Part shown: positions 1 through 64,000 of the stretch, piece after piece
Numbering within the stretch: the stretch's first letter is position 1
Layout: each line of letters starts with the position of its first letter
Assembly (NCBI GenBank): GCA_963662465.1
Contig: OY759599.1
Span: forward strand, 1,184,001-1,248,000
Source of the DNA: Desulfatiglandales bacterium
Lineage (GTDB): Bacteria > Desulfobacterota > DSM-4660 > Desulfatiglandales > Desulfatiglandaceae
Reading direction: 5' to 3'
DNA length: 64,000 nt
The notes under the pieces: generated by a model
Seen by the model: only the letters and a program-made list of their open reading frames with translations
What the model was told of the DNA's origin: nothing
The model's database searches: none
Made by a program: the position numbers and the translations under genes

Positions 1-35
1 CGAGGTACAGGTGTTTTTTTAAGGATACGAAGACC

Positions 36-1058
36 ATGAACACTAACTGTAAAATATCGACTCGTCAGGAAACCGGCCTCATACAGGTTTACACAATCCC
101 TTCAAAAAAACCCAATTATGCCCCCTTTGGTCTGGCCCTTCGCGCCTCAGGCTATGGGCTTCGTACGCTCATTACACGCTTTGCTCCCCATGACCTTATG
201 GGTGGAGAAGAACAGGCCTGTGCGGTTCTTGCTCCAAACCTGGTGATTGACGCCACAGCCCTGGAGGGTTTCGATATTATAGAAGGAAGGGCAAAGGTTG
301 CCTTTCAAAAAGCCGGAACCATCGCTGTGTCCGGCGCCTATGACATCGTGGTCCTGGACGGTGTCCTTGATTTGGTTTCAAGAGGCGTGGTTTCGTTGTA
401 TGAGATCCTTGGGTTGATGCGGGAAAAAGCGGCCCACGTGGAGTTGGTGCTGACGGGATCTGAAGCTGCGGGTGAGATCATGGAGGGGGCTCATCTGGTC
501 ACGGAAATGACGGTGCGGACGCCGGCCCGGGATGAAAATCCAGGCCCCATCGAAGTGGTGACAGGCAAGGGAAAAGGAAAGACCACCTACTGCCTGGGAA
601 AGGCGCTTCTCATGAGCAGTATGAATGTGCCCTCCTTTATCCTTCAGGTTATCAAGTCTCCCAAGCCCTATGGAGAGGTCATGGCTATTAAAAATCTGCC
701 CGCACTTGAGATTGAGACCATGGGAAAGGGGTTTGTAAACAAAGAAAATCCCGGTGCGGACCCCACCCATGAGGAAGCGGCGCGGGAAGCGTGGGAGCGG
801 GGAAAAGAAATCATATTGTCTTCCCGCTACGGGCTGGTGGTTCTGGATGAAATCAATATTGCCGTAAATTATGGTTTTATTCACCCCCAAGAGGTTCAGG
901 ATTTGCTCCTCAAGAAACCGAAGGCCGTGCATCTGCTGCTGGGTGGACGATATGCCCATCCCGACGTGATGGACGTTGCAACTGTGGTTATGGAAATGAA
1001 AGAGATCAAGCATCCCTTCAAGAATGGCGTTAAGGCGAGAAGGGGAATCGAATACTGA
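36..1058 (+). CDS. cobO: Cob(I)alamin adenosyltransferase (CobO/BtuR family), tandem two-domain form
   Basis: The C-terminal half has VTGKGKGKTT, VVLDEIN and KHPF..G..A..GIEY. The N-terminal half repeats the fold (GLIQVYT, GLALRASGYG, YDIVVLDG, ELVLTG, AHLVTEM). Confidence 0.88.
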   Translation: MNTNCKISTRQETGLIQVYTIPSKKPNYAPFGLALRASGYGLRTLITRFAPHDLMGGEEQACAVLAPNLVIDATALEGFDIIEGRAKVAFQKAGTIAVSGAYDIVVLDGVLDLVSRGVVSLYEILGLMREKAAHVELVLTGSEAAGEIMEGAHLVTEMTVRTPARDENPGPIEVVTGKGKGKTTYCLGKALLMSSMNVPSFILQVIKSPKPYGEVMAIKNLPALEIETMGKGFVNKENPGADPTHEEAAREAWERGKEIILSSRYGLVVLDEINIAVNYGFIHPQEVQDLLLKKPKAVHLLLGGRYAHPDVMDVATVVMEMKEIKHPFKNGVKARRGIEY

Positions 1059-1090
1059 GTTAAATATGAAGATTGGTGGGGGCTTTTAAA

Positions 1091-1426
1091 GTGCGAGAGT
1101 TGATTTCTATTGTGTCTTTTCTTATGGCCGTAATTGGCGGATTATCAACCATGTTTCATGAGGATAGAGACAAACAGACAATGGGTTCAATTGTCGCGGG
1201 TGTGTTTTTGCTCTCTTTTTTCATAAACGTCAGACAAGAACCTGTACTTATTCTCCAAATAGCCTGTATGGCGGCATTTGCAATGGCGGTAACAGGCGGG
1301 ATCGTCACGATCTTCAGTAACGATGAGAACAGACGAACAGGCGCCATTGGAACGGGGGTCGTCTCTTTGGGAACAACGCTGATAATCCTCTTTATGTACT
1401 TGGAATTCGGTCCAATTTTATTTTAG
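1091..1426 (+). CDS. Small 4-TM membrane protein with internal duplication
   Basis: Four hydrophobic stretches and two similar halves (MAVIGGLSTMFHEDRDKQT / MAVTGGIVTIFSNDENRRT). GTG start at 1091 is assumed. Confidence 0.6.
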   Translation: MRELISIVSFLMAVIGGLSTMFHEDRDKQTMGSIVAGVFLLSFFINVRQEPVLILQIACMAAFAMAVTGGIVTIFSNDENRRTGAIGTGVVSLGTTLIILFMYLEFGPILF

Positions 1427-1537
1427 CAACCCTTTTCCCGACAATAGATGGGGAACGCAAGGGCGTGGTGGATATCCGTTGGATGGCTTTATGAAACCGG
1501 AAATTATAAGAAAAAATGCCTAAAAAAAATAAATAGC

Positions 1538-1565
1538 TTGCTTTCTCAATATAAAGTGTTACCAT
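1538..1565 (+). promoter_or_regulatory. Putative sigma70 promoter of csp gene
   Basis: TTGCTT-N16-TACCAT about 125 nt upstream of the csp start, consistent with the long 5'UTR typical of csp genes. Strong AAGGAGG RBS at 1677-1683. Confidence 0.4.
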
Positions 1566-1690
1566 TGGAAGATCAATACGGACCCACCTGCAGTTTGTGG
1601 GGTGGTTTTTTCTGAAGGAACAGATTATTTTTCAGTGTCATATCCTCCAGTCTAAAATATTGAGCAATTTATAGAAAGGAGGATATTACT

Positions 1691-1891
1691 ATGAGTAACG
1701 GAACAGTGAAGTGGTTTAACGACCAAAAAGGATTCGGCTTTATCGAGCAGGAAAATGGACCCGATGTGTTTGTTCATCATTCAGCGATCAATGCAAGCGG
1801 CTTTAAAAGTCTCAGCGAAGGTGATAGGGTTACCTTTGACATTGAACAAGGGCAAAAAGGCCCTTCCGCGGCAAATGTCACGGTAAGCTAG
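1691..1891 (+). CDS. cspA: Cold-shock protein (CspA family)
   Basis: GTVKWFN, KGFGFI, DVFVHHS and GQKGP motifs. Confidence 0.96.
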
Positions 1892-1918
1892 ATTTAGCAA
1901 TACCTGTAAAGAGTAAAG

Positions 1919-1954
1919 AAAGGGCATGCTCCCAAGCTTGGGAGCATGCCCTTT
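1919..1954. terminator. Bidirectional intrinsic terminator
   Basis: Perfect palindrome AAAGGGCATGCTCCCAAG/CTTGGGAGCATGCCCTTT with A and T tails, between convergent genes. Confidence 0.85.
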
Positions 1955-2030
1955 TTGCTGTTTTAGGCATTCGCAAAACCGCCCATTAAAAGACGTGCGT
2001 CCGACATGGTGTTGATCTCCCAAAAAGAGT

Positions 2031-2520
2031 TTACATTGAGAAAAATGGGTTTACGATAAAATACAGTCCCATACATCCGATGAGACCCCCAGCCCCTTTT
2101 CGAAACCAGTTGCCGGCCCCCTGCCAGCGGTTGTTTTCCAACACCCGCTGGACCGCTGCGGTGGAACTTCCCGCCGCCACAATGGAAAGACAGTGCCCGA
2201 CGGCAAAGAGCAGGATTAACATCATGCCCGTGGCCACCTTCTCCTGAACCGTGACAATGGCCAGGATGGGGGCGATGAATCCGAAGGTGCAGGAGCCGGA
2301 CAGGATTCCGTAGGCCAGACCCAGCACCAGTGCCCCCAACATGCCGCGAAGTTTAACCCTGGAGAGGAGATTTCCGGACATGACGCATTTTTCAACGCCG
2401 AGCATGCCCAGTGCTACCCAGACCAGGACCAGACCCAGCAGGATCTGGCAGTAGTTGCCCACGTCTCCCAGCATCCTCCCCAGCAAGGCGCAGATGATGC
2501 CGATGAACGCGATGGAGGGG
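2031..2520 (-). pseudogene. 5'-truncated cytochrome c biogenesis CcdA/DsbD-TM protein
   Basis: Has SGSCTFGFIAP and the C-terminal TM helices. The frame reads SIAFIGIICALLGRMLG directly after the upstream thioredoxin stop. The N-terminal PC motif, a proper start and an RBS are absent. Confidence 0.7.
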
Positions 2521-2526
2521 TATCCT

Positions 2527-2943
2527 TCAACTGATCCCCATCTTTTTCAACTGGGAAACAATCTCCGCTTCTCCCATGAACCCGGTATGGCGGTAGACTT
2601 CCCTGCCGTTTTTATCAAAAAATATCTGGGTGGGGATAGCGCTGATGCCGAAACGTTTGGCCGGTTCCTTGTCCTTCCAGACATCGATGAATACGATAGC
2701 CGCCTTTCCTCGATAGACTTTTTCGAGCCTGGTGATGATGGGCATCATCATTTTGCAGGGAATGCAGGCGTCCGCGCCCAGATCCACCAGGGTCGCCATC
2801 CCCTTGACCGGAACAACGCCGGTGGGTTGCGGATGGGATACCTGGGGTTCCTCGGATGAGCAGCCGTAAGACAAAAGGCCCATGAACCCCAGAAGCAGCA
2901 AGCGGTACAATTTTTTTTTGATATTACCCTTCACCGTATTCAC
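2527..2943 (-). CDS. Thioredoxin-family (lipo)protein
   Basis: DLGADACIPCKMM CxxC motif, AIPTQIF, lipobox-like LSYGC. Confidence 0.88.
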   Translation of the reverse strand: MNTVKGNIKKKLYRLLLLGFMGLLSYGCSSEEPQVSHPQPTGVVPVKGMATLVDLGADACIPCKMMMPIITRLEKVYRGKAAIVFIDVWKDKEPAKRFGISAIPTQIFFDKNGREVYRHTGFMGEAEIVSQLKKMGIS

Positions 2944-2974
2944 CCTCTTTCATAAATTGTTCAATGACCTTTGT

Positions 2975-3208
2975 TTATTTGCTGATCCATCCCTTGATGT
3001 CATCCTTTGAAGGGACCTTGCCAACGCATTTAACCTCCCCGTCCACCACCACGGCGGGGGTCATGAAAACGCCATGTTTGGCAATTTCCATGACGTTTTT
3101 GACCTTGATCACGGAGGCCTCTACATTTAACGTCTGTATCACTTCTTTGACCCGTGTTTCCGTTTGCTCGCATTTGGGGCATCCCGGTCCCAGCACTTTG
3201 ATTTCCAT
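2975..3208 (-). CDS. Small redox-active disulfide protein (MTH895-like thioredoxin)
   Basis: MEIKVLGPGCPKC...TPAVVVDGEV..VGKVPS. Confidence 0.92.
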   Translation of the reverse strand: MEIKVLGPGCPKCEQTETRVKEVIQTLNVEASVIKVKNVMEIAKHGVFMTPAVVVDGEVKCVGKVPSKDDIKGWISK

Positions 3209-3250
3209 AATTGTATTCCTTTCTTTCCGTGATTTAGAAATTTTAAAGAT

Positions 3251-4423
3251 TTAACCCGCGATTGCGCCATAAATCATTCCCGCAATGGTACTCAAAATAA
3301 CGATGATCGTGCAGAAAACCGCCGTCTTTTTAGCCCCCATGACGCCTCCGATGACCAGCATGTTGGGCAGGGAGAGGGCTGGCCCCGCCAGCAAAAGGGA
3401 GAGGGCCGGGCCCTTTCCCATGCCCGCGCCCAGAAGCCCTTGAAGGATGGGCACTTCCGTGAGGGTGGCAAAGTACATGAGTGCGCCGGAGACTGCGGCA
3501 AAAAGGTTCGCCCACAGGGAGTTTCCGCCCACAAGGTTCTCGATATACTGATCGGGGATCAGGGCCGGATGTCCGGGCCTGCCCAGCATGAATCCCGCCA
3601 CCAGGACCCCGGCACCCAGAAGGGGAAAGATCTGTTTCATAAAGCCCCAGGTGGACTGGACCCAGATGACGCGTTCTTCCTTGATGAACCAGGCTTTAAG
3701 CATAAACCCCAAAATGACCAGGAGCCCAGCGGTAATGACCCATTTGGCGGCGAAGATAGCAGGCCATAAGCCAGTGGACCCTTCGGCCGGTCTGGCAAAG
3801 GCGGCAAAGATTAAAATCAGCACCATGGTGAGCATGAAAAGGGCATCCTGGGCAAGGGTTCGTCCGGTTCCCTCGTCATCGGGCAAAAATATTTCTCCCT
3901 TGGCTCTGGCTGCGTCGTCTTTTCGAAAGATAAAAGCCATCAGCAGACCGGTGATGACGGCAAAGAGGACCGCGCCGATGGCTCGGGCCAGTCCCAGTTG
4001 CCAGCCCAGGATCCGGGCCGTGAGTACGATAGCCAGCACGTTAATGGCCGGACCCGAATAGAGAAAGGCCGTTGCGGGACCGATGCCGGCGCCGCGTGAA
4101 TAAATCCCCGCAAAAAGAGGGAGTACGGTGCAGGAACAGACCGCAAGCACCGTTCCCGAAACAGAGGCCACCGAATAGGAGAGAATTTTCCTGGCGGTGG
4201 CGCCGAAGTATTTGAGGACGGATGCCTGACTTACGAATACTGCGATTCCACCCGCGATGAAGAATGCGGGGATAAGACAGGTAAGTACATGTTGACGGGC
4301 GTATTCCTGGAGCATCATGAAGGCCTCCAGGCCGGACCGGCGAATGACGGGGCTTGCCCAGGGCACGTAGTAGGCGGCGCCGAAGATCAATATAATCAAG
4401 AGCAGTTTCCATTTTTCCTTCAT
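3251..4423 (-). CDS. ArsP/DUF318-family permease
   Basis: LAVCSCTVLPLF, AFLYSGPAIN, MYFATLTEVP and LLLAGPALSLP motifs, in an ArsR-permease-thioredoxin context. Confidence 0.88.
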   Translation of the reverse strand: MKEKWKLLLIILIFGAAYYVPWASPVIRRSGLEAFMMLQEYARQHVLTCLIPAFFIAGGIAVFVSQASVLKYFGATARKILSYSVASVSGTVLAVCSCTVLPLFAGIYSRGAGIGPATAFLYSGPAINVLAIVLTARILGWQLGLARAIGAVLFAVITGLLMAFIFRKDDAARAKGEIFLPDDEGTGRTLAQDALFMLTMVLILIFAAFARPAEGSTGLWPAIFAAKWVITAGLLVILGFMLKAWFIKEERVIWVQSTWGFMKQIFPLLGAGVLVAGFMLGRPGHPALIPDQYIENLVGGNSLWANLFAAVSGALMYFATLTEVPILQGLLGAGMGKGPALSLLLAGPALSLPNMLVIGGVMGAKKTAVFCTIIVILSTIAGMIYGAIAG

Positions 4424-4519
4424 GACGCTTCCTCCCGATGCTGTTTAATAATCTTGGAATAGGTTTTTTTAATGCGTAAATAACAATTTAGTAATATTTA
4501 AACCCCAAAAAAAAACAGG

Positions 4520-4833
4520 CTACCGTTTGCAGATATCCACCCTGTTGATAAACGGGAGCCGATCCACCAGGCGGGAAACCTCATCATCTGTTTCCATCCA
4601 GTGACGAAGGTGCTGCCATCCGTAAGAAAGTAATCCACCCACAAACCGTCCTTCTTATAATCAACTAACCCGGCCCTTTCCAGAATCTTGAGATGCTTGC
4701 TGACGGTGGGCTGGGAAACCTGGAGGGCTTCCCGCAGTTCGCAGACGCACATGGAGCGGTGTTGAAGTATTTTTACGATCTTGACCCGATTGGGATCGGA
4801 AAGGGCTTTCATTACCTCGGTAAATCTTTTCAT
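4520..4833 (-). pseudogene. arsR: ArsR/SmtB regulator with a frameshifting deletion near the 3' end
   Basis: KALSDPNR, CVCEL and SQPTVSKHL HTH. After DGST (~4610) a plausible natural C-terminus LRHWMETDDEVSRLVDRLPFINRVDICKR* lies in another frame, ending at 4520. Confidence 0.75.
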
Positions 4834-5006
4834 GTTGAACTCCTGAATTCTTTTTTTGGAATATAGTATCTGATGATCCGGCTGTCAAGATTTTTTTACC
4901 GGGATCTCGGCCATTTAAAAAAAAGGCCTAAAACAAATGGCCGGACCTTGCGGAACTGTCTCTTACTGTGATAGATTTAGAAAAGGGTGCAGTTGTTAAA
5001 CGTTAT

Positions 5007-5540
5007 TCAGGGCAGAAAAATGTTTTTACGGTAGTAGATCAGTTCGTCGATGGATTCCCGGATGTCGCTTAATGCCAGGTGTGTTTTTTTCTTTTCAAAC
5101 CGAGGAAGACAGGGATACCATCGTTTGAACAGTTCTTTGATGGCACTGACGTCGATGTTGCGGTAATGGAAGAAATTCTCCAACGTCGGCATGTGTTTCA
5201 CCAGAAAGCGGCGGTCCTGGCCGATGGAATTGCCGCAGAGAGGGGAATCGCCCTTTTTACAGTATTGGGAAAGGAACGAAAGGGTCTCCGTTTCGGCCTG
5301 GGCACAATTATAAGGGGAGGCCTTGATGCGATCCGTCAGCCCCGAGGCCTGGTGGTGTTCAAGACTCCAGGGTTCCATGGCGGACAGGACAGCATCGGGA
5401 TGGTTGATGGCGATGTCCGGTCCCTCGGCTACCACGTTGAGCTGGTCATCAGTTATAATGGATGCGATTTCTACGATCACGTAGGTTTCAGGATCCAGGC
5501 CGGTCATTTCCAGGTCGATCCAGATGAGATGTTTTGTCAC
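5007..5540 (-). CDS. orn: Oligoribonuclease
   Basis: LIWIDLEMTGLD, LCGNSI..DRRFL, HYRNIDVS and H.ALSDIRESI. Likely GTG start at 5540 after GGAGG. Confidence 0.95.
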   Translation of the reverse strand: MTKHLIWIDLEMTGLDPETYVIVEIASIITDDQLNVVAEGPDIAINHPDAVLSAMEPWSLEHHQASGLTDRIKASPYNCAQAETETLSFLSQYCKKGDSPLCGNSIGQDRRFLVKHMPTLENFFHYRNIDVSAIKELFKRWYPCLPRFEKKKTHLALSDIRESIDELIYYRKNIFLP

Positions 5541-5554
5541 GGTTGCCTCCTGCG

Positions 5555-5607
5555 CTGTATAGTTTAAAAGTGAAAAGTGGACCACTTTTCACTTTTAAAC
5601 TATACAG
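5555..5607. repeat. Perfect inverted repeat (26-bp arms, 1-nt centre)
   Basis: CTGTATAGTTTAAAAGTGAAAAGTGG-A-CCACTTTTCACTTTTAAACTATACAG between divergent genes. Confidence 0.95.
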
Positions 5608-5663
5608 GTTCTTCGTGCCGGGGGCCAGAGATATTTAAAAAATGGGAAAGGAAGGAAATCGCT

Positions 5664-6059
5664 ATGAGCGAATCAAACCGGAAAGTTGAAGGTCTTAAGA
5701 AAGTCACCCTGCTTCTTGAGGCGGGGACCCATGAAAAGAAAATGGATTTGACGCCGGAGCCGGTCTCCTTCAGGCTTGTGGTGGGTGTTGGGCCCGAGGG
5801 ATATACGACCTTTGAATATGAGTTGTTGGGCAAGAAAGTGGGCGATATCCTTCGTTTTGAAATTCGGGGTTGGCGTTTTGATGAGATGTTCGGACGTCTG
5901 GCGATTCCCCTGCCTGAAAAGGTCAGGCATATGGACGTTTTTTTCATGAAAGCGACGGTCTATAACATTGAAGATGCGGATCAATCCGAGATTGTCCGGG
6001 CCATGGCCGGCCGCGTGACGGATTGCGGCGGTGGCGGCGGTTGTTGCGGCAAGCATTAA
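5664..6059 (+). CDS. Hypothetical protein, degenerate FKBP/SlyD-like with Cys/His tail
   Basis: FRLVVGVG...FEYELLGKKVGD resembles the FKBP core. C-terminal DCGGGGGCCGKH. Confidence 0.55.
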   Translation: MSESNRKVEGLKKVTLLLEAGTHEKKMDLTPEPVSFRLVVGVGPEGYTTFEYELLGKKVGDILRFEIRGWRFDEMFGRLAIPLPEKVRHMDVFFMKATVYNIEDADQSEIVRAMAGRVTDCGGGGGCCGKH

Positions 6060-6075
6060 CCATAAGGATCCTTGT

Positions 6076-6184
6076 AAACCCTCATGACAAGGGGATTTGC
6101 CACCCCCGCGGATGAAAATAACATCTACCGCTTTTAAGCTAACGGCTAATAGCTAACTGCTAACGGCTGTATTTTCATGGTAAA
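6076..6184 (+). repeat. Dispersed ~105-bp intergenic element with GCTAACN heptamers (copy 1)
   Basis: Matches the reverse complement of 30708-30810. Internal ATGAAAAT...ATTTTCAT inverted ends enclose 4 heptamers. Confidence 0.85.
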
Positions 6185-6186
6185 TT

Positions 6187-7161
6187 ATGACACCCGATGA
6201 AGAAAAACTGATTTCAGATTGGCATAGGGCGCTTTTCACTAAAATTCCCATTACGTGTGTTGTTTCAGATGATGATCGAAGCGGCATGTTCAGGACCTTT
6301 TGTGAGCAACTGTCGTTGTTGGCGCCAAATGTTGTGGCGACATACCGGAAAGGGGATGACGCAAAACAACCGCCGTCCCTTGAGATCCATCACGGTCTCA
6401 TTTATCACGCCGTTCCTCTGGGTCCCGAGCTGGGGCCGTTCCTGGATGTCCTTTCGTGGTCCGGCAAGGCGCCGCCGTCTGTTTCCGAAAGTGCCGCCGC
6501 CCAATTGGAACGTCTGAAAATCCCATGTTTTTTGAAACTGTTTATCGCGTCTGAGTGTCCCCATTGTCCCAAAATGGTTCAGGAACTGGCGCCCTTGGTC
6601 CTGGTAAACGAGTGGGTGAAGCTTACCATTGTCGACGGTTTGCTCTTTCCGGAAATGGCGGAACCGCTGGGCATTAAATCGGCGCCCACCCTTCTTTTTG
6701 ACGAACGCATGCGCTGGACGGGTCAAGTGCCCTTGAAGGAAATTCTGGACGTTGTTTTGAACCAGGACCCTTCTCTGATCAGTGCGTTATCCATTGAAAG
6801 CCTGCTGGGGGAAGGACAGGCTGGTCTGTTAGCCCATATGATGATGGAACAGGGAACGATTTTCCCCAGCTTTTATGAACTGCTGACCTCTGAGAAATGG
6901 TCTGTTCGATTGGGCGCCATGGTGGTCATTGAAGAAATCATTGAACAGGACAAACCCTTGGCCGAGCAATGCGTGGAGCCTCTCTGGGAAAGATTTCCTA
7001 CGCTTAATGAGCAGGTTAGAGGGGACGTGGTTTATATCCTCGGGGAAGCGGGAAACCGGGATACCATTCTCAAGCTGGAAACGGTTTTGTCAGGACCCTA
7101 CAGCCGTGAAACCCGGGAAGCGGCGGAAGAAGCGCTGGAAACCATCACCCGAAAGGTATGA
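6187..7161 (+). CDS. Thioredoxin-fold protein (AhpF-NTD/PDO-like) with C-terminal HEAT-like repeats
   Basis: FIASECPHCP and IKSAPTL; helical tail VRGDVVYILGEAG...REAAEEALE. Confidence 0.75.
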   Translation: MTPDEEKLISDWHRALFTKIPITCVVSDDDRSGMFRTFCEQLSLLAPNVVATYRKGDDAKQPPSLEIHHGLIYHAVPLGPELGPFLDVLSWSGKAPPSVSESAAAQLERLKIPCFLKLFIASECPHCPKMVQELAPLVLVNEWVKLTIVDGLLFPEMAEPLGIKSAPTLLFDERMRWTGQVPLKEILDVVLNQDPSLISALSIESLLGEGQAGLLAHMMMEQGTIFPSFYELLTSEKWSVRLGAMVVIEEIIEQDKPLAEQCVEPLWERFPTLNEQVRGDVVYILGEAGNRDTILKLETVLSGPYSRETREAAEEALETITRKV

Positions 7162-7231
7162 ATGTCTTGTAATCGTCAAGAGGCTTGGGATGTTCTCAGC
7201 TGCTAAATTTCACCTGGAAACCGATAATGCC

Positions 7232-9574
7232 ATGAAAAGAAAAATTGAATTACTGGCGCCAGGTGGCGATATTGATGCTATCAAAGCGGCAATTGCAGCA
7301 GGGGCGGATGCCATATACTGTGGCCTGAGTAAATTCAATGCCAGGGACAGGGCAACCAATATCAATTTTGAAGATTTAAATGGGATTTTAAATCTTGCTC
7401 ATAGAAATAATTGCAAAGTCTTTTTAACCCTTAATATCATTATCGTTGAAGGTGAAATCAGAGCCCTTATAAACTTATTGAACAAACTGATTAATACCAG
7501 TATCGATGGCGTAATTGTTCAGGATTTAGGACTGTTTTATCTATTGTCCAAATATTTCAAAGGTCTTAAAATACATGCATCTACTCAACTTACGACTCAT
7601 AATGAAGGTCAGATAAAGTTTTTAAGTAAACTAACGGCTACCCAGGTTAATCTCTCAAGAGAGTTAAATATTAATGAGATAAAAGACTTAACGTTGGTTG
7701 GACATGAAAACAATATTTTAACTGAAATTTTTGTCCATGGTTCCTACTGTATCTCTTTTTCAGGCATTTGTTATATGAGTTCTGTTCTTGGCGGGAAGTC
7801 GGGAAATCGCGGTAGATGTAGTCAACCCTGTCGAGATAGATATTTAACGACGCCCAAAGGTAAAAATTTCCCCCTTAATCTTAAAGATAACTCAGCATAT
7901 TTTGATCTGAATGAAATATATGATGCAGGCGTTGCCTCACTAAAAATAGAAGGAAGAATGAAGAAGTTTGAATACGTATATACGGTTGTGAATTGCTGGA
8001 AAAAACAACTTCTTAGTTTTTATAATCAAAATATTCTAAATACTGATAATAGAGATCTTTATACGGTGTTTAACCGAGATTTTTCAAATTCCTATCTGAA
8101 GGGAGATATCGATAACGATATGTTTATTGATAATCCCATGGATAATTCAATTAAACATCTCTCTGGAATTGGTCATTATGCTACGAATAATAAAACGGTA
8201 AATGATCCAACAGAATTTTATGAAGAAAAATCAGACATTACAATTAACGTTAAAAATATAATAAGACAATTAAGTATCGCTAAAGTTCCTTTAATATTAA
8301 GTATTTCAGGGGAATTTGGCGTTCCTTTAAAAGTATCTGTAAAAACGCCGGACGCTTCATTTATCGTGCTTTCAGAAACTAATCTTGAAAATGCCGGTAC
8401 ATACGCTCTAAACCGGCATAGTTCGAACCAAGGGGATGAGGCAAAAACAATACTGCCAGGCCGTAAAAATCTTCCCCAAAAAAACAAGAAAGGCAGTACT
8501 AAGTGCTTAAATTACGATATGTTGTTTGAAAGGTTTAAAGCCTTAAATAACACGGAATATTACATTAAGCATCTAGGATTGGAAAATCTTCAAAGTGATC
8601 TTTTTGTACCTTTTAAAGAACTCACTTCAATAAAAAAAAGAATTTTGTTTGTTTTAAATGGTTCAAAAGAAATTGTTGATCCAATTGATTTTCCATTCTT
8701 AAAAAAAACAATTACATTAAAAACGAAACCCGATCTTGCGGTATTAATCTCCTCAAAAAAAGATTTAAACTTGTATCATAATACATCCGCAAATATATTT
8801 TTTGAAATTCCAAATTGTTCTAAAGATGAACATCATGAATTGATAGATCTTTTTTTAAAAAATAAAAAATTAATGCCATGGTTCCCATCTATTTTAATAG
8901 GGGAAAACAATAATGCCGCAGTGGAATTTCTTAAAAAGGTAGAACCCAAACTGATTGTAACAAACAATACCGGAATCGCCTATGAAGCTTGTCAAAAAGG
9001 AATTCCCTGGATAGCGGGACCCTATCTTAATATTGTTAATTCCTTTAGTCTTTTATGTTTAAAAGAAAATTTTAACTGTTATGGGTCATTTATTTCAAAT
9101 GAAATAAGTAAAAAACAGATAAGAATTATCAAAAACCCTGACAGCGTCAAACTATACTATAGCATATACCATCCTATTTTACTTCTCAGCAGCAGGCAAT
9201 GTTTGTTTTCTCAGGTGATTGGGTGTGAAAAAAACAGAATTGATGAGGCATGTATTCAAAACTGTCATAGATCTTCATCCATTACAAATTTAGAAAAGGT
9301 TTCTCTTTTTATTGAAAAAACAAAGGGAAACTATCCTTGTATTTATAATAATCATAATTTCTTGAATACAGATATCGTTACTGATTTACCGGATATGTTT
9401 TCCAGTTTTTTTATCGATTTAAGGGATATAAAAACCGAAACTAAAATAGAGATGAATAAAACCGGAATCGTAACGCTTTTTCAAAATCTTCTAAATGGAA
9501 ATCCCGATTCAAAAAAGGAACTTAAAAAAATTATTCATCCCTCAACCAACGTCCAATATGTTAAAGGAATCTAA
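7232..9574 (+). CDS. Peptidase U32 family protein (RlhA-like long form)
   Basis: IELLAPGG, GADAIYCG, HASTQ, HGSYCISFSGIC..SGNRGRCSQPCR and LKIEGR. The true start is likely ATG 7232, not 6929. Markedly AT-rich. Confidence 0.88.
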   Translation: MKRKIELLAPGGDIDAIKAAIAAGADAIYCGLSKFNARDRATNINFEDLNGILNLAHRNNCKVFLTLNIIIVEGEIRALINLLNKLINTSIDGVIVQDLGLFYLLSKYFKGLKIHASTQLTTHNEGQIKFLSKLTATQVNLSRELNINEIKDLTLVGHENNILTEIFVHGSYCISFSGICYMSSVLGGKSGNRGRCSQPCRDRYLTTPKGKNFPLNLKDNSAYFDLNEIYDAGVASLKIEGRMKKFEYVYTVVNCWKKQLLSFYNQNILNTDNRDLYTVFNRDFSNSYLKGDIDNDMFIDNPMDNSIKHLSGIGHYATNNKTVNDPTEFYEEKSDITINVKNIIRQLSIAKVPLILSISGEFGVPLKVSVKTPDASFIVLSETNLENAGTYALNRHSSNQGDEAKTILPGRKNLPQKNKKGSTKCLNYDMLFERFKALNNTEYYIKHLGLENLQSDLFVPFKELTSIKKRILFVLNGSKEIVDPIDFPFLKKTITLKTKPDLAVLISSKKDLNLYHNTSANIFFEIPNCSKDEHHELIDLFLKNKKLMPWFPSILIGENNNAAVEFLKKVEPKLIVTNNTGIAYEACQKGIPWIAGPYLNIVNSFSLLCLKENFNCYGSFISNEISKKQIRIIKNPDSVKLYYSIYHPILLLSSRQCLFSQVIGCEKNRIDEACIQNCHRSSSITNLEKVSLFIEKTKGNYPCIYNNHNFLNTDIVTDLPDMFSSFFIDLRDIKTETKIEMNKTGIVTLFQNLLNGNPDSKKELKKIIHPSTNVQYVKGI

Positions 9575-9612
9575 ACCGTGCCTGAACGAAAAAGCCGTTC
9601 AGGCACGGTTTT
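9573..9612 (+). terminator. Intrinsic terminator
   Basis: 16-bp stem AAACCGTGCCTGAACG / CGTTCAGGCACGGTTT followed by T-rich sequence. Confidence 0.8.
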
Positions 9613-9669
9613 AGGTTTTAAGGGGCGACCTGCAGCCCCAGTTTTCTAAGTGACAGTGATAGTCTGTCT

Positions 9670-11205
9670 ATGCTGTACCGCAAAATGGCATAAGGTCAAC
9701 ATTAGGATTATCTCTCCGGAGGCAAAGTTTCCGTCGTGCCCATCGAACGGGAACGCCGGAGGTAAGTGACTCACTACGCCGTAAGGCGGGTGGGAGAAGG
9801 GCTTGAGACCGATGCTCAGATCCGATTTCAGATGCCTAAGCGACGGCCGGCATTTGATTAGACCGAGGTGGCGTGGCCGTGGGACGAGGGTACCTTAAAG
9901 CCTGTAGTCCGGCCCGTTGGGGGAAAAGACGGGATCAAAGTCGAGGCATATTGCGGATAGCCTTGCTGGAAACGGTTATAAGTGATTAGGTTTGGAGAGG
10001 AGCAGAATAGAGAACTGGGGTGACCGGGTGAGATCTTGTGGAAGTCTCGCAGAATGCGAGTAGGGAACTGGGAACCTGATGCGACCATGAGAAGTCAGCG
10101 CCGTCATATTAGGCACATGGGGTCAACCTGTGCCGAAGGACGACACCGTGAAAGGTAGGTAAAGGGATATTGCGCGGGCAGGGGTACGTTCCAAGCGAAA
10201 ACGGCCCGGAACTGGCAGACAGTACCGCCGTGGTATACAGACCTATCTGGTGTAGGATGGTATCAATTGGCTAAGATTTTACACAGTGTCATAGACAAAG
10301 TTTACAACTGGGTCAACCTGGAAAAGGCATCGGCCAAGGTAATTGCCAACCGAGGCAGTGCCGGTGTTGACGGCATGGATGTGAAGGCATGGAGAGGCAA
10401 ACTTAAGGAACACCTGAGCACTTTACGGCACAGACTGATGAACGACACCTATCGGAGCAAGGCGGTCAAGCGGACTTACATTGACAAGCCTGGCAGCCGG
10501 AAGAAGCGCCCACTGGGTATTCCGGTGGTAGTGGATCGCGTGTGTCAGCAAGCTGTGCATGCGCAGCTGAGCCCTGTGTTTGAAGAATACTTCCACCCAA
10601 ACAGCTATGGTTTCCGTCCGGGGCGCAGTACACATACTGCTGCCGTCCAGGTTCAGGAGTTGAGAGGCAAAGGATATGGCTATGTGGTAGATCTTGACAT
10701 CAGAGGTTTCTTTGACCATGTGGATCATGAAATCCTGATGAAGTTGGTCGGCAAGGTGGTGAAGGATCGACGGGTCCTGGGCCTGATACGCGGCTGGCTG
10801 ACGGCTGGAGTAATGGAGGAGGGCAATATACGCTTTCAGGTCTCCGGCACACCGCAGGGTGGGGTAATCAGTCCTTTACTGAGTAACATTTACCTCACAG
10901 TGCTGGATAATGCGTTGGCGGCAAAAGGACATCCATTTGTCCGATATGCCGATGACGTGGTAATTTTCTGCCACGGGCGCGAGCAAGCAGACCAAATACT
11001 TGTCTATGTACGCCAGGTACTCAGCGAGCTCAAGCTGGAGCTTAACGATGAAAAGACCTGCGTGCGGTCATTTTCCGAAGGATTTGATTTTCTTGGATTC
11101 CATTTCAATACGCGTGGGATGAAGGTCGGGACCAAATCGCTCAAAGGCCTGTACCGTAAGGTGCGGGAGGTAACCCGACGGCAACAAGGTGATCTACCTG
11201 TGGAA
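9670..11205 (+). mobile_element. Group II intron, 3'-truncated by IS insertion
   Basis: About 600-nt purine-rich noncoding leader with a DII/DIII-like GAGAAGTCAGC...ATTAGGCACA..TGTGCCGAAGGACG, followed by an RT ORF. The 5' boundary is approximate (no clean GTGYG). DV/DVI are absent. Confidence 0.8.
10267..11205 (+). pseudogene. ltrA: Group II intron reverse transcriptase/maturase, truncated in domain X
   Basis: GSAGVDG, RPLGIP..DR..Q, SYGFRPGRS, DLDIRGFFD, GTPQGGVISPLLSNIYL, RYADD and FDFLG. The ORF runs into the IS TIR at 11206. Confidence 0.9.
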
Positions 11206-13211
11206 CGCATAAGTCTAAATGTTGTGGGGTTTACTCTAACATATTGAAATTATTTCATCTGTTAAACGGTTCAGAATCAATATCCTAATCAAAGCGCATT
11301 TCGTGAGGCCAAACATTTTTTCCTGAATTCGCCTTAGCGGAAAAAAGTTAGGGACTTTTTTTGATAAGTGTGCATAATCATAGTGCAACAGTCTATGTTA
11401 AATTAGAGAGGTTGCACATGATTAATAATATTAAGAGAGCTTTGACAATGTTGGACAAAGCTCAAAACAGACTTGCAAGACAATGTTATTACGATCCAAA
11501 ACAGTATCCTGAGATTTTCTTTGAAATTGAGAAATGCATTAATGCCATCAGATCATGGATCAATGAAAGGGAGATGTTTCAATCATTGCAATATTTTTAT
11601 GTAACATTGTCTGCTCTTATTGATGAACTTGGTAGGTTAATAAGTCAATTATGGGATATTTGTAAGCCAATAAAAGGGAAAAAAAGCATTCCAAAAACAC
11701 AACGGGATCGACAGAAAATTAGAATCTTTTATTCAATTCGTTCAATGATAAGTAATATTACTAAAAAATTGAATAATGTAAAAAGTCGTGATAGTACAAT
11801 CAGTATTGCATTTGAGATAGGGATGTTAAAATCTTTTGATAAATCCATAATCGAAAATGTAAAAAAGAAAATGGAAGACCTTGTTTCTAAACGAGGAAAT
11901 CAAACATATATCTTTCCTTATAATAACACCGAAAGCTATCATGCTCTCGTAAAAGATAGTAAGAAGTTTCGCATTGAAGTATTAGATAAACTCGATAAAT
12001 ATGATCACCACACAGGCCATAATTCAACATGTTCTGGACCTAAAGAATATATTTTATCTGGTTTCCGCGGGAATCCTCGAAAAACAATAATGAATGGAGG
12101 AGAACAACAGACATTCCCAATCCGCATGATACAATGCCGGAAGTGCAAACAAAAGTTCTCTCTTGTTCCCAGCTTTCTCCCAAGGGAAAAGAATTTTGGT
12201 ATAGAGATTATTGGGCACGTATTTCGGAATATGTACCGTTTTAATGCGAGCATTCAAGGAGCCATCGAAAGCCTTAAAATTATTGGCAAAAAAAGTGTCA
12301 AAAGCAAACAGACCATCTTGAACTGGAATCGATGGGCAGGAACACTTCATCCTGCAACAATACTAACAAGAGCAGGAGTGAAAGGCTCAGGATATCTACA
12401 GGAAGATGAGGGCTTTGAAAAAGAACCAAATTTAAGAACTTATTCTGTAGTTATGGTCGATCCTGAAAATTTATTAGTATGGCACTCCGATTATGTTGAT
12501 CATGTTGATGAAGAAAACCTGTGCGGTTCATTTGAGGATTTTTTGCAAAAAATCGACTTCAAAATCCTTGGTGTAACAAAAGATAAGTGGAAAGCCTCAA
12601 CCAATGCTATCAAGACCGTATTCCATAACATTTGGGTCGGATATTGCCATCGTCATTGTTTGAAAAACTTCTACGATGCACTATCAAAATATCAAAAAGA
12701 ATCAAAATGTACCGACCAAGAAGTGGACAAGCTTTATAAAAAATTTAAGAAAGTTTTGAAAACATCCACATCTAAAGTTAACTTGGAAGTAAAGATTAAG
12801 GCATTAGATGACGATGCATTTTCTCATCCATTACTAAAAAAGAGGGTAGTAGAATTAAAAGAAAATGCCACTCATTATACCTCTCATAAAAATAGAAATG
12901 GGATAAAACAAACAACCTCCATTGTTGACAATTATTTAAAAGGAATCAAACGTAAACTAAAACAAATTGAGAGTTTTCGAGATAAGAAATGGGCAAGTCT
13001 TTTTTTTCGAGCACATGCGACTATCAGGAATTTTGTCCCATTTTTACCTGGCGCAAAAAATGCTCATAAAAGTCCCTTTGAATTAGCCAACGGCCAAACA
13101 TTTGACTTACCTTGGATTCAAGTTATGAATGTTCATAATGCATTCTTGTTTACCGAAAACGCCTTTTAATTTTGATGGGTTATACAACCCCACAACATTT
13201 AGACTTATGCG
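11206..13211 (+). mobile_element. Insertion sequence, copy 1 (2006 bp; IS256/ISH6/Mutator-like)
   Basis: 26-bp perfect TIRs CGCATAAGTCTAAATGTTGTGGGGTT. Near-identical second copy at 57598-62217. No TSD here (CTGTGGAA vs GCTCATAG). Confidence 0.93.
11418..13169 (+). CDS. DDE-type transposase
   Basis: Lies between the TIRs. Zn-ribbon H-C..CRKC, QEDE, VTKD, CHRH and TTSIVD. ATG 11418 follows a GAGAGG RBS. Confidence 0.85.
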   Translation: MINNIKRALTMLDKAQNRLARQCYYDPKQYPEIFFEIEKCINAIRSWINEREMFQSLQYFYVTLSALIDELGRLISQLWDICKPIKGKKSIPKTQRDRQKIRIFYSIRSMISNITKKLNNVKSRDSTISIAFEIGMLKSFDKSIIENVKKKMEDLVSKRGNQTYIFPYNNTESYHALVKDSKKFRIEVLDKLDKYDHHTGHNSTCSGPKEYILSGFRGNPRKTIMNGGEQQTFPIRMIQCRKCKQKFSLVPSFLPREKNFGIEIIGHVFRNMYRFNASIQGAIESLKIIGKKSVKSKQTILNWNRWAGTLHPATILTRAGVKGSGYLQEDEGFEKEPNLRTYSVVMVDPENLLVWHSDYVDHVDEENLCGSFEDFLQKIDFKILGVTKDKWKASTNAIKTVFHNIWVGYCHRHCLKNFYDALSKYQKESKCTDQEVDKLYKKFKKVLKTSTSKVNLEVKIKALDDDAFSHPLLKKRVVELKENATHYTSHKNRNGIKQTTSIVDNYLKGIKRKLKQIESFRDKKWASLFFRAHATIRNFVPFLPGAKNAHKSPFELANGQTFDLPWIQVMNVHNAFLFTENAF

Positions 13212-13322
13212 GCTCATAGATTCGAGTTCCTTTGGATGCGCTGTATTTTGCAAAAGGAATAGAATAGAAAATGAAAGAATGATAGCTATTATTGCTTTTG
13301 GCAGTTTCTCTGTTTTAGTCAC
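13212..13322 (-). pseudogene. 5' stub of an exported-protein gene cut by the IS
   Basis: GAGAGG RBS, GTG start and signal-peptide-like MTKTEKLPKAIIAIILSFSILFLLQNTAHP running into the IS end. Confidence 0.55.
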
Positions 13323-13360
13323 AAATACACCTCTCTCATAATTGATTTTTTGTTAGTTCA

Positions 13361-14619
13361 CTGAAGTTTCACCGAAATGTTCATTGTATTTTCATGCGGC
13401 CATGTGCAGCAGCGCGGTCACAAAAGATTTTCGTGAGAGTTTCTCTTGTTTGTGGCAAACGCTATCAAAATCTTCGCTCAAAGCGGCCTTCGCAATGATG
13501 TGCCTCAGATCAGAGAAGGCGAAACTGTTTCTGCCTTTGACTTTGTGGCGACGTTCGGGAGTATTTTCCAGCCGAGCGCCATAGATCCAGGTAACGGTAG
13601 CAGCCATCATAGAGAAGTTAATGTGGTTGATGACAGCATGGGCGTTGCGAGCTTGGGCTTTGCTGCTGCCAATATCCTGTTTAAGTTCTCTCGTAACGGC
13701 CTGGACTTCGCGGTAATGTCCATAGAGAAAGACGCTATAGCATGAGGCCTGAGATCTGAGCTGGGCAGCCATTTCAGCGAATAAGCCCAGACGGTTTCCG
13801 TACTTACGGGTTGCACCGCGTTGTCCCTTTTTCCGCTTCGATGGTATTGCGTAGAGAACAGTGTTGGAACGTAATCTGGAAAGCAAATTAAACAAAATGC
13901 CGAGATGCTTGTGTAGGGGCTTGAACAGGCCGTTGTTTCCAAACCAGCTATCGCAAACAATTGTTATCGGAACATTAACAAAATGCTTTGCTAATTCGAC
14001 CACCATTTCGACAGCCTGTTGTAATTTTGTTTGAAATTCTGTGGTTTCTCCAGGGACCTCCATGTTCGGTTTTTTTGCCGCAAGTGCTTTTTTTGGCAGA
14101 TAGAATCGATAGGCAAGGGGGATACAAGCCCAGCGACCTTTGATGCGCTTGAGCAAACCAACGAGAACTACGTTTTGGGCCCATGGGTATTTGGACTGGT
14201 TGGCCTTGGCGGCATGGTCGAAGATATGAGCGCAACCAAAGATCTTTCTACCTGTCTTGGGATTGATAAAATCATCAAGGGCGAGCAATAATCGCCCATC
14301 ATCCGTTAGAGGGTTGGGAATCGCGCTCCACAATTTGCGCCAGAGGTTGCTCCATGGAATTTTGTTGGATGCCATGAATATGTAAAACCGACGTTTGTTC
14401 ACATTCAAGCCAAAAAGCGTATTGATACATCGAAAAACGTTTTTTTACCATGAAAAGGAATGTAGCTCAAGAAAAAAATAACATAAGCACTCGAAAATAT
14501 TGACATAAAAATTGAAAAATTTTTCAAAATCCATGCCGGATTTTTAAATTTCAAACAAAATAACCGTTCGAAATTGCACGGCCAAAGGAAAAAGACCTCA
14601 AAAAACTGTGAAACTTCAG
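13361..14619 (-). mobile_element. Decayed IS701/IS4-superfamily element
   Basis: 12-bp inverted ends CTGAAGTTTCAC (13361) / GTGAAACTTCAG (14608-14619) flank a transposase remnant. Confidence 0.7.
13392..14408 (-). pseudogene. IS701-like transposase with internal deletion
   Basis: LALDD..NPKTG and VCDSWFG are present. The Y..RW.IE segment expected before ELKQDIG is missing, and the N-terminus is also missing. Confidence 0.75.
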
Positions 14620-14756
14620 CCGCCAAAGGCCATAAGGCCACATTATTATTCTCTACCACACATCAGGTAGAGCCAGTAAATACCCAACCCTTCAAAAGAG
14701 CTGGTTTCCAGAATTCAAATACGACATTTGCTTAAGTTGATAACCTCAAAATGGAC

Positions 14757-14821
14757 GAGTACGTGCATTAAGTCAGCATCCCACGTCCGCCCAATCCGTG
14801 CAAGGCTGCCAGATCAATCTT
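14757..14821. repeat. Degenerate intergenic module, copy A
   Basis: GAGTACGTGCATTA...ATCCGTGCAAGGCTGCCAGATCAATCTT, similar to 18622-18686 and 20016-20078. Confidence 0.65.
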
Positions 14822-14983
14822 GCAAAATACTTCCGGAAAATCCAAAATGTAGATGATGGTAACCTCGTGCCAGGGCTACCTGACGATTTCATATAATCTC
14901 GACGACGGGTCAATCCTGCCTACAAAATTATGTGCCATCCGCCATCCCTCTCCGCAAATTACCTACTTTCAAAATTTTCTTAT

Positions 14984-16489
14984 CTACTGATTCGTCACAG
15001 AGACCGCAGAGCCATTTTCCGCATGGAATCCAGGGCTCACATGTACCATCGGCGCCTTGAATATGACCGTTGCGCCAGTCTGAACAGTAACGTCGGTGCC
15101 GATTGTGATAGAGATGGTGCCAACACATTCGCAGTTGCTGTCTGGGGCAAAGCTTTCGTTGGTCAGGACGACCGTGTCGCCCGAACACGCGGGACAAGCG
15201 ACAGTAGGATATTCGTAGGCGCCGATATCATAGGCCACACCCTGGGGCCGGCTGGTTCCATCAAGATCCGTGGTGACCTCAGAGAGGGCGGTTCCCCCGT
15301 CTTTTGCCAGCGTGGTATTCAGGAGATGATAATTGCTGCCGGGCGCCACAAATGTCTGAGGCGCCGTTTGACTGAATGACTGAGCATCTTGGGAATAGGT
15401 GGACTGCCACATTGAGAGGCTAATACTGGTTTCATCCACACTAATCTGGCCCAGGATGTTGTAGTTGCTGAAAAACCCGGTAAGGCTGGATGTGTCTATT
15501 TCAATGCCACCCCTTGCTGAATTTTCATGGATCAGAATGTTATTATAAACTTTAGACTCGCTACTGCCGTTTTTCAGGTTGATGGCCCATCGACCGTCTG
15601 TGGGCATGTGAACTGTATTATTGTAATACTTGTTGTTTTTACTGCCCCACTGATTGCCCTGACCATCGTCCCACGCTGCGATACCGCCTGCATGGTTATT
15701 GTAAATCAAGTTATTTGCAAAAAGACTATCGCGAACAGATGCCAGATTGATGGCTGCACCGCCATCTGTGCCGTTCTCATGCAAAATATTGTGGGTAACA
15801 ATACAATTGCTGCTGATTCCGTCTCCTCCCATGGAGGGGTCCGCATTGATCTGAATGCCACACCCTGCGTTATGGTGACAGACGTTGTGTTGGATAACTG
15901 CATAATCACCACTGTTGCTGTGATAGATGCCGTGCTCTTGCGTCGAGTAGGTACACTGATTGAACCGTGCGGTGAAATAATCGGAAAATGCGGTAAAAAT
16001 GCCCCACTTCTGGTTGTGATGACAGTGGCAGTATTCGACCGTAACATGACTCGTCAACCGTATATCGATTCCCGCATTGCCGGGTGCACCGGTAACTTCC
16101 AGGCCGTAAAGAATCCACCAGTCATATCCTTCTATTTCAATTATGCTGCCTTTTTTTCCATCTAAACTAACAGTATTTACCAAAACGGAAGCGCCTTCTT
16201 CAGCCTTGAATGTGATCGGCTGACCGTTTGCACCGCCGGAGGTTGCCCTAAATCCTGCATAGGTCCCGCTCCTGATAAGTACATTATCGCCTGCAATGAC
16301 GATGTCCGCCGCGTGCTGAAGTGTTCGCCAGGGATCGCCTGAAGAGCCGATACCTTCATCGCTACCTGATAACGAAACAAAGTAAGTTGCCGCAAAAACA
16401 GGCGTAGATACTAAAAGATAAAGACCACAAAGTAGCAGTGCCCCTGCAAAAAAACCCAAGTTACTGGAGATTAATAGTTTGGCCCTCAT
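14984..16489 (-). CDS. Secreted right-handed beta-helix protein (DUF1565/pectin-lyase-like) with C-terminal Cys-containing domain
   Basis: Signal peptide, ATYFVS..GSD..GS..DPWRTLQHA, Asn-rich coils and DLDG..RPQG.AYDIGAYE. Confidence 0.85.
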   Translation of the reverse strand: MRAKLLISSNLGFFAGALLLCGLYLLVSTPVFAATYFVSLSGSDEGIGSSGDPWRTLQHAADIVIAGDNVLIRSGTYAGFRATSGGANGQPITFKAEEGASVLVNTVSLDGKKGSIIEIEGYDWWILYGLEVTGAPGNAGIDIRLTSHVTVEYCHCHHNQKWGIFTAFSDYFTARFNQCTYSTQEHGIYHSNSGDYAVIQHNVCHHNAGCGIQINADPSMGGDGISSNCIVTHNILHENGTDGGAAINLASVRDSLFANNLIYNNHAGGIAAWDDGQGNQWGSKNNKYYNNTVHMPTDGRWAINLKNGSSESKVYNNILIHENSARGGIEIDTSSLTGFFSNYNILGQISVDETSISLSMWQSTYSQDAQSFSQTAPQTFVAPGSNYHLLNTTLAKDGGTALSEVTTDLDGTSRPQGVAYDIGAYEYPTVACPACSGDTVVLTNESFAPDSNCECVGTISITIGTDVTVQTGATVIFKAPMVHVSPGFHAENGSAVSVTNQ

Positions 16490-16882
16490 GATTCCTCTAT
16501 TCTTACGAATTTAGACCCCCAATTCTGTATTTAGGAAAGGGGCCTTAAGGGATTCTATTGTAGTTTGATGCTTCCAGGGGCATAGATGCAGGAATACTCA
16601 GAGTGATGCCTCCAGAGGAATCTGAGATGACAGATATTGTGGCCCATCCGAATCCGATCTTAAATGAGAAAGATTCTGCCAAATTTTAACAAGACTGCCA
16701 AAACAATACTTGAAAAGTGTTTGCTGTAGGATACATATTTAATTGTTGCCAAATCAGACGACCTTAAAACAGAACCTTGCTTGCATTAATCCTCTTAATT
16801 GGCAACAGGCCAATCCTGCCGTCAAAAAGACCGTGTAATCGGCAATCGTCCCTCTCGATAAATTCCCTCTCCTGAAATATCC

Positions 16883-18389
16883 TCATTTATTGACGATAGA
16901 GACTATAGACCCATTTTCTGCACGGAATCCGGGATTCACATGCACTATCGGCGCCTTAAAAGTTACCGTTGCGCCACTTTTGATGCTTACCTCAATCCCG
17001 ATGGTAATTGAGGTAGTATCACTGCATTCACAGGAAGTTCCTGAATTAAAAGTGACATTGGTGAGGATCACTGGGCTGGTGGAACATTCAGAACACGGCG
17101 GCATTGGCGACGTACCCGCTACCCCTTCATAGGCCCCCATATCCACCGTCCCTGTTTGGATGCGGGCCTGCCCGGCAATATCGGTGGTGAGCGTTGCCGG
17201 AACAGTCGCGTTCGACCCTTTATTCATGGAGGGGCTCCCCGCAGTCAAATGGAGACCGTCATCAAGGGTCGCGTATACGCCGTCCGTGCCGGGCGGATTA
17301 GACGCGTTAAAGAAAACAGGGTCGGCATCTATGCACCCTGTCCCGAAATACGGCTCGCTGCTGCCCCCATCTATGTTGGAATAGGTCGCCTGGACAGGGC
17401 CAGCGCCGAAGACGGCTATCGAATTAGGGGTGTTGCCCCAATACACTTCATTATAAAGTGATGCAATGTTTGCAGCGACTTCCGCATAAAAGCTCATTCC
17501 TTCGGCATCGTCGGCGGTGTTGTTGTAGAAAGTGTTGTTGATCAAATTGACATGGGAGTTTGAACTGATGGAAATGCCGCCGGCGGAGCCGTCGGATTCC
17601 CCCACCCCCGCCTGATTGTTGACGAAGAGGTTGTTGGCGATGACGGCGCTGGTGACGCCGCTGCCTGGATTAACCACTGCCCCGCCGTCGAGGCCCGCGT
17701 TCTGGTTGCCGACAAAGACATTGTCGGTCATCAGCAAGGTACCGGTCGGCAGGTTGTCCAGGCAGAGCCCGGCGCCTATTCCAAAGGGATCCAGGTTTCG
17801 GTTGTTTAGGAACTGGTTGTTGGTGAGGGTCACATCTCCACCATCTAAATATACGTGTATTCCTCCACCAAAGATCTGGATCGGCACCCCTGAGGGGAGA
17901 GGGCCGGCGGTGTTTTCCGAAAAAGTGTTTCCCGACAAAGTCACCGTCGCCTCCTGGTGGAGGATATGAAGCGATGCTCCGCAGCTCCTTCATACGATAG
18001 GTTATTGCTAATTGTGTTATCATCCAATGTTATGGACGGCGCGGCCCCCGAAGTTCCCAGATAGTAAATCATTAGCCCACCGCCGTCACAGTTGCCCACA
18101 GGCGATGGGTTGGTGTTTAAGGTATTGTAGCTGATGTTATTGTTGCGGAGAATGGCATTGCCGGTGGCCGCTGCGGTGTCGAAATAAAGATAGAGGCCGC
18201 AACCGTCGTCCGCAGTGCCGTCGTCGCAGGAATTGTGCGTAAAAGAAGAATTGGTCACTGTGATGTCGCCATGGATGGCGCCGAGCCAGGCGCCGCCGGT
18301 GAGTTTACATTAAAGGTTGCAGCTTGAACTCCAGACGAAAGATAGCATACCGATACCACGATCAACATTCCAATCAGCCGTTTTCCCAT
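16883..18389 (-). pseudogene. Disrupted secreted beta-helix protein (paralogous C-terminus to 14984-16489)
   Basis: GGAGG RBS and MGKRLIGMLIVVSVCYLSSGVQAATFNVNSP at 18389. Frame break at ~18295, then a 1-nt frameshift at ~17980 joining ORFs 17941-18258 and 16883-17944. Confidence 0.78.
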
Positions 18390-18559
18390 GGTGCCCTCCA
18401 GTTCTGCCGGTGACGAGCCCATCCTTTATCCGGTATTTCGATGTGTTGATTCTTATGTTCCCTTCAGCCAAGCCTACAGAATGCATGCAGGGAAGAAAGC
18501 CGTTCACGGGTTGGGGGTTTCCCGTTGTTGCAGGATTCAGGGTTTGGACCTAAACCATA

Positions 18560-18690
18560 AAATCCTACCACCACAACATATTGTGGTCAATTCGGTTTCC
18601 GCTTATCCGGTTACGGAAAAGCATTGCGTGCATAAGTCTTAACCCTGACACCGTAAAATCCATGCAAGACTGCCAGATCAATACTTCACG
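18560..18690. repeat. Degenerate intergenic module, copy B
   Basis: Colinear with 19953-20080 (ACCACAACATAT..GGTCAAT..GTTAC.GAAAAG..CGTGCAT..AAAATC..ACTG.CAGA.CAAT). Confidence 0.7.
18562..18590 (-). promoter_or_regulatory. sigma70-type promoter within repeat copy B
   Basis: TTGACC-N17-TAGGAT on the minus strand. The spacer holds the near-palindrome ACCACAATATGTTGTGGT. Confidence 0.55.
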
Positions 18691-18779
18691 TTTTCCTGTG
18701 AATAGCTCTTGATAGTATGTAACCAAAGCTGTTTGGACGATACCAGATAGGGTAAACTTTCGCCTATACCTGAGAACTC

Positions 18780-19646
18780 CTAAGAGTCGATTTTCTCAAC
18801 AAATTCCGGATAAAGCTTTTCCATGCATTCTGGGCATATGCCATGGCTAAATTCTGCTTCAGAGTGGTCCCGGATATATGTTTCTATCTGGTTCCAGAGT
18901 CCTTGATCATCCCTTATTTTCTTACAGGATGAACAGATGGGAATAATCCCTCTTAGTGTTTTAACCTCCGCCATTGCAGCCGATAAATCAAACTCAACTC
19001 TTTGAAAATTGAGTACAATTAGACCAATTATGATAAATATATTTCCACTGAAGAAAACCATTACAGTTATCCCGTGAAAGGCTGGCGCGTTCATAAAATC
19101 AACTATGGAGCTTTCAATAAATGCTGTTTGAATAATTCGTAATACGACCCAGATAGCTTGGACGTAGAAAACAACCGCTAGAAATCTGTTTTGACCATCG
19201 ATCAATCGTGGAACATACTTGTGGACAATATATCCGGAGTATCCATAAATTATTGCAATAATAGTCGAAACAATAACTATGCGCGCACTTACATCTGGAG
19301 AGTAATACGTGAAATATAAAAATAATATGAGCATTGATATGGTAAGCGATACAAACAACCACCTTCTCCTGGTACTATTTGTAAAAAGCTCTAACCCGTA
19401 TGCGATAAATCCGTTACCTGCAATGATAAGTGTGTTTGCAAGAATAATTGAAATGAAGTCGGGCAGGATGTTTCTAAGGCTCATGAATGCCAGAGCGAAA
19501 CTGTATAGAATGGAGGCGATTGTCCATTGCGAAAACCCGTTGTATGTCTTCCGGGTTTGAGAAACATAGACCATACAAATACAGAGAATCAGGCTGATGA
19601 TACTTGAAATAATTGATAGTGTCCTTACATCAAATAAATAAAGCAT
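18780..19646 (-). CDS. Multi-TM sensor-like protein with C-terminal PICSSCKKIRDD...SHGICPEC domain
   Basis: About 7 TM helices, then VKTLRGIIPICSSCKKIRDD..W..IE.YI..HSEAEFSHGICPEC. Confidence 0.8.
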   Translation of the reverse strand: MLYLFDVRTLSIISSIISLILCICMVYVSQTRKTYNGFSQWTIASILYSFALAFMSLRNILPDFISIILANTLIIAGNGFIAYGLELFTNSTRRRWLFVSLTISMLILFLYFTYYSPDVSARIVIVSTIIAIIYGYSGYIVHKYVPRLIDGQNRFLAVVFYVQAIWVVLRIIQTAFIESSIVDFMNAPAFHGITVMVFFSGNIFIIIGLIVLNFQRVEFDLSAAMAEVKTLRGIIPICSSCKKIRDDQGLWNQIETYIRDHSEAEFSHGICPECMEKLYPEFVEKIDS

Positions 19647-19661
19647 ATATTGATTTTCCCA

Positions 19662-19726
19662 ATCGAGTAGCCAAAGGACGTTGCCATCTCCCCCTGGAAC
19701 CGTGAGTTTTTCACATCACACGGTCA
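19662..19726 (-). mobile_element. Group II intron 3'-end remnant (degenerate DV + DVI)
   Basis: The minus strand reads GACCGTGTGATGTGAAAAACTCACGGTTCCAGGGGGAGATGGCAACGTCCTTTGGCTACTCGAT. Confidence 0.65.
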
Positions 19727-19952
19727 AACCTCCAGTAAGGTTTCCCTTGTTGGGATTCCCGCAGATTTACATTTTCTTCGCGTTAACAATTTGAACGTCA
19801 TGGTCTGAACCGGATACCACATATTGTGTGTCGCTTTTCAGCTGTTAAAAATGGGATACATTGAGATAATCCAAAGAATTCAACACCCTCAAAAACTTGT
19901 GAGATTGCTTACATCTCTGTAAGTACCCTCAGATTCCAGATTCTTAATCGGA

Positions 19953-20080
19953 AAATCTTACTACCACAACATATAAGGGTCAATCCATTTTCTGCCTATT
20001 CTGTTACAGGAAAAGAGTACGTGCATTAGCCCTCATACCGCTCTGCCCAAAATCGTGCGACACTGACAGAACAATCTTAC
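19953..20080. repeat. Degenerate intergenic module, copy C, with promoter TTGACC-N17-TAAGAT (minus strand)
   Basis: Similar to copies A and B. Hexamers at 19978-19983 and 19955-19960. Confidence 0.7.
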
Positions 20081-20513
20081 ACTATTTTTCAGCCAAATCA
20101 AAGAAATGTTGCATATAGGAATCCCTCAACCGAGTTCGAGACCGGAAACGCTTGTTTTCCAATTCCTTCTAAACAGCAACCCGTAACTCTCCAATAACCG
20201 GTCAAGTTTATACAGCCCTCTTGCTAATCAACGATCAGATTAACCTCCTTTCATGATTTAATCCCCTTAAAGGCAGCGTCTTATCCCGGGCTCTGCTAAA
20301 ACCCTCTTCGGATTAGTACAACATGTCGTTCTCAAGGTTCAGTTGATCTCTTTCTTCTGTATTCCCAGATAATTTCGCCATAAAAAAACAGATGCGATGC
20401 GTATTCAGACATGACCGTCGAGATGCGTGAAGATTTCTCATAAGCGTAATTCTTAATGTTTTCCATCATTCGGTTATCCCTCGATAAAATCCCTTCGGCA
20501 AATTATGGATTTC

Positions 20514-20990
20514 CTATTTTTCGCTGAACCAACTATCCGCGATGACTTTTGACATTAGAAGGGAAACCAGGCCATCTGGGTCATCGGTTCCAATGAGTGT
20601 ACTTTTCGCGCCCGTCTCGATACGTACGCAATCAAATCCGCCTATATTCCAGAGCCACCCCTTTCGAGTCAGCTGGATTCCTCACCCGGAAAGGAAATGG
20701 GAGTGGTCTTTCTCCACGGCGGTGATTTCCGAATAAGGAATGGATTTTCTGAAAAGAGGAACTGGTCCAAAGTGTACAGAGAGACAATCGCCTTCATCCC
20801 GGACGGCCAGGTGACCGAATACGAGGGACAAAACAATACAGGCAATTGCCGCGGCGATAAATATGATCATGTATGGTGGCGTGTGTTTCGTGAAAAATGC
20901 AATGCCAAGGCAAATCACCACCAAAGTCACAAGAATTGGCGGGAGAACGCCTTTCTGAATGTGATCGTACTCAGACATCGTGTGTTTCAT
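20514..20990 (-). pseudogene. Small membrane protein with in-frame premature TGA
   Basis: The frame continues past TGA (20682-20684) as FLSG*GIQLTRKGWLWNIGGFDCV...IGTDDPDGL to TAG at 20514. The GWGI context implies TGG>TGA. Confidence 0.72.
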
Positions 20991-21333
20991 AACGGGGTGT
21001 CCTTTCCGATCTCCTGCGACCAAGACCGGTGATAGCCAAAGCAAGAATCGCCGCAACACCGGGACTCCCTCCGTAAATAATTAACCGGTTTAAAGAGAAC
21101 ATGATCATACACCCCAAGATATTCACTCTGATCAGTTGCTTAAACCTATGCTCAAAAAAGAGCGTTGACAGCTATCGCCACGCTCAAGTAACATGATGAA
21201 AAATAATAAATACTGCCATCCTTATTGATTCTAATTGTTAACACAAATTACCTGCAAAGACAAAAATATAGCCATAGTGGCTCCGGAATTTTATAAAATT
21301 CAAATAAAAAAATTGTCTCAACAGGGCGCTGTA

Positions 21334-22137
21334 ATGACAAAAAATGGGGTTAAAACGGTTTTCGTTGTTGCGGCTTTGAGTATCCTCATATTAGCCATAG
21401 ATAGCTTTAGCGGGCAAGAGTATCATGAGTTTGCGCTTGGAACGCATGCAATAGACGGAAATAAAATAGCGTTTACATTCCCCATGCCCCCGCCCGGTAA
21501 AACTTTTTACCTTTTCAGTAATCAATGGAAATTAAATTACCCCTGTAAAAGGGCAAGACTGGAGGTCAACCTGTACAATAAAACCAAGGATCTGATCGGC
21601 GCCGGAGAAAGTATGTGGACAAACATGCAAAACGATTCAACGCCTTTCGGCCATATGACCTTCGGCTCTGCGGTCATCAAAGGCGTTTCACCGGACAACA
21701 TTAATGATATCGCCTACTTTTCAGTTTATTTGCAGGAACCCCCTGGAAAAAACCTGACCGTTTTGAACGACAGCCGGCCTGAAGTAAGATTTGCCGGAAA
21801 AGTCATAGCCGCGGTTATGCAGGGTAAAGAGGCTTACCTCATCCTTTTCGCGGGTCAGCCTCTGTCGCTTGGACAAAAAAAAGCGGCGGAAGCAGAACAT
21901 GAAATGATGAGAAACGCTCTAAGAGAAAACCCCGATATTGCCACTGTCCTCCCTATGAAACCGAGCGATGCCGTTGGCATTCGGTATTCTTGTCCGGCGC
22001 CATTTGATATGACATTTGGACCACGATATGAACACAACGAAACCGCACCGGACGGCGGAATAACATCCCTTTCAATAACCCTGTCGTTGCCGATCGGCAA
22101 AGTCAACGGGAAGTGGCGGCTGCTCCTCCCGGAATAA
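21334..22137 (+). CDS. Hypothetical exported protein
   Basis: Signal-peptide-like N-terminus and C-terminal KVNGKWRL. No family recognised. Confidence 0.6.
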   Translation: MTKNGVKTVFVVAALSILILAIDSFSGQEYHEFALGTHAIDGNKIAFTFPMPPPGKTFYLFSNQWKLNYPCKRARLEVNLYNKTKDLIGAGESMWTNMQNDSTPFGHMTFGSAVIKGVSPDNINDIAYFSVYLQEPPGKNLTVLNDSRPEVRFAGKVIAAVMQGKEAYLILFAGQPLSLGQKKAAEAEHEMMRNALRENPDIATVLPMKPSDAVGIRYSCPAPFDMTFGPRYEHNETAPDGGITSLSITLSLPIGKVNGKWRLLLPE

Positions 22138-22451
22138 TCAACGGCTTTCACAATGGAAACGATGACACATGGCAAAGTCCCATGAAAAGGAGGTGCATAT
22201 CCGTTCCTGCGACTTTCATTGCTTCATCAGCAGATGCCGCCGGTTCAGCGATATTTTTGAGATAATGCGCCTGGCGGAAAGCGTGTCGGGCCTCAGGGAA
22301 AATTTCCTGAAACGCCGGCAGCAAACCGCGCCGTTTATTGCTGAAAACAAAGAATCGTATCTGTTCTTGACTCTTATGGATGTGTTTATTATTTATTTAA
22401 AATCATCATGATTCGCTGGTAGTCGTTTCATGAAAATCAATATCATAGCGC

Positions 22452-25001
22452 ATGACTGGAAAAAAACCGATGACGTCCACACCGATAATAAACCATGAAT
22501 TGGCGTTGGCCGGGGACTTTGTTCGATACACGGGCAGCCATATTTTTTTAACGGGAAAAGCCGGTACCGGTAAAACCACCTTTCTGCATAACCTGAAAGG
22601 CAATACGGCAAAACGAATGATTGTCACGGCCCCAACCGGGGTTGCGGCCATTAACGCCGGCGGGGTCACCCTCCATTCATTTTTTCAGTTGCCGTTCGGA
22701 CCTTTCCTTCCGGGCAGCGAGGCCAATGAACAGTACCGGCAGCGCGTATTCCGATTCAGCAAGGAAAAGAAACGGATTATCAAAAGCCTGGATTTGCTGG
22801 TGATTGACGAGATCAGTATGGTGCGGGCCGATCTGCTCGATGCCGTGGATGCGGTCCTGCGGCAACACCGCCGCAATGATCAACCGTTCGGCGGCGTGCA
22901 GCTGCTCATGATCGGGGATTTGCACCAACTCTCTCCCGTGGCAAAGCAGGAGGAGTGGCAGCTTCTGCAGCCCCATTATCCATCGGTGTATTTTTTCAGC
23001 AGTCATGCCCTTGGGCGGACGGAACTGTTGACCATTGAATTAAAGCATATTTACCGTCAGTCGGATGTCCGATTTATCGAGTTGCTGAACCGGGTCCGGG
23101 ACAATCGGCTGGACGGCGCCGCCATTGGGGAACTGAACAAGCGGTATATTGAAAATTATACCCCCGAGGAAGACCGGGGTTATATCACCCTGACCACCCA
23201 TAACCGCAATGCCGACGCCATCAACAATCGCAGGCTTATGGCATTGGCGGGAAAAGAATATCGTTTTAAAGCAGAGATTTCCGGAGAGTTTCCCGAACAT
23301 ACTTATCCGACCCCGGGGGTTCTGGTATTGAAGGAGGGGGCCCAAGTGATGTTCCTTCGTAATGATGCTTCCCCTGAAAAACGCTATTTCAACGGTAAAA
23401 TCGGCAAAATCAAGAGCATTTCCCAACAGAAAATTCGCATCCTGTGTCCTGATGAGTCCGAGACAATCGTGGTTGAACCCGTGGAATGGGAAAACATCAA
23501 ATATACGGTAAACGAAGAAAGTAAGGAAATCCAAGAGGATGTCATCGGTAAATTTAAACAATTTCCCCTGAAACCGGCATGGGCCATTACCATCCATAAA
23601 AGCCAGGGACTGACCTTCGAGAAGGCCGTCATCGATGCCAAATCCGCTTTTGCCCATGGCCAGGTTTATGTGGCGCTAAGTCGCTGTAAAACCTTTGAGG
23701 GGATGGTCCTCAGCTCTCCCGTCCCATCCCGGGGTATTGGAACGGATGAGGTGGTCCTGAGCTTCGATGATACGGTCAGCCGGAACCCGCCATCCGAAAA
23801 TGGGCTTCAGGCAGCCAAAATCGGCTACCAGCAGCAATTGCTGCTGGAGTGTTTCGATTTAGAATCCCTGCGCAACCGGCTCAATTATCTTCTCCGCCTT
23901 TTATTGGGGAATGCCGGCCTGGTCCAGGTATCCGGCGTGTCGGACATGGGCCGTTTGCGGGAAATGGCCAATGAGCATATTTTCACGGTCAGTGAAAAAT
24001 TTAAAAATCAATTGCGAGCCATTTTTACAGAGGAAGCCCTGCCCGAATCCGATGCCCATATCCTGGAACGAATCGGCAAGGCATCCACATGGTTTCAGGA
24101 TAAATTTTCTCTGATTTTTAATGATTTTGCGCAGCGCTTCCAGGTGGAAACGGACAATCGTGAACTCGGCAAACAGATCAATAATGCGGTGAATAACCTC
24201 AAACAGGAGATTGTTGTGAAGCTTGCGGGCATCAAATCCTGTGAGAAGGGCTTTACGCCTTCGGATTATCTACGGTCCGTATCAATCGCCGAAATCGACT
24301 TTTTCCCTGAAAAAGGAAAAACCCCGCAACCCCAATTCTACGGCGAATCAGACATCGAACACCCGGAATTGTTCCAGCAGCTCAAGGAGTGGCGGTCCCA
24401 CAAGGCCAGGGAACAGGGCCTGCCCCATTTTCAGATTCTCCATCAACGGATATTGATTCAGATCGCCGTCAATTTACCCGGCAATGGGACGGATTTGAAA
24501 AATATCAAAGGGGTGGGTAAGAAGACCTTTCAAAAATATGGTAAAGAACTTTTGGATCTGGTGGCGAGTTATCGCAAAAAACACGGGATCAACACGGTGA
24601 CATTGCCGAAGTTAAAAGATGTGATGGAAAAAGAAAAATCCTCTGAAAAAGCGACGTTGGCCTCGGACACCCAACAGATCAGTTTTGATATGTTCCATAA
24701 GGGATTGACCGTTGCTCGTATCGCGGAAGAAAGGGGCCTGGTGAAATCCACCATCCAGGGGCACCTCTGCTTTTTTATCGAAACGGGCAGCCTGGATATC
24801 GACAGGGTTCTCTCACCTGAAAAACAAGCCGCCATTGAAGCCGCTCTGGGGCACGTTCCCAATGATTCCATGAAAGCCGTCAAAAATGAATTGGGCGATA
24901 ATTTTTCCTATGGCGACATCAAGCTGGTGGTGGCCCATCAGAGGCATCTGTCGGCAAAATTAAACAATGATTCAATTGAAGGAGCGAAACAACATGCCTG
25001 A
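22452..25001 (+). CDS. PIF1-family DNA helicase with HRDC and C-terminal HTH domains
   Basis: TGKAGTGKT, APTGVAA, DEISM, GDLHQL, TIHKSQG and YVALSR. HRDC segment LKEWR..A....P..I. Confidence 0.92.
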   Translation: MTGKKPMTSTPIINHELALAGDFVRYTGSHIFLTGKAGTGKTTFLHNLKGNTAKRMIVTAPTGVAAINAGGVTLHSFFQLPFGPFLPGSEANEQYRQRVFRFSKEKKRIIKSLDLLVIDEISMVRADLLDAVDAVLRQHRRNDQPFGGVQLLMIGDLHQLSPVAKQEEWQLLQPHYPSVYFFSSHALGRTELLTIELKHIYRQSDVRFIELLNRVRDNRLDGAAIGELNKRYIENYTPEEDRGYITLTTHNRNADAINNRRLMALAGKEYRFKAEISGEFPEHTYPTPGVLVLKEGAQVMFLRNDASPEKRYFNGKIGKIKSISQQKIRILCPDESETIVVEPVEWENIKYTVNEESKEIQEDVIGKFKQFPLKPAWAITIHKSQGLTFEKAVIDAKSAFAHGQVYVALSRCKTFEGMVLSSPVPSRGIGTDEVVLSFDDTVSRNPPSENGLQAAKIGYQQQLLLECFDLESLRNRLNYLLRLLLGNAGLVQVSGVSDMGRLREMANEHIFTVSEKFKNQLRAIFTEEALPESDAHILERIGKASTWFQDKFSLIFNDFAQRFQVETDNRELGKQINNAVNNLKQEIVVKLAGIKSCEKGFTPSDYLRSVSIAEIDFFPEKGKTPQPQFYGESDIEHPELFQQLKEWRSHKAREQGLPHFQILHQRILIQIAVNLPGNGTDLKNIKGVGKKTFQKYGKELLDLVASYRKKHGINTVTLPKLKDVMEKEKSSEKATLASDTQQISFDMFHKGLTVARIAEERGLVKSTIQGHLCFFIETGSLDIDRVLSPEKQAAIEAALGHVPNDSMKAVKNELGDNFSYGDIKLVVAHQRHLSAKLNNDSIEGAKQHA

Positions 25002-25710
25002 AACACGCATCAACAAAGAGGTTTTTGACAAATTTCCCGGCTTCAGACGGGGCATCGTGTTTGCCCGAAAGATGGACAATCAGGGTTCCTCCGAGGAACT
25101 GGAGACGCTTTTAAAGGAGGCTCTGGCGGGCGCGGCGGCCGCTCCCATCGATCTGAAAACGGATCCGAGGACGGCGGTCTGGAACGAAACCTACCGGGAA
25201 CTGGGATGTAATCCCAACAAGTTTCCCCCCGCACACCTGGCCCTCTTGAAGCGGGTTCAAAAACCCGGCGTCTCCATTCCATTCATTAACAAGGCCGTGG
25301 CCATTATGAACGACAATTCCATTCGGGGGGTCCTGCCCGTAGGCGGAGATGACTTACTTCGGGCGGGGCAAACGCTCGAACTTCGATACGCGGAAGGAAG
25401 TGAACTGTTTACGCCCCTCAACAACCCCGACAAAACGGAATCCCCCGATCCTGGGGAGATTATTTATATGGTCGCGGAAACCCGTGAGGTCATGTGCCGA
25501 CGGTGGAATTGGCGAAACGGTTTTCAAACCCGAATTACCGAGGAAACAAACGCCATGGTCATGAACATTGATGGACTGGGTGAGGACGCGCTAAAACGGA
25601 CCGTTTCCGTACGCGATCGAGTGGCCCGAATGCTTGAACGGTACTGCGGCGCCGAGGTTGAGACCGCGCTATTAACCCCGTCCGAACCTTCCTTTTCGTT
25701 TGGTCTATAG
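24994..25710 (+). CDS. B3/B4 domain (PheT-related) protein
   Basis: NPNKFPP..ALLKRV, IPFINK.V, LPVGGDD, PGEIIY and CRRWNWR. Confidence 0.88.
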   Translation: MPETRINKEVFDKFPGFRRGIVFARKMDNQGSSEELETLLKEALAGAAAAPIDLKTDPRTAVWNETYRELGCNPNKFPPAHLALLKRVQKPGVSIPFINKAVAIMNDNSIRGVLPVGGDDLLRAGQTLELRYAEGSELFTPLNNPDKTESPDPGEIIYMVAETREVMCRRWNWRNGFQTRITEETNAMVMNIDGLGEDALKRTVSVRDRVARMLERYCGAEVETALLTPSEPSFSFGL

Positions 25711-25760
25711 GCCTTCTTCTGGAATCATGGCGTTTTTAATTTTGAGGCATCTCTATCCCC

Positions 25761-26767
25761 ATGGGAAATCTTTCTTCAGTGCTGCGTTTTTTAGGCTCCG
25801 GCAATCCCTATATCTTTATTCTCTTACTTGCTTTCGCGGTGATGCTGGCCTGGATCGCTCCCGAAGCGGGGGCCGGCGGCGGGTGGCTTTATCCAAAGGT
25901 TACCACCAAGGCAGCTATTTTTATCATATTCATTCTTCAAGGTCTTTCCCTGCCCACCCATGAAATTAAAAATGGTCTTCAACAATACAGAATTCACATT
26001 TCCATTCAGTCCTTTATCTTCATTTTCATACCGGCCCTGGTATGGTTCTGGATGCTTTTCGTCGGGAAATTCTTTACCGTTGATTTACGAATGGCGTTTC
26101 TTTTTTTAGCCGTTGTTCCCACCACCATCTCTTCCTCGGTGGTGTTTACCGCCCAGGCAGGGGGGGCTGCAACCATTGCGCTTTTCAATGCTTCGACCGC
26201 CAACGTCCTGGGGGTGTTTCTGGTGCCCCTTTGGGTCTCCTGGCAAATGGGGCAAAGCGTGGCGCTTCCGCCCGTGGGCGACCTTATTCTGAAAATCGTC
26301 TGGATTGTGCTGATACCCCTCATCATCGGCCAGGCGGCCAGGCGGTGGGTGGTGGAATGGTCGGATCGGCATCGGAAAAAGATGTCCAATATTAGCATGG
26401 GATTGATCCTCTTTATCGTCTATGCCGCCTTCTGTAATTCGGTCAAAAGCCATACCTGGAAAAACCTCGGCGCGGATGAGCTTACCCTTACCTTTGCAGC
26501 GGTTTTGATGCTGCTCCTCATGGTCATGGCATGTGGGGCATTTTGTTTGCGGATCGGGGGCTTCAAGCGGGAGGACGGCATTGCTTCTTCTTTTCCGCAA
26601 CGCAAAAGGCCCTTTCCACGGGAATCCCCATGGCCCATGCCATATTCGGCTCGACCGGGCTGGATCTTGCGCTTATCGTGGTCCCACTGATGTTCTATCA
26701 TCCGTTGCAGCTATTGATTGGCAGTTTTATTGTTGGAAAGTTCGCGAGGGCTGGGAAAAGACTGTGA
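25761..26767 (+). pseudogene. Bile acid:sodium symporter family (SBF-like), 1-nt frameshift near 26584
   Basis: PTTISSSVVFT..AGG..ALFNA..N.LGV. The C-terminal QKALSTGIPMA...PLMFYHPLQL is in another frame. Confidence 0.8.
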
Positions 26768-27438
26768 TCCCCTGGGAAAAGATCGACCGGGCGGAGGTCC
26801 CGGGACATGTTGGAGACGTCATTCTGCTGAAACGAGGCACGGAGTTCTCCATCCGAACGGCGGGCGTAGAGCTGATGAACAGCCGCCGTCACGGTTCCGA
26901 GGATGCCCTGGCTGAGTTCACCTGCCGCCGACTGAAACGAAAATCCGGTCTGAGGATACTCATCGGCGGCCTCGGAATGGGATACACATTGGCGGCGGCA
27001 CTTGAACAATCGGCGCCGGATACCGCCATTACCGTATCCGAACTGATCCCGGCCGTGGTTAGATGGAACCGGAAATACCTGGGGTATCTTGCCGGAATGC
27101 CACTGGATGACCCCCGGGTATTTGTTGCGGAAGAGGATGTGGGGGAAATCATCCGGAAAGAAAAATCCGCCTGGGACGCCATCATTCTGGATGTGGATAA
27201 TGGTCCTGAGGGGCTTACCCGAAAAGCCAATGACCGCCTCTACGGCGCCTCGGGGCTTGAAATGTCCTTTTCCGCCCTCCGCTCCGGAGGGATTCTGGCC
27301 GTTTGGTCCTGTGGTGCAAACGAGGCATTCAACCGTCGCCTGAAGCAGTGTGGATTTCGGACGGAAACCGTAATTGTCCGCGCCCGCAAACCCGGAAAAG
27401 GCGCCCGGCACACCATCTGGCTTGCCGAAAAACCCTGA
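26764..27438 (+). CDS. Spermidine-synthase-like SAM-dependent transferase
   Basis: ELMNSR.HGSE.ALA, ILIGGLGMGYT and IILDVDNGP. The GTG start overlaps the upstream stop. Confidence 0.88.
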   Translation: MIPWEKIDRAEVPGHVGDVILLKRGTEFSIRTAGVELMNSRRHGSEDALAEFTCRRLKRKSGLRILIGGLGMGYTLAAALEQSAPDTAITVSELIPAVVRWNRKYLGYLAGMPLDDPRVFVAEEDVGEIIRKEKSAWDAIILDVDNGPEGLTRKANDRLYGASGLEMSFSALRSGGILAVWSCGANEAFNRRLKQCGFRTETVIVRARKPGKGARHTIWLAEKP

Positions 27439-27500
27439 TCGCATTATCTCCTAACGTTAACGATCATCTTGCCTCAAGAGGCTGGAGGAAAAACATAAAA

Positions 27501-27710
27501 ATGAAAGAAGAGCGTCTGGTAAAAATTGAAACTAAAATCGCGTTTCAGGAAAAAACCATCAAAGACCTGAATGATGTGCTTTACGAACAGCAGCGGGAGA
27601 TCGAAAGGCTTGGCGCTATCTGTGGCGACCTGGTCAAACGGGTTAAAGAGCTCTCGGATTTCATTCAGGGAAGCGATGCGCCTGCAAATGAAAAGCCGCC
27701 TCATTATTAA
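27501..27710 (+). CDS. slyX: SlyX family protein
   Basis: IETKIAFQE..I..LN.V..QQ and EKPPHY terminus. Confidence 0.92.
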   Translation: MKEERLVKIETKIAFQEKTIKDLNDVLYEQQREIERLGAICGDLVKRVKELSDFIQGSDAPANEKPPHY

Positions 27711-27892
27711 CAATGCGGATTCCGTAATGTATTTTTTGAAAGAGGCGTGGTTAAGCGGAAAAATGGGAATTTGTTTGTATGTGTTATTTATACCCTTACT
27801 TTTAACAATTCTTTAGTTGAAAATGCCTTGACTTTTGACTTTTCGACGCATACGCTTAACCGGCGTTAAAGGATTTTAAAGAGGGTAGGGGA

Positions 27893-29260
27893 ATGATCAA
27901 CAGAGATTCACTAAGCTATTTAAAAGAATGGTCTTACAGAAGTAAACGTAAGCCCATGTTAATCCGCGGTGCACGTCAGGTCGGCAAAACCACCCTGGTG
28001 CGGATGTTTGCGGAGCAGCAGAATTTTCAGTTGGTTGAACTCAATATGGAGAAACCCTGGAGGTTTATCCCAACACTGAATGATTTGAATCCTCACAGGA
28101 CGATTGAGGCCATTGAGTTCGAACTCCATGTCGATATCGATCCCAAACGATCTGTTATTTTCTTTGATGAAGTACAGTCTTGCCCGCCTGTTCTATCTCT
28201 TCTTCGGTATTTCTACGAGGAGGCGCCGGAATACAGAATAATCGCGACCGGATCACTTCTGGAATTTGTGTTGGCTGAACCGAAATTTTCCATTCCGGTG
28301 GGACGCATTGAACTTTTTTATCTCGGTCCCCTGACCTTTCAAGAATTTCTGTCGGCAACGGGAGAGGACAAAGCCATCGCGAAATTAGAGCGCTACAAAT
28401 TTGGCGACATAATCCAGGAACCGGTTCATGAAAAACTGAACCATCTGGTACGCATATTCAATGTCGTGGGCGGGATGCCTGAGGCCATCAGTTGTTTTGC
28501 CCGGAACCGCAGTTTTAAAGAAGTCGAAAGGGTCAAATCGGAGATTGTCGAGACATTTCGCTTGGATTTCAATAAATATCACGGCAAGGCAAATCCACAA
28601 CTCCTCACGATGGTTTTTGATGCAATGCCTCGGTTGATGGGGAAAAAACTCATCTACTCTCACTTGACGCCGAACTACCGGTCCAATGACTTGGCAAAGG
28701 CGGTTCAACAACTGTGTCTGGCCCGGATCATCACAAAGGTTTTTCATAGCCACGCCAATGGAACGCCGTTGGCAGCGGAGAAGAACGAACGATTTTTCAA
28801 GATGATGCTCCTTGACGTTGGGCTATTGCTGACGCAATTGAATCTCATACCCACTGAAATTGAACAGGTCGGAGAGTTGAACCTGGTGAATAACGGAACT
28901 TTGGCGGAGCAATTTATCGGCCAGCATCTTTATCAAGCGCAGCCGCATTACAGGACGCCCGAGCTTTTCTACTGGGCGCGAGAGAGAAAATCTTCATCGG
29001 CTGAGGTGGACTATGTGATCACCGATGGTTTTAATAATGTCGTTCCTGTTGAGATTAAGGCCGGCAGTACCGGAAGTCTGCGATCTCTGCAAATCATGGT
29101 CCTGGAAAAATCATTGTCCCGCGCCGTCAGATTTTGTTCAGCGCAACCGACCCTATTCACTGAAAGAAGAAAAACAGCAAAGGGGACGGTGGATTTCAAG
29201 TTGATTTCTTTACCGCATTATCTGGTGCAGCAGCTTCAACGGTTACTTTCCGAGTTTTAA
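27893..29260 (+). CDS. AAA_14 ATPase with DUF4143 nuclease-like C-terminus
   Basis: GARQVGKT, FFDEVQ, ATGS, VGGMPEA and EVDY...PVEIKAG. Confidence 0.9.
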   Translation: MINRDSLSYLKEWSYRSKRKPMLIRGARQVGKTTLVRMFAEQQNFQLVELNMEKPWRFIPTLNDLNPHRTIEAIEFELHVDIDPKRSVIFFDEVQSCPPVLSLLRYFYEEAPEYRIIATGSLLEFVLAEPKFSIPVGRIELFYLGPLTFQEFLSATGEDKAIAKLERYKFGDIIQEPVHEKLNHLVRIFNVVGGMPEAISCFARNRSFKEVERVKSEIVETFRLDFNKYHGKANPQLLTMVFDAMPRLMGKKLIYSHLTPNYRSNDLAKAVQQLCLARIITKVFHSHANGTPLAAEKNERFFKMMLLDVGLLLTQLNLIPTEIEQVGELNLVNNGTLAEQFIGQHLYQAQPHYRTPELFYWARERKSSSAEVDYVITDGFNNVVPVEIKAGSTGSLRSLQIMVLEKSLSRAVRFCSAQPTLFTERRKTAKGTVDFKLISLPHYLVQQLQRLLSEF

Positions 29261-29342
29261 ATTAAGCGCTTGGCCTTTAACCGCTTTTGTGGCTTAAGGC
29301 CCGAAATTTTAAGGAGTCTGTGAAACGATATTGGAGAAAGAC

Positions 29343-30701
29343 ATGAAAAGCATCAATCCGGCAACAAATGAAGTGATAAAAGAGTACACGGAATATACAC
29401 CGACGGAAGTTCAAAATATTATTCAAGCCGTTGAGACCGATTGGCGAATCTGGAAAACCTTTTCCTTCGCTGACCGCGCCAGGCTCATGAAAAATGTCGC
29501 TCAAATTCTCAAAAAAGAGCGAGATGAGTGCGCTGCCATGATGACCGCCGAGATGGGCAAAGTGATTCAGGAGTCGCGAACGGAAATCGAAAAATGTGCT
29601 TGTGTTTGTGAATACTATGCGGAAAACGCTGAAAAATTTCTCGAAGATGAAGTGGTCAAAACCACCTGTTTAAAAAGTTTTGTCGCCTTTCAACCCTTAG
29701 GGCCGATTTTGGCGGTGATGCCCTGGAATTACCCGTTTTCCCAGGTTTTCCGATTTATCGCTCCCGCTCTGATGGCTGGGAATGCCGGTGTCTTGAAGCA
29801 TGCTTCCAACGTGATGGGATGCGCGCTTAAAATCGAAGAGATTGTGCGAAAAGCCGGTTTCCCTGAAAATCTGTTCAGATCCCTGGTTGTTTCATCCGGG
29901 CAGGTTGCGGATGTGATCAGGCATCCGGCGATCAAAGCGGTAACGTTTACCGGAAGTGAGGCTGCCGGCAGTAACGTGGCTGAAGCTGCCGGTAAGGCGC
30001 TTAAAAAGACGGTTTTAGAATTGGGTGGCTCAAATCCGTTTGTAGTGCTGGAAGATGCGGATCTGGAAGAATGCGCTAAAACAGCGGTGATTGCTAGAAA
30101 CTGGAATGCCGGTCAGGTTTGTATTGCGGCGAAGCGGTTTATCATCGTTGCGTCCGTAGCTGAAAAATTCGAAGCGATTCAGAAAGAGGCCACTGAAGCC
30201 CTGGTTGTGGGAGATCCTGCGGATGAAAGTACCCAGCTGGCGCCCATGTCTCGATGGGATCTGCTGGAAAATTTGCACGTCCAGGTTGAAAAAAGCATCG
30301 CAATGGGCGCCAGGCTGGTGACCGGTGGTAAAAAGTTGGATCGCCCGGGGAATTTCTATGCGGCGACCATCCTTTCAAATGTCGGAAAAGGGATGCCGGT
30401 TTATGAAGAAGAGACCTTCGGACCCGTTGCCGCCAACATTATTGTCAAGGATGAAGTGGAAGCCATTAAGGTTGCCAATGATACGCAATTCGGCCTCGGC
30501 GCCAGTGTTTGGACAAAGGATCACGCCAGGGGCGAACGCGTCGCCCGCGAAATCGAATCCGGAATGGTATTTGTCAACAGCAAGGTTGCTTCCATGCCGC
30601 AGATGCCCTTTGGCGGTGTAAAACGCTCCGGATATGGTCGGGAACTCTCCCCCTATGGCATCAAGGAGTTCGTTAATATCAAAAGTATTTGCATCCGATA
30701 A
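29343..30701 (+). CDS. NAD-dependent succinate-semialdehyde dehydrogenase (Sad-like ALDH)
   Basis: SINPAT, MPWNYP, FTGS, LELGG, GQVCIA, EETFGP and PFGGVKRSGYGRE. Confidence 0.9.
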   Translation: MKSINPATNEVIKEYTEYTPTEVQNIIQAVETDWRIWKTFSFADRARLMKNVAQILKKERDECAAMMTAEMGKVIQESRTEIEKCACVCEYYAENAEKFLEDEVVKTTCLKSFVAFQPLGPILAVMPWNYPFSQVFRFIAPALMAGNAGVLKHASNVMGCALKIEEIVRKAGFPENLFRSLVVSSGQVADVIRHPAIKAVTFTGSEAAGSNVAEAAGKALKKTVLELGGSNPFVVLEDADLEECAKTAVIARNWNAGQVCIAAKRFIIVASVAEKFEAIQKEATEALVVGDPADESTQLAPMSRWDLLENLHVQVEKSIAMGARLVTGGKKLDRPGNFYAATILSNVGKGMPVYEEETFGPVAANIIVKDEVEAIKVANDTQFGLGASVWTKDHARGERVAREIESGMVFVNSKVASMPQMPFGGVKRSGYGRELSPYGIKEFVNIKSICIR

Positions 30702-30707
30702 TATGCG

Positions 30708-30810
30708 TTTACCATGAAAATGCAGCGGTTAGCTGTTAGCTGTTAGCTTAAAAGCGGTAGATGGCATTTTCATGTTTGGGGGTGAATACCCGTATGATTC
30801 ATGAGCGTTT
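30708..30810 (-). repeat. Dispersed intergenic element with GCTAACN heptamers (copy 2)
   Basis: The reverse complement matches 6076-6184, with 3 instead of 4 heptamers. Confidence 0.85.
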
Positions 30811-30821
30811 ACTTGGTTCAC

Positions 30822-31922
30822 CTAGAGCGGCGTGTAGGGCAACCCAAGGCTTTCGGCCACGGCCTTGTAGACCACATTCCCCTTGATCACATTCATCCCC
30901 CGGGCAATCCGGGGGTTTTCCCACATGGCTTTTTCATACCCCGAATTGGCGATTTCCAGCGCGTAAGGCAGGGTGGCGTTGGTGAGCGCCATGGTGGATG
31001 TTCGGGGCACGGCGCCGGGCATGTTGTTGACGCAATAATGGACGATGCCCTCTTCCACGAAGGTGGGATCTTCGTGGGTGGTGGGGCGGCTGGTCTCGCA
31101 GGCCCCGCCCTGATCGATGGAAATATCCACGATGGCGGCCCCGGGTTTCATTTTCTTGAGCAGGTCCCGGGAGATGAGCTTGGGCGCGCAGGCGCCTGGG
31201 ATGAGAACCGAACAGATGACGAGATCTGCTTTCATGACCTCCTCTTCCAGCATGCCCTCATTGCTCATGAGGGTGGTCACGCTCCCCCGCATGACATCGT
31301 TGATGTAGTCCAGCCGTTCCTGGTTGATATCCAGGATGGTGACCCGGGCCCCGGCGCCCACGGCGCTGAAACAGGCATGCAGGCCGGAAACCCCGGCCCC
31401 GATGATGACCACATAGGCCGGCCGAACCCCCGGGACGCCGCTCAGCAGTACCCCCATCCCGCCGGATTTGGCTTCAAGGCAATAGGCGCCGGCCTGAATG
31501 GATAATCGTCCCGCAACGGCGCTCATGGGCGCCAGGAGGGGAAGGGTCCCCTTCTCGGTTTGAATGGTTTCGTAGGCAATGCCCACCACTTTCTTTTCAA
31601 TCATTTTTTCAGCCAGGCCTTTGGCCGCCGCCAGGTGAAGGTAGGTAAAAATGATCTGCCCCTCTCTCATCAGATCATATTCAATGGGAAGGGGCTCTTT
31701 GACCTTCATGATCATATGAGCCGATGCCCATATGTTTTTCTGCTGAACAATGATTTGTGCGCCGGCCTGAATATATTGTTCATTGGGAAAACCGCTGCCG
31801 AAGCCGGCATTGGATTGGATTAGGACCGTGTGGCCGTTCTGAACGAGGGTCCTGACACCCGAAGGGGTGACGGCCACGCGTTTTTCAGCGACTTTGACTT
31901 CTGTTGGGATACCGATGATCAT
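30822..31922 (-). CDS. ald: Alanine dehydrogenase
   Basis: IIGIPTEVK..EKRV, KVKEP, FTYLHLAA, IAYET, IDQGG and NMPGAVPRTST.ALTNAT. Confidence 0.96.
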   Translation of the reverse strand: MIIGIPTEVKVAEKRVAVTPSGVRTLVQNGHTVLIQSNAGFGSGFPNEQYIQAGAQIIVQQKNIWASAHMIMKVKEPLPIEYDLMREGQIIFTYLHLAAAKGLAEKMIEKKVVGIAYETIQTEKGTLPLLAPMSAVAGRLSIQAGAYCLEAKSGGMGVLLSGVPGVRPAYVVIIGAGVSGLHACFSAVGAGARVTILDINQERLDYINDVMRGSVTTLMSNEGMLEEEVMKADLVICSVLIPGACAPKLISRDLLKKMKPGAAIVDISIDQGGACETSRPTTHEDPTFVEEGIVHYCVNNMPGAVPRTSTMALTNATLPYALEIANSGYEKAMWENPRIARGMNVIKGNVVYKAVAESLGLPYTPL

Positions 31923-31980
31923 AACGTTAATCTCCTTTTATAAAAGTTGTGCCCCCTGCCCCCTGACAACTGCCCCCTTC

Positions 31981-33087
31981 TCATATATAAATTTTAGGCA
32001 CCCTTTTCCCAATGGAACAGACGATTTCATAATTGATGGTGTCCAACTGGGCGGCCAGTTCATCCACGGTGGGCGTTTCGCCGAAAAGAACCGCGTCGTC
32101 CCCGGGTTGAATGCCCGGGATATCCGTGACGTCAAACATGCACATATCCATGCATACGCGTCCCACCAGGGGCGCTTTTATATTCCGGATCAGGGCATGG
32201 CCGCGATTGGAGAGTCCCCGGCTGTATCCATCCCCATAGCCGATGGGAAGGGTGGCCACGATCATCTGTCCGCGGCAACAAAAGGTATGGCCGTAACTGA
32301 TGGGGGTGCCATGGGGGACCTGTTTCAGATAGGCCACTTTTGTTTTGAGCGTCATGGCTGGTTTGAGGGCCACATGACGGCTGACATGGGGGGAAGGGCG
32401 AAGGCCGTACAGCATGATGCCGGGTCTCACGAGGTCATAATGGGATTTTGGGTAATCCAGAATTCCCGCGCTGTTGGCCAGATGTTTTTGGGGAATGCGG
32501 ATGCCCGAGGCCTCAATTTCCCGCAGGAGACCGTCAAATATTCGGATTTGACGCTCCGTAAATGTTTTATCCGCCTCATCCGCGCAGGGGAGATGACTGA
32601 AGATGCCTTTGAGATCAAGGTTTTGAAAGCGGCTGACTTTACGCGCGAATGCCGGCGCATCCCGAGGGGCAATCCCGAGCCGACCCATGCCGGTATCGAC
32701 CTTGATGTGAACGCTGATTTTCTGAGCGGATGCCCTTGCGATTTGGTCCAGGGCCTCTGCCAGTTCAATTGTGCAGAGGGTCTGTTCCAGGCGGGATTCG
32801 ACCACTTTTAAGGCTTCCTTCGGGTGAATTACCCCCAGGACCAGAATCGGGGCTTCGATCCCCCGTTTTCGAAGTTGTGCCCCTTCTTCGGGCAGGGCAA
32901 CCCCCAGACAGGTGGCGCCGCTGTTTAAGGCGGTTCGGCTCACTTTCAGCGCGCCATGTCCATAGGCGTCGGCTTTGACGATGGCCATTAGATCCCTGGA
33001 AGGGCCGATGATGTTCCGCACGGCCATAACGTTAAAGGCGATGGCGTTTAGATCTATAATGGCCCTGGTGGCCCTTTCCATGGTCAT
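31981..33087 (-). CDS. alr: Alanine racemase
   Basis: AIVKADAYGHG, HIKVDTGMGRLG, VRPGIMLYG, GYGDG and GRVCMD. Confidence 0.96.
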   Translation of the reverse strand: MTMERATRAIIDLNAIAFNVMAVRNIIGPSRDLMAIVKADAYGHGALKVSRTALNSGATCLGVALPEEGAQLRKRGIEAPILVLGVIHPKEALKVVESRLEQTLCTIELAEALDQIARASAQKISVHIKVDTGMGRLGIAPRDAPAFARKVSRFQNLDLKGIFSHLPCADEADKTFTERQIRIFDGLLREIEASGIRIPQKHLANSAGILDYPKSHYDLVRPGIMLYGLRPSPHVSRHVALKPAMTLKTKVAYLKQVPHGTPISYGHTFCCRGQMIVATLPIGYGDGYSRGLSNRGHALIRNIKAPLVGRVCMDMCMFDVTDIPGIQPGDDAVLFGETPTVDELAAQLDTINYEIVCSIGKRVPKIYI

Positions 33088-33098
33088 TTTGATGCGCC

Positions 33099-34406
33099 TC
33101 AGGCCGGCATGGGTTCCGGGCATGTGACGAGCCCGGCGGGGAATGCTTCCATGGGGGCCGTCTTAAATTTGGGATTCGTTTCGATGCCGTGGGCCGTAAG
33201 AATTTTTTTCAGGATATCATAGTCCTTGGCGATGGACTGTCTGACCGATTCGTATCCCCGTTTGGCCGCCACGCGGCGCTCCCAGAAGTTCATGGGGTTC
33301 ATGTCGAAAAATTTATCGTCATATTCGGTCGGTTCCACCAGAATGATGTCGCCCTTGAAATCGGGATTCTTTTGATAGAGCGACATGCCGTGCATGAGGC
33401 GGGTGTGCAGCAAGGTGCGCATGACCTGGTTGAAAATGGAATAGAGGCCTTCTTCCGCGATGTGGGTCCTTCCCCTATTGGCTTCGCACTGTTCACAGAA
33501 GAGATCCAGGTTAAAAGGGCGGAAGGGGTTGTAGCAGATGATCAGGTCCGCATTTTTGGAAACCGCCAGATCCATGTTGGTGGTTTTGATGACCGCGCCA
33601 TCCACATAATCCACGCCGTCGATATTGACGGGCTTGTAGAAAAAGGGGATGGCCATGGATGCTTCCATGGCTTTGGAGATGGAAACCGTATTGTTTTCGT
33701 CATGCCCGAAAACAGCCCGCCTGGCGCAATCCAGGTTCATGCTGATGGTATAGAGTTCTTTCCCCCGGTTCTTGTAAAGGGCGGTAAAATCGTTATAGAG
33801 CCCATGGTCTTCCAGGTTTTTCCGATTGGCCCGTTCAAATTTTTCTGTGGTGAATATGCCATTGGGCAGATAATGCCAGGGCGAGGTCGGGTGATTAAAA
33901 TGGGGATTGCCGTCCTTGAGGCAGTAGGCGAGAAAATCTCCTACATTCTTATAGGTGGGCTTATAAAGGGTTTGGAGCAGCCGGTTTCGAAATGCTTCCC
34001 TGAAAATGTTTTTGTTCACCAGGATATCCCGCAGTCGCTGGGGGACAATGGACAACATGTGGCCCATGACATGGGTGGGAATCTGAAGAAACGCCATGAG
34101 GTTGGGGGTGTACAGGTCCCACGCTTTGATGGGATTCAGTCTGCCCGGCGCCCCTTCCAGGCTGGCGGCCATGTCTTTTGAGGATACGCCGTTTGCCAGG
34201 TAGGAGGTGATGATGGCGCCGGCGCTGACCCCCACGAACATGTCGAAATCCCTGAGCCGTCGATTGGCCATGAAACTGCTGAGGGCGTTTAATCCGCCGA
34301 TCTTGAAGGCGCCGCCCGATATGCCCCCGCCGGACAGGACGAGCGCCACTTTCGGATTGGTTTTCGGATGCGTTAAGTCGCTTTTCTGTACGATGGTAAT
34401 GCCCAA
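33099..34406 (-). CDS. Patatin-like phospholipase
   Basis: ALVLSGGG, GVSAG and YVDGA motifs. Confidence 0.9.
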   Translation of the reverse strand: MGITIVQKSDLTHPKTNPKVALVLSGGGISGGAFKIGGLNALSSFMANRRLRDFDMFVGVSAGAIITSYLANGVSSKDMAASLEGAPGRLNPIKAWDLYTPNLMAFLQIPTHVMGHMLSIVPQRLRDILVNKNIFREAFRNRLLQTLYKPTYKNVGDFLAYCLKDGNPHFNHPTSPWHYLPNGIFTTEKFERANRKNLEDHGLYNDFTALYKNRGKELYTISMNLDCARRAVFGHDENNTVSISKAMEASMAIPFFYKPVNIDGVDYVDGAVIKTTNMDLAVSKNADLIICYNPFRPFNLDLFCEQCEANRGRTHIAEEGLYSIFNQVMRTLLHTRLMHGMSLYQKNPDFKGDIILVEPTEYDDKFFDMNPMNFWERRVAAKRGYESVRQSIAKDYDILKKILTAHGIETNPKFKTAPMEAFPAGLVTCPEPMPA

Positions 34407-34420
34407 GAAATTTCTCCTGA

Positions 34421-35596
34421 TTAATATGCCTGTCGGTACACGGCCAGGGCATCTTCATAAGAGACCTCCCGTGGGTTGTAGATCAGGGCGCCGTCGTTAA
34501 TGGCGGCTGTCGCTGCTTCCGGAAGTTGTTCTTCCATTACTTTGGCATCCCGTAACGTTTCGGGCAGTCCGGATATTTTATGGAGTTTCTTCAGCAGATT
34601 CCGGATCAGGGAGATGGTCTCCGCCGCCTGCTCGGAAGGGGCAAGGTAGGCCCTGGCCCCTCCCAGAAGACCGGAAAGCTCCGCAATGTATTCAGGGACT
34701 TTTTTGAGGTTGTATTCAAGACACCATGGCAGCAGAATGGCGTTGGCCATCCCGTGGGGCACGTGACAGACGCCCCCCAGGGCATGGGCCAGGGCGTGGA
34801 CCATCCCCACCATGGAGTTGGAAAAGGCGATTCCCGCAAAGAGGGCCGCATTGGCCATTCCCATCCGTGCTTCCATGTCTTTCCCATCCTCTGTTGCGCG
34901 AACCAGATAACGGCGGATCAGGTCGATGGCGGTTTTGGCATAGACGTCGTCAATGGGGTTTTTCTGAATGCAGATGTAGGCCTCTATGGCATGGGTCAGG
35001 GCATCCATACCGGTGGCGGCTGTAATCATGGGCGGCATGGTCAGGGTCATTCGGGGGTCGATCACCGCCAGGTTGGGATAGAGTTTATCGGAGACGAAAC
35101 TCATTTTGGTTTCCGTGGTTTCGTTGTAAATCACGGCGACTTTCGTTACTTCGCTGCCCGTTCCGGCGGTGGTGGGGACGGCGATGAGGGGGTTCAGGTC
35201 GCTGGTAATTTTATCGGCCCCTTGAAAATCGAGGATATCGCCGGCATCAGCGGACAGGACAATATTGGCGCCCTTGGCCGAGTCCAGGGCGCTGCCGCCG
35301 CCAACGGCGATGAAGCAGTCGCACCGCTCGGTTTTAAATATTTGTGCAATGCGGTTGGCGATTCTGTCGCTGGAGTCCTGGGGGACCTCATCAAAGATCC
35401 GGCCGATTTTTACGTCTGAATCCGCAAAGGCGCTTTTGACGATATCGATGAGCCCGGCCTTGACCACGCCCTTATCAGTGACGACCATGGCCCTTTGGCA
35501 TCCCAGCAGCTTCATTTCAAAGGGAATATTGCTGACGGCCAACTGGCCTGAAAGGATTTTGACGGGACAATAGAACTGGTAGTAATTGGGCAGCAT
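34421..35596 (-). CDS. Iron-containing alcohol dehydrogenase
   Basis: GGGSALDSAK, PTTAGTGSE, DALTHAIE and HALAH..GG..H.PHG. ATG 35596 follows GGAGG. Confidence 0.94.
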   Translation of the reverse strand: MLPNYYQFYCPVKILSGQLAVSNIPFEMKLLGCQRAMVVTDKGVVKAGLIDIVKSAFADSDVKIGRIFDEVPQDSSDRIANRIAQIFKTERCDCFIAVGGGSALDSAKGANIVLSADAGDILDFQGADKITSDLNPLIAVPTTAGTGSEVTKVAVIYNETTETKMSFVSDKLYPNLAVIDPRMTLTMPPMITAATGMDALTHAIEAYICIQKNPIDDVYAKTAIDLIRRYLVRATEDGKDMEARMGMANAALFAGIAFSNSMVGMVHALAHALGGVCHVPHGMANAILLPWCLEYNLKKVPEYIAELSGLLGGARAYLAPSEQAAETISLIRNLLKKLHKISGLPETLRDAKVMEEQLPEAATAAINDGALIYNPREVSYEDALAVYRQAY

Positions 35597-35934
35597 GATA
35601 TTTCCTCCTCTTTTTTCATGGACCTGATCCATATCAGCAGTATTGGTACTACGGCCTGCCTTGTTAAACAAGTGAAAAGTGATTTACAAATCATACGATT
35701 TTATCTGCCTTAATAGTCCCGGAAGAGGAAAGGGTGCGTGGGGTGTCAGAGGAGCGGATACAAGGGAAGGGGGGGATGTTTATTATTGTATTGACCCATC
35801 CATTGAGGTTGATTTAGAATCTTTTTGTTATGAAGTCTGGTATGAGTATTCTTAAAATTGAACCTCAGAAACTCAGGAGGCATCTGATGGTATTCATCAT
35901 CGGTATATTAAGACAGAATTGCAATGAGCGATAG

Positions 35935-35994
35935 ATGATTATTATTGAAACATCTGAAAACGCTCAAACACATTATCGAGGAGGAGTACCATGA
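35935..35994 (+). pseudogene. Internally deleted RelE/HigB toxin remnant
   Basis: MIIIET joined directly to LKTLKHIIEEEY in another frame, abutting the antitoxin start. Confidence 0.55.
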
Positions 35995-36317
35995 ACAATG
36001 ACATGTTTGATCAACTTCTGGAAAGCGTCAAGGAAGGCGGCGCTATTCTGCGGTGTGAAAAAAGCCCTTCGCGAAGGTTTGTTCTGAAGGCGCCGGACGT
36101 CAGGGATATTCGTGAGCGGTATGCATTGACGCAGCAGGAATTCGCGACGCTTCTGGGCGTCAGTATCAAGACGCTGCGGAATTGGGAGCAGGGAATACGG
36201 AGTCCCCATGGATCGGCACTGGTGCTTCTGCAGGTCGCCGCCAGGCATCCACAGGCCCTGTGGGATGTCGTACGACCCTCGTTTGAAGCCTTGAAGGAGG
36301 GCGGCATCTCATGTTGA
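35991..36317 (+). CDS. XRE/Cro HTH antitoxin (HigA/NadS-like)
   Basis: F..LLESVKE...LTQQEFA.LLGVS..TLRNWEQG.R.P.G.A.VLL. Confidence 0.88.
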   Translation: MNNDMFDQLLESVKEGGAILRCEKSPSRRFVLKAPDVRDIRERYALTQQEFATLLGVSIKTLRNWEQGIRSPHGSALVLLQVAARHPQALWDVVRPSFEALKEGGISC

Positions 36318-36350
36318 GAAGAGGAAGAAGAATTTTGAACATGTGAACAG

Positions 36351-36938
36351 CTACCGTTTCTTAATGGCGCACTTAAGGCCGTTTTTGATCAGTGCCGGCC
36401 CCAGTGCCGCATAAATAAGGCCTTTGACCACCAGTTGGTAGGCATTGAGGGTGGGTGGCCGTTTAAAAATTGTATTCAATATGAACTGGGGGAAAAGATA
36501 GGTTTCCACAATGGCCAGCGCTCGGTTCAATTCCATGCCGTAGGAAACCTGACCATCCAGCATAATCCGGCTTTCGGCCAGGGCCTGGTGGGCGCTCATC
36601 TGGGCCGTCAGCACTAGCATGGCGGAATCCAGGTTTTTAAAGAGAAAGGTCATGTGCGGATTCATCTTTTTTTTCCCCAGGTAGTGAATTCGGTTGCCCC
36701 TTTTCTCCAGGGTGATATAGGGCCCTCTGGGGAGTACCCCCAGCGCACACCGTCTGCCGTCGTTCCAGTTTATGATCTCCCGTTTCAAATCGGGGGCCCG
36801 TTTGGAAACCTCTTCAAAAGCCACTCCGATGAGTGTCAGGGTCATGTCGATTAATTCATATTTGGATTTGGATTGGATAACCGGGTAAAAGGGGAGGGCG
36901 CGAAGCTGGGCGAGACCCTTTTCGATGATAAAATCCAT
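36351..36938 (-). CDS. Hypothetical protein, possibly SCP2-like lipid-binding fold
   Basis: FKNLDSA..VLTAQ....A.AESR..LDG pattern; near ADH/patatin genes. Confidence 0.5.
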   Translation of the reverse strand: MDFIIEKGLAQLRALPFYPVIQSKSKYELIDMTLTLIGVAFEEVSKRAPDLKREIINWNDGRRCALGVLPRGPYITLEKRGNRIHYLGKKKMNPHMTFLFKNLDSAMLVLTAQMSAHQALAESRIMLDGQVSYGMELNRALAIVETYLFPQFILNTIFKRPPTLNAYQLVVKGLIYAALGPALIKNGLKCAIKKR

Positions 36939-37113
36939 GAAATTTTCTCCTCTTTTTTTTTGGAACCGATACTGTTCGAATTTATATCGAATCTATATTG
37001 GTACTATTGCCCGTGCCGTTAAACAAGCGAAAAGTGATGCAACAGGCCTTTTAAGAGCGTTATTGGCCTTGCTTGGGAATGTCCGCTGCATCCTTTTTCC
37101 GGATGGCTATAAA

Positions 37114-37770
37114 TCAGCTGATAATTTCTAAAAATTCGGCAATGACCTGAATGCTGCCCTCATCTTCGCAGGTCAACTCAATGGGTTGAAAATCGGGATT
37201 GTTCGGTTTGAGGATAATCTTGACATGACGCCAAGTGCCATCTTCCGAGGCGGCCTTTTGGCTTTCATAACGTTTCACTGTGTAACGTTCGCCTGTCTCC
37301 GGATCCAGGTCATCAAGCAGCCCCACAACCACCGTCCTGCCTTGACGTGTTCCTGTGACCGGGGCCGCAAACAGGCAGTATGATCCGTTCGGTATGGACG
37401 GCTCCATGGATTTACCGACCACCTGGGCCACGAACATTCCCGGGCGCAATCGTCGGTGCGTGTCGATTTCCACCCAATCCCATTCTTCCGTATCCAGGCG
37501 CTGCGGGTCGCTGAATGCCCCTGCGGCAAGCTTGAGAGGCACCAGCGGTATGCAGTTGACGTAGCGGTCTTTTTGGCGTGCTTGCACAATCCTGAGGACC
37601 GTTCGCTCCTTTGTTTCTTCTGTCTTATCTGCCTGTTCGAACCACGAGGTATCTTTGCGGATTGCGTCCCGCAAATGATCTTCACGCAGATACCCTGCGA
37701 GTTTGCGGAAGTGCCGTGTCATAGCGCCTTCATCATCCAGATCGCTCACAACAATCTCAATTACTTCGTA
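37114..37770 (-). CDS. S24 (LexA/UmuD-type) peptidase domain; probably the frameshifted C-terminus of the upstream helicase
   Basis: LAAG, VVGKSMEP.I.NG and YTVKR. The frame is open upstream as EYEVIEIVVSDLDD, overlapping the helicase end. Confidence 0.8.
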   Translation of the reverse strand, partial: YEVIEIVVSDLDDEGAMTRHFRKLAGYLREDHLRDAIRKDTSWFEQADKTEETKERTVLRIVQARQKDRYVNCIPLVPLKLAAGAFSDPQRLDTEEWDWVEIDTHRRLRPGMFVAQVVGKSMEPSIPNGSYCLFAAPVTGTRQGRTVVVGLLDDLDPETGERYTVKRYESQKAASEDGTWRHVKIILKPNNPDFQPIELTCEDEGSIQVIAEFLEIIS

Positions 37771-40700
37771 CTCGATTGTTGCGCAGCCAGGTGCGGATAC
37801 GCTGATCCTGCTCCGCTGTGTCGGGATTCCCGTGGATGTGGGTGCTTAACCCATCCAGGTAAATGCATACTCCTTCATCTTCGGCATGGTGGTCTGCACG
37901 ATAGATGATATCCGGCGTTGTGGTACCAATGGCCCTGTCCAGCCGAATCTGCTCACCTCGGACCCCTTCCTCAAATCCAGCGGATAGCAGCAGATGCCTG
38001 AGTTTTCGTTCTACTTCGTTGACCGGGTGGGTTCCTTCCGAAGGCTCCTCAGAAGGCCGTTTGGCGGCGATTTCGTGAGCCGGCTTAATCCGGTTACCCC
38101 AGGAACGCAGGTTCTCCCATGCCAATTCCCGGTTCAGATATTTGTGATAGTAACCGTTCCGGAATGTTTGGAGACAGTCCACACAGGAGGTGTCGCAGGC
38201 GGAAGGGCAGGTTTCAACAATTTCAACGGCATGGTTGACCACCTTGTCAAAACACTCGCAAATCTGGTCAATGAGGCCGGAACCGCCCGGCATGGGATCC
38301 CATAAGAGGCCGTCTACTTCATCTCGATCCACATGCCCGATGACCAGAATCTGAAGGTCTTCCATATGCATGTCCAGCACGCTTGTGGCAGCTATGCGCA
38401 ACGTCTCCAGAACACTGTAGGCGGTTTGCTGATCCGGGCAGGCAGGCAGGGACAGTACATCGGCGACTACATCGGCATAAAACCCGACCGGCGCCGGCGG
38501 CCGACCGCACCGTTCTTGGTGAGACTGGTCAAAATGGTTTCGCTGTTTGTCTGAAGAAAGCGGAGAAATACTCTGTCCACAAACCCTGCAGACCGGGTAG
38601 CCATAACGGCCAAACCGTTCAATGGCGGAATTGGCGCCCACATTGACCAGTCTCAACCTCACTCCTCGGCGGTGATGCAGGGCGTGAGGCCCCCAATTGT
38701 AAGCCTTGCCGCCGTTATGCTGATCGCGCTCGATACCGTAAACCGCCACGCCCATCTGAAACCGCAGCTCTTCTTCATCGGATATGTGGGATTGGTGGAC
38801 CAAATCCACGTCGCAAACGGCAATGGTCTGTAAAATCGTTGCACCCAGTGCCCCGGGAGTGGCTCCCGCGTTGGTTTCCTTGACGGCATGTCTTTCCGTG
38901 GAAATTTCAAAGACCGGCATTTCAGCACGTTCTTCATCCACATCACGGTGGAAGCGCCTGGCAACAAACCGATTGCCGTTGGCGTAGATGAGATTTCCGG
39001 GGACATATTCGCGCAGGGCCACACTGGGAGGCCGGGGCAGAGCGAACTCCATGGCTCCGGTTCGCCAGAAGGGTATTTCCGCGGTACCCAGAACCGACCC
39101 TCTTTCGAGGCCGTACCCCGGCAAAAACCCTTCGGCGGACAACACGCCGTAGGTGTTCACGTCATCATAGCCTTCCGCTTCCCGGCGTCTTCGCCGGATG
39201 GTGCCTTTCAGCCGTTTAACCAGGGTATCGCAGCGGCGAAAAAGCGTATCGTCCTCAGGTTCGAGATCTCCCTGCTTTTCCCGCAGCAGATTCAGCCGTT
39301 TAATCTGAGCAAGCGCCCACTGGAGTCGCCTTGAAAGGCGGCCGATGACAGCCTCAAGTTCGGATACCATTGTGTGGATATGGTTCAATAGAACTTCGGG
39401 CTTTGTCACCTCGGCATCCGCTTCCGGCCAGCCCTGGCTGAAGGCGGCTGTCACATATTTCATCAGGTCCTTCTCGCATCGACCCATCAGGATTTTGAGG
39501 GGAGACAGATCAAAAATCTGTTCTCGAACCAGTCCGTCTTCAAACAAATAGGATGAAATCCGATCCGGCAGGCAGGTTTTCAGCGTATCCCTTATGTTGT
39601 TACGCTGTTCGTCCGTCAGGGAACTATCACGTATGTACTGGTGCAATCGGGAAATGACGGTGGCGTGAACGTGTTTGGCCACCATCAGGTCATTTCTCAG
39701 GTTAAACGCCGGCGGGTCTACCCGGCCTGCCAGCAATTTAAAAGGATCGGCAAAATAGGCTCGGTCGTGGGATACCGATCGGCAGTAGGTCAGCCCCACC
39801 GCCATGCGATGGCGTCTGCCTGCCCGGCCCGCCCGTTGCCAGTAATTGGCTGGAAGCGGCGGGACGTTGCGCATGAGCACCGCGTCCAGTTGCCCGATGT
39901 CTACTCCCAGCTCCAGGGTCGGCGTACACACAAAGGCGTTAACCGCTTCAGAGTTTCCTTTGAATAGATTTTCCAGGCGCTCTCGTTCCTTGTGGGGGAC
40001 CATGGCCGTGTGTTCCTCCGGCCGCAGCATGGCGTAATTTTCATCAAGCAGTTGCAGGTTGTAGTTGTCTTTGTCTTCCTTTACAAATTGGAGTTCACCG
40101 TTGCATCGCCAGGAGAGACACAACTGCCCGGGTGTTCGGCGGGTGGAGGTTCTTCGGCAGCTTTTACAGCGCCATACCCCGTGGTTTTGCTGGAGTCGAA
40201 GCCGGTCCGCGTTGACTTGGTAGACCCCGCTAAGATTCGGAAGGGCGCCACCCCTTGACCCTTTGAGCTGGACCGGGGTCAAAAATGTTTCATCAACAAG
40301 AAAGTGAAAAAGTCCCTCAAGAAACGGTTCGATATTTTCCGGTGGAAGGCCCCATTTCCGGGCGATTTGGCGCATGGTGGTATCGCCCTGATCACTGATC
40401 CACTGGATAACAAGGGTTGATTTTTCCGGTGGTTCACGCCTGAGTTTGGTCCCTACCGGGTTGCCGATCTGGGGCAGATACCCTTGCTGCACTTCCAGAT
40501 CACCGTCCATCCAGTATTTGCTGAAGATCTCCCGTTCCGGATCGTAAAGCACATGCCGACGCCGAAGGTAGTCGAGAAGGCTTGCCACCCCTTCCCGCAG
40601 GTCTTCCGCCGGCATGCCTAGCGAATCGGCGTTTTTCTGAATCCATGGCAATGTTGCGGCAAGACCTTCATAGTCCACTTTCATACGGCCCCACGGTTCG

Positions 40701-43036
40701 AGACCGAAAGCCTGGCGCGAAGACAGGGTCACTTCCCGCAGCACCTGTATGCGTAAAAACTTTCGTCTTTCCTGTTCGTGACGACCGCCCCCACCTTCTT
40801 TTCGTACGACCAGCCACACTTCGGGTACGAGGGCGCGCGACAAGGATTCGTCCGCTTCAAGGGCGTCGTCGATGCGCCGTGACAAGTCCCCGACAGACAG
40901 GGGGCCATCCTTCAGGCCTTCCATCATCAGGGCCCGAAGTCGAAAGCGTCTTGCGTGGTCTTTCATCCAGCCGGCTTGAAAAGCGGCATCCTGGCGGTTG
41001 TCGCAGAAGACCAGAAGCCTTTGACGTTCTGAATTATGCACCATGTCCTGGGTCAGGACGTGGACGTCGGCCACGTTGGTTGCCCGGACGGGCCTCGCCG
41101 GTTCGCGATACCGGCCTCCAATGCGTCGCCCGTTAGCGCCGCAGGACAGACAGCTCGTCAGCACTCCCGGATTATCCCTTTTTTGACGCACGGCAAACAA
41201 TTCAACCGTCATGCCGGTTGCCCCGCAGTGCCGGCACCGTCCGGCTTCCCCAGGGTGGGCGGCCCCGCAGTACCGACAAAAGTGAAGGGGTTCGGTTCGG
41301 GCATGGTCTTCAAGGTTTTCATCGTCGCTGCCGCCGATGAGCCGATCCAGCAGGAGTACGCGATGCCCTCCCCGGGATTCTTCCAACGGTTCCCAATAGT
41401 GGCTGTCTCCAGCTGCTTCGCCGCCACCGGGTTTTTTCCGGGTGTATTCAAAATCCTTCAAGAACGAGACAAAATAGTGTTGGCCGCAGGTGGTGCAGGT
41501 GGTCACCGGAAAGTGGGCATGCTTTTCCTCTCCCTCGGCTGCTTCGATTTCGTCTTCGGCCGCCAGCCAGAGCCTGGGGACATTTCCGTTGACCGGAAAG
41601 TTCACCACCGCACCGCTGATGCCCCGAACAAATCCATGAACCACAGGCCTGAGCAGTGGGCGACCATCCAGGCGTGCGGCAGCCCCCAGGGACAGCCATG
41701 CGAGGATTTCGGCTTCGCTCACCGGGCGGCCCAGCTTTTCTTCCAGTTCGGAGGGAAGGCTGCGGAGTTCCCGGGGTGTGGCCAGGGATTCATTTAACTG
41801 AAAGGCCAGTTCGTTTTTAGACAGGTCCTGATGCAGGGCAACGGGCCAATCAAGCGCATCGTCCAGAGTTTTGCCTGCCAGATCCTGATAAACTTTACGA
41901 ACAGCCTCCCCGGTCTCGTCTTCAACGGCTGCCACGCATGCACTCAGTAATTGTGCCGGTTCAGAGCCCGGAGTGGGCGGGGTCGTACGTCCGCCGGCCC
42001 ACACTTCGGGTTCATAGGCTTCACCGACCGTTGTCACTTCCGATCCGGACACGCCGAAAAAACGGGTGGCAAAGTCGCGGGCGGCCTCCGGATTTTCCTG
42101 GTCGACAATGGTAGCCGATGTGGCCACACAGACCGAATCCTGCTCCTCCCGACCGCAAAATGCCCGCAGCCGCCGGATGAGGCAGGCGGTTTCAGACCCC
42201 TGAGCGCCGGTAAAGGTGTGCGCTTCGTCGAAAACGAGAAAGTCGAGGCGTGCGTCCGTGAACAGTTCGATGTCCCTCTGGCGGGTGAGCAGCAGCTCCA
42301 GCTGTTTGACATTGGTCAGCAGAATGCGCGGCTGTTTCCCCGCCGTACGCATAATCTCCCGAGAACAGACCTCCTCCCGCGGGTGAACCGTTTCACCGGT
42401 TCTTTTTTCGCTTCGTATCTTTGCCAACTCGGCTTCATAGTCAGCCCTCGAACTTCCTTCCGGCATTCGTCGCCCGGCCACGTTATTTTCCCGCTCCGGC
42501 GTCTTTCCCACGTACATGCCGAAGGGGATGCCTGTACCGGCGAGCAGAGATCTGAGCCGACCCAGCTGATCCTCTGCCAATGCGTTCATGGGATACACGA
42601 TGACGGCGCTGATGCCGGCAGACGCCCCCATGTCTCTCAGTTCCAGGCACTTGCTCACGATGGGATAGAGAAAACATTCGGTCTTGCCCGATCCGGTGCC
42701 GGTGGAAACCAGGGTTGTGCGCCCGGCATGGATGGCGCGTATGGCCTCTTCCTGGTGGCCGTAAATATGGGTGATGGCTTCGGGAATGCGCCGGCGCATG
42801 TGGGAATGGAAAATACCTTCCGAGATGAGATTCTCCACTGAAACACCCTGCCTAAAGGGACGGGACAAACTGATGTAAGGCCCTTTCAATAAGGGCGACT
42901 GTCGCGTCTGATCCAGGGAGAGCAATTGTCGCATCTGGGCATGAAGGGCTTTATCGGCAAAGGGGTAGGCCGTGAGTTGGTATCGCAGGAAATTGCTGAC
43001 GACTTTTTCGGTGAAAGCAATGGGGTTTAGTGCCAT
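37757..43036 (-). CDS. Large DEAH-box helicase with Zn-binding motifs, DUF1998 and a C-terminal Vsr/DUF559-like nuclease (DrmA+DrmB-like content)
   Basis: TGTGSGKT, YPMNAL..DQ, DEAH, TPTLELGVDIG, QRAGRAGR, multiple CxxC, D..PGGSG..C..AC..SC.DCL and PDI..IYLDG..H. ATG 43036 follows TAAGGA. Confidence 0.88.
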   Translation of the reverse strand: MALNPIAFTEKVVSNFLRYQLTAYPFADKALHAQMRQLLSLDQTRQSPLLKGPYISLSRPFRQGVSVENLISEGIFHSHMRRRIPEAITHIYGHQEEAIRAIHAGRTTLVSTGTGSGKTECFLYPIVSKCLELRDMGASAGISAVIVYPMNALAEDQLGRLRSLLAGTGIPFGMYVGKTPERENNVAGRRMPEGSSRADYEAELAKIRSEKRTGETVHPREEVCSREIMRTAGKQPRILLTNVKQLELLLTRQRDIELFTDARLDFLVFDEAHTFTGAQGSETACLIRRLRAFCGREEQDSVCVATSATIVDQENPEAARDFATRFFGVSGSEVTTVGEAYEPEVWAGGRTTPPTPGSEPAQLLSACVAAVEDETGEAVRKVYQDLAGKTLDDALDWPVALHQDLSKNELAFQLNESLATPRELRSLPSELEEKLGRPVSEAEILAWLSLGAAARLDGRPLLRPVVHGFVRGISGAVVNFPVNGNVPRLWLAAEDEIEAAEGEEKHAHFPVTTCTTCGQHYFVSFLKDFEYTRKKPGGGEAAGDSHYWEPLEESRGGHRVLLLDRLIGGSDDENLEDHARTEPLHFCRYCGAAHPGEAGRCRHCGATGMTVELFAVRQKRDNPGVLTSCLSCGANGRRIGGRYREPARPVRATNVADVHVLTQDMVHNSERQRLLVFCDNRQDAAFQAGWMKDHARRFRLRALMMEGLKDGPLSVGDLSRRIDDALEADESLSRALVPEVWLVVRKEGGGGRHEQERRKFLRIQVLREVTLSSRQAFGLEPWGRMKVDYEGLAATLPWIQKNADSLGMPAEDLREGVASLLDYLRRRHVLYDPEREIFSKYWMDGDLEVQQGYLPQIGNPVGTKLRREPPEKSTLVIQWISDQGDTTMRQIARKWGLPPENIEPFLEGLFHFLVDETFLTPVQLKGSRGGALPNLSGVYQVNADRLRLQQNHGVWRCKSCRRTSTRRTPGQLCLSWRCNGELQFVKEDKDNYNLQLLDENYAMLRPEEHTAMVPHKERERLENLFKGNSEAVNAFVCTPTLELGVDIGQLDAVLMRNVPPLPANYWQRAGRAGRRHRMAVGLTYCRSVSHDRAYFADPFKLLAGRVDPPAFNLRNDLMVAKHVHATVISRLHQYIRDSSLTDEQRNNIRDTLKTCLPDRISSYLFEDGLVREQIFDLSPLKILMGRCEKDLMKYVTAAFSQGWPEADAEVTKPEVLLNHIHTMVSELEAVIGRLSRRLQWALAQIKRLNLLREKQGDLEPEDDTLFRRCDTLVKRLKGTIRRRRREAEGYDDVNTYGVLSAEGFLPGYGLERGSVLGTAEIPFWRTGAMEFALPRPPSVALREYVPGNLIYANGNRFVARRFHRDVDEERAEMPVFEISTERHAVKETNAGATPGALGATILQTIAVCDVDLVHQSHISDEEELRFQMGVAVYGIERDQHNGGKAYNWGPHALHHRRGVRLRLVNVGANSAIERFGRYGYPVCRVCGQSISPLSSDKQRNHFDQSHQERCGRPPAPVGFYADVVADVLSLPACPDQQTAYSVLETLRIAATSVLDMHMEDLQILVIGHVDRDEVDGLLWDPMPGGSGLIDQICECFDKVVNHAVEIVETCPSACDTSCVDCLQTFRNGYYHKYLNRELAWENLRSWGNRIKPAHEIAAKRPSEEPSEGTHPVNEVERKLRHLLLSAGFEEGVRGEQIRLDRAIGTTTPDIIYRADHHAEDEGVCIYLDGLSTHIHGNPDTAEQDQRIRTWLRNNRVRSN

Positions 43037-43061
43037 GGCATAGTCCTTAATATCTATAGGG

Positions 43062-45728
43062 TCAGTGGGTCCAGATTTTACGGGATAGTGCAAGGACCCT
43101 TGGTCGAGCGCCTGCCTTCAATCTGAACCCCAGTCCGGTCCGAAAAATTTCCGGCATATAATACGCTTCGTTTTCCCCATATGCGATTCCATTATTTTCA
43201 AGGGCTTTCAATTCGTCAATACTCAAACCGACCTCTTCCCTCAAAAATGGTATTTGTCGATGTTCGTCGTTTAATTCACTAAGTTTGTTGAAAATATCTT
43301 TTAATTCATTGTTTTCAATGCCGATTTCATTTATCTTTTCCTTGCTGCAAACTTGCAGAGCGCCTCTTATGGCGGTCGGCGCCAAAATTCGATCTTTCCA
43401 GAAAACGTCCTTTTCCGAATCAACAGCGGCCTGGTGCAGGAATCGAACAAGATCTCTCGCCTGAGTCTGTCCCTTTAAATCAGAAAGGGCTGCGATTACC
43501 CAGTTTGCGGATCTTGCTTCTCTTGAACCTTCACTGCCGAGTTTTCTCCCCCATAGTGCTGCGAGGGCGTGCGTCAAGGCTTCTTTGTTTAATTTTTGCA
43601 GCGCTTCTTTTTCCAGAGTCGCCAGCGCTCCGGACTGAACGCCGACCCAGGCTGCCAGTCGAAGTGCCTCTTCAGGACTCCACCTTAGCGCATGAGGCTC
43701 ATATCTGGCCATCAGTTGAGGCGCATTTTGTTTAACGGCCGTCAGGACCATATCCTGGCGAATGAAAACCAAAAGTCCAATGTTGCGGTCCGGCTGTTGC
43801 TCAAGCCATTCCGGCACTTCTTGAATTAAAGAACGAATGGCCGTCTGTTGGCGGCGATTTGAGGATAGATCCTGGAATTGATCTTCGAGGCCGTCAATGA
43901 TCGGCAAAATACTTTTTTTCTGTCTGGTCAGGTAAGCTGGAAATCTTTTTCCGGCACCCTTTTCAAAAACATCAAAGCCTGCGCTCCATGCCAGGATATC
44001 AATCCATAGTTCCCGCCAATCCCCTTCGTGAAGGTCTTCCTTTAATCTCTCTCTTATATGGTCATATATGGCTGACAGCTCAGGCAGATTCTCGAAACCC
44101 AGCGATTTTCCTGCATCGGTTCTTGTTTTAAGAACAAGCGTGTTTGTGTCGGATGCGATATTTTTTGATTTCATGACCGGGCAGATGAGTGCCGTTATGG
44201 GGCTTCCGGAAATGCCGACATCGTTAATAAATTGTGCCCAATTGTTTCTGAACACCACCTGGAGAAATGTGTAAGTTTTTCCGGATCCTTTTGCGCCGAC
44301 AATCACCGAAACGGGTATCTTTGCCATAAAATCCGAGGCAAGATTTTTGAGTGGCGGTATTGATAAAAACTCTTTCAGTGCACTTGTTTCGGCATAGATA
44401 AGTTTTTTTGAAAATGCCGCAAGATTTTTGCGCTTTGAGATGCTGTTTTCTATGACTGCGTCAATTTCTCCCGTTTTGGAGGGGAGGAGGGGAAGCCATT
44501 CTAACAGCGGGTTCAATTCATCGGTCAGCCCCGCCTGCAAAATTCGCTTCATGACGTCTGCCCAACTATTGGGAAGAACCTGGAGGGAACTTGAAAATGA
44601 CGTAACAATCCTTGGGATTTCGAGATCCTCTTTCCCATTTTTCACTTCCCAAATGAGTTGTGCCGCTTCAAGTACTCTTTCTTCGTGTCGGGCCACCAGT
44701 CCATTTTTAAGCAGATCTTCCGGCACTTGTGAGAAAATCACGGAAGGAACAGGTTCATCTTCTCTCTTTGAGGGCGCACGACTCCCCAACAGCTCAAGTT
44801 CCTGACAGGTTCCTTCGATGGATTGGCTGCTCAGAGTGGTAACAATCACTCTGAACACACGCGGGTCCAGCAAAAACCCGGTTGAAAGCTCCGAGAGTCC
44901 GGCGCGCAGATCAACCACTACCGCATCCACTCCGAGCTTGAATCCAAGCGCTGCAACGGCCTCCGACAAAATAAATGGATTTTCCGCCCCTTGAATCAAG
45001 TGTTCGGGCCGGATTTCCAGGGAAGTGAACTGGGCGCCGGTTCGAAAAGCAGGGAGGATATACATATTGTCAAGCAACATTTCCTTGAGACGATCCGCAA
45101 CAATATCGATGCCGGCTTTTCCATCGGAGGATGGATCACCATGAAGCAGCGCTAAAAAATCGGCAAAAGAAACGGAGGGGTTGGGAAATCTTTTTTTAAT
45201 CAGCCAGGTAACCCCCGGCGCTTCCAGATCCGCATCAATAAACAGAACTCGTGCATCATCCCGCTGGTTGGTGATGGCCCTGGCCATGGCTAACGCATTG
45301 ATAGTGCGCCCCACACCACCCTTAAATGAGTGAAAGGCAATCACAGGAGGTAGATGCGCAGCCATTCCCGGTGGAGAAGCCTCTGCTGGACTGCCGGACA
45401 GAAAGGATGGTCTTTGAAGGCTCGGTTTGAACTTTTGCCGCGGCGGTGCTTCCGTTGTCTCTTCGAAAACGATATCCAGAAGCCGTTTGCTGTCCGGGTT
45501 GCTTTCCAGGATAATTGCCGGTCTTTCATTATCAAACCTTGGTTCAAAGAGTTTTGCGAGCCATTCAACCAGTTCTTCTTTTTTTCCCGACCGAATTCCG
45601 AGGGTTAGACTGTCCCAGTAAGCGCGAACCCAGACCAACCCATCGGGCCAACGGCTTTTTTCCATGGCTGTTTGAATCACTTCTTCGGCATCTATCCAGG
45701 TGAACAAACGCGTATCCGATGGAAGCAT
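43062..45728 (-). CDS. ParA/MinD-like (KGGVGR variant) ATPase fused to a second P-loop NTPase
   Basis: FHSFKGGVGRT, IDADLEAPG and VDLRAG; second Walker A VGAKGSGKT and Walker B IIDGLED. Confidence 0.85.
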   Translation of the reverse strand: MLPSDTRLFTWIDAEEVIQTAMEKSRWPDGLVWVRAYWDSLTLGIRSGKKEELVEWLAKLFEPRFDNERPAIILESNPDSKRLLDIVFEETTEAPPRQKFKPSLQRPSFLSGSPAEASPPGMAAHLPPVIAFHSFKGGVGRTINALAMARAITNQRDDARVLFIDADLEAPGVTWLIKKRFPNPSVSFADFLALLHGDPSSDGKAGIDIVADRLKEMLLDNMYILPAFRTGAQFTSLEIRPEHLIQGAENPFILSEAVAALGFKLGVDAVVVDLRAGLSELSTGFLLDPRVFRVIVTTLSSQSIEGTCQELELLGSRAPSKREDEPVPSVIFSQVPEDLLKNGLVARHEERVLEAAQLIWEVKNGKEDLEIPRIVTSFSSSLQVLPNSWADVMKRILQAGLTDELNPLLEWLPLLPSKTGEIDAVIENSISKRKNLAAFSKKLIYAETSALKEFLSIPPLKNLASDFMAKIPVSVIVGAKGSGKTYTFLQVVFRNNWAQFINDVGISGSPITALICPVMKSKNIASDTNTLVLKTRTDAGKSLGFENLPELSAIYDHIRERLKEDLHEGDWRELWIDILAWSAGFDVFEKGAGKRFPAYLTRQKKSILPIIDGLEDQFQDLSSNRRQQTAIRSLIQEVPEWLEQQPDRNIGLLVFIRQDMVLTAVKQNAPQLMARYEPHALRWSPEEALRLAAWVGVQSGALATLEKEALQKLNKEALTHALAALWGRKLGSEGSREARSANWVIAALSDLKGQTQARDLVRFLHQAAVDSEKDVFWKDRILAPTAIRGALQVCSKEKINEIGIENNELKDIFNKLSELNDEHRQIPFLREEVGLSIDELKALENNGIAYGENEAYYMPEIFRTGLGFRLKAGARPRVLALSRKIWTH

Positions 45729-45729
45729 T

Positions 45730-46137
45730 TTAGATGTTCTCCTTTACCCAGGCATGGATGTCATGCATCCACTTGTCGAGTTTTTGGGCATCGTCTTCTT
45801 TTATCATGATACCGTACCGCCATACTTCATGGGCGGTTTTTATCGGCAAGGCCGTTCCATCCCTTTGAAGCCGGAAAGATATGGGTGAAGCGCCCGCGGT
45901 TTGTGCCGGCAGTTTCAGCTCTTTGATAAAGAGGAACAGATCGTGACTATTTTGAAGGGCATTATCAGGAATTTGATTTGTGTTGTGTATTCCATTGCGC
46001 TTCAAATAAACTGATTTGAGGCCGCATTCCAGAGCGTAGAAGAACAACAGATGATGAGAGACTTCATTTCCGGTATTGGAAACACGGGTATGGTTCAGAA
46101 ACGCTTTCCTAAGCTCTGTGCAACCGGCTGGAATCAT
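45730..46137 (-). CDS. Small HEPN-like protein
   Basis: YALECGLK, SHDL and WRYG resemble the E..LK / HDL / RY pattern of HEPN domains. The stop is 1 nt from the next start. Confidence 0.6.
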   Translation of the reverse strand: MIPAGCTELRKAFLNHTRVSNTGNEVSHHLLFFYALECGLKSVYLKRNGIHNTNQIPDNALQNSHDLFLFIKELKLPAQTAGASPISFRLQRDGTALPIKTAHEVWRYGIMIKEDDAQKLDKWMHDIHAWVKENI

Positions 46138-46244
46138 TTGTTATGTGTCCTTCCTCTTCTATTTGGTTGTCTATTTCCACAGCATTTTCTCGTTTTCATG
46201 TGCAAGACGTCAAGCTGTCATCGGTATCCAAGTGATCTTTTACC

Positions 46245-49200
46245 TCAATCAAAAAGTCCCATCTGGCTCATTTCACCATTATTGGCATAGGCAGCTTCTT
46301 TCTCAGCCATTCGGTTCGGCGATTCTATATTGTGGCCGGCTGCAATTTTTTGATAGGGCGCCTCCCCGACCTGATCGCGGATGATCTTGTGCCAGGGGTG
46401 GTCGGTTAGGTGCGGCAGTGAAGCCAGCAGTTTCTCAAGGGCGGCATTGAACCCGGTTTCCCCGAGGTACTCTTTGGCGGCGGCAAGGGCTTGTTTTCGG
46501 TTCTCTTTGGGAACTCTCTTCAGCGCATCGGCGATGATCTGGACCATATCGGTATGGCTCCAGGCAAACCCCCGGTTATTTAAAATCCTTCGGGATTCAT
46601 CCAGTCGGTCGCGCCACGTCTGGGGGTCCATAAATACGATGGCAGTGGAGAAAACTTCACATAGATGCGCCTTTTCCTCCAGATCAAAGGCCAGGTAAAG
46701 AGCATCCTCCCAGCCCCCGGACGGCGTATCCCGAAGAACTTCTCCCAGCAGTTTCAAGTAGCCGCTCCGCCCCAACAGGTTCCGAGCATGGAGGTGGCAT
46801 TCCCGCCAGGATTCGTCAGGGCTTTGGGCGAGCTGCCAGTCGTAGAAGCGGGGTCCGAGGCGGCCGGCCACAGGCTGGTGTTCCTTGGCGCGATCGTCGT
46901 GGCCGAGGCCGTAGTCGGCCAGCCGCAGGGTCTCGGGGAGTATCCACCCTTCGCCGTCGTTCTGCTTGAGGAAGGCTTCAATGCCCTTGTTCCGGTCGCC
47001 GCCGCATTCTTGGATTTTTTGTTCCAGGTCGTGAAAGGCGACGAGGGTGAGGACGGTGTGGCGAAGTTCCGGGTCTTTGTCTTTGTCGACGCGCCAGAAG
47101 CCTTTTGGATTAATTATAGCTGTGAATTCTCTATCGCTAAATTTTGTTAATGGGGCATCACATTCCTTCAAAATGTTGTGTAGATCATTGGAGGAAAGAC
47201 GATAAAGAGCAACTAACACGGCATCAATAGTAACGTTTGCACGCAGTCGCTCAAAGTCAGTGACATACCATGTCTTCGGGCTGTAAGAGAGATCTTGCTG
47301 GTTACTAAATGAATAATTGGCTAAGGTAATTGCAACTGGCGAAAATAGCCATGAAGCCATATTCATATTCATTACCCATTTGCTTAGGACAGATATGATC
47401 TCCAAAGACAAAATAGGGATTGGCATCGCTGTGAGGCTGGCGAGATCAATGTTTGTCCCTCCACACCGATCTCGTAGAATCGAGTCAAATACAAAGGAAT
47501 TTAAGACAGCAGTTAAAATCAAATCTTTTTGCGATTCATTTGTCGTCAGTATTGGAGACTTGTCCCCAGAGGGGTGCCCCATGTCAACAGTAGAAATCAT
47601 AGTTCTGGCATCGGTATTTCTAGCAACGCGTCTATGGACAGACCTAAGCTTGATCCGGGGAGCGTCTCTATAATTCATCAAATACTGTGGGGAAATAATT
47701 TTATTTGCCCATTCGATTGGCTTCCATTTTGCGAGAAGACCTGTCCCTGAGATCCATCCCTTTTGGCTGAAATCGAATCGATGAATCATAACGCCTTGCA
47801 TGAATGCTACTGCCATATCCTCAATCTCATTTTCCCGGATCCATGCATCCACTTCCCGTGAAAGGATAATACCTTCAGGAATATAAACACGGGGAATGGG
47901 CAGGCGATCATAAGGCGGTTGGGCACAAAGGGTTTCGCCTTCTATCAGAGGTTCAACAGCCAAATCCTCCCAAAGCTCGTTAATCGGCCGCCATTCCCCC
48001 TTGAGCCACCGGCTGTATTCATCCGGCCGGTAGCCCTGGGCCTCCCATTTCGGCCTCGGCGGAAAGAGTTTGGAATCACTGGTCATGTTGAAATCGCCTT
48101 GCGCGTATTTGATGCCCCAACTGTCGGGACCATTATCCCCCAAGAGTACGGAATTGGAGTAGATTTTTTCAAGGATTTCGAGATCGCGGCCGGACTGGAT
48201 TTCCAGAATGGCCATGGTCCAGGGACTGAACTGTGTCACCTGTTCTCGGCGGTATGGCGTGGCGAAGGCTTCTCCCCGTTCCCAGTCTTCCAGTTTCCGC
48301 CGCATGAAGGCGGTTTGAATGGCATCGGTCTGGCCACCCTTTTCAATGATGACGGGGTTGAATTTGAAACGGCTGTCAATCTGAAAAACCTTGTCTCGGT
48401 TCTCGAACCCGAAAAGCCATTCCCAGCGGCAGTGATCAAGAAAAAGCTCTCTCAGCGCCCTTGTGCCATGATCCGAGTATAGCCCAGACGGCACGATAAA
48501 CCCTAAACGTCCCTTATTGCACAAAATATGATGTGCATGTTCAAGGAACAGCTTGTATGTATATGCCTTTCCTTCTCCCCTATGGCGGAATGGGTGGTCT
48601 GGGGAAGCGTAGGCGACACTTTTTTCTCTTGCAGCTCTCCAGTTATCGTGAAGAATAATGTTCCTATTTCCTCTAACAATTGAGAAACGGTCAGTGCTTT
48701 TTGTTGTGCTTTCAGGATCACCAAAAGGTGAGCCAGCAAATTTCATCCAGTTTGAATCGCAAACAAAACCGCCTGTATAATTAAGCCATTTACGTTCGGT
48801 TTCTTCTTCTTTGAAATAGGTTGTCTGAAAGCGCAATGCTTCCTGTTTACCGTAGGATCGATACAATGGATCAATATTCGAAAAGAACTCCATTGAGTTG
48901 GGTTGAAGGGTTTCCCAGGGCGGATTTCCCAACACCGCATCAAAACCGGACCCCTTGGCTCGAAACACATCCGGAAATTCCAGGGCCCAGTGAAAAAAGC
49001 GTTTGTTCGTCGTAACCCGGTCCGCCACGGCCCAGGTCTCATGGGAAGGCTCGGCAAAGGTGGTGGGCAACGGGGCAAGGCCGATTTGGTCCGGTGGCCA
49101 GAACCAGCAGGCGCACCAGAGGTCCATAGCCGCTTTCAGAGAGCAATAGGCATCGGAGCCCACAAATTCTTCCCGGTACATCCGGGCACGCCGGGCGCTG

Positions 49201-51770
49201 TCCTTCACGGGTAGGTCATGCAGGCGGGAGAGAGTGGCCAGGGCCGCGTCATGCCTGGCGGCTGCTTTTTTCTGAAATTCCTCCGCAAACCAGGCCTTGT
49301 TTTTGAGGAAAGTCTCAAGGTCCGGCGTCAAAATGTCTTTGACAAACGCCTTGATTGCTTTTGTTCTCGTCTCCTTTTGATAATGTACCCCATTGGTATG
49401 GCCCTTATCTCCGCCCTCCCGGTTCTTCCACGCCATCACCGGATAGTGTGAAAACTGGTCAAACCACGTTCCCACCAGGCTGTTGCCGCATTTGATCTTG
49501 TGATCCAAAAAGGAAAAGGGGAGCTCACGATCCATGGTCTCGATCCACAACGCCAGTCGGCACAACTCCACGGCCAGGGGATCCAAGTCCACGCCATAAA
49601 TGCACCGTTCCACCACAAACCGCTTGAGCAGTGATTTGGTTCGAGTCTCGAAATTTTCACTGTCCGGAGACCCGGGCAATCGGGTGTCCGTCAGCTTTTC
49701 TTCCGCTTGGGGGTTTTTTAGCCCCAATAATTTCTCCAGGGGGCTTTTCCAGTCGTCACCGACCCGGTTGTGGGTAAACAACGACCGAAAAAGGGCTTCG
49801 GTCAGAAATCTCAGGGCGGCCACGGGGAATGATCCCGAACCGCAGGCCGGATCACAGACCTTGAGGGCAAGGATCTCTTCGGGTTTCCTGGGTGCCCATT
49901 CGCTGGTTGGGGCGTTCGTGTTCGGTTTCCCATCTTTGTCCAGGGGCGGCACGTAGGCCAGGGGGCGAAGGGTGCGCATGACCGTGGGAACGGCCAGGCC
50001 GGGTCGGGTATAAAAGGTCCCCGCACCTTTTCGAGTGCCGCCCCAGCGCACCAGATACCATTCACCGGGAAGTACCACACGGGACACCAGTTGACGAGCC
50101 TTGCGAGAAATATTTTCTTCGTGGACCAGCTGTTTTTCGGGCGTCATTCCCCCTTGGGGTCGGGACACCAGTTTGCCCATGTCCACTGCTTTTCGGGCCC
50201 AGGTTTCAGCTCGGGTGCGGATGGTGTGACGTGTGTCTTCCGCCGTCTCCACATTAACATCCACACCATCATCGGCATCCTTGTCTTTCTCGGAAGCATC
50301 CCCTTCATCCGCTGCCGGCTCAATGGAATCCGCTTCGGTTTCATCGTCCCCGCTACTGGTATCTTTCATTTTCTCCAGCAAATCGGCCAGGGCCTTGTTG
50401 TCCATGGCCTCCAGGCGGGACAGGGGCAAGGCAGGCTGATTGCCGATGGAGAGAAACACGACAGGATCACCGGACGGAGCGGTTTTGAGTTCGAAATCCA
50501 GCAACCCCTCGTACAGGATGCCGATGTATTCGCTGGACAGGTCCGAAAAATCAACGGGCGCCGGAACCCAGATACTGCCCCGGCCCTGGCGTACTTTGAC
50601 ACGGGTGCGGGTGATACGTTCAATCAGGCGCAGCACCTCACGGTCGCTCATGATCTCCCGGTGAAAACAGGCGTTTTCCAACACGGCAATCGCTTTTGCC
50701 ATTGGGTCGGCCGAATCCGTGTTTCCAGGCATAAAAAGTTCGCCGCCATATTGGGGAACCGGCAATGCGGGATGATGGGAACCCTGAAAGACCAATCGGA
50801 ACAGCCCCAGTATTCGAGGCCAGGCATTCCAGGATCGGGAAAGACGTCCGCTGCCGCGAGCGGCTGTTTTTTCCAGCGATTCCCGCAGGCCGGTGATGCC
50901 GTAGGCGGTATGGTAGAGGGTATTGTCCCGGGGCAACAGTTCACGGGATTCCGCAAAGAGTACCACCACGATCCGCATGACCATCCGCACGGCGGCGCGG
51001 TAGATGTCCTCGGGGGTCCCCTGGGGGCATTCTTCTTTTAGCACCTCGCCATGGGCCTGAAGGAGAATTTCCACGGCCTCGCGGACCCTCTCTCCCAACT
51101 CGGTGGACAGGTCGGCCTGGCCTTTGCGGCTGTCTAAAACCGCCTGAAGCAGCGGCGCCGCTTCTTTTTCAGCAGTTGGAATCCATGCCCCCGGCGATAG
51201 CAATGTGCGAAGGGCTGTTACCTGGGGAGACAATTCCCCTTCCTCGAACCACAGGTCCACGTCCCATTCGCACCAGGCGTCGAAATCAAGCCCGGCAAAT
51301 ACCAGCCGCCACTGGCGACCGTTGGTGATCACAGCCAGACGTTCCGAACCTGCTCTAAGCCACTGAAGCACCTGGCTGGCGGCCTTTCGGCCCCGTCCCA
51401 CCCCCACGCGTTTTTCCGTATCCAGAAAAACGGGCAGCAATCCGCCATTGGTTCCTTGCCAGAGCTGTCTGGGCTTGATGGCTTCGCCGGTGACGGCGCG
51501 GCGTGTCCAGTGTGTCCCCATCCGGTTTCCGCGACGCCAAGTACCCAAATTGCTGGAAAAACCGCAGATCGTCTCCAAAACAAATGCGACAAATTCCGGA
51601 ACATCCGCGTTCTGATCCATCAGCGCATCGACCCGTCGGCGCAGCTGGTCTCTGAAGTAAACAGGCAGCGGTTCCGGAATCATTTCGGCGATCCGGTCTA
51701 ATCGCTGTGTATCGAGGAGCAGTCCGCCGTGGCGCAACCGTTCCCAACCGAACTCTCTTACCGAGCTCAT
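46245..51770 (-). CDS. Type IIG/Eco57I-like N6-adenine DNA methyltransferase (DrmMI-like)
   Basis: ITNGRQWRL, GILYEGLL, RK..GTFYT, DPACGSGSF, IYGVDLDP.AVEL and GFDAVLGNPPW. Confidence 0.9.
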   Translation of the reverse strand: MSSVREFGWERLRHGGLLLDTQRLDRIAEMIPEPLPVYFRDQLRRRVDALMDQNADVPEFVAFVLETICGFSSNLGTWRRGNRMGTHWTRRAVTGEAIKPRQLWQGTNGGLLPVFLDTEKRVGVGRGRKAASQVLQWLRAGSERLAVITNGRQWRLVFAGLDFDAWCEWDVDLWFEEGELSPQVTALRTLLSPGAWIPTAEKEAAPLLQAVLDSRKGQADLSTELGERVREAVEILLQAHGEVLKEECPQGTPEDIYRAAVRMVMRIVVVLFAESRELLPRDNTLYHTAYGITGLRESLEKTAARGSGRLSRSWNAWPRILGLFRLVFQGSHHPALPVPQYGGELFMPGNTDSADPMAKAIAVLENACFHREIMSDREVLRLIERITRTRVKVRQGRGSIWVPAPVDFSDLSSEYIGILYEGLLDFELKTAPSGDPVVFLSIGNQPALPLSRLEAMDNKALADLLEKMKDTSSGDDETEADSIEPAADEGDASEKDKDADDGVDVNVETAEDTRHTIRTRAETWARKAVDMGKLVSRPQGGMTPEKQLVHEENISRKARQLVSRVVLPGEWYLVRWGGTRKGAGTFYTRPGLAVPTVMRTLRPLAYVPPLDKDGKPNTNAPTSEWAPRKPEEILALKVCDPACGSGSFPVAALRFLTEALFRSLFTHNRVGDDWKSPLEKLLGLKNPQAEEKLTDTRLPGSPDSENFETRTKSLLKRFVVERCIYGVDLDPLAVELCRLALWIETMDRELPFSFLDHKIKCGNSLVGTWFDQFSHYPVMAWKNREGGDKGHTNGVHYQKETRTKAIKAFVKDILTPDLETFLKNKAWFAEEFQKKAAARHDAALATLSRLHDLPVKDSARRARMYREEFVGSDAYCSLKAAMDLWCACWFWPPDQIGLAPLPTTFAEPSHETWAVADRVTTNKRFFHWALEFPDVFRAKGSGFDAVLGNPPWETLQPNSMEFFSNIDPLYRSYGKQEALRFQTTYFKEEETERKWLNYTGGFVCDSNWMKFAGSPFGDPESTTKSTDRFSIVRGNRNIILHDNWRAAREKSVAYASPDHPFRHRGEGKAYTYKLFLEHAHHILCNKGRLGFIVPSGLYSDHGTRALRELFLDHCRWEWLFGFENRDKVFQIDSRFKFNPVIIEKGGQTDAIQTAFMRRKLEDWERGEAFATPYRREQVTQFSPWTMAILEIQSGRDLEILEKIYSNSVLLGDNGPDSWGIKYAQGDFNMTSDSKLFPPRPKWEAQGYRPDEYSRWLKGEWRPINELWEDLAVEPLIEGETLCAQPPYDRLPIPRVYIPEGIILSREVDAWIRENEIEDMAVAFMQGVMIHRFDFSQKGWISGTGLLAKWKPIEWANKIISPQYLMNYRDAPRIKLRSVHRRVARNTDARTMISTVDMGHPSGDKSPILTTNESQKDLILTAVLNSFVFDSILRDRCGGTNIDLASLTAMPIPILSLEIISVLSKWVMNMNMASWLFSPVAITLANYSFSNQQDLSYSPKTWYVTDFERLRANVTIDAVLVALYRLSSNDLHNILKECDAPLTKFSDREFTAIINPKGFWRVDKDKDPELRHTVLTLVAFHDLEQKIQECGGDRNKGIEAFLKQNDGEGWILPETLRLADYGLGHDDRAKEHQPVAGRLGPRFYDWQLAQSPDESWRECHLHARNLLGRSGYLKLLGEVLRDTPSGGWEDALYLAFDLEEKAHLCEVFSTAIVFMDPQTWRDRLDESRRILNNRGFAWSHTDMVQIIADALKRVPKENRKQALAAAKEYLGETGFNAALEKLLASLPHLTDHPWHKIIRDQVGEAPYQKIAAGHNIESPNRMAEKEAAYANNGEMSQMGLFD

Positions 51771-54700
51771 GATTCACCTCCCGGCAAGCGGACTTCAATA
51801 CAGACCGGAAACACTTGGGCGGCGCCGGCCAGCAAATGGCGTTTGGGCAGAAGGTGTTTTACGATTCGCTCCCTTTCACGATCCAGCTGGTCGCGTACCT
51901 CCACATAATGGCGTGTGCGCCGGGCAATCTCATCCTGTCTTTCCTGGATTGACCGGTCAATGGCTGCCAGCCGCTGTTCCTCGTTAAACAGGAACCCCTG
52001 CTGTCTTTCCATTTTCAATTGGGCCACTTCACGTTCAAGCCTGGCCAGGGTGTTTTCCGCAATGAGACTGGAGACTTCACCTCGGCGGCTGCGGTAGCGT
52101 TCTTCCTCTTTCTTCAGGGCGTCAGCGCCGGATTTTTCAAGTTGAAACTTGAGTTGTCGGGTAAGGTCTTTCCCATGGGCAGAGAGAAACGCTTTCAGAT
52201 CCGGTTCCACATCTTCTAAGATCTCCCGTGCGCGGGTGATGAGGGCGGGTGCTTCGATTTTCCCGACCGGGCGAAGGTTCATGGTGGGGCGATGGGGCAA
52301 GGGCTGGCTCAGATTCCCCTGATGAATGGGGAACACCAGGGTTCGAACCCAATGGTGAAAGGTTTCGCGCAATGCATTGACGGCCAGTTCCTCAACGCTC
52401 AGCAGCACCAGAGCATCGGCGCCGGTCGGCACACTCCCCAATGCTGCAGTCCAGCGCGACACGCTCTCTCCGGTTCCGGGAAACCGGCAACGGGTGAGCG
52501 CACCGAGGGCACGTTGAAGCATGGGGTGGGACAGGTGTATGAAGCTTACATCCGGCAGCGGGTAAAACACCAGGCGATCGCCCATTTGACGAAGAAAGGG
52601 ATCCGGACTGAAAGCCAGGCGGGCGACCGGTCCCCGGGTTGAATTGCCCGTTTTGGTCCGAAGAGACTCATCAATGACCTCGCTCCAGCCCGGCAGAGAC
52701 GGGTTGAGTATCTTACAGGTGTTGTCCGGCGTTTCGCAAGCCATTTGGGGGCGCTCGGCGCGAATGGCCATGGCCGCCTCCAGGGTTTCCCGCAGGGCGT
52801 TCGGATCCAGGTCCATTTCAGCAGCCAGAGCCTTGAGGCGGTTGCCGGCATCACGACCCTCTTCGCCTGTTTCCGTGGTGGCATCGGCATCCATGGAAGC
52901 CCTTCCCCGGGCTGCATCCACCCGTCGATCCAGGTCGGCCTGAACCGCCGTAAGGCTTTCACCATCCACCAGACGACGGTGGGCCGCTTCGTCAAAGATC
53001 TCATTGGCTGAGCCTAGGTCCTCCCGAATTTCGTGGGCCTTGCCGATGACGTGGGACAAAAACCTGAGGTCCTGGTCCTGATCGCTCACAAAGTGGTAAA
53101 CCGTCACATCGCGGGCCTGGCCGTGGCGATCCAGACGGCCGTTTCGCTGTTCCAGCCGGGAGGGGTTCCAGGGACAATCGAAATGAAGAAGGTAACGGGC
53201 TGAGCGTTGCAGATTCAGCCCTTCGGCGGCGGCATCCGTGGCCAGCAGGATACGAACGGAGTGTTTAGGATCGTTAAAAGACTGTTTAACCAGATCCCGT
53301 TCGCTCTCGTCCATGCCACCGAAAAGGGTGAGGATACGGTCCGGTTCGTAGCGCTCGCGCAGGCGCCGAACAAGATAGTCCAAAGTGGTTTTATACTCGG
53401 TAAAGACCACGAGTCGTTCGTCGTCCCGCCACCCGCCGTCGGTGTGCAGCAGCCTTTGGATGAGACCATTGAAGACAGTAAAGCGCGTGTCGGCAGTTGG
53501 TGTTTGTTCTGCCACATCAGCCGCTTCAAGGTTGAAGCCCAGACCGGATACTGCCAGGTCCAGGGCGGCGATTTCCTCTTTCATTTCAGGAGCGACGGCC
53601 TTCAGCCACGCGCCAACGACCCCGGAAGCAATGGATTCCCGAGATTGGGCTTCCCGATCATCGCCGGTGTCGCGCTGAACGCTTTTCCGGGATGCCTCCA
53701 CTTCGGCATCCTCAGCGGGCCGTTCTTCCCGGAGCCCTTCCTTGCATCTCCGCCACGATTCGGCAAAGGCTGTAGGACAGCTCAACAGGCGTTTTCCGAG
53801 GATCTCAACGGCAAAGCTGCCGGCCCTGCGCCGTTTATGGAGGGTACCACTGATCAGTTTTCGTATTTTCGTGCGGAAGGCGTCAAAGGCGACGGAGAGC
53901 GCCGTTTCCATAGGCGTTAGGGGCAATGTGAGGGCCTGGGGCAGGTTCCGGGTGCAGAATTTGGGTGGATCGGTTCGCGCATTGATATCCCGTTTCAGTC
54001 GACGGAGTACCACCTGTTGGACGCGGCTTTTTTCAGCGGGTTTGAGTTCGTTGGTTTGACTGAAGCGAACCGGATCGAGGATTTCCAGAAGCCCGGTAAA
54101 ACATCGGGTGTGGCCGTTGTGGGGGGTGGCGCTGAGAAATAATCGGTGTTCGAACTGTGGGGCCAGAAGGCGTAGCATGCGACAGAGGTCGCTGTCGTCA
54201 CCGAATGCCGAGGGCATCAGGTTGTGGCATTCGTCCACAATGAGGAGGTCCCACGGCAGGTGAGGGGAACCCTCGGGTGTTCGACAGGCGGCCAGAAATT
54301 GCTCCAGCACGTCATCCTGGCGCAGGTAGTGGTAGGAGGTAATGATGCGGCTGAAGGAACGCCACGGGTTGGCGTCCATGCCGAGGCGCTTTCTGAGATT
54401 GTGGGTTTCAGCCCGGTCCACCAGATTGAAGGTCAGGGCGAATTTCTCCCACATTTCATCCCGCCACTGAAGGCGGAGCGATGCCGGTGTGAGGATCAGG
54501 ACCCGTTGGATGCGCCGACGCAGCAGAAGCTCACTTAAGATCAGGCCCGCCTCCACAGTCTTTCCGAGCCCCACGTCATCGGCGATGAGCAGGTTGACCC
54601 GCGGCATGAGCAGTGCCTTCAACAGCGGCACCAGTTGGAAGTCCTCGATCTGGACCGCTCCGTGAAAGGGGCTTGATATGGGCTTTCTGTCCAGAGGCCC

Positions 54701-55024
54701 GTCGCCGTCCGGGTCCAGGTAGGGCATGGCGGCCGTCCATCGTGAGGCCCGAAGCAAGGCATCGAAGTCGTCTCTCGGCATGGGATCCGTGCTGCTCGAA
54801 AGGGGCAGGGCTGTCGGTTCAAGCAGGTTTTTGTGCGGTTCCAGCTCCCAGAGAAGTTGCTCTTCAATGGGATACTGGTCGTCTTTGTATTCCAGATGAA
54901 CCAGGTGCAGACGTCCGGTATCGCCGTCAAACGGCTCGACGGCCGCCACGATGCCGCGCCTGTTGCGGACGGTGGCAAACATGCCGGTGCGAGGGATTGA
55001 AGTTGCCATAACGGTATGGGTCAT
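51767..55024 (-). CDS. drmD: SNF2-family helicase (DrmD-like)
   Basis: LLIADDVGLGKT, IVDECH, LSATPHNG, VFTEY..T, ATDAAAEGLNLQ and WNPSRLEQRNGRLDR. ATGA overlap with the MTase. Confidence 0.85.
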   Translation of the reverse strand: MTHTVMATSIPRTGMFATVRNRRGIVAAVEPFDGDTGRLHLVHLEYKDDQYPIEEQLLWELEPHKNLLEPTALPLSSSTDPMPRDDFDALLRASRWTAAMPYLDPDGDGPLDRKPISSPFHGAVQIEDFQLVPLLKALLMPRVNLLIADDVGLGKTVEAGLILSELLLRRRIQRVLILTPASLRLQWRDEMWEKFALTFNLVDRAETHNLRKRLGMDANPWRSFSRIITSYHYLRQDDVLEQFLAACRTPEGSPHLPWDLLIVDECHNLMPSAFGDDSDLCRMLRLLAPQFEHRLFLSATPHNGHTRCFTGLLEILDPVRFSQTNELKPAEKSRVQQVVLRRLKRDINARTDPPKFCTRNLPQALTLPLTPMETALSVAFDAFRTKIRKLISGTLHKRRRAGSFAVEILGKRLLSCPTAFAESWRRCKEGLREERPAEDAEVEASRKSVQRDTGDDREAQSRESIASGVVGAWLKAVAPEMKEEIAALDLAVSGLGFNLEAADVAEQTPTADTRFTVFNGLIQRLLHTDGGWRDDERLVVFTEYKTTLDYLVRRLRERYEPDRILTLFGGMDESERDLVKQSFNDPKHSVRILLATDAAAEGLNLQRSARYLLHFDCPWNPSRLEQRNGRLDRHGQARDVTVYHFVSDQDQDLRFLSHVIGKAHEIREDLGSANEIFDEAAHRRLVDGESLTAVQADLDRRVDAARGRASMDADATTETGEEGRDAGNRLKALAAEMDLDPNALRETLEAAMAIRAERPQMACETPDNTCKILNPSLPGWSEVIDESLRTKTGNSTRGPVARLAFSPDPFLRQMGDRLVFYPLPDVSFIHLSHPMLQRALGALTRCRFPGTGESVSRWTAALGSVPTGADALVLLSVEELAVNALRETFHHWVRTLVFPIHQGNLSQPLPHRPTMNLRPVGKIEAPALITRAREILEDVEPDLKAFLSAHGKDLTRQLKFQLEKSGADALKKEEERYRSRRGEVSSLIAENTLARLEREVAQLKMERQQGFLFNEEQRLAAIDRSIQERQDEIARRTRHYVEVRDQLDRERERIVKHLLPKRHLLAGAAQVFPVCIEVRLPGGES

Positions 55025-55295
55025 GGGATGGCCCTATCGAAGTTTTATTATTCGTTTCGGATTCAACGCCTCTTTCCCTTTCAGAGTTTCAACAAAACTT
55101 GGCTTGAGAGTATTCCTGAACGTTGCTTACACCTAGCTATTTTATAAGTCAATAATAATCTGATCAGAGGTGATAGGAGGTGAACAGGGTAGGGTTCAAA
55201 ACAATGGCCCGATGGATACGGGATTCTCGGCGTTGTCAGAGATAGGCGGAGAGTCTGCTGATGATGTCGGAACGACAGTGTAGACCTGCCTGAAC

Positions 55296-55541
55296 TCATT
55301 CGTCGCTCCCGAGGGGCGTCGGTGAGATGACATCGCTGACCGAGCGCGGGCTTCGGCCGCTTGCAATAGATGCTTCCAGTGTGTCATTCAGTTCGCTCCA
55401 GGCGGCATCAACGATGACACGCTCATCCATGCGCCGAAGGGCATCCCGAACAATTTCGCTGGCATTCCCGTAGAGACCGGAGTGAACCTTGCGCTGAACA
55501 AGTTCGTAAAGCTCGGGTGTTACGGATACATTCATCTGCAT
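55296..55541 (-). CDS. ParD-family ribbon-helix-helix antitoxin
   Basis: MNVSVTPEL...V..KV.SG.Y.NASEIVRDALR. Confidence 0.85.
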   Translation of the reverse strand: MQMNVSVTPELYELVQRKVHSGLYGNASEIVRDALRRMDERVIVDAAWSELNDTLEASIASGRSPRSVSDVISPTPLGSDE

Positions 55542-55812
55542 GGCAAGGTCTCCTTTCCTTTCCCAAGGTTAAATGATAACAAATATAGTGCGAACCTTTA
55601 TGTTGGTGAGAGGTTTGCGCTGTACCGTTTTTGTGCCGTACCGGGGGTGTTCTGGGCCCCAAAAAAACGCGGGCGCGAGGTCTGAGAGGGCGACATGGCA
55701 GCAGAATATTATGGTTTCCAAAGACATACCCCAAAAACCCGATAATTGGACATGCTAATCCCTTTAAATTTAAATTAAATCATTTATTTATAACTATTTT
55801 AAATAAATTGGA

Positions 55813-57294
55813 TTAGGCGGCTCTGGCTATTGGCCGTACAAGGGAGCGCATTTGCTCAATACGGCCAGCCCTTACATGACCAAGGGCCATTGCCATCATT
55901 ACGGCGGTGGCCAAGCAAACTCTTGTTTGCATTTTGGCTTGGCCGCGTATGTAATGTTTCTCAAAACCAAAATCATTATCGATCCGACTGTTGATTCTCT
56001 CCAAAGAAGAACGCCGATTATACGCTCGGTCCCAACCCTGCGTACCATAGGGAATGGGTGTGAAGATTCGCCGATCTTCCTCAGTGATATTTATTCTGAC
56101 AATTCGCCCATAATCTCCGGGATTAACTTGCCCCGCAGATGAACACTCTCCACATCCTTCACAGGAAAAGCCGTTTGCAGCTGCGGGACAACGATATTTC
56201 AGGGTATTGCGATTTTTTTCAAAGCCACAAAAAGCCATGTCCCGCTGTTCTCCAGTAGCCGGACAAATACAATGGACTGTCCCTTTCTCAGTATACACAA
56301 TGGTATCTGCCCGGTCAGGATAAAGAGGTCGTGTGATCGGTTTTGCAGGATCGTATCCCGGCTCATTCTTTTCATCTCTCCACAGTTCACGGGTATCAAT
56401 GCCGGGCCGAATCCCATATTCATCCAACAGCTGAGCCTTAGTTTTGCCGGAATCCAAACCACGGTCCGCCACAAAATCATCACAGCGCTCGCCAAGCTGC
56501 GGTGTTTCCTCAAAAATTTCTTTGATCATGCTTCGCAGTTCCTTGTGTTCCGAATGCGAGGCAGGTGTTACATGAACTGCCACCGGAATTTCATATAGGG
56601 TATCAGCGATCAAATGAAGGCCATATCCAAACCAGCTTTTTACTTTTGTCCACTGCTTTCCGGTTTTACTGTCTGTCCCTTTCGTTTCATGCTTGCCCCA
56701 ATCTGCATCCGTATCGGAGGTTTCACCGGTTTTCCGGCTTTCTTGTCCCGTACTATAACTGTTGATAGCCTTGCCGTCATACCCTAAATGACAACCAAAA
56801 TCAGGGAGTTCTGTCATTAAGGATTCTCGAAGCCCACGCACCATGCCGCTGACCATATTACCATATTCTTCCAGTTCTATGACGCTCCTTAAAAATCTTG
56901 AGAAATTCCAACTACCTGGAACCAAAAAATATGCATTTCCGCTCTCAGACCGTATGATTTCCATTCGGCCCGTTTCCTCATTGCGTCTCAGTTCAGCTAC
57001 CGGTTTTTTTTGCCTCGGCAGAATATCAAATCCGCATGCCTCTAATAACGCCGGATTCCTGGACAATTCGCGAATCAAAGATTCAATGGATGCATGCTGG
57101 AACACGACTCCCGCAATAAGCGCGTTCCACATTGCGCGTATCGGAAAATCATCTCTCCCATTGCCGCGACGCTTTTCAAGTGCCGCTACAATATTCTCAT
57201 CAGGCAGATTATCGCGCACCAGATAGAAACGGTCCAAATCCGAGCGTGCTTCGACATCATTCCACGAAAAAAGAAACGGACTCACTGCTGCCAA
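55813..57294 (-). mobile_element. Transposase (IS1182/IS5-like DDE); element ends not resolved
   Basis: DUF772-like N-terminus, YDGK, DADWG, WFGY.LH, ADRGLD and Y..R...ER.NSR. Confidence 0.85.
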
Positions 57295-57879
57295 GTTTCG
57301 GCCTCCATCAAATATTTAAAGAAACACTCTATCCTGTTATCTGATGAAGGCATTGTACAATATTTTGTATTAAAATCAAGGTATTCCGACAAGTTCTTTC
57401 GCTTGGGGTGAAAAAATGGAAAATTCCGACTCGATCTAGCTAAGTGCTTGATTTCAGGATGCCCACCCATCTTTTTTTTGGGGTAATGTTTTTTTGACAC
57501 TGCCAAATCCCTCCAGGATACCAGAGACTTAAGCACAGCGCAAACCCCTCTGGTCAATGAAAAACGGGTTGAATTGATCAATTTGAAAAAGAAAAATCGC
57601 ATAAGTCTAAATGTTGTGGGGTTTACTCTAACATATTGAAATTATTTCATCTGTTAAACGGTTCCGAATCAATATCCTAATCAAAGCGCATTTCGTGAGG
57701 CCAAACATTTTTTCCTGAATTCGCCTTAGCGGAAAAAAGTTAGGGACTTTTTTTGATAAGTGTGCATAATCATAGTGCAACAGTCTATGTTAAATTAGAG
57801 AGGTTGCACATGATTAATAATATTAAGAGAGCTTTGACAATGTTGGACAAAGCTCAAAACAGACTTGCAAGACAATGTT

Positions 57880-60487
57880 CAGAGTTCCTGGTAAATGACC
57901 TTTACGCAACTTAACTGTTTGAAATCGTTATACTGGAGCTTCTCATAATTTCGTGTGCATTTCAGATTTTAGTGCAGCGTAACTAGCTGAAAATATTAGG
58001 TGGGGCAAAATATTTTTTTTATTGACAAATGAAAACTGAAAAATTATCTTCAGACCATGATTGTCAAAACAGAAAAAATTAGCGACCTATCCATATGGAC
58101 CGAGCGGGATTGGAAGGAAAAAATCACTGTTACGGTTTATCATGAGTATCGTCCTGTCGTCAGTTTCGATCCTGGGAAGATAAATGATAGGAGACTCGCT
58201 GCCGTACAACTTGTCGAGCTTGGTTATTGTAAAAACCGGGTTGCCGGTAAAATCTGTGGGTTTCACCGCAATACGGTTGGCAAACTGCTTCGCACCAAAA
58301 GACTTTTAGGTGTTGAGGCCATATTTGAGGACAACCGTGGTCCCAAGGCTCCCTGGAAATATATTGGCAGCATTCGCAAAACCATCAAAAAACTTATCCG
58401 CGAGAATCCTGACTGGACTGACCAGCAGATTGCAAATGCCGCGGAAAAGCAAACTGAAACGACTATTTCGAGAAGTGCTGTAGCTCGTATCAGAACCGCG
58501 GACCAAGATGCAGAAACTGAAAAGCCTACAAAGCATGACTTGGAGCAACTGGCTAAAATTGCGGATAGTATTGATTTGAAGCAACACGACGAGCGACAGC
58601 TTTCTTTCAACTTTGAGGCTGATTCTGAGTTCAAAAAGAAGGTAGATGAATTTGCTGATGAGGATACACCCAAGCCACAAACCGATACAGATAAAGTATT
58701 CCTGGATTATCTTCAACAGGGACAACGCAATGTCTTTGCCGGCATGCTTCTTCACCATCTGTTTTTAGATCATATCAACTTCCCAAATGCCTTTGATTTG
58801 CCTTCTTATTCCAATAATATGTATGATAATTATGAAGTGATGGAAACTGTCCTTTTCGGGTTGAACATCGGGTTGCCATCTATCGAATCCCATAAGCTGG
58901 TCAACAGTAGGGACATGGGGCTTTTGCTGGGACGAACCAGTTCCCCCGATGAGACCACTATTCGGTTGCGTTTAAAACAGATGGCCGAGTTCAAGCCCTC
59001 AGAGAGCCTGATAGATTATTTCGCAAACCTGTTTCTATCGTTGGGGTTCATCAACCCAGAGGTGTTTTTTATCGATGGGCACTTCCTTCCCTATTATGGA
59101 CTGAAAGTTCTATCCAAAGGCTACCATACCGTGAGACGAATTGTCATGAAAGGAAACGAGATTTATGTTGTCAGCGACCTTGACGGGAAGCCTTTCTTTT
59201 CAATTACCGAAGGGTGTGATATCGATTTCAGGCCGATCATCATAAGAGCGGCCGACAAGATAATCAGCCTGGGTGTCGACCGCCCCATTGTGGTTTTTGA
59301 TCGCGGTGGTTATGGTGTTCACTTTTTCAGTCAATTATCGACAAGGGCTGACTTTATTACGTGGGCCAGGTATGTGAAAAAAGATGAATTGAAAGACTTG
59401 GAATATACGAGCTGCTTGATGTTTAATGGGAAAAGATATCTCATTGCCGAGAAAACAAAACTGATTCGTGAATCGATTTCTACAGCTGCCAAAGAAGGCC
59501 GAACAGAGGCAACTTCGACAGAAGTACGTATGGTTGTTTTCAAGGAATTGGACAAGGATAGACCTGTGGCAATATATACCAGCAATCATCAAAAGCCTGC
59601 TCCTGATATTGCCGCATATATGCTTTCACGATGGGGAGAGTCTGAAAACTTTTTCAAAGAGATGATGTCCCTGTACAACTTCAATTATCATCCCGGTTAT
59701 GATCTTAAAGAACTTGAAGAACAGCCTCTTGTAGATAATCCTGAGGTAAAAACAATCAAAAAAACGATCAAGGGAATTAAACAAAAGATGGGGCAATTGG
59801 CGCTTGCAAAACAACAAACAGAGTCCAAAATAGAAGCACGAAAAGATCTTCGTCTTAAAAAAAAGCTAAACACGCTCCAGGAAGAGATAGAGAAATACGA
59901 CAAAGAGCTTGACGGTTTTCAGGCAGCCTTAAAAGAAATGCCTGACAAAGTATCGATAATTGAAGTGCTGAAAGGCAGACCAATGAACAAGGCAGATCTG
60001 GAGAAAAAGAAGCTCTACGACCTGATACAAATGATTGCCTTTCACTCACGCGAGCATCTGGTTGGCCTGTTCCGTTCATGTTATGATGATCCGCGGGATG
60101 TGAAACAGATCCTGACAAAGGTCACAAAACTCCCTGGTTATGTGAAATTAGTCGGGAAAACACTTGTTGTGCTTTTAGATTGGATAGAGGACAAAAAGCA
60201 TCGGAAGGCAGCAACAAGATTTTGCCATCTGATAAACACTATGTCGCCCAAATTGAGAGGTCGCATGGAGTTCGACCTTTATTTTCGCATCTCCTCAATC
60301 CCTCAAGTGGGTTATTGCTGTTAAAGCCTTGCTCATCGTTTCAGCCATCCTACGCAGGGTATCGTGTTTCGACCACATGTAGGGGCGAAAAATCTTTCGC
60401 CCTAATGGCCGAAACAATGATCAAGGCCGCTGTTGAACTAAATGCACAATTTGAATTGAGAAAAAACGTCATTTACTATGATGTCTG
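57880..60487 (+). mobile_element. Nested IS (2608 bp)
   Basis: Imperfect TIRs CAGAGTTCCTGGTAAATGAC vs CAGACATCATAGTAAATGAC (16/20). The 6-bp TSD AATGTT is confirmed against uninterrupted copy 1. Confidence 0.92.
58057..60324 (+). CDS. Large DDE transposase (IS4-superfamily/IS1634-like) with N-terminal HTHs
   Basis: FFIDGH, VFDRGGY and RWG.SEN.FK, inside the TIRs. Confidence 0.85.
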   Translation: MIVKTEKISDLSIWTERDWKEKITVTVYHEYRPVVSFDPGKINDRRLAAVQLVELGYCKNRVAGKICGFHRNTVGKLLRTKRLLGVEAIFEDNRGPKAPWKYIGSIRKTIKKLIRENPDWTDQQIANAAEKQTETTISRSAVARIRTADQDAETEKPTKHDLEQLAKIADSIDLKQHDERQLSFNFEADSEFKKKVDEFADEDTPKPQTDTDKVFLDYLQQGQRNVFAGMLLHHLFLDHINFPNAFDLPSYSNNMYDNYEVMETVLFGLNIGLPSIESHKLVNSRDMGLLLGRTSSPDETTIRLRLKQMAEFKPSESLIDYFANLFLSLGFINPEVFFIDGHFLPYYGLKVLSKGYHTVRRIVMKGNEIYVVSDLDGKPFFSITEGCDIDFRPIIIRAADKIISLGVDRPIVVFDRGGYGVHFFSQLSTRADFITWARYVKKDELKDLEYTSCLMFNGKRYLIAEKTKLIRESISTAAKEGRTEATSTEVRMVVFKELDKDRPVAIYTSNHQKPAPDIAAYMLSRWGESENFFKEMMSLYNFNYHPGYDLKELEEQPLVDNPEVKTIKKTIKGIKQKMGQLALAKQQTESKIEARKDLRLKKKLNTLQEEIEKYDKELDGFQAALKEMPDKVSIIEVLKGRPMNKADLEKKKLYDLIQMIAFHSREHLVGLFRSCYDDPRDVKQILTKVTKLPGYVKLVGKTLVVLLDWIEDKKHRKAATRFCHLINTMSPKLRGRMEFDLYFRISSIPQVGYCC

Positions 60488-62175
60488 AATGTTATTACGA
60501 TCCAAAACAGTATCCTGAGATTTTCTTTGAAATTGAGAAATGCATTAATGCCATCAGATCATGGATCAATGAAAGGGAGATGTTTCAATCATTGCAATAT
60601 TTTTATGTAACATTGTCTGCTCTTATTGATGAACTTGGTAGGTTAATAAGTCAATTATGGGATATTTGTAAGCCAATAAAAGGGAAAAAAAGCATTCCAA
60701 AAACACAACGGGATCGACAGAAAATTAGAATCTTTTATTCAATTCGTTCAATGATAAGTAATATTACTAAAAAATTGAATAATGTAAAAAGTCGTGATAG
60801 TACAATCAGTATTGCATTTGAGATAGGGATGTTAAAATCTTTTGATAAATCCATAATCGAAAATGTAAAAAAGAAAATGGAAGACCTTGTTTCTAAACGA
60901 GGAAATCAAACATATATCTTTCCTTATAATAACACCGAAAGCTATCATGCTCTCGTAAAAGATAGTAAGAAGTTTCGCATTGAAGTATTAGATAAACTCG
61001 ATAAATATGATCACCACACAGGCCATAATTCAACATGTTCTGGACCTAAAGAATATATTTTATCTGGTTTCCGCGGGAATCCTCGAAAAACAATAATGAA
61101 TGGAGGAGAACAACAGACATTCCCAATCCGCATGATACAATGCCGGAAGTGCAAACAAAAGTTCTCTCTTGTTCCCAGCTTTCTCCCAAGGGAAAAGAAT
61201 TTTGGTATAGAGATTATTGGGCACGTATTTCGGAATATGTACCGTTTTAATGCGAGCATTCAAGGAGCCATCTAAAGCCTTAAAATTATTGGCAAAAAAA
61301 GTGTCAAAAGCAAACAAACCATCTTGAACTGGAATCGATGGGCAGGAACACTTCATCCTGCAACAATACTAACAAGAGCAGGAGTGAAAGGCTCAGGATA
61401 TCTACAGGAAGATGAGGGCTTTGAAAAAGAACCAAATTTAAGAACTTATTCTGTAGTTATGGTCGATCCTGAAAATTTATTAGTATGGCACTCCGATTAT
61501 GTTGATCATGTTGATGAAGAAAACCTGTGCGGTTCATTTGAGGATTTTTTGCAAAAAATCGACTTCAAAATCCTTGGTGTAACAAAAGATAAGTGGAAAG
61601 CCTCAACCAATGCTATCAAGACCGTATTCCATAACATTTGGGTCGGATATTGCCATCGTCATTGTTTGAAAAACTTCTACGATGCACTATCAAAATATCA
61701 AAAAGAATCAAAATGTACCGACCAAGAAGTGGACAAGTTTTATAAAAAATTTAAGAAAGTTTTGAAAACATCCACATCTAAAGTTAACTTGGAAGTAAAG
61801 ATTAAGGCATTAGATGACGATGCATTTTCTCATCCATTACTAAAAAAGAGGGTAGTAGAATTAAAAGAAAATGCCACTCATTATACCTCTCATAAAAATA
61901 GAAATGGGATAAAACAAACAACCTCCATTGTTGACAATTATTTAAAAGGAATCAAACGTAAACTAAAACAAATTGAGAGTTTTCGAGATAAGAAATGGGC
62001 AAGTCTTTTCTTTCGAGCACATGCGACTATCAGGAATTTTGTCCCATTTTTACCTGGCGCAAAAAATGCTCATAAAAGTCCCTTTGAATTAGCCAACGGC
62101 CAAACATTTGACTTACCTTGGATTCAAGTTATGAATGTTCATAATGCATTCTTGTTTACCGAAAACGCCTTTTAA
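60488..62175 (+). pseudogene. Inactivated transposase of IS copy 2
   Basis: Near-identical to the copy 1 ORF but split by the nested IS, with a GAA>TAA change at 61273. Confidence 0.92.
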
Positions 62176-62347
62176 TTTTGATGGGTTATACAACCCCACA
62201 ACATTTAGACTTATGCGAGAAAAATGAAGCCATAGTCGCTTATTCGAGTGAATCCGGGAAACCACTGTCCATACGATTTTATCTTGAAATAATCGGATTA
62301 ATCGGATATAAACAAACCACTTCACACCTGAACAAGGTATCAAATCC

Positions 62348-62719
62348 ATGTTTGTATTTCAAAAGATTATTGAAAAGCGGATCCAAGATGCTCAGAAAAA
62401 TGGGGACTTCGATGACCTTCCGGGAAAAGGAAAACCCATTTATTTTGAAGATGACAGCCATATTCCAGAGGACCTTCGGCTGACCTACAAAATTCTGAGA
62501 AATGCGGATTGTCTTCCCCCGGAACTCCAGCTCAGGAAAGAGATCCGGACCATGGAGGACATGCTGGACGGCATCCCCGACGAAAAACAAAAATTTCGGC
62601 ATATCAAAAAAATAAATTACAAAATCATGCAGTTAAATATGATGGGAAAAGGGTCCCCGCTGTTGGGAGAGTCGGAAATCTATTACCGAAAAGTGCTTGA
62701 AAAAACCGATCGGAAGTAA
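62348..62719 (+). CDS. DUF1992 (DnaJ-C28-like) protein
   Basis: IEKRIQDA..NGDFDDLPGKGKP...KILRNA..LPPE. Confidence 0.9.
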   Translation: MFVFQKIIEKRIQDAQKNGDFDDLPGKGKPIYFEDDSHIPEDLRLTYKILRNADCLPPELQLRKEIRTMEDMLDGIPDEKQKFRHIKKINYKIMQLNMMGKGSPLLGESEIYYRKVLEKTDRK

Positions 62720-62761
62720 TTCCCAATCCGCATTTCGCGATTATCTAGGAGATGTTATCCC

Positions 62762-63811
62762 ATGGATATGAAAAGGGACTATTACGAGGATGTGCGACTT
62801 TTTTCATCGGGGGTGGTGGTATTCTGGTTTGCGGCTCTGATGCTTTGTTTGGCCCTGTTTCCTCTCTTTGTCAAAAATTATTATGTTTATATGGCCAACT
62901 ACATGGCCATCAATATCATCGTGGCCGTGGGGCTGAATCTACTGGTGGGGTATACCGGGCAGATATCCCTGGGACATGCGGGTTTTTTTGCCATCGGCGC
63001 CTATGGAACCGTGGTGTTTATGGCCAAGGCCCATCTGCCCTTTCTGCTGGCCCTGCCGGCCGGCGGCTTGACGGCAGCCCTTTTCGGCTTTCTTCTGGGC
63101 ATTCCAGCCTTGAGGCTTGAAGGACCATATCTTTCCATTGCCACCCTGGGGTTCGGTCTTACCATCACGCAGGTCATTGGTCGCGTTGATCTTTTTGGTG
63201 GCCGGCAGGGGTTGCATACGCCACCGCTTACCATCGGAGGGTGGCATCTGGAATCCGACCGGGATTTTTATTATCTATTGATTGTCGTTACCGTCATTTT
63301 GGTTCTGACGGCTCGAAATCTTATCAAAACCAAAGTCGGGCGCGCTTTTATCGCCATCCGAGATGCGGATATCGCCGCTGAAACCATGGGGGTCAACCTG
63401 ACCTATTACAAGACCCTGGCCTTTGCGGTGAGCGCCTTTTATGCCGGTATTGCTGGAGGTCTGTATGCTTTTGTCCTGCGTTTCATTGAGCCGGAAATGT
63501 TTACCCTCATGATGTCCATCCTTTTTCTGGGGATGGTGGTGGTGGGGGGGCTGGGATCCATTTTCGGCGCCATTGCGGGGGCTTGCCTGTTGAGTTGGCT
63601 GGATCTGGAATTGCGCAATATCCTGAGTATCCCCTATTTGGGGCAGTGGCTGGAGGCCATGAGCAAGGATTATTTTTCCATCACGGGGGTGAGCAATATT
63701 CAGTTCATTATTTACGGTCTCATTATGGTTTTGATCATGCTTTTTGAACCGCTGGGGATTTACGGGTTCTGGATTCGGACCAAGATTTACTGGCGGACCT
63801 GGCCCTTCTGA
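62762..63811 (+). CDS. livM: Branched-chain amino acid ABC permease (LivM-type)
   Basis: GLNLLVGYTGQISLGHAGF, LRLEGPYL, GRAFIAIRD and VVVGGLGS. Confidence 0.92.
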   Translation: MDMKRDYYEDVRLFSSGVVVFWFAALMLCLALFPLFVKNYYVYMANYMAINIIVAVGLNLLVGYTGQISLGHAGFFAIGAYGTVVFMAKAHLPFLLALPAGGLTAALFGFLLGIPALRLEGPYLSIATLGFGLTITQVIGRVDLFGGRQGLHTPPLTIGGWHLESDRDFYYLLIVVTVILVLTARNLIKTKVGRAFIAIRDADIAAETMGVNLTYYKTLAFAVSAFYAGIAGGLYAFVLRFIEPEMFTLMMSILFLGMVVVGGLGSIFGAIAGACLLSWLDLELRNILSIPYLGQWLEAMSKDYFSITGVSNIQFIIYGLIMVLIMLFEPLGIYGFWIRTKIYWRTWPF

Positions 63812-63844
63812 TTGTCGATTGTCGATTGTTGATTGTTGATTGGT
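63810..63844 (+). repeat. Heptamer tandem repeat (GATTGTY x4 + GATTGGT)
   Basis: GATTGTC GATTGTC GATTGTT GATTGTT GATTGGT between the two permease genes. Confidence 0.85.
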
Positions 63845-63880
63845 TTTGCTCGGCTGGGCATTTTTCTTGAGGACGTCATT

Positions 63881-64000
63881 ATGCTTGAATTCATCCAGAC
63901 CATTGCCAGCGGAATTGCCGTGGGGAGTTCCTATGCACTGATGGGGCTTGCCATGGTGCTGATCTACAAGACTTCCGAGGTCGTGAACTTTGCTCAGGGT
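63881..64000 (+). CDS. livH: Branched-chain amino acid ABC permease (LivH-type), partial at window edge
   Basis: MLEFIQTIASGIAVGSSYALMGLAMVLIYKTSEVVNFAQG. Confidence 0.88.
   Translation, partial: MLEFIQTIASGIAVGSSYALMGLAMVLIYKTSEVVNFAQG

Follow-up and report, generated by a model that had tools for sequence, protein, structure and literature searches.

ARMADA systems, as described by Bell et al. (2025, bioRxiv, PMC12458937), encode three proteins: a helicase resembling BrxHII/DrmD, a methylase resembling PglX, and a YprA-like helicase that bears a Vsr-type nuclease at its C-terminus. The YprA-like helicase gene is described as coming last in all Type II systems and in some of Type I (PMC12458937). 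Druantia has a helicase-nuclease effector, DruE (PMC13192584), which in type III systems carries PLD nuclease domains (PMC12458937). Class 1 DISARM encodes DrmD and a DrmMI-like methylase, with separate DrmA and DrmB proteins and a PLD protein, DrmC. During restriction alleviation HsdR is removed by ClpXP, and the logic proposed for EcoKI is that the translocating enzyme is proteolyzed and the host chromosome spared (PMC4231737).

We analyzed a 64,000-nucleotide stretch of a Desulfatiglandales bacterium genome (the window), which contains an operon with a helicase-nuclease gene interrupted by a single base. Our best explanation, to which we assign a probability of about 0.5, is that the gene encodes the YprA-like helicase-nuclease of an ARMADA-type anti-phage operon, that a real insertion of one base has severed its normal LexA-like C-terminal tail, and that the effector is probably inactive.

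The operon fits the published ARMADA gene set

Four genes of the operon are considered here:

51767..55024, minus strand: DrmD/BrxHII-like SNF2 helicase, 1,085 aa (NCBIfam DISARM_DrmD, PADLOC)
46245..51770, minus strand: PglX/DrmMI-like (type IIG-like) N6-adenine DNA methyltransferase, 1,841 aa, kept upstream of the helicase in relatives
43062..45728, minus strand: KGGVGR-motif AAA / Sll1717-type P-loop ATPase, 888 aa, in a variable cargo slot between methylase and helicase
37757..43036, minus strand: truncated YprA/DruE-like helicase ORF that retains DEAD, Helicase_C, and MZB/DUF1998 domains and the greater part of a C-terminal nuclease domain

The operon fits published ARMADA because its DrmD equivalog, its DrmMI/PglX-like methylase, and its DEAD, Helicase_C, and DUF1998 protein match the three-gene set of that system. 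The SNF2 helicase scored 679.9 bits against NCBIfam DISARM_DrmD (cut-off 610) and matched DrmD (E 1.6e-200) and BrxHII (E 1.8e-75) in PADLOC. This gene and the PglX-like methylase gene are neighbors of the helicase in relatives too, and the helicase-last order is among those published. A sequence-only reading had called the protein a DUF1998 helicase; the DUF1998/MZB domains are indeed present, but the protein is better filed as an ARMADA YprA-like helicase than under the generic name.

The locus differs from published ARMADA in its frameshifted helicase copy and in the unrelated 888-aa ATPase between methylase and helicase. None of 80 related loci encodes a homologue of this ATPase; the relatives' cargo slot holds AbiEi/AbiEii, HTH-M78, a nucleotidyltransferase with a ParE-like protein, or GmrSD-like genes. 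The GajB-like helicase fused to RelE that is the hallmark of Type II is absent downstream, where the helicase gene is followed by a 195-aa ORF without an assigned family and then an Fe-ADH.

The best PADLOC matches of the helicase are DruE models (E 1e-100 to 1e-102), led by DruE1 (E 1.4e-102). However, PADLOC detected no DruH (type III), DruA-D (type I), or DruM/F/G (type II) among its neighbors. Unlike type III DruE, the window protein has a probable Vsr-like nuclease domain in place of PLD domains, and the available text of PMC12458937 describes no S24 tail for DruE. Class 1 DISARM shares the DrmD equivalog and the DrmMI-like methylase with the window, whereas here a single gene joins the helicase, DUF1998, and nuclease parts, and no PLD (DrmC) gene occurs among the window ORFs scanned (27.9-60.3 kb).

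A one-base insertion splits the helicase-nuclease gene

The interruption involves two features:

37774..37774, minus strand: inserted C (G on the plus strand), which puts Asn-Asn and Glu-Tyr in different frames
37114..37773, minus strand: tail frame, 219 codons plus stop, in which the nuclease domain ends and is followed by a helical linker, the region of the cleavage site, and the S24 core

The probable start of the helicase gene is ATG 43036. The ORF as listed reaches upstream to TTG 43093, and homologue alignments start at its residues 16-20. Position 37774 divides the gene, on the minus strand, into a 1,759-codon helicase-nuclease ORF and a 219-codon frame that encodes the last nuclease strand, then a linker, then the S24 domain. 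Across the break the codons read CTG CGC AAC AAT C GAG TAC GAA GTA ATT GAG ATT. The first frame (ORF 37757..43093) ends with the residues RIRTWLRNNRVRSN, the terminus consisting of five out-of-frame codons before a TGA stop. The next frame reads EYEVIEIVVSDLDDEGAM and further on contains LKLAAGAF, GKSMEP, and TVKRY. Homologues read RIRTWLRNNGYEVIEIA across the same position.

DNA alignment places the extra base precisely. The closest relative (L004) reads CGT AAC AAT GAA TAC, so that the window has one C more, and L004 and all five other aligned relatives show a one-base gap opposite 37774. The junction lies within a single open frame in 35 of 35 helicase-bearing related loci. The sequence-only reading had placed a single-base frameshift near 37775, and both this comparison and the contig evidence below confirm it.

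We checked the allele against contigs rebuilt from reads, and the base is present in those of three runs from the same organism. Two contigs from one sample (X8 and X9; depth 28 and 49) match the window without a gap, though these may represent the assembly's own source reads and would then not be independent of it. A contig from a second sample (X10, depth 3) spans 37676-37807 and is identical to the window. By contrast, three near-identical contigs from a marine metagenome (X1, depth 14.2) lack one letter at 37774. Because contigs of the same organism carry the base and the marine-metagenome contigs do not, the extra C is a real allele, which answers the earlier question of an assembly error.

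The fused form is the norm among relatives. Read through from ATG 43036, the window gene would encode 1,973 aa, in line with the lengths of intact homologues (1,968-1,999 aa) and with the earlier estimate of close to 2000, and 92 of the 120 close homologues listed are fused proteins of 1,960-2,015 aa, nearly all with PF00717 on record. The proposed fusion of a helicase-nuclease to a LexA/UmuD-type S24 domain thus holds among these homologues, which do not end at RNN but continue through GYEVIEI into the fused S24 domain. The tail is dispensable, since 8 of the 120 lack it.

The tail frame carries no mark of decay. Of the 60 columns with conservation of 95% or more, it departs from the family at one, as does the median intact homologue (n = 106); pseudogene decay of the tail is not seen. 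Because the tail is undecayed, the insertion is recent. Programmed frameshifting was rejected, as position 37774 has neither a slippery run nor a stop codon with a Shine-Dalgarno context.

Two alternatives to a recent disruption concern the break itself. Were the extra base a sequencing or assembly error, the gene would be intact; the possible non-independence of X8 and X9 leans this way, but the base lies outside any homopolymer and recurs in contigs at all three depths, and we regard an error as extremely unlikely. Alternatively, the split could be functional here, yielding a helicase with a truncated nuclease plus a separate S24 protein through a restart at ATG 37722 or GTG 37749 or through +1 recoding. 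The undecayed tail frame fits such a split but is equally compatible with a recent mutation. ATG 37722 is preceded by a GAAGG at a distance of 4 nt, and some database proteins start at the equivalent Met, though these may be gene-call fragments. Set against this, the break lacks a recoding context, all 35 relatives are in frame, and the shift deprives the nuclease of its invariant IEI strand; a functional split is therefore very unlikely.

We thus return to a real insertion that disrupts the effector. The frameshift takes away the last conserved nuclease strand together with the tail, and the methylase and SNF2 genes remain open. This strain probably lacks an active helicase-nuclease effector. 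With the effector gene broken by one base, methylase activity is probably all that remains of the operon in this genome.

The C-terminal nuclease domain

The domain at the break is the following:

37700..38026, minus strand: probable Vsr/DUF559-like PD-(D/E)xK nuclease domain; the frameshift falls directly before its last conserved strand, YEVIEI

The Glu of YEVIEI is invariant in all 120 homologues listed. A structure model of the domain has the topology helix, three strands, helix, strand, with residues 19-62 at low confidence. Language-model features matched DUF559 and MTES_1575 clusters (0.90-0.91), and hhalign against Escherichia coli YcjD gave an E-value of 0.009, yet a probability of just 4.5%. 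Pfam DUF559 and MTES_1575 were matched in one of 11 full-length homologues (P0243; 19.0 and 28.8 bits, both under the cut-offs). The PF04480 and PF18741 profiles found no match in the other 10 at E <= 0.5, nor in the intact tail at E <= 1. The available text of the ARMADA paper gives the C-terminal domain of the YprA-like helicase as a predicted active Vsr-type nuclease (PMC12458937). The Vsr/DUF559-like motif proposed from the sequence is thus favored by these weak tests and by the ARMADA paper, and it goes without a profile match in the intact tail; we consider a Vsr/DUF559-like PD-(D/E)xK domain probable.

The tail has a LexA fold, a predicted cut site, and a Ser-Lys dyad

Four features were assigned within the tail frame (a slash marks the predicted or known scissile bond):

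37147..37530, minus strand: Peptidase_S24 (LexA/UmuD-like) domain, Pfam PF00717
37519..37524, minus strand: predicted scissile Ala/Gly bond in LKLAA/GAF, from alignment with LexA PLVGRVAA/G
37408..37410, minus strand: predicted nucleophile Ser (GKSMEP), aligned to LexA S119
37273..37275, minus strand: predicted general-base Lys (TVKRY), aligned to LexA K156

PF00717 matched the tail frame with an E-value of 7.2e-8 (32.6 bits; cut-off 23.3). Aligned by hhalign with E. coli LexA (probability 93.6%, E 2e-7), the tail places S203 and K248 on S119 and K156, pairing GKSM with GMSM and TVKR with TVKR. The predicted cut site is in register with LexA A84/G85, where the hhalign register is off by one residue and the AAG-to-AAG match was made by eye.

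These residues are conserved across a set of 150 cluster representatives with pairwise identity of at most 50%. Among representatives covering each column, the Ser is kept in 144 of 144 and the Lys in 142 of 144, which disposes of the possibility that the dyad is not conserved. The LAAG site noted earlier also stands up, with P1 Ala in 128, P1' Gly in 125, and P2 Ala in 127 of 131 representatives. The Ala/Gly bond, Ser, and Lys occur together in 114 of 125 representatives; 11 lack the full set.

We modeled the tail of an intact homologue that is 90% identical to the window. Model pLDDT was 89-95 over residues 181-300, bar one block at 84, and exceeded 90 across the core. Foldseek returned 34 matches at E <= 0.001, and the matches listed were LexA, lambda cI, or UmuD' throughout; top matches had E-values of 8e-7 to 1.6e-3 and target TM-scores of up to 0.74. 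Sequence searches of the PDB gave no match at E <= 0.01 with an alignment profile and no LexA-like match at E <= 10 with the single tail sequence, the tail being too divergent from solved S24 proteins for sequence-only matches.

The tail thus has a LexA fold with an Ala-Ala/Gly site and a Ser-Lys dyad. It shares with LexA, lambda cI, and UmuD (MEROPS S24, PF00717) the fold, the S119/K156 dyad register, and the PLV..AAG region with its Ala-Ala/Gly bond. Unlike these proteins, the tail lacks a DNA-binding or polymerase-accessory partner and instead forms the C-terminal end of a helicase-nuclease of ~1,970 aa, as it does of many restriction enzymes. Relative to LexA it also has two additional hairpins, DPETGxRY and SEKxxxxDGxWRH.

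The tail is 70.6% identical to that of L004, against 94% for the helicase. Other homologues resemble the window tail more (82% identity for P0003, 75% for L001), and we therefore read the low identity to L004 as probable mosaicism of the tail and not as decay.

The tail module occurs on other restriction and defense enzymes

The same module was found on type I, ISP/IIG, McrBC, PLD, HNH, and Schlafen-type enzymes. Among 77 representatives scanned for partners of the tail, 44 carry a restriction or defense domain, four an HTH, and 29 no other family. Attachment points include the HsdR C-terminus, HsdS, and the type ISP specificity domain, and the HsdR and type ISP fusions are present in named genomes.

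Full-text literature searches returned no account of a restriction or defense enzyme that carries a fused S24 or LexA-like domain. S24, LexA, and UmuD are not mentioned in an eLife paper (PMC7159879). The ARMADA paper (PMC12458937) uses none of the words S24, LexA, UmuD, and peptidase in its main text or in the supplementary files examined, and its main text does not use protease or self-cleav-. The tail would add an undescribed domain to a system that was defined only in 2025.

Self-cleavage could lead to removal of the enzyme

LexA-like proteins have a ClpXP C-degron adjoining the cut site (PMC5742171), and a terminal Ala-Ala is critical in ssrA-like degrons (PMC10862746). By analogy with LexA, lambda cI, and UmuD, the tail of intact copies may cut itself at the Ala/Gly bond, most likely stimulated by RecA-ssDNA filaments. 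The large enzyme would be left with an end of the form ..PLK(A/L)AA, similar to ClpXP degrons of the ssrA or LexA type, and could then be removed during host DNA repair, a built-in form of restriction alleviation. That the switch would be off and not on is reached by argument.

The genome encodes both RecA and ClpX. The S24 domain of the tail is the sole PF00717 match in the 8.16-Mb genome, and no LexA DNA-binding domain or further S24 domain was detectable there. A classical SOS co-protease role of RecA in this organism is accordingly not established.

This proposal has the same logic as the ClpXP-dependent restriction alleviation of EcoKI. In the available text on EcoKI the degron is not identified and self-cleavage is not involved (PMC4231737), whereas in the family of the window protein a self-cleaving module would itself create the degron.

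The tail could instead act in the opposite direction, holding the helicase-nuclease inactive until RecA filaments on phage replication intermediates trigger self-cleavage and release an active enzyme. Its position directly C-terminal to the nuclease domain and the conserved cleavage residues are compatible with such activation, as is the description of DruE as acting on ssDNA-containing replication intermediates and as a proposed competitor of RecA for them (PMC13192584). However, the partners of the tail differ widely (HsdR, HsdS, type ISP, PLD, HNH, Schlafen-type), and steric inhibition would need to re-evolve with each, whereas an exposed degron works with any partner. Restriction would also have to hit entering DNA ahead of RecA filament formation, and tail-less natural variants occur in the same clade. 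Activation by cleavage is therefore unlikely. Quite unlikely, in our judgment, is a tail that does not cleave in its natural setting and serves as a dimerization or RecA-filament-docking module. The C-terminal domains in LexA, cI, and UmuD' that it matches in fold do dimerize, and RecA-filament-bound structures of these domains are among the fold matches, but joint retention of the Ala/Gly bond and the dyad in 114 of 125 diverse representatives would be unexpected if cleavage were irrelevant.

Returning to self-cleavage followed by removal, we tentatively suggest, as a somewhat doubtful extension, that the portable LexA-type tail is a general stand-down switch. On encountering RecA filaments that arise upon DNA damage, type I, ISP/IIG, ARMADA, PLD, HNH, McrBC-like, and Schlafen-type enzymes would shed their tails, expose an ssrA-like Ala-Ala end, and pass to ClpXP, making restriction alleviation autonomous to the enzyme. 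As a separate observation, the tail also occurs on McrBC-like and HsdS proteins, for which it is less evident why unmodified self DNA should need protection, and this counts against an off-switch.

To our knowledge, how DNA-targeting defenses protect the host from themselves during DNA damage and repair is understood for few enzymes only. If the proposed mechanism is true, a LexA module on the enzymes themselves would be a simple, testable answer, one that ties immunity to the SOS signal with no transcription step between them.

Assignment of the helicase operon to ARMADA

The helicase is preceded on the same strand by three genes encoding a SNF2 helicase, a methylase and an AAA ATPase:

upstream of the helicase, minus strand, DrmD/BrxHII-like SNF2 helicase (NCBIfam DISARM_DrmD, 679.9 bits, cut-off 610)
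upstream of the helicase, minus strand, PglX/DrmMI-like methylase of 1,841 amino acids
43062-45728, minus strand, KGGVGR AAA/Sll1717-type ATPase of 888 amino acids, in the methylase-helicase gap
37757..43093, minus strand, helicase ORF encoding DEAD, Helicase_C and MZB/DUF1998 domains

In the passages of Bell et al. 2025 (PMC12458937) that define it, the anti-phage system ARMADA combines a BrxHII-like helicase and a PglX-like methylase with a YprA-like helicase whose C-terminus is fused to a Vsr-type nuclease; this operon fits that definition. The same passages place the helicase last in all Type II and part of the Type I systems. Downstream of the window helicase there is no GajB-like helicase fused to RelE, the hallmark of Type II. 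Druantia was ruled out on partner genes, even though DruE models are the best PADLOC matches of the helicase ORF (E 1e-100 to 1e-102), as was DISARM despite the DrmD match.

The gap between methylase and helicase is a cargo slot: in relatives the two genes adjoin or have varying cargo between them. Upstream of the helicase in seven related loci (L001, L004, L007, L008, L012, L016, L024) we observed AbiEi/AbiEii, HTH-M78 (ImmA/IrrE-like), nucleotidyltransferase plus ParE-like or GmrSD-like genes. A counterpart of the 888-amino acid ATPase was found in 0 of 80 related loci.

A one-base insertion splits the helicase-nuclease

The helicase ORF ends ...RIRTWLRNNRVRSN*. One base beyond it, the minus strand continues in a frame that reads EYEVIEIVVSDLDDEGAM... 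and, after 219 codons, stops at 37114. Across the break the bases are CGC AAC AAT C GAG TAC, the odd one being 37774. A sequence-only reading had proposed that a single-base frameshift interrupts a full-length helicase-S24 fusion, and homologues bear this out. Among 120 listed homologues of the last 429 helicase residues (71-90% identity), 92 are at least 1,960 amino acids long, nearly all of these annotated with DEAD, Helicase_C, MZB and S24 domains, and the sequence continues past RNN into YEVIEI without interruption (RIRTWLRNNGYEVIEIA). The genome collection held 230 places encoding a tail relative; in all 35 helicase-bearing loci among the 80 kept, the junction lies within a single open frame. 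The closest relative, L004 from a Desulfobacteraceae MAG, has a 94% identical helicase and reads CGT AAC AAT GAA TAC, so the window carries exactly one extra C.

Evidence at the level of contigs supports a real allele over an assembly error: rebuilding contigs from public reads of this organism recovered the extra C from a sample sequenced in two runs (depth 28 and 49), from which the assembly itself may derive, and from another sample in one run (depth 3). Three near-identical contigs from a marine metagenome of 2012 lack it. We saw neither a homopolymer nor a slippery site at the break, nor a stop-plus-SD context that might point to recoding. The window tail deviates at 1 of 60 highly conserved columns, which equals the median of 106 intact homologues and implies that the mutation is recent or that selection still acts on the tail. 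The window presents an ARMADA copy in which a one-base insertion, confirmed in contigs derived from reads, has only just severed the tail, together with the final nuclease strand, from the enzyme.

Seven other MAG helicase copies (L007, L011, L013, L017, L028, L043, L047) have a tail-holding frame much shorter than the gene, or a helicase tblastn match in two to six pieces; they may be assembly errors or true pseudogenes. L025:5651-10687 is a remnant locus: after a SNF2 gene come the first ~230 methylase codons, joined to the last ~140 helicase codons and the tail, in what looks like a large internal deletion.

The truncated nuclease domain

A Vsr/DUF559-like identity for the C-terminal nuclease domain is plausible. 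Bell et al. 2025 call this domain of ARMADA a predicted active nuclease of the Vsr type. By language-model features the intact domain falls near DUF559 and MTES_1575 clusters (0.90-0.91), and hhalign aligned the expected motifs at low probability (E. coli YcjD, E 0.009; E. coli Vsr, E 0.039). Of 11 full-length homologues, one had Pfam matches to DUF559 and MTES_1575, both below threshold; the intact tail had neither. The model, poor over residues 19-62, has the topology helix, three strands, helix, strand. The break comes after the long helix and before the final strand, YEVIEI, whose Glu is invariant (120/120 homologues); because this strand is lost, the truncated product very likely lacks a working nuclease.

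The tail is a divergent S24 domain

In Pfam the tail frame scores above the threshold for Peptidase_S24 (E 7.2e-8, 32.6 bits, cut-off 23.3). Aligning 38 tail sequences to E. coli LexA (hhalign, probability 93.6%, E 2e-7) paired GKSM with GMSM (S119), TVKR with TVKR (K156) and, with the register ambiguous by one residue, PLVPLKLAAG with PLVGRVAAG (A84|G85). The S24 identity proposed for the tail is upheld. An AlphaFold2 model of the tail from a 90%-identical intact homologue (pLDDT 89-95 over residues 181-300, one block 84) gave LexA, lambda cI and UmuD' chains as best Foldseek matches (E 8e-7 to 1.6e-3, probability 1.00), RecA-filament-bound chains among them. Sequence-only PDB searches with the tail found no LexA-like entry, which marks it as a divergent S24 clade.

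Tail 37114-37773 is 70.6% identical to L004:10001-10663 (36% in the linker), far below the 94% of the helicases, which suggests that tails are exchanged between otherwise close genes. Eight of 120 close homologues, which are natural variants within this helicase clade (1,780-1,830 amino acids; P0041, P0042, P0071, P0083, P0086, P0113 and two further), lack the tail; the six named end directly after the linker (..WF..).

The tail is portable across defence enzymes

The 163-residue module, searched exhaustively, matched 1,832 representatives of clusters at E <= 0.001, 151 of them at E <= 1e-30. From the best 150, we chose 77 by eye, of about 250 amino acids or more, for a Pfam scan. A restriction or defence domain precedes the tail in 44 of the 77; 4 have an HTH domain and 29 no other recognisable domain. 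Complete HsdR-S24 and type ISP-S24 genes occur in named genomes. The S24 tail is thus portable across enzymes.

Enzymes carrying the S24 tail among the 44 scanned representatives with a restriction or defence domain
Type ISP/IIG methylase-nucleases, 12 of 44
MZB helicases, 7 of 44
Schlafen-group-3/DUF2075 helicases, 7 of 44
HsdR, 4 of 44
HsdS, 2 of 44
Other helicases, 2 of 44
AlbA_2, 2 of 44
PLD, 2 of 44
HNH, 2 of 44
McrBC, LlaJI, RE_endonuc and methyltransferase, 1 of 44 each

Residues were counted over the 150 representatives, per those covering each column. The Ser/Lys dyad on which the earlier claim depended is conserved (Ser 144/144, Lys 142/144), as are P1 Ala (128/131) and P1' Gly (125/131). 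Among the 125 representatives covering all five columns, 118 have Ala-Ala at P2-P1 and 114 the full Ala|Gly, Ser and Lys set.

Full-text literature searches turned up no account of restriction or defence enzymes with an S24 tail, and S24, LexA, UmuD and peptidase are absent from the main text and four supplementary files of the ARMADA paper (PMC12458937).

A putative off-switch

Were the tail solely a dimerisation module, its cut site would not be expected to persist, yet the representatives keep it. If the tail were cut at Ala|Gly as predicted, the large enzyme would end in ..PLK(A/L)AA. In the relevant passages of the literature, LexA-like proteins have a ClpXP C-degron directly beside the cut site (PMC5742171, citing Neher 2003); ssrA-like degrons depend critically on a terminal Ala-Ala and favour neutral-to-positive, moderately hydrophobic upstream residues (PMC10862746); and restriction alleviation removes HsdR through ClpXP, by a degron described there as not yet known (PMC4231737). 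A degron would act independently of the partner's fold, so the tail's promiscuity fits a degron better than partner-specific steric inhibition. Together these points lead us to favour a putative off-switch by which the enzymes would stand down while RecA filaments signal repair of the host's own DNA.

The tail may instead, with lower probability, switch the enzymes on: DruE is described as working on intermediates that contain ssDNA, for which it may compete with RecA (parts of PMC13192584). Against the off-switch count the tail's occurrence on McrBC-like and HsdS proteins, the eight tail-less close homologues, and a window genome (G000) with no detectable LexA DNA-binding domain or second S24 domain; RecA and ClpX are present. 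In that genome (8.16 Mb, one contig) the tail is the only PF00717 match and PF01726, the LexA DNA-binding domain, has none; a classical LexA may be missing from this organism.

Surroundings of the operon

Directly downstream of the tail, a 195-amino acid ORF (36351-36938, minus strand) has no Pfam, PADLOC or NCBIfam match. Two transposase genes (55813-57294, minus strand; 58057-60324, plus strand; DDE_Tnp_1/DUF772 and Transposase_29) lie at the operon's upstream end, and beyond them G+C drops to 0.36-0.44. A patatin-like phospholipase gene (33099-34406, minus strand), 3 kb past the downstream end of the operon and with Fe-ADH and alanine racemase genes on either side, has weak PADLOC phospholipase-effector matches.

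Follow-up and report, generated by a model that had tools for sequence, protein, structure and literature searches.

A probable ARMADA type I operon with a HINPO-like cassette between its methyltransferase and helicase genes

Layout of the cluster

The window analysed here is a stretch of 64,000 nt, and all coordinates are positions within it. The cluster under study (37114-55024) consists of six co-oriented ORFs, all on the minus strand of the ORF list. The features are listed below in the direction of transcription, with the basis of each in brackets; the last three lie on the upstream side of the cluster.

51767-55024, minus strand: ArmA-like SNF2 helicase (DrmD/BrxHII/RapA-like), 1085 aa (NCBIfam, PADLOC, motifs)
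46245-51770, minus strand: ArmB-like N6-adenine DNA methyltransferase (PglX/DrmMI/type IIG-like), 1841 aa (Pfam, PADLOC, motifs)
43037-46244, minus strand: cargo slot, filled by a putative HINPO cassette (related loci and GC profile)
45730-46137, minus strand: PA-HEPN1-like small HEPN-fold protein, 135 aa (AF2 model, VIA-align, gene linkage)
43062-45728, minus strand: iNTase(?)-ParA(KGGVGR)-ORC/STAND fusion ATPase, 888 aa (NCBIfam, PADLOC, AF2 with Foldseek)
37757-43036, minus strand: ArmC-like YprA/DruE-type helicase with DUF1998 and a C-terminal Vsr-like nuclease region, 1759 aa from an ATG start; the ORF is 37757-43093, 1778 aa if started at TTG (Pfam, PADLOC, P0241)
37774, minus strand: one-base insertion, a frameshift (three-frame translation and alignment with relatives)
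37114-37776, minus strand: LexA/UmuD-like S24 tail; the ORF is 37114-37749, 211 aa (Pfam, P0241 match, fusion in G380)
55813-57294: DDE transposase
58057-60324: Transposase_29
60478-61275: DUF6431

The sequence-only reading had described tightly packed, co-oriented ORFs, and the ORF coordinates agree. The SNF2 stop and the methyltransferase start overlap by 4 nt (51767-51770), and 1 nt (45729) separates the small HEPN-fold gene from the ATPase gene. The helicase ATG at 43036 yields MALNPI..., an N-terminus common to three relatives; with this start, the gap between ATPase and helicase is 25 nt (43037-43061). Neither promoter-like sites (12 versus 10.5 expected) nor terminator-like sites (31 versus 25.9 expected) were above chance. 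The same reading had placed the cluster beside a stack of IS elements; these are present, but on the upstream side only, and the genes at 29331-35671 on the other side are metabolic. The absence of a PLD gene, noted earlier as well, was borne out by domain profile searches of the cluster and its adjoining genes. No ArmD-like gene was found in the cluster or its neighbourhood in the ORF list or by Pfam.

The SNF2-methyltransferase-helicase core

The SNF2 helicase passed the NCBIfam model NF038317 (DISARM_DrmD) with 679.9 bits (cut-off 610); the NCBIfam RapA model gave 160 bits. The PADLOC models DrmD and BrxHII scored 666.9 and 252.6 bits, respectively. The protein carries the Walker A motif DVGLGKT and a DECH box at 264, and homologues with 46-51% identity lie upstream of the methyltransferase in three genome loci (L086, L087, and L089).

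The methyltransferase matched Pfam Eco57I (85.8 bits) and contains the SAM motif DPACGSGSF at 640 and NPPW at residue 949. Its best PADLOC model was REase_MTase_IIG PDLC03622 (1373 bits, residues 135-1248), with DrmMI lower (428.9 bits). Together with Eco57I and a sub-threshold Pfam match to the MmeI methyltransferase domain, this score speaks for a type IIG restriction-modification enzyme, a single protein that would both cut and methylate, with the helicases as bystanders. However, Pfam recognized no nuclease domain in the protein, no relative with a solved structure was found, its gene overlaps the SNF2 gene, and all three genes keep their synteny in genomes and metagenomes alike; moreover, defence by ARMADA type II required all four genes (Bell et al. 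2025, PMC12458937). We consider the type IIG reading highly improbable.

The large helicase contains the Pfam domains DEAD, Helicase_C, and MZB/DUF1998, a Walker A motif GSGKT at 134, DEAH at 289, and seven CxxC motifs. Its C-terminal part appears to be a Vsr-like nuclease region, judging from the block TPD...YLDG...HIHGNP that is invariant in the alignment of relatives. Two earlier claims, a methyltransferase-containing helicase system and a helicase-DUF1998 fusion with a built-in nuclease, agree with these domains and motifs, the nuclease being predicted from conserved residues. DruE1 (342.7 bits) and DruE3 (336 bits) were the best PADLOC models for this helicase, and its best PDB relatives, 9tu7 and 9wae, are chains of about 2000 aa deposited just as helicases, which may be Druantia DruE. 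These matches would suit a Druantia variant in which the other genes are lineage-specific partners of DruE. Nevertheless, the Druantia partner models (DruA-D, DruH, and DruM/F/G) matched none of the six proteins among the best 25 PADLOC families per protein, and the helicase is accompanied here by the SNF2/methylase pair, the defining feature of ARMADA, so that a Druantia variant is hardly credible.

Class 1 DISARM consists of DrmD, DrmMI, DrmA, DrmB, and DrmC. The cluster had at first been read as a DISARM of noncanonical composition, that is, DrmD and DrmMI with a fused DrmA-DrmB whose own nuclease replaces DrmC. The DrmD equivalog above its cut-off, the DrmMI-like adenine methyltransferase, and the DUF1998/MZB domain on the helicase partner favor this reading, and ARMADA has two further proteins in common with DISARM (Bell et al. 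2025, PMC12458937). On the other hand, helicase and DUF1998 are fused in one protein, and a separate DrmB and the PLD nuclease are both absent. The PADLOC DrmA models gave the helicase local matches only (best E 9.9e-14, residues 1035-1122), whereas DruE models reach 343 bits, and NCBIfam DISARM_DrmAL scored 13.9 bits, far below its cut-off of 999. These scores already indicate that the helicase belongs to the Druantia/ARMADA branch and not with DrmA. Furthermore, its homologue MBZ5708111.1 (P0241), 49% identical over the full length, is filed as "ARMADA Type I helicase" in Table S1 of Bell et al. (2025, PMC12458937). A variant DISARM is very unlikely, and the core of three genes corresponds to ARMADA type I.

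In ARMADA, ArmA is a BrxHII/RapA-like SNF2 helicase, ArmB a PglX-like methyltransferase, and ArmC a YprA-like helicase; the helicases end in a Vsr-type nuclease, and many archaea and cyanobacteria have the type I order SNF2-methylase-helicase (Bell et al. 2025, PMC12458937). The present cluster has the same three proteins in the same order and, like type I, no ArmD. It differs in the cassette between armB and armC, in the frameshifted helicase gene, and in the S24 tail. We found the order of the trio kept in three other genomes of the phylum, one cyanobacterial plasmid (CP101713.1), and 31 metagenome loci; in G241, G045, and G380 its proteins were 43-55% identical. Experiments on ARMADA concern type II only (Bell et al. 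2025, PMC12458937). By analogy with that type, host DNA would carry a mark at an adenine motif, set by the methyltransferase; invading DNA would be acted on by both helicases together and cut, without killing of the cell, by the large helicase's Vsr-like nuclease.

The frameshift and the S24 tail

A frameshift in the operon had been suspected, and it is real. In the three-frame translation, the helicase frame terminates at ...IRTWLRNNRVRSN, and the next frame runs on as IEYEVIEIVVSDLDD... into the S24 ORF. All five relatives with 69-78% protein identity are one base shorter in the alignment at this site. Helicase and tail share one frame in L096, L097, L099-L103, and L105, and G380 encodes an intact fusion of 2011 aa. 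The extra base is present in contigs of runs X1, X2, and X3; the sole support for an intact allele is a 151-nt contig (depth 2) from metagenome run X4 that lacks it. Through the insertion, the helicase stops within the C-terminal nuclease region and the LexA-like tail falls out of frame; the ARMADA restriction arm of the present strain is likely altered or inactive as a result.

The S24 ORF is the helicase's own LexA-like tail, severed by this 1-nt insertion. It scored 32.5 bits with Pfam Peptidase_S24 (cut-off 23.3) and is 32% identical to residues 1775-1968 of P0241. As in LexA, UmuD, and phage CI, there are an Ala-Gly site (LAAGAF), a GxSM serine (GKSM), and a lysine in a VKR-like motif (VKRY), and the AAG site and Ser/Lys dyad are kept in 108-110 of 110 tails. 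Unlike those proteins, the tail sits on the C-terminus of a helicase-nuclease of about 1800 aa and not on a DNA-binding repressor domain. LexA self-cleaves on RecA-ssDNA filaments. From its conserved residues, the tail may do the same at Ala-Gly, and we propose that self-cleavage would thereby tune or release the helicase-nuclease. We found no report in the literature of a LexA-like tail on such a helicase, and the terms S24, LexA, UmuD, and peptidase have no mention in the accessible main text and supplements of Bell et al. (2025, PMC12458937).

The middle pair and its slot

The small protein had no match in Pfam, NCBIfam, or PADLOC, and none in Foldseek below E 0.1. The five best VIA-align matches of its AF2 model (pLDDT 94.6) were all HEPN proteins, with Z of 8.8-9.8, and a Z of 9-10 can arise between helical bundles from their arrangement alone. 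These matches support a HEPN fold for the modelled protein, in line with the sequence-only reading. The canonical HEPN motif Rx4-6H is absent; E37, K41, H65, H103, W106, R107, and Y108 are invariant. The family comprises 694 representatives at E<=0.001, with lengths of 79-242 aa among the 150 matches listed.

P-loops occur twice in the ATPase, as KGGVGRT at 136 and as GAKGSGKT at 478. It scored 145.3 bits with the NCBIfam KGGVGR AAA model (cut-off 90, residues 127-309), and its ORC-like half (residues 602-832) fell short of the cut-off of 75 for the NCBIfam Sll1717 P-loop model, with 54.7 bits. Foldseek searches with its AF2 model (pLDDT 83.8) found MinD/FlhG/FleN/Soj (E 1e-6 to 1e-4) and ORC2 1w5t (E 9.7e-5), as well as BrxC and RdrA. 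The N-terminal 125 residues had no Pfam match, and iNTase is a candidate assignment for them. KGGVGRT and a D-x-D...APG motif were invariant in 63 ATPase sequences, in agreement with the ConB2 ParA description (Li, Burroughs and Aravind 2026, 10.64898/2026.10.19.760177).

HINPO comprises PA-HEPN1, iNTase-ParA, and an ORC/CDC6-STAND ATPase, and a fused ParA-ORC form has been noted (Li, Burroughs and Aravind 2026, bioRxiv 10.64898/2026.10.19.760177). The middle pair fits this system: the ATPase gene directly follows the small HEPN-fold gene, the ParA shows a PG motif and an Arg within Walker A, and an ORC/STAND-like second ATPase is fused to it, the iNTase fold at residues 1-125 being putative. 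Unlike HINPO as described, the cassette is embedded in another defence operon, and DISARM and ARMADA occur nowhere in the accessible preprint text (10.64898/2026.10.19.760177). The ATPase also matched, weakly and locally, PDC-M28B (42.8 bits, residues 126-191) and PDC-M28C (33.8 bits, residues 711-820) of the PADLOC candidate PDC-M28; here, however, B and C are a single protein, and no model of this candidate matches the small protein. The accessible main text of Payne et al. (2024, 10.1101/2024.01.29.577857; "guilt-by-embedding" principle) does not mention PDC-M28.

The middle pair is an independent cassette, as the view of an embedded separate module had anticipated. More than 1258 full-length ATPase homologues were found, and most relatives are from filamentous cyanobacteria, Chloroflexota, Desulfobacterota, and Methanothrix. 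The HEPN gene lies directly upstream of the ATPase gene in 55 of 59 loci, and in L042 the two are fused into one. No ARMADA gene (SNF2, methyltransferase, helicase, or S24 tail) had a homologue in any of the 59 within up to 10 kb, and no further neighbour was common to more than 15. Conversely, none of 64 helicase-bearing metagenome loci and none of the three full-trio genome loci has the cassette. Gene order is conserved elsewhere for the trio; by the counts in both directions, the six genes did not co-evolve as a unit. A new, integrated six-gene system, with the HEPN protein and double ATPase as obligate partners of the core, would suit the tight packing on one strand and an intergenic intrinsic terminator signal not above chance. 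It is extremely improbable, and a conserved six-gene unit is refuted by the linkage counts, by the slots of relatives, and by GC content, which is 0.46-0.53 in the cassette versus 0.54-0.61 in the core, about 8 points lower.

The cluster is quite probably an ARMADA type I operon with a HINPO cassette in its slot, both being predicted anti-phage/plasmid defences. Its parts are known and their combination is new, with a predicted protective role; it is not the undescribed system first supposed, since the core matches ARMADA type I and the middle pair HINPO. By analogy with HINPO as described by Li, Burroughs and Aravind (2026), detection of foreign DNA would fall to the ORC/STAND ATPase and assembly to the Arg-P-loop ParA domain, and the HEPN protein may serve as a back-up RNase, leading to dormancy or death once the first line fails.

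Defence cargo embedded inside helicase/methylase systems has already been published (Payne et al. 2024, bioRxiv 10.1101/2024.01.29.577857). Among 34 related loci, the methyltransferase-helicase slot was empty in 11 and filled in 23, with 852-5845 nt of unrelated genes, and close relatives (69-78% identity) have it empty or with other cargo. The cargo elsewhere includes Kiwa, AbiE, HEC-03, HEC-05, PDC-M43, type IV REase, and ThsB-like genes, and 20 of 47 cargo ORFs had PADLOC matches at E<=1e-5. In G380 the slot holds HEC-03, a system reported as active (Payne et al. 2024, bioRxiv 10.1101/2024.01.29.577857).

Gene layout and the ARMADA type I core

The ORF listing of the window places six ORFs head to tail at 37114-55024 on the minus strand, and these were characterised as follows.

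Genes of the cluster, in order of transcription
51767-55024 (-): P1, SNF2 helicase; NCBIfam DrmD equivalog NF038317 679.9 bits (cut-off 610), RapA 160 bits; PADLOC DrmD 666.9 bits, BrxHII 252.6 bits
46245-51770 (-): P2, Eco57I-type adenine methyltransferase; DPACGSGSF at 640 (GSGSF at 644), NPPW at 949
45730-46137 (-): P3, 135 aa; no family match
43062-45728 (-): P4, 888 aa; KGGVGR-variant ParA-like domain plus an Sll1717-type second P-loop domain
37757-43036 (-): P5, helicase; DEAD, Helicase_C and MZB/DUF1998 domains; DruE models 343 bits, far above DrmA models
37114-37749 (-): P6, Peptidase_S24 domain; PF00717 32.5 bits (cut-off 23.3)

Between the SNF2 gene and its successor there is a 4-nt overlap, 1 nt lies between the 135-aa gene and the 888-aa gene, and 25 nt separate the 888-aa gene from the helicase, provided that the latter starts at the ATG at 43036, which gives an N-terminus (MALNPI...) common to three relatives. 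The ORF coordinates bore out the tight packing described in the sequence-only reading. Its stack of IS elements beside the cluster was also confirmed: IS-type genes occupy 55813-61275, on the upstream side. Metabolic genes are found downstream of 36 kb. Promoter and terminator scans of the locus gave hits at chance level only.

ARMADA, as defined by Bell et al. (2025, PMC12458937), combines a PglX-like methyltransferase with two helicases, one of them BrxHII/RapA-like and the other YprA-like with a Vsr-type nuclease at its end; ArmD is an addition of type II, the only type on which experiments were done. We found that all three components are matched here. P5 corresponds to the YprA-family helicase with its fused OB-CON-DUF1998 module in domains, DruE scores and identity: it is 49% identical over its full length to MBZ5708111.1 of Nannocystis pusilla, which is listed as an ARMADA Type I helicase in Table S1 of the same paper, and P6 aligns to residues 1775-1968 of that protein. 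In the putative Vsr-type nuclease region of P5, the TPD, YLDG and HIHGNP block is invariant across 4 aligned homologues. P1 matches the adjoining BrxHII/RapA-like SNF2 helicase and is syntenic in three genome loci carrying the full trio (L086, L087, L089), and P2 matches the adjoining PglX-like NPPW adenine methyltransferase. The PglX models themselves matched P2 weakly (E 8e-7 in PADLOC, 1e-5 in NCBIfam), its best PADLOC model was a type IIG restriction-methylase (1373 bits), and a PDB sequence search with it returned no match. The type II marker ArmD, a GajB-like helicase with a RelE domain, is absent; what lies downstream of P5 is limited to the S24 ORF, an ORF of 195 aa that matched no family, and an HTH gene. 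Because of these components, the Table S1 relative and the absence of ArmD, the core is assigned, by sequence matches and gene order, to ARMADA type I and to neither DISARM nor Druantia.

The locus had previously been read as a DISARM of non-canonical composition. Two components of class 1 DISARM are indeed matched, the DrmD SNF2 helicase (NF038317, 679.9 bits) and the DrmMI methyltransferase (PDLC02643, 428.9 bits, behind the type IIG model). However, class 1 DISARM has separate DrmA and DrmB (DUF1998) genes, and one polypeptide, a DruE-like fusion, stands here instead; the best DrmA model on P5 matched only locally (PADLOC, E 9.9e-14), NCBIfam DrmAL scored 13.9 bits against a cut-off of 999, and a DrmC-type PLD domain was found neither in the six proteins nor in the neighbours that were scanned. 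Thus, the domain scans agreed with the earlier observations of a helicase-DUF1998 fusion and of a missing PLD gene, while the DISARM label itself was abandoned. Druantia was rejected too: DruE models match P5, but no DruA-D, DruH or DruM/F/G model appeared on any of the six proteins among the best 25 PADLOC families per protein. Hma was likewise rejected: on the SNF2 protein HmaA scored 228.7 bits, well below the 666.9 of DrmD, and the 25 helicase matches listed include no model of Hma.

Among 401 genomes of the phylum, full-length helicase homologues were found in G241, G045 and G380 (51-55% identity) and in G335 (36%), whose helicase lies at a contig start with its upstream genes off the record. 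The order SNF2, methyltransferase, helicase is kept in the first three, and a Synechocystis plasmid has the same trio order in a fragmented form. The methyltransferase lies upstream on the same strand in 31 of 64 metagenome loci, which were fetched by helicase alignment; in one locus (L139) the helicase comes first, ahead of SNF2 and then the methyltransferase. To obtain a type II ARMADA comparator, a 4-kb piece of the helicase gene was compared with E. coli genomes by blastn, without a match. The search for this gene order in other genomes, which had been proposed as a check, recovered a conserved trio, but the six-gene set was in none of the 59 P4 loci, the 64 metagenome loci or the three genome loci with the full trio.

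Frameshift in the helicase gene and its LexA-like tail

The helicase frame ends at 37757 after ...IRTWLRNNRVRSN, and the next frame, IEYEVIEIVVSDLDD..., enters the S24 ORF. The nuclease region of P5 is cut by this frameshift after ...IRTWLRN, at a point where relatives continue in a single frame (...RGYEVIEIPFG...); an intact fusion of 2011 aa is encoded by G380. Five relatives (69-78% protein identity) are one base shorter at the frameshift point. The extra base is present in contigs of sequencing runs X1 and X2, both from one sample that is possibly the source of the assembly, and in one 151-nt contig (depth 3) of X3, a run on a different sample, of the same organism and within the same study. 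It is absent from one 151-nt metagenome contig of X4 (depth 2, one other difference). Because X1-X3 carry the extra base while the relatives and the X4 contig lack it, the insertion is a feature of this strain's lineage. Programmed frameshifting was rejected, given that the relatives encode one frame and that a near-identical environmental contig is without the extra base. As translated, the insertion costs the protein the final elements of its nuclease region and cuts off the S24 tail, and the restriction arm of ARMADA is probably impaired in this strain.

The detached tail is of the LexA/UmuD type of Peptidase S24, with both the Ser-Lys dyad and the Ala-Gly site present (LAAGAF, GKSM, VKRY). 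In 110 tails, the window's included, these positions are conserved (A 110, A 110, G 108; GxSM Ser 110/110; Lys 109/110). The tail was present in 109 of 121 proteins (the best 120 matches plus MBZ5708111.1), counts that are not a prevalence, as the query was the C-terminal third of the G380 protein and favours tailed proteins; a tail match was also obtained in 15 of the 64 metagenome loci. S24, LexA, UmuD and peptidase are unmentioned in the text and supplements of Bell et al. (2025, PMC12458937) as far as these were searched, and no literature report of an S24 tail on a DUF1998/YprA-type helicase was found. As far as literature searches reach, the S24 tail on many ARMADA type I helicases is unreported. 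Widespread as it is, it is the one feature of the locus deserving experiment, and it suggests a possible link between RecA sensing and helicase-nuclease defence.

The HINPO cassette and the cargo slot

P3 and P4 resemble HINPO as defined by Li, Burroughs and Aravind (2026, bioRxiv 10.64898/2026.10.19.760177), a system in which a small HEPN gene precedes a ParA protein that begins with an inactive nucleotidyltransferase (iNTase). The same source places the ParA protein in the ConB2 group (Arg in Walker A, PG motif) and describes a third part, an ORC/CDC6-STAND ATPase, which is in some cases fused to the ParA protein.

The small upstream HEPN gene (PA-HEPN1) is matched by P3. Its model (pLDDT 94.6) gave five top VIA-align matches that were all HEPN, with Z of 8.8-9.8, values not decisive for helical bundles; Foldseek returned nothing below E 0.1 for the model, and Pfam at E<=10 matched neither P3 nor residues 1-125 of P4. 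P3 is without the canonical HEPN Rx4-6H motif and has the invariant polar residues E37, K41, H65, H103 and R107. Its family comprises 694 representatives at E<=0.001, the best 150 of which are 79-242 residues long. On fold and context, P3 is a putative PA-HEPN1.

The ConB2 signature is matched in P4 by KGGVGRT at 136-142 and D165-x-D167...A170-P171-G172, invariant in 63 sequences, and the NCBIfam KGGVGR model NF047398 scored 145.3 bits (cut-off 90). The ORC/CDC6-STAND part is matched by a second P-loop, GAKGSGKT at 478, and by an ORC2 fold match, with the Sll1717-kind model NF047389 at 54.7 bits, below its cut-off of 75. Foldseek with the P4 model (pLDDT 83.8) found MinD/FlhG/FleN/Soj, and ORC2 (1w5t/1w5s), BrxC and RdrA at E ~1e-4. 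Residues 1-125, the candidate iNTase, are modelled as a helix, two strands, a helix and two strands. In PADLOC, PDC-M28 gave local matches on P4 (B 42.8 bits, C 33.8 bits) and no A match on P3. Literature searches on KGGVGR and Sll1717 found no relevant paper. A complex prediction of the HEPN protein with ATPase residues 1-460 was uninformative either way (score 0.07, mark 0.32). In a Thermoanaerobaculaceae MAG (L042:9596-12685), the HEPN gene and the double ATPase form one 1029-aa ORF, and this natural fusion supports the two proteins working together.

More than 1258 full-length homologues of P4 were found. In 59 genome loci fetched by P4 alignment, from cyanobacteria, Chloroflexota, Acidobacteriota, Desulfobacterota-type MAGs and Methanothrix, tblastn detected a P3 homologue directly upstream of P4 in 55, two of the four misses being cuts at contig ends. 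Homologues of P1, P2, P5, P6 and the next ORF were detected in none of the 59, and any other neighbour family was common to no more than 15. The GC content of the cassette is 0.46-0.53 versus 0.54-0.61 in the flanking core genes; no repeats flanking it were found. The P3-P4 pair is a cassette independent of the core trio, in line with the embedded second-line module that the sequence-only reading had proposed.

The cassette sits between the methyltransferase and helicase genes (armB-armC), a junction surveyed in 34 loci with this gene order (31 metagenome loci plus G241, G045 and G380). The genes abut or overlap in 11 of them, and 852-5845 nt lie between them in the other 23; in type I ARMADA this junction often serves as a cargo slot. 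Among 47 ORFs from 20 of the 23 filled loci, 20 had a PADLOC match at E<=1e-5.

Examples of slot contents in related loci
L107: KwaA, KwaB (Kiwa) with HEC-05 (PADLOC)
L120: AbiEi, AbiEii (PADLOC)
L128: HEC-05 (PADLOC)
L101: PDC-M43A/B (PADLOC)
L125: type IV restriction enzyme (PADLOC)
L141: ThsB-like TIR protein (PADLOC)
G380: HEC-03A/B and RNA ligase
G045: PDC-S03/Uma2

The P3-P4 cassette was in none of these related ARMADA-type loci. Kiwa, AbiE, HEC-03 and HEC-05 occupy the same slot in other loci, and this gives guilt-by-embedding support to the predicted immune role of HINPO. HINPO nested within ARMADA type I is a new combination, and in this strain the helicase gene is broken. What had been proposed as an undescribed system of 18 kb is made up of two systems already named in preprints, one nested in the other, and is not countable as a new one; of the earlier interpretation the embedded module stands and the new kind of system falls.

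In the 3' third of the methyltransferase gene (46245-49100), GC swings between 0.43 and 0.55, versus 0.58-0.61 in the 5' part, and the last ~160 residues of the protein have a match in one relative only (L120); the recognition/C-terminal part may have been exchanged along with the cargo. Downstream of the G045 helicase, where the S24 tail would be, a DEDDh exonuclease-WYL fusion is found (L087:1699-2661; RNase_T E 2.3e-32, WYL E 1.5e-12, PADLOC PDC-S48), and the 3' end of the operon may be another variable position.

Proposed mechanism and neighbouring genes

For type II ARMADA, Bell et al. (PMC12458937) report a direct, non-abortive protection that depends on every gene and on both the Walker and the NPPW motifs. 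By analogy, the same requirements and the same mode of protection would be expected here. The methyltransferase would label the cell's own DNA; foreign DNA would be engaged by the two helicases, SNF2 and YprA, and cleaved by the putative Vsr-like domain. The tail may self-cleave in the fashion of LexA as a regulatory step. For HINPO, the proposal of Li et al. (10.64898/2026.10.19.760177) would apply, with the ORC/STAND part as DNA sensor, ParA as the component that assembles and HEPN as a back-up effector. A more speculative scheme, which we consider rather unlikely, is that the LexA-like tail acts as a damage or infection switch of ARMADA's helicase-nuclease, in which RecA filaments formed on broken or phage DNA induce Ala-Gly self-cleavage that licenses or releases the nuclease, and that the slot recruits abortive back-ups such as HINPO for failure of the first line. 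If it were true, restriction-type defence would be tied directly to the SOS sensor, and HINPO would gain its first functional context.

Several further genes were observed around the cluster. Just downstream of the S24 ORF lie an HTH_3/MqsA-like regulator (35991-36317, plus strand) and the 195-aa ORF (36351-36938, minus strand), which has no Pfam or PADLOC match and no homologue among 123 related loci searched. Between the SNF2 gene and the IS, an 81-aa ParD/RHH antitoxin-like ORF (55296-55541, minus strand; Pfam ParD_antitoxin E 3e-5) is overlapped by a 103-aa ORF without family (55423-55734, minus strand), and the two possibly represent what is left of a toxin-antitoxin pair. A 326-aa reverse transcriptase (10267-11247, plus strand; RVT_1 E 3.8e-44) is located in a stretch of low GC (0.35 at 8-10 kb), followed by DUF6431 and DDE_5 transposase genes; possible identities for it are a group II intron, a retron and a defence-type RT. 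Together with a PIF1-like helicase of 849 aa with HRDC and HTH_40 domains (22452-25001, plus strand), a 455-aa AAA_14/DUF4143 ATPase (27893-29260, plus strand) and the IS copies, it suggests a wider island of acquired genes. Elsewhere, a second, more distant DruE/YprA-like helicase, with a 1778-aa open frame and 26-38% identity to P5 in three matched pieces, lies ~15 kb from the ARMADA locus of G045 (L088, G045:C3:73401-93000), and helicase matches over almost 12 kb of one strand in a metagenome locus (L124:3572-15295) suggest two tandem YprA-like helicase genes.
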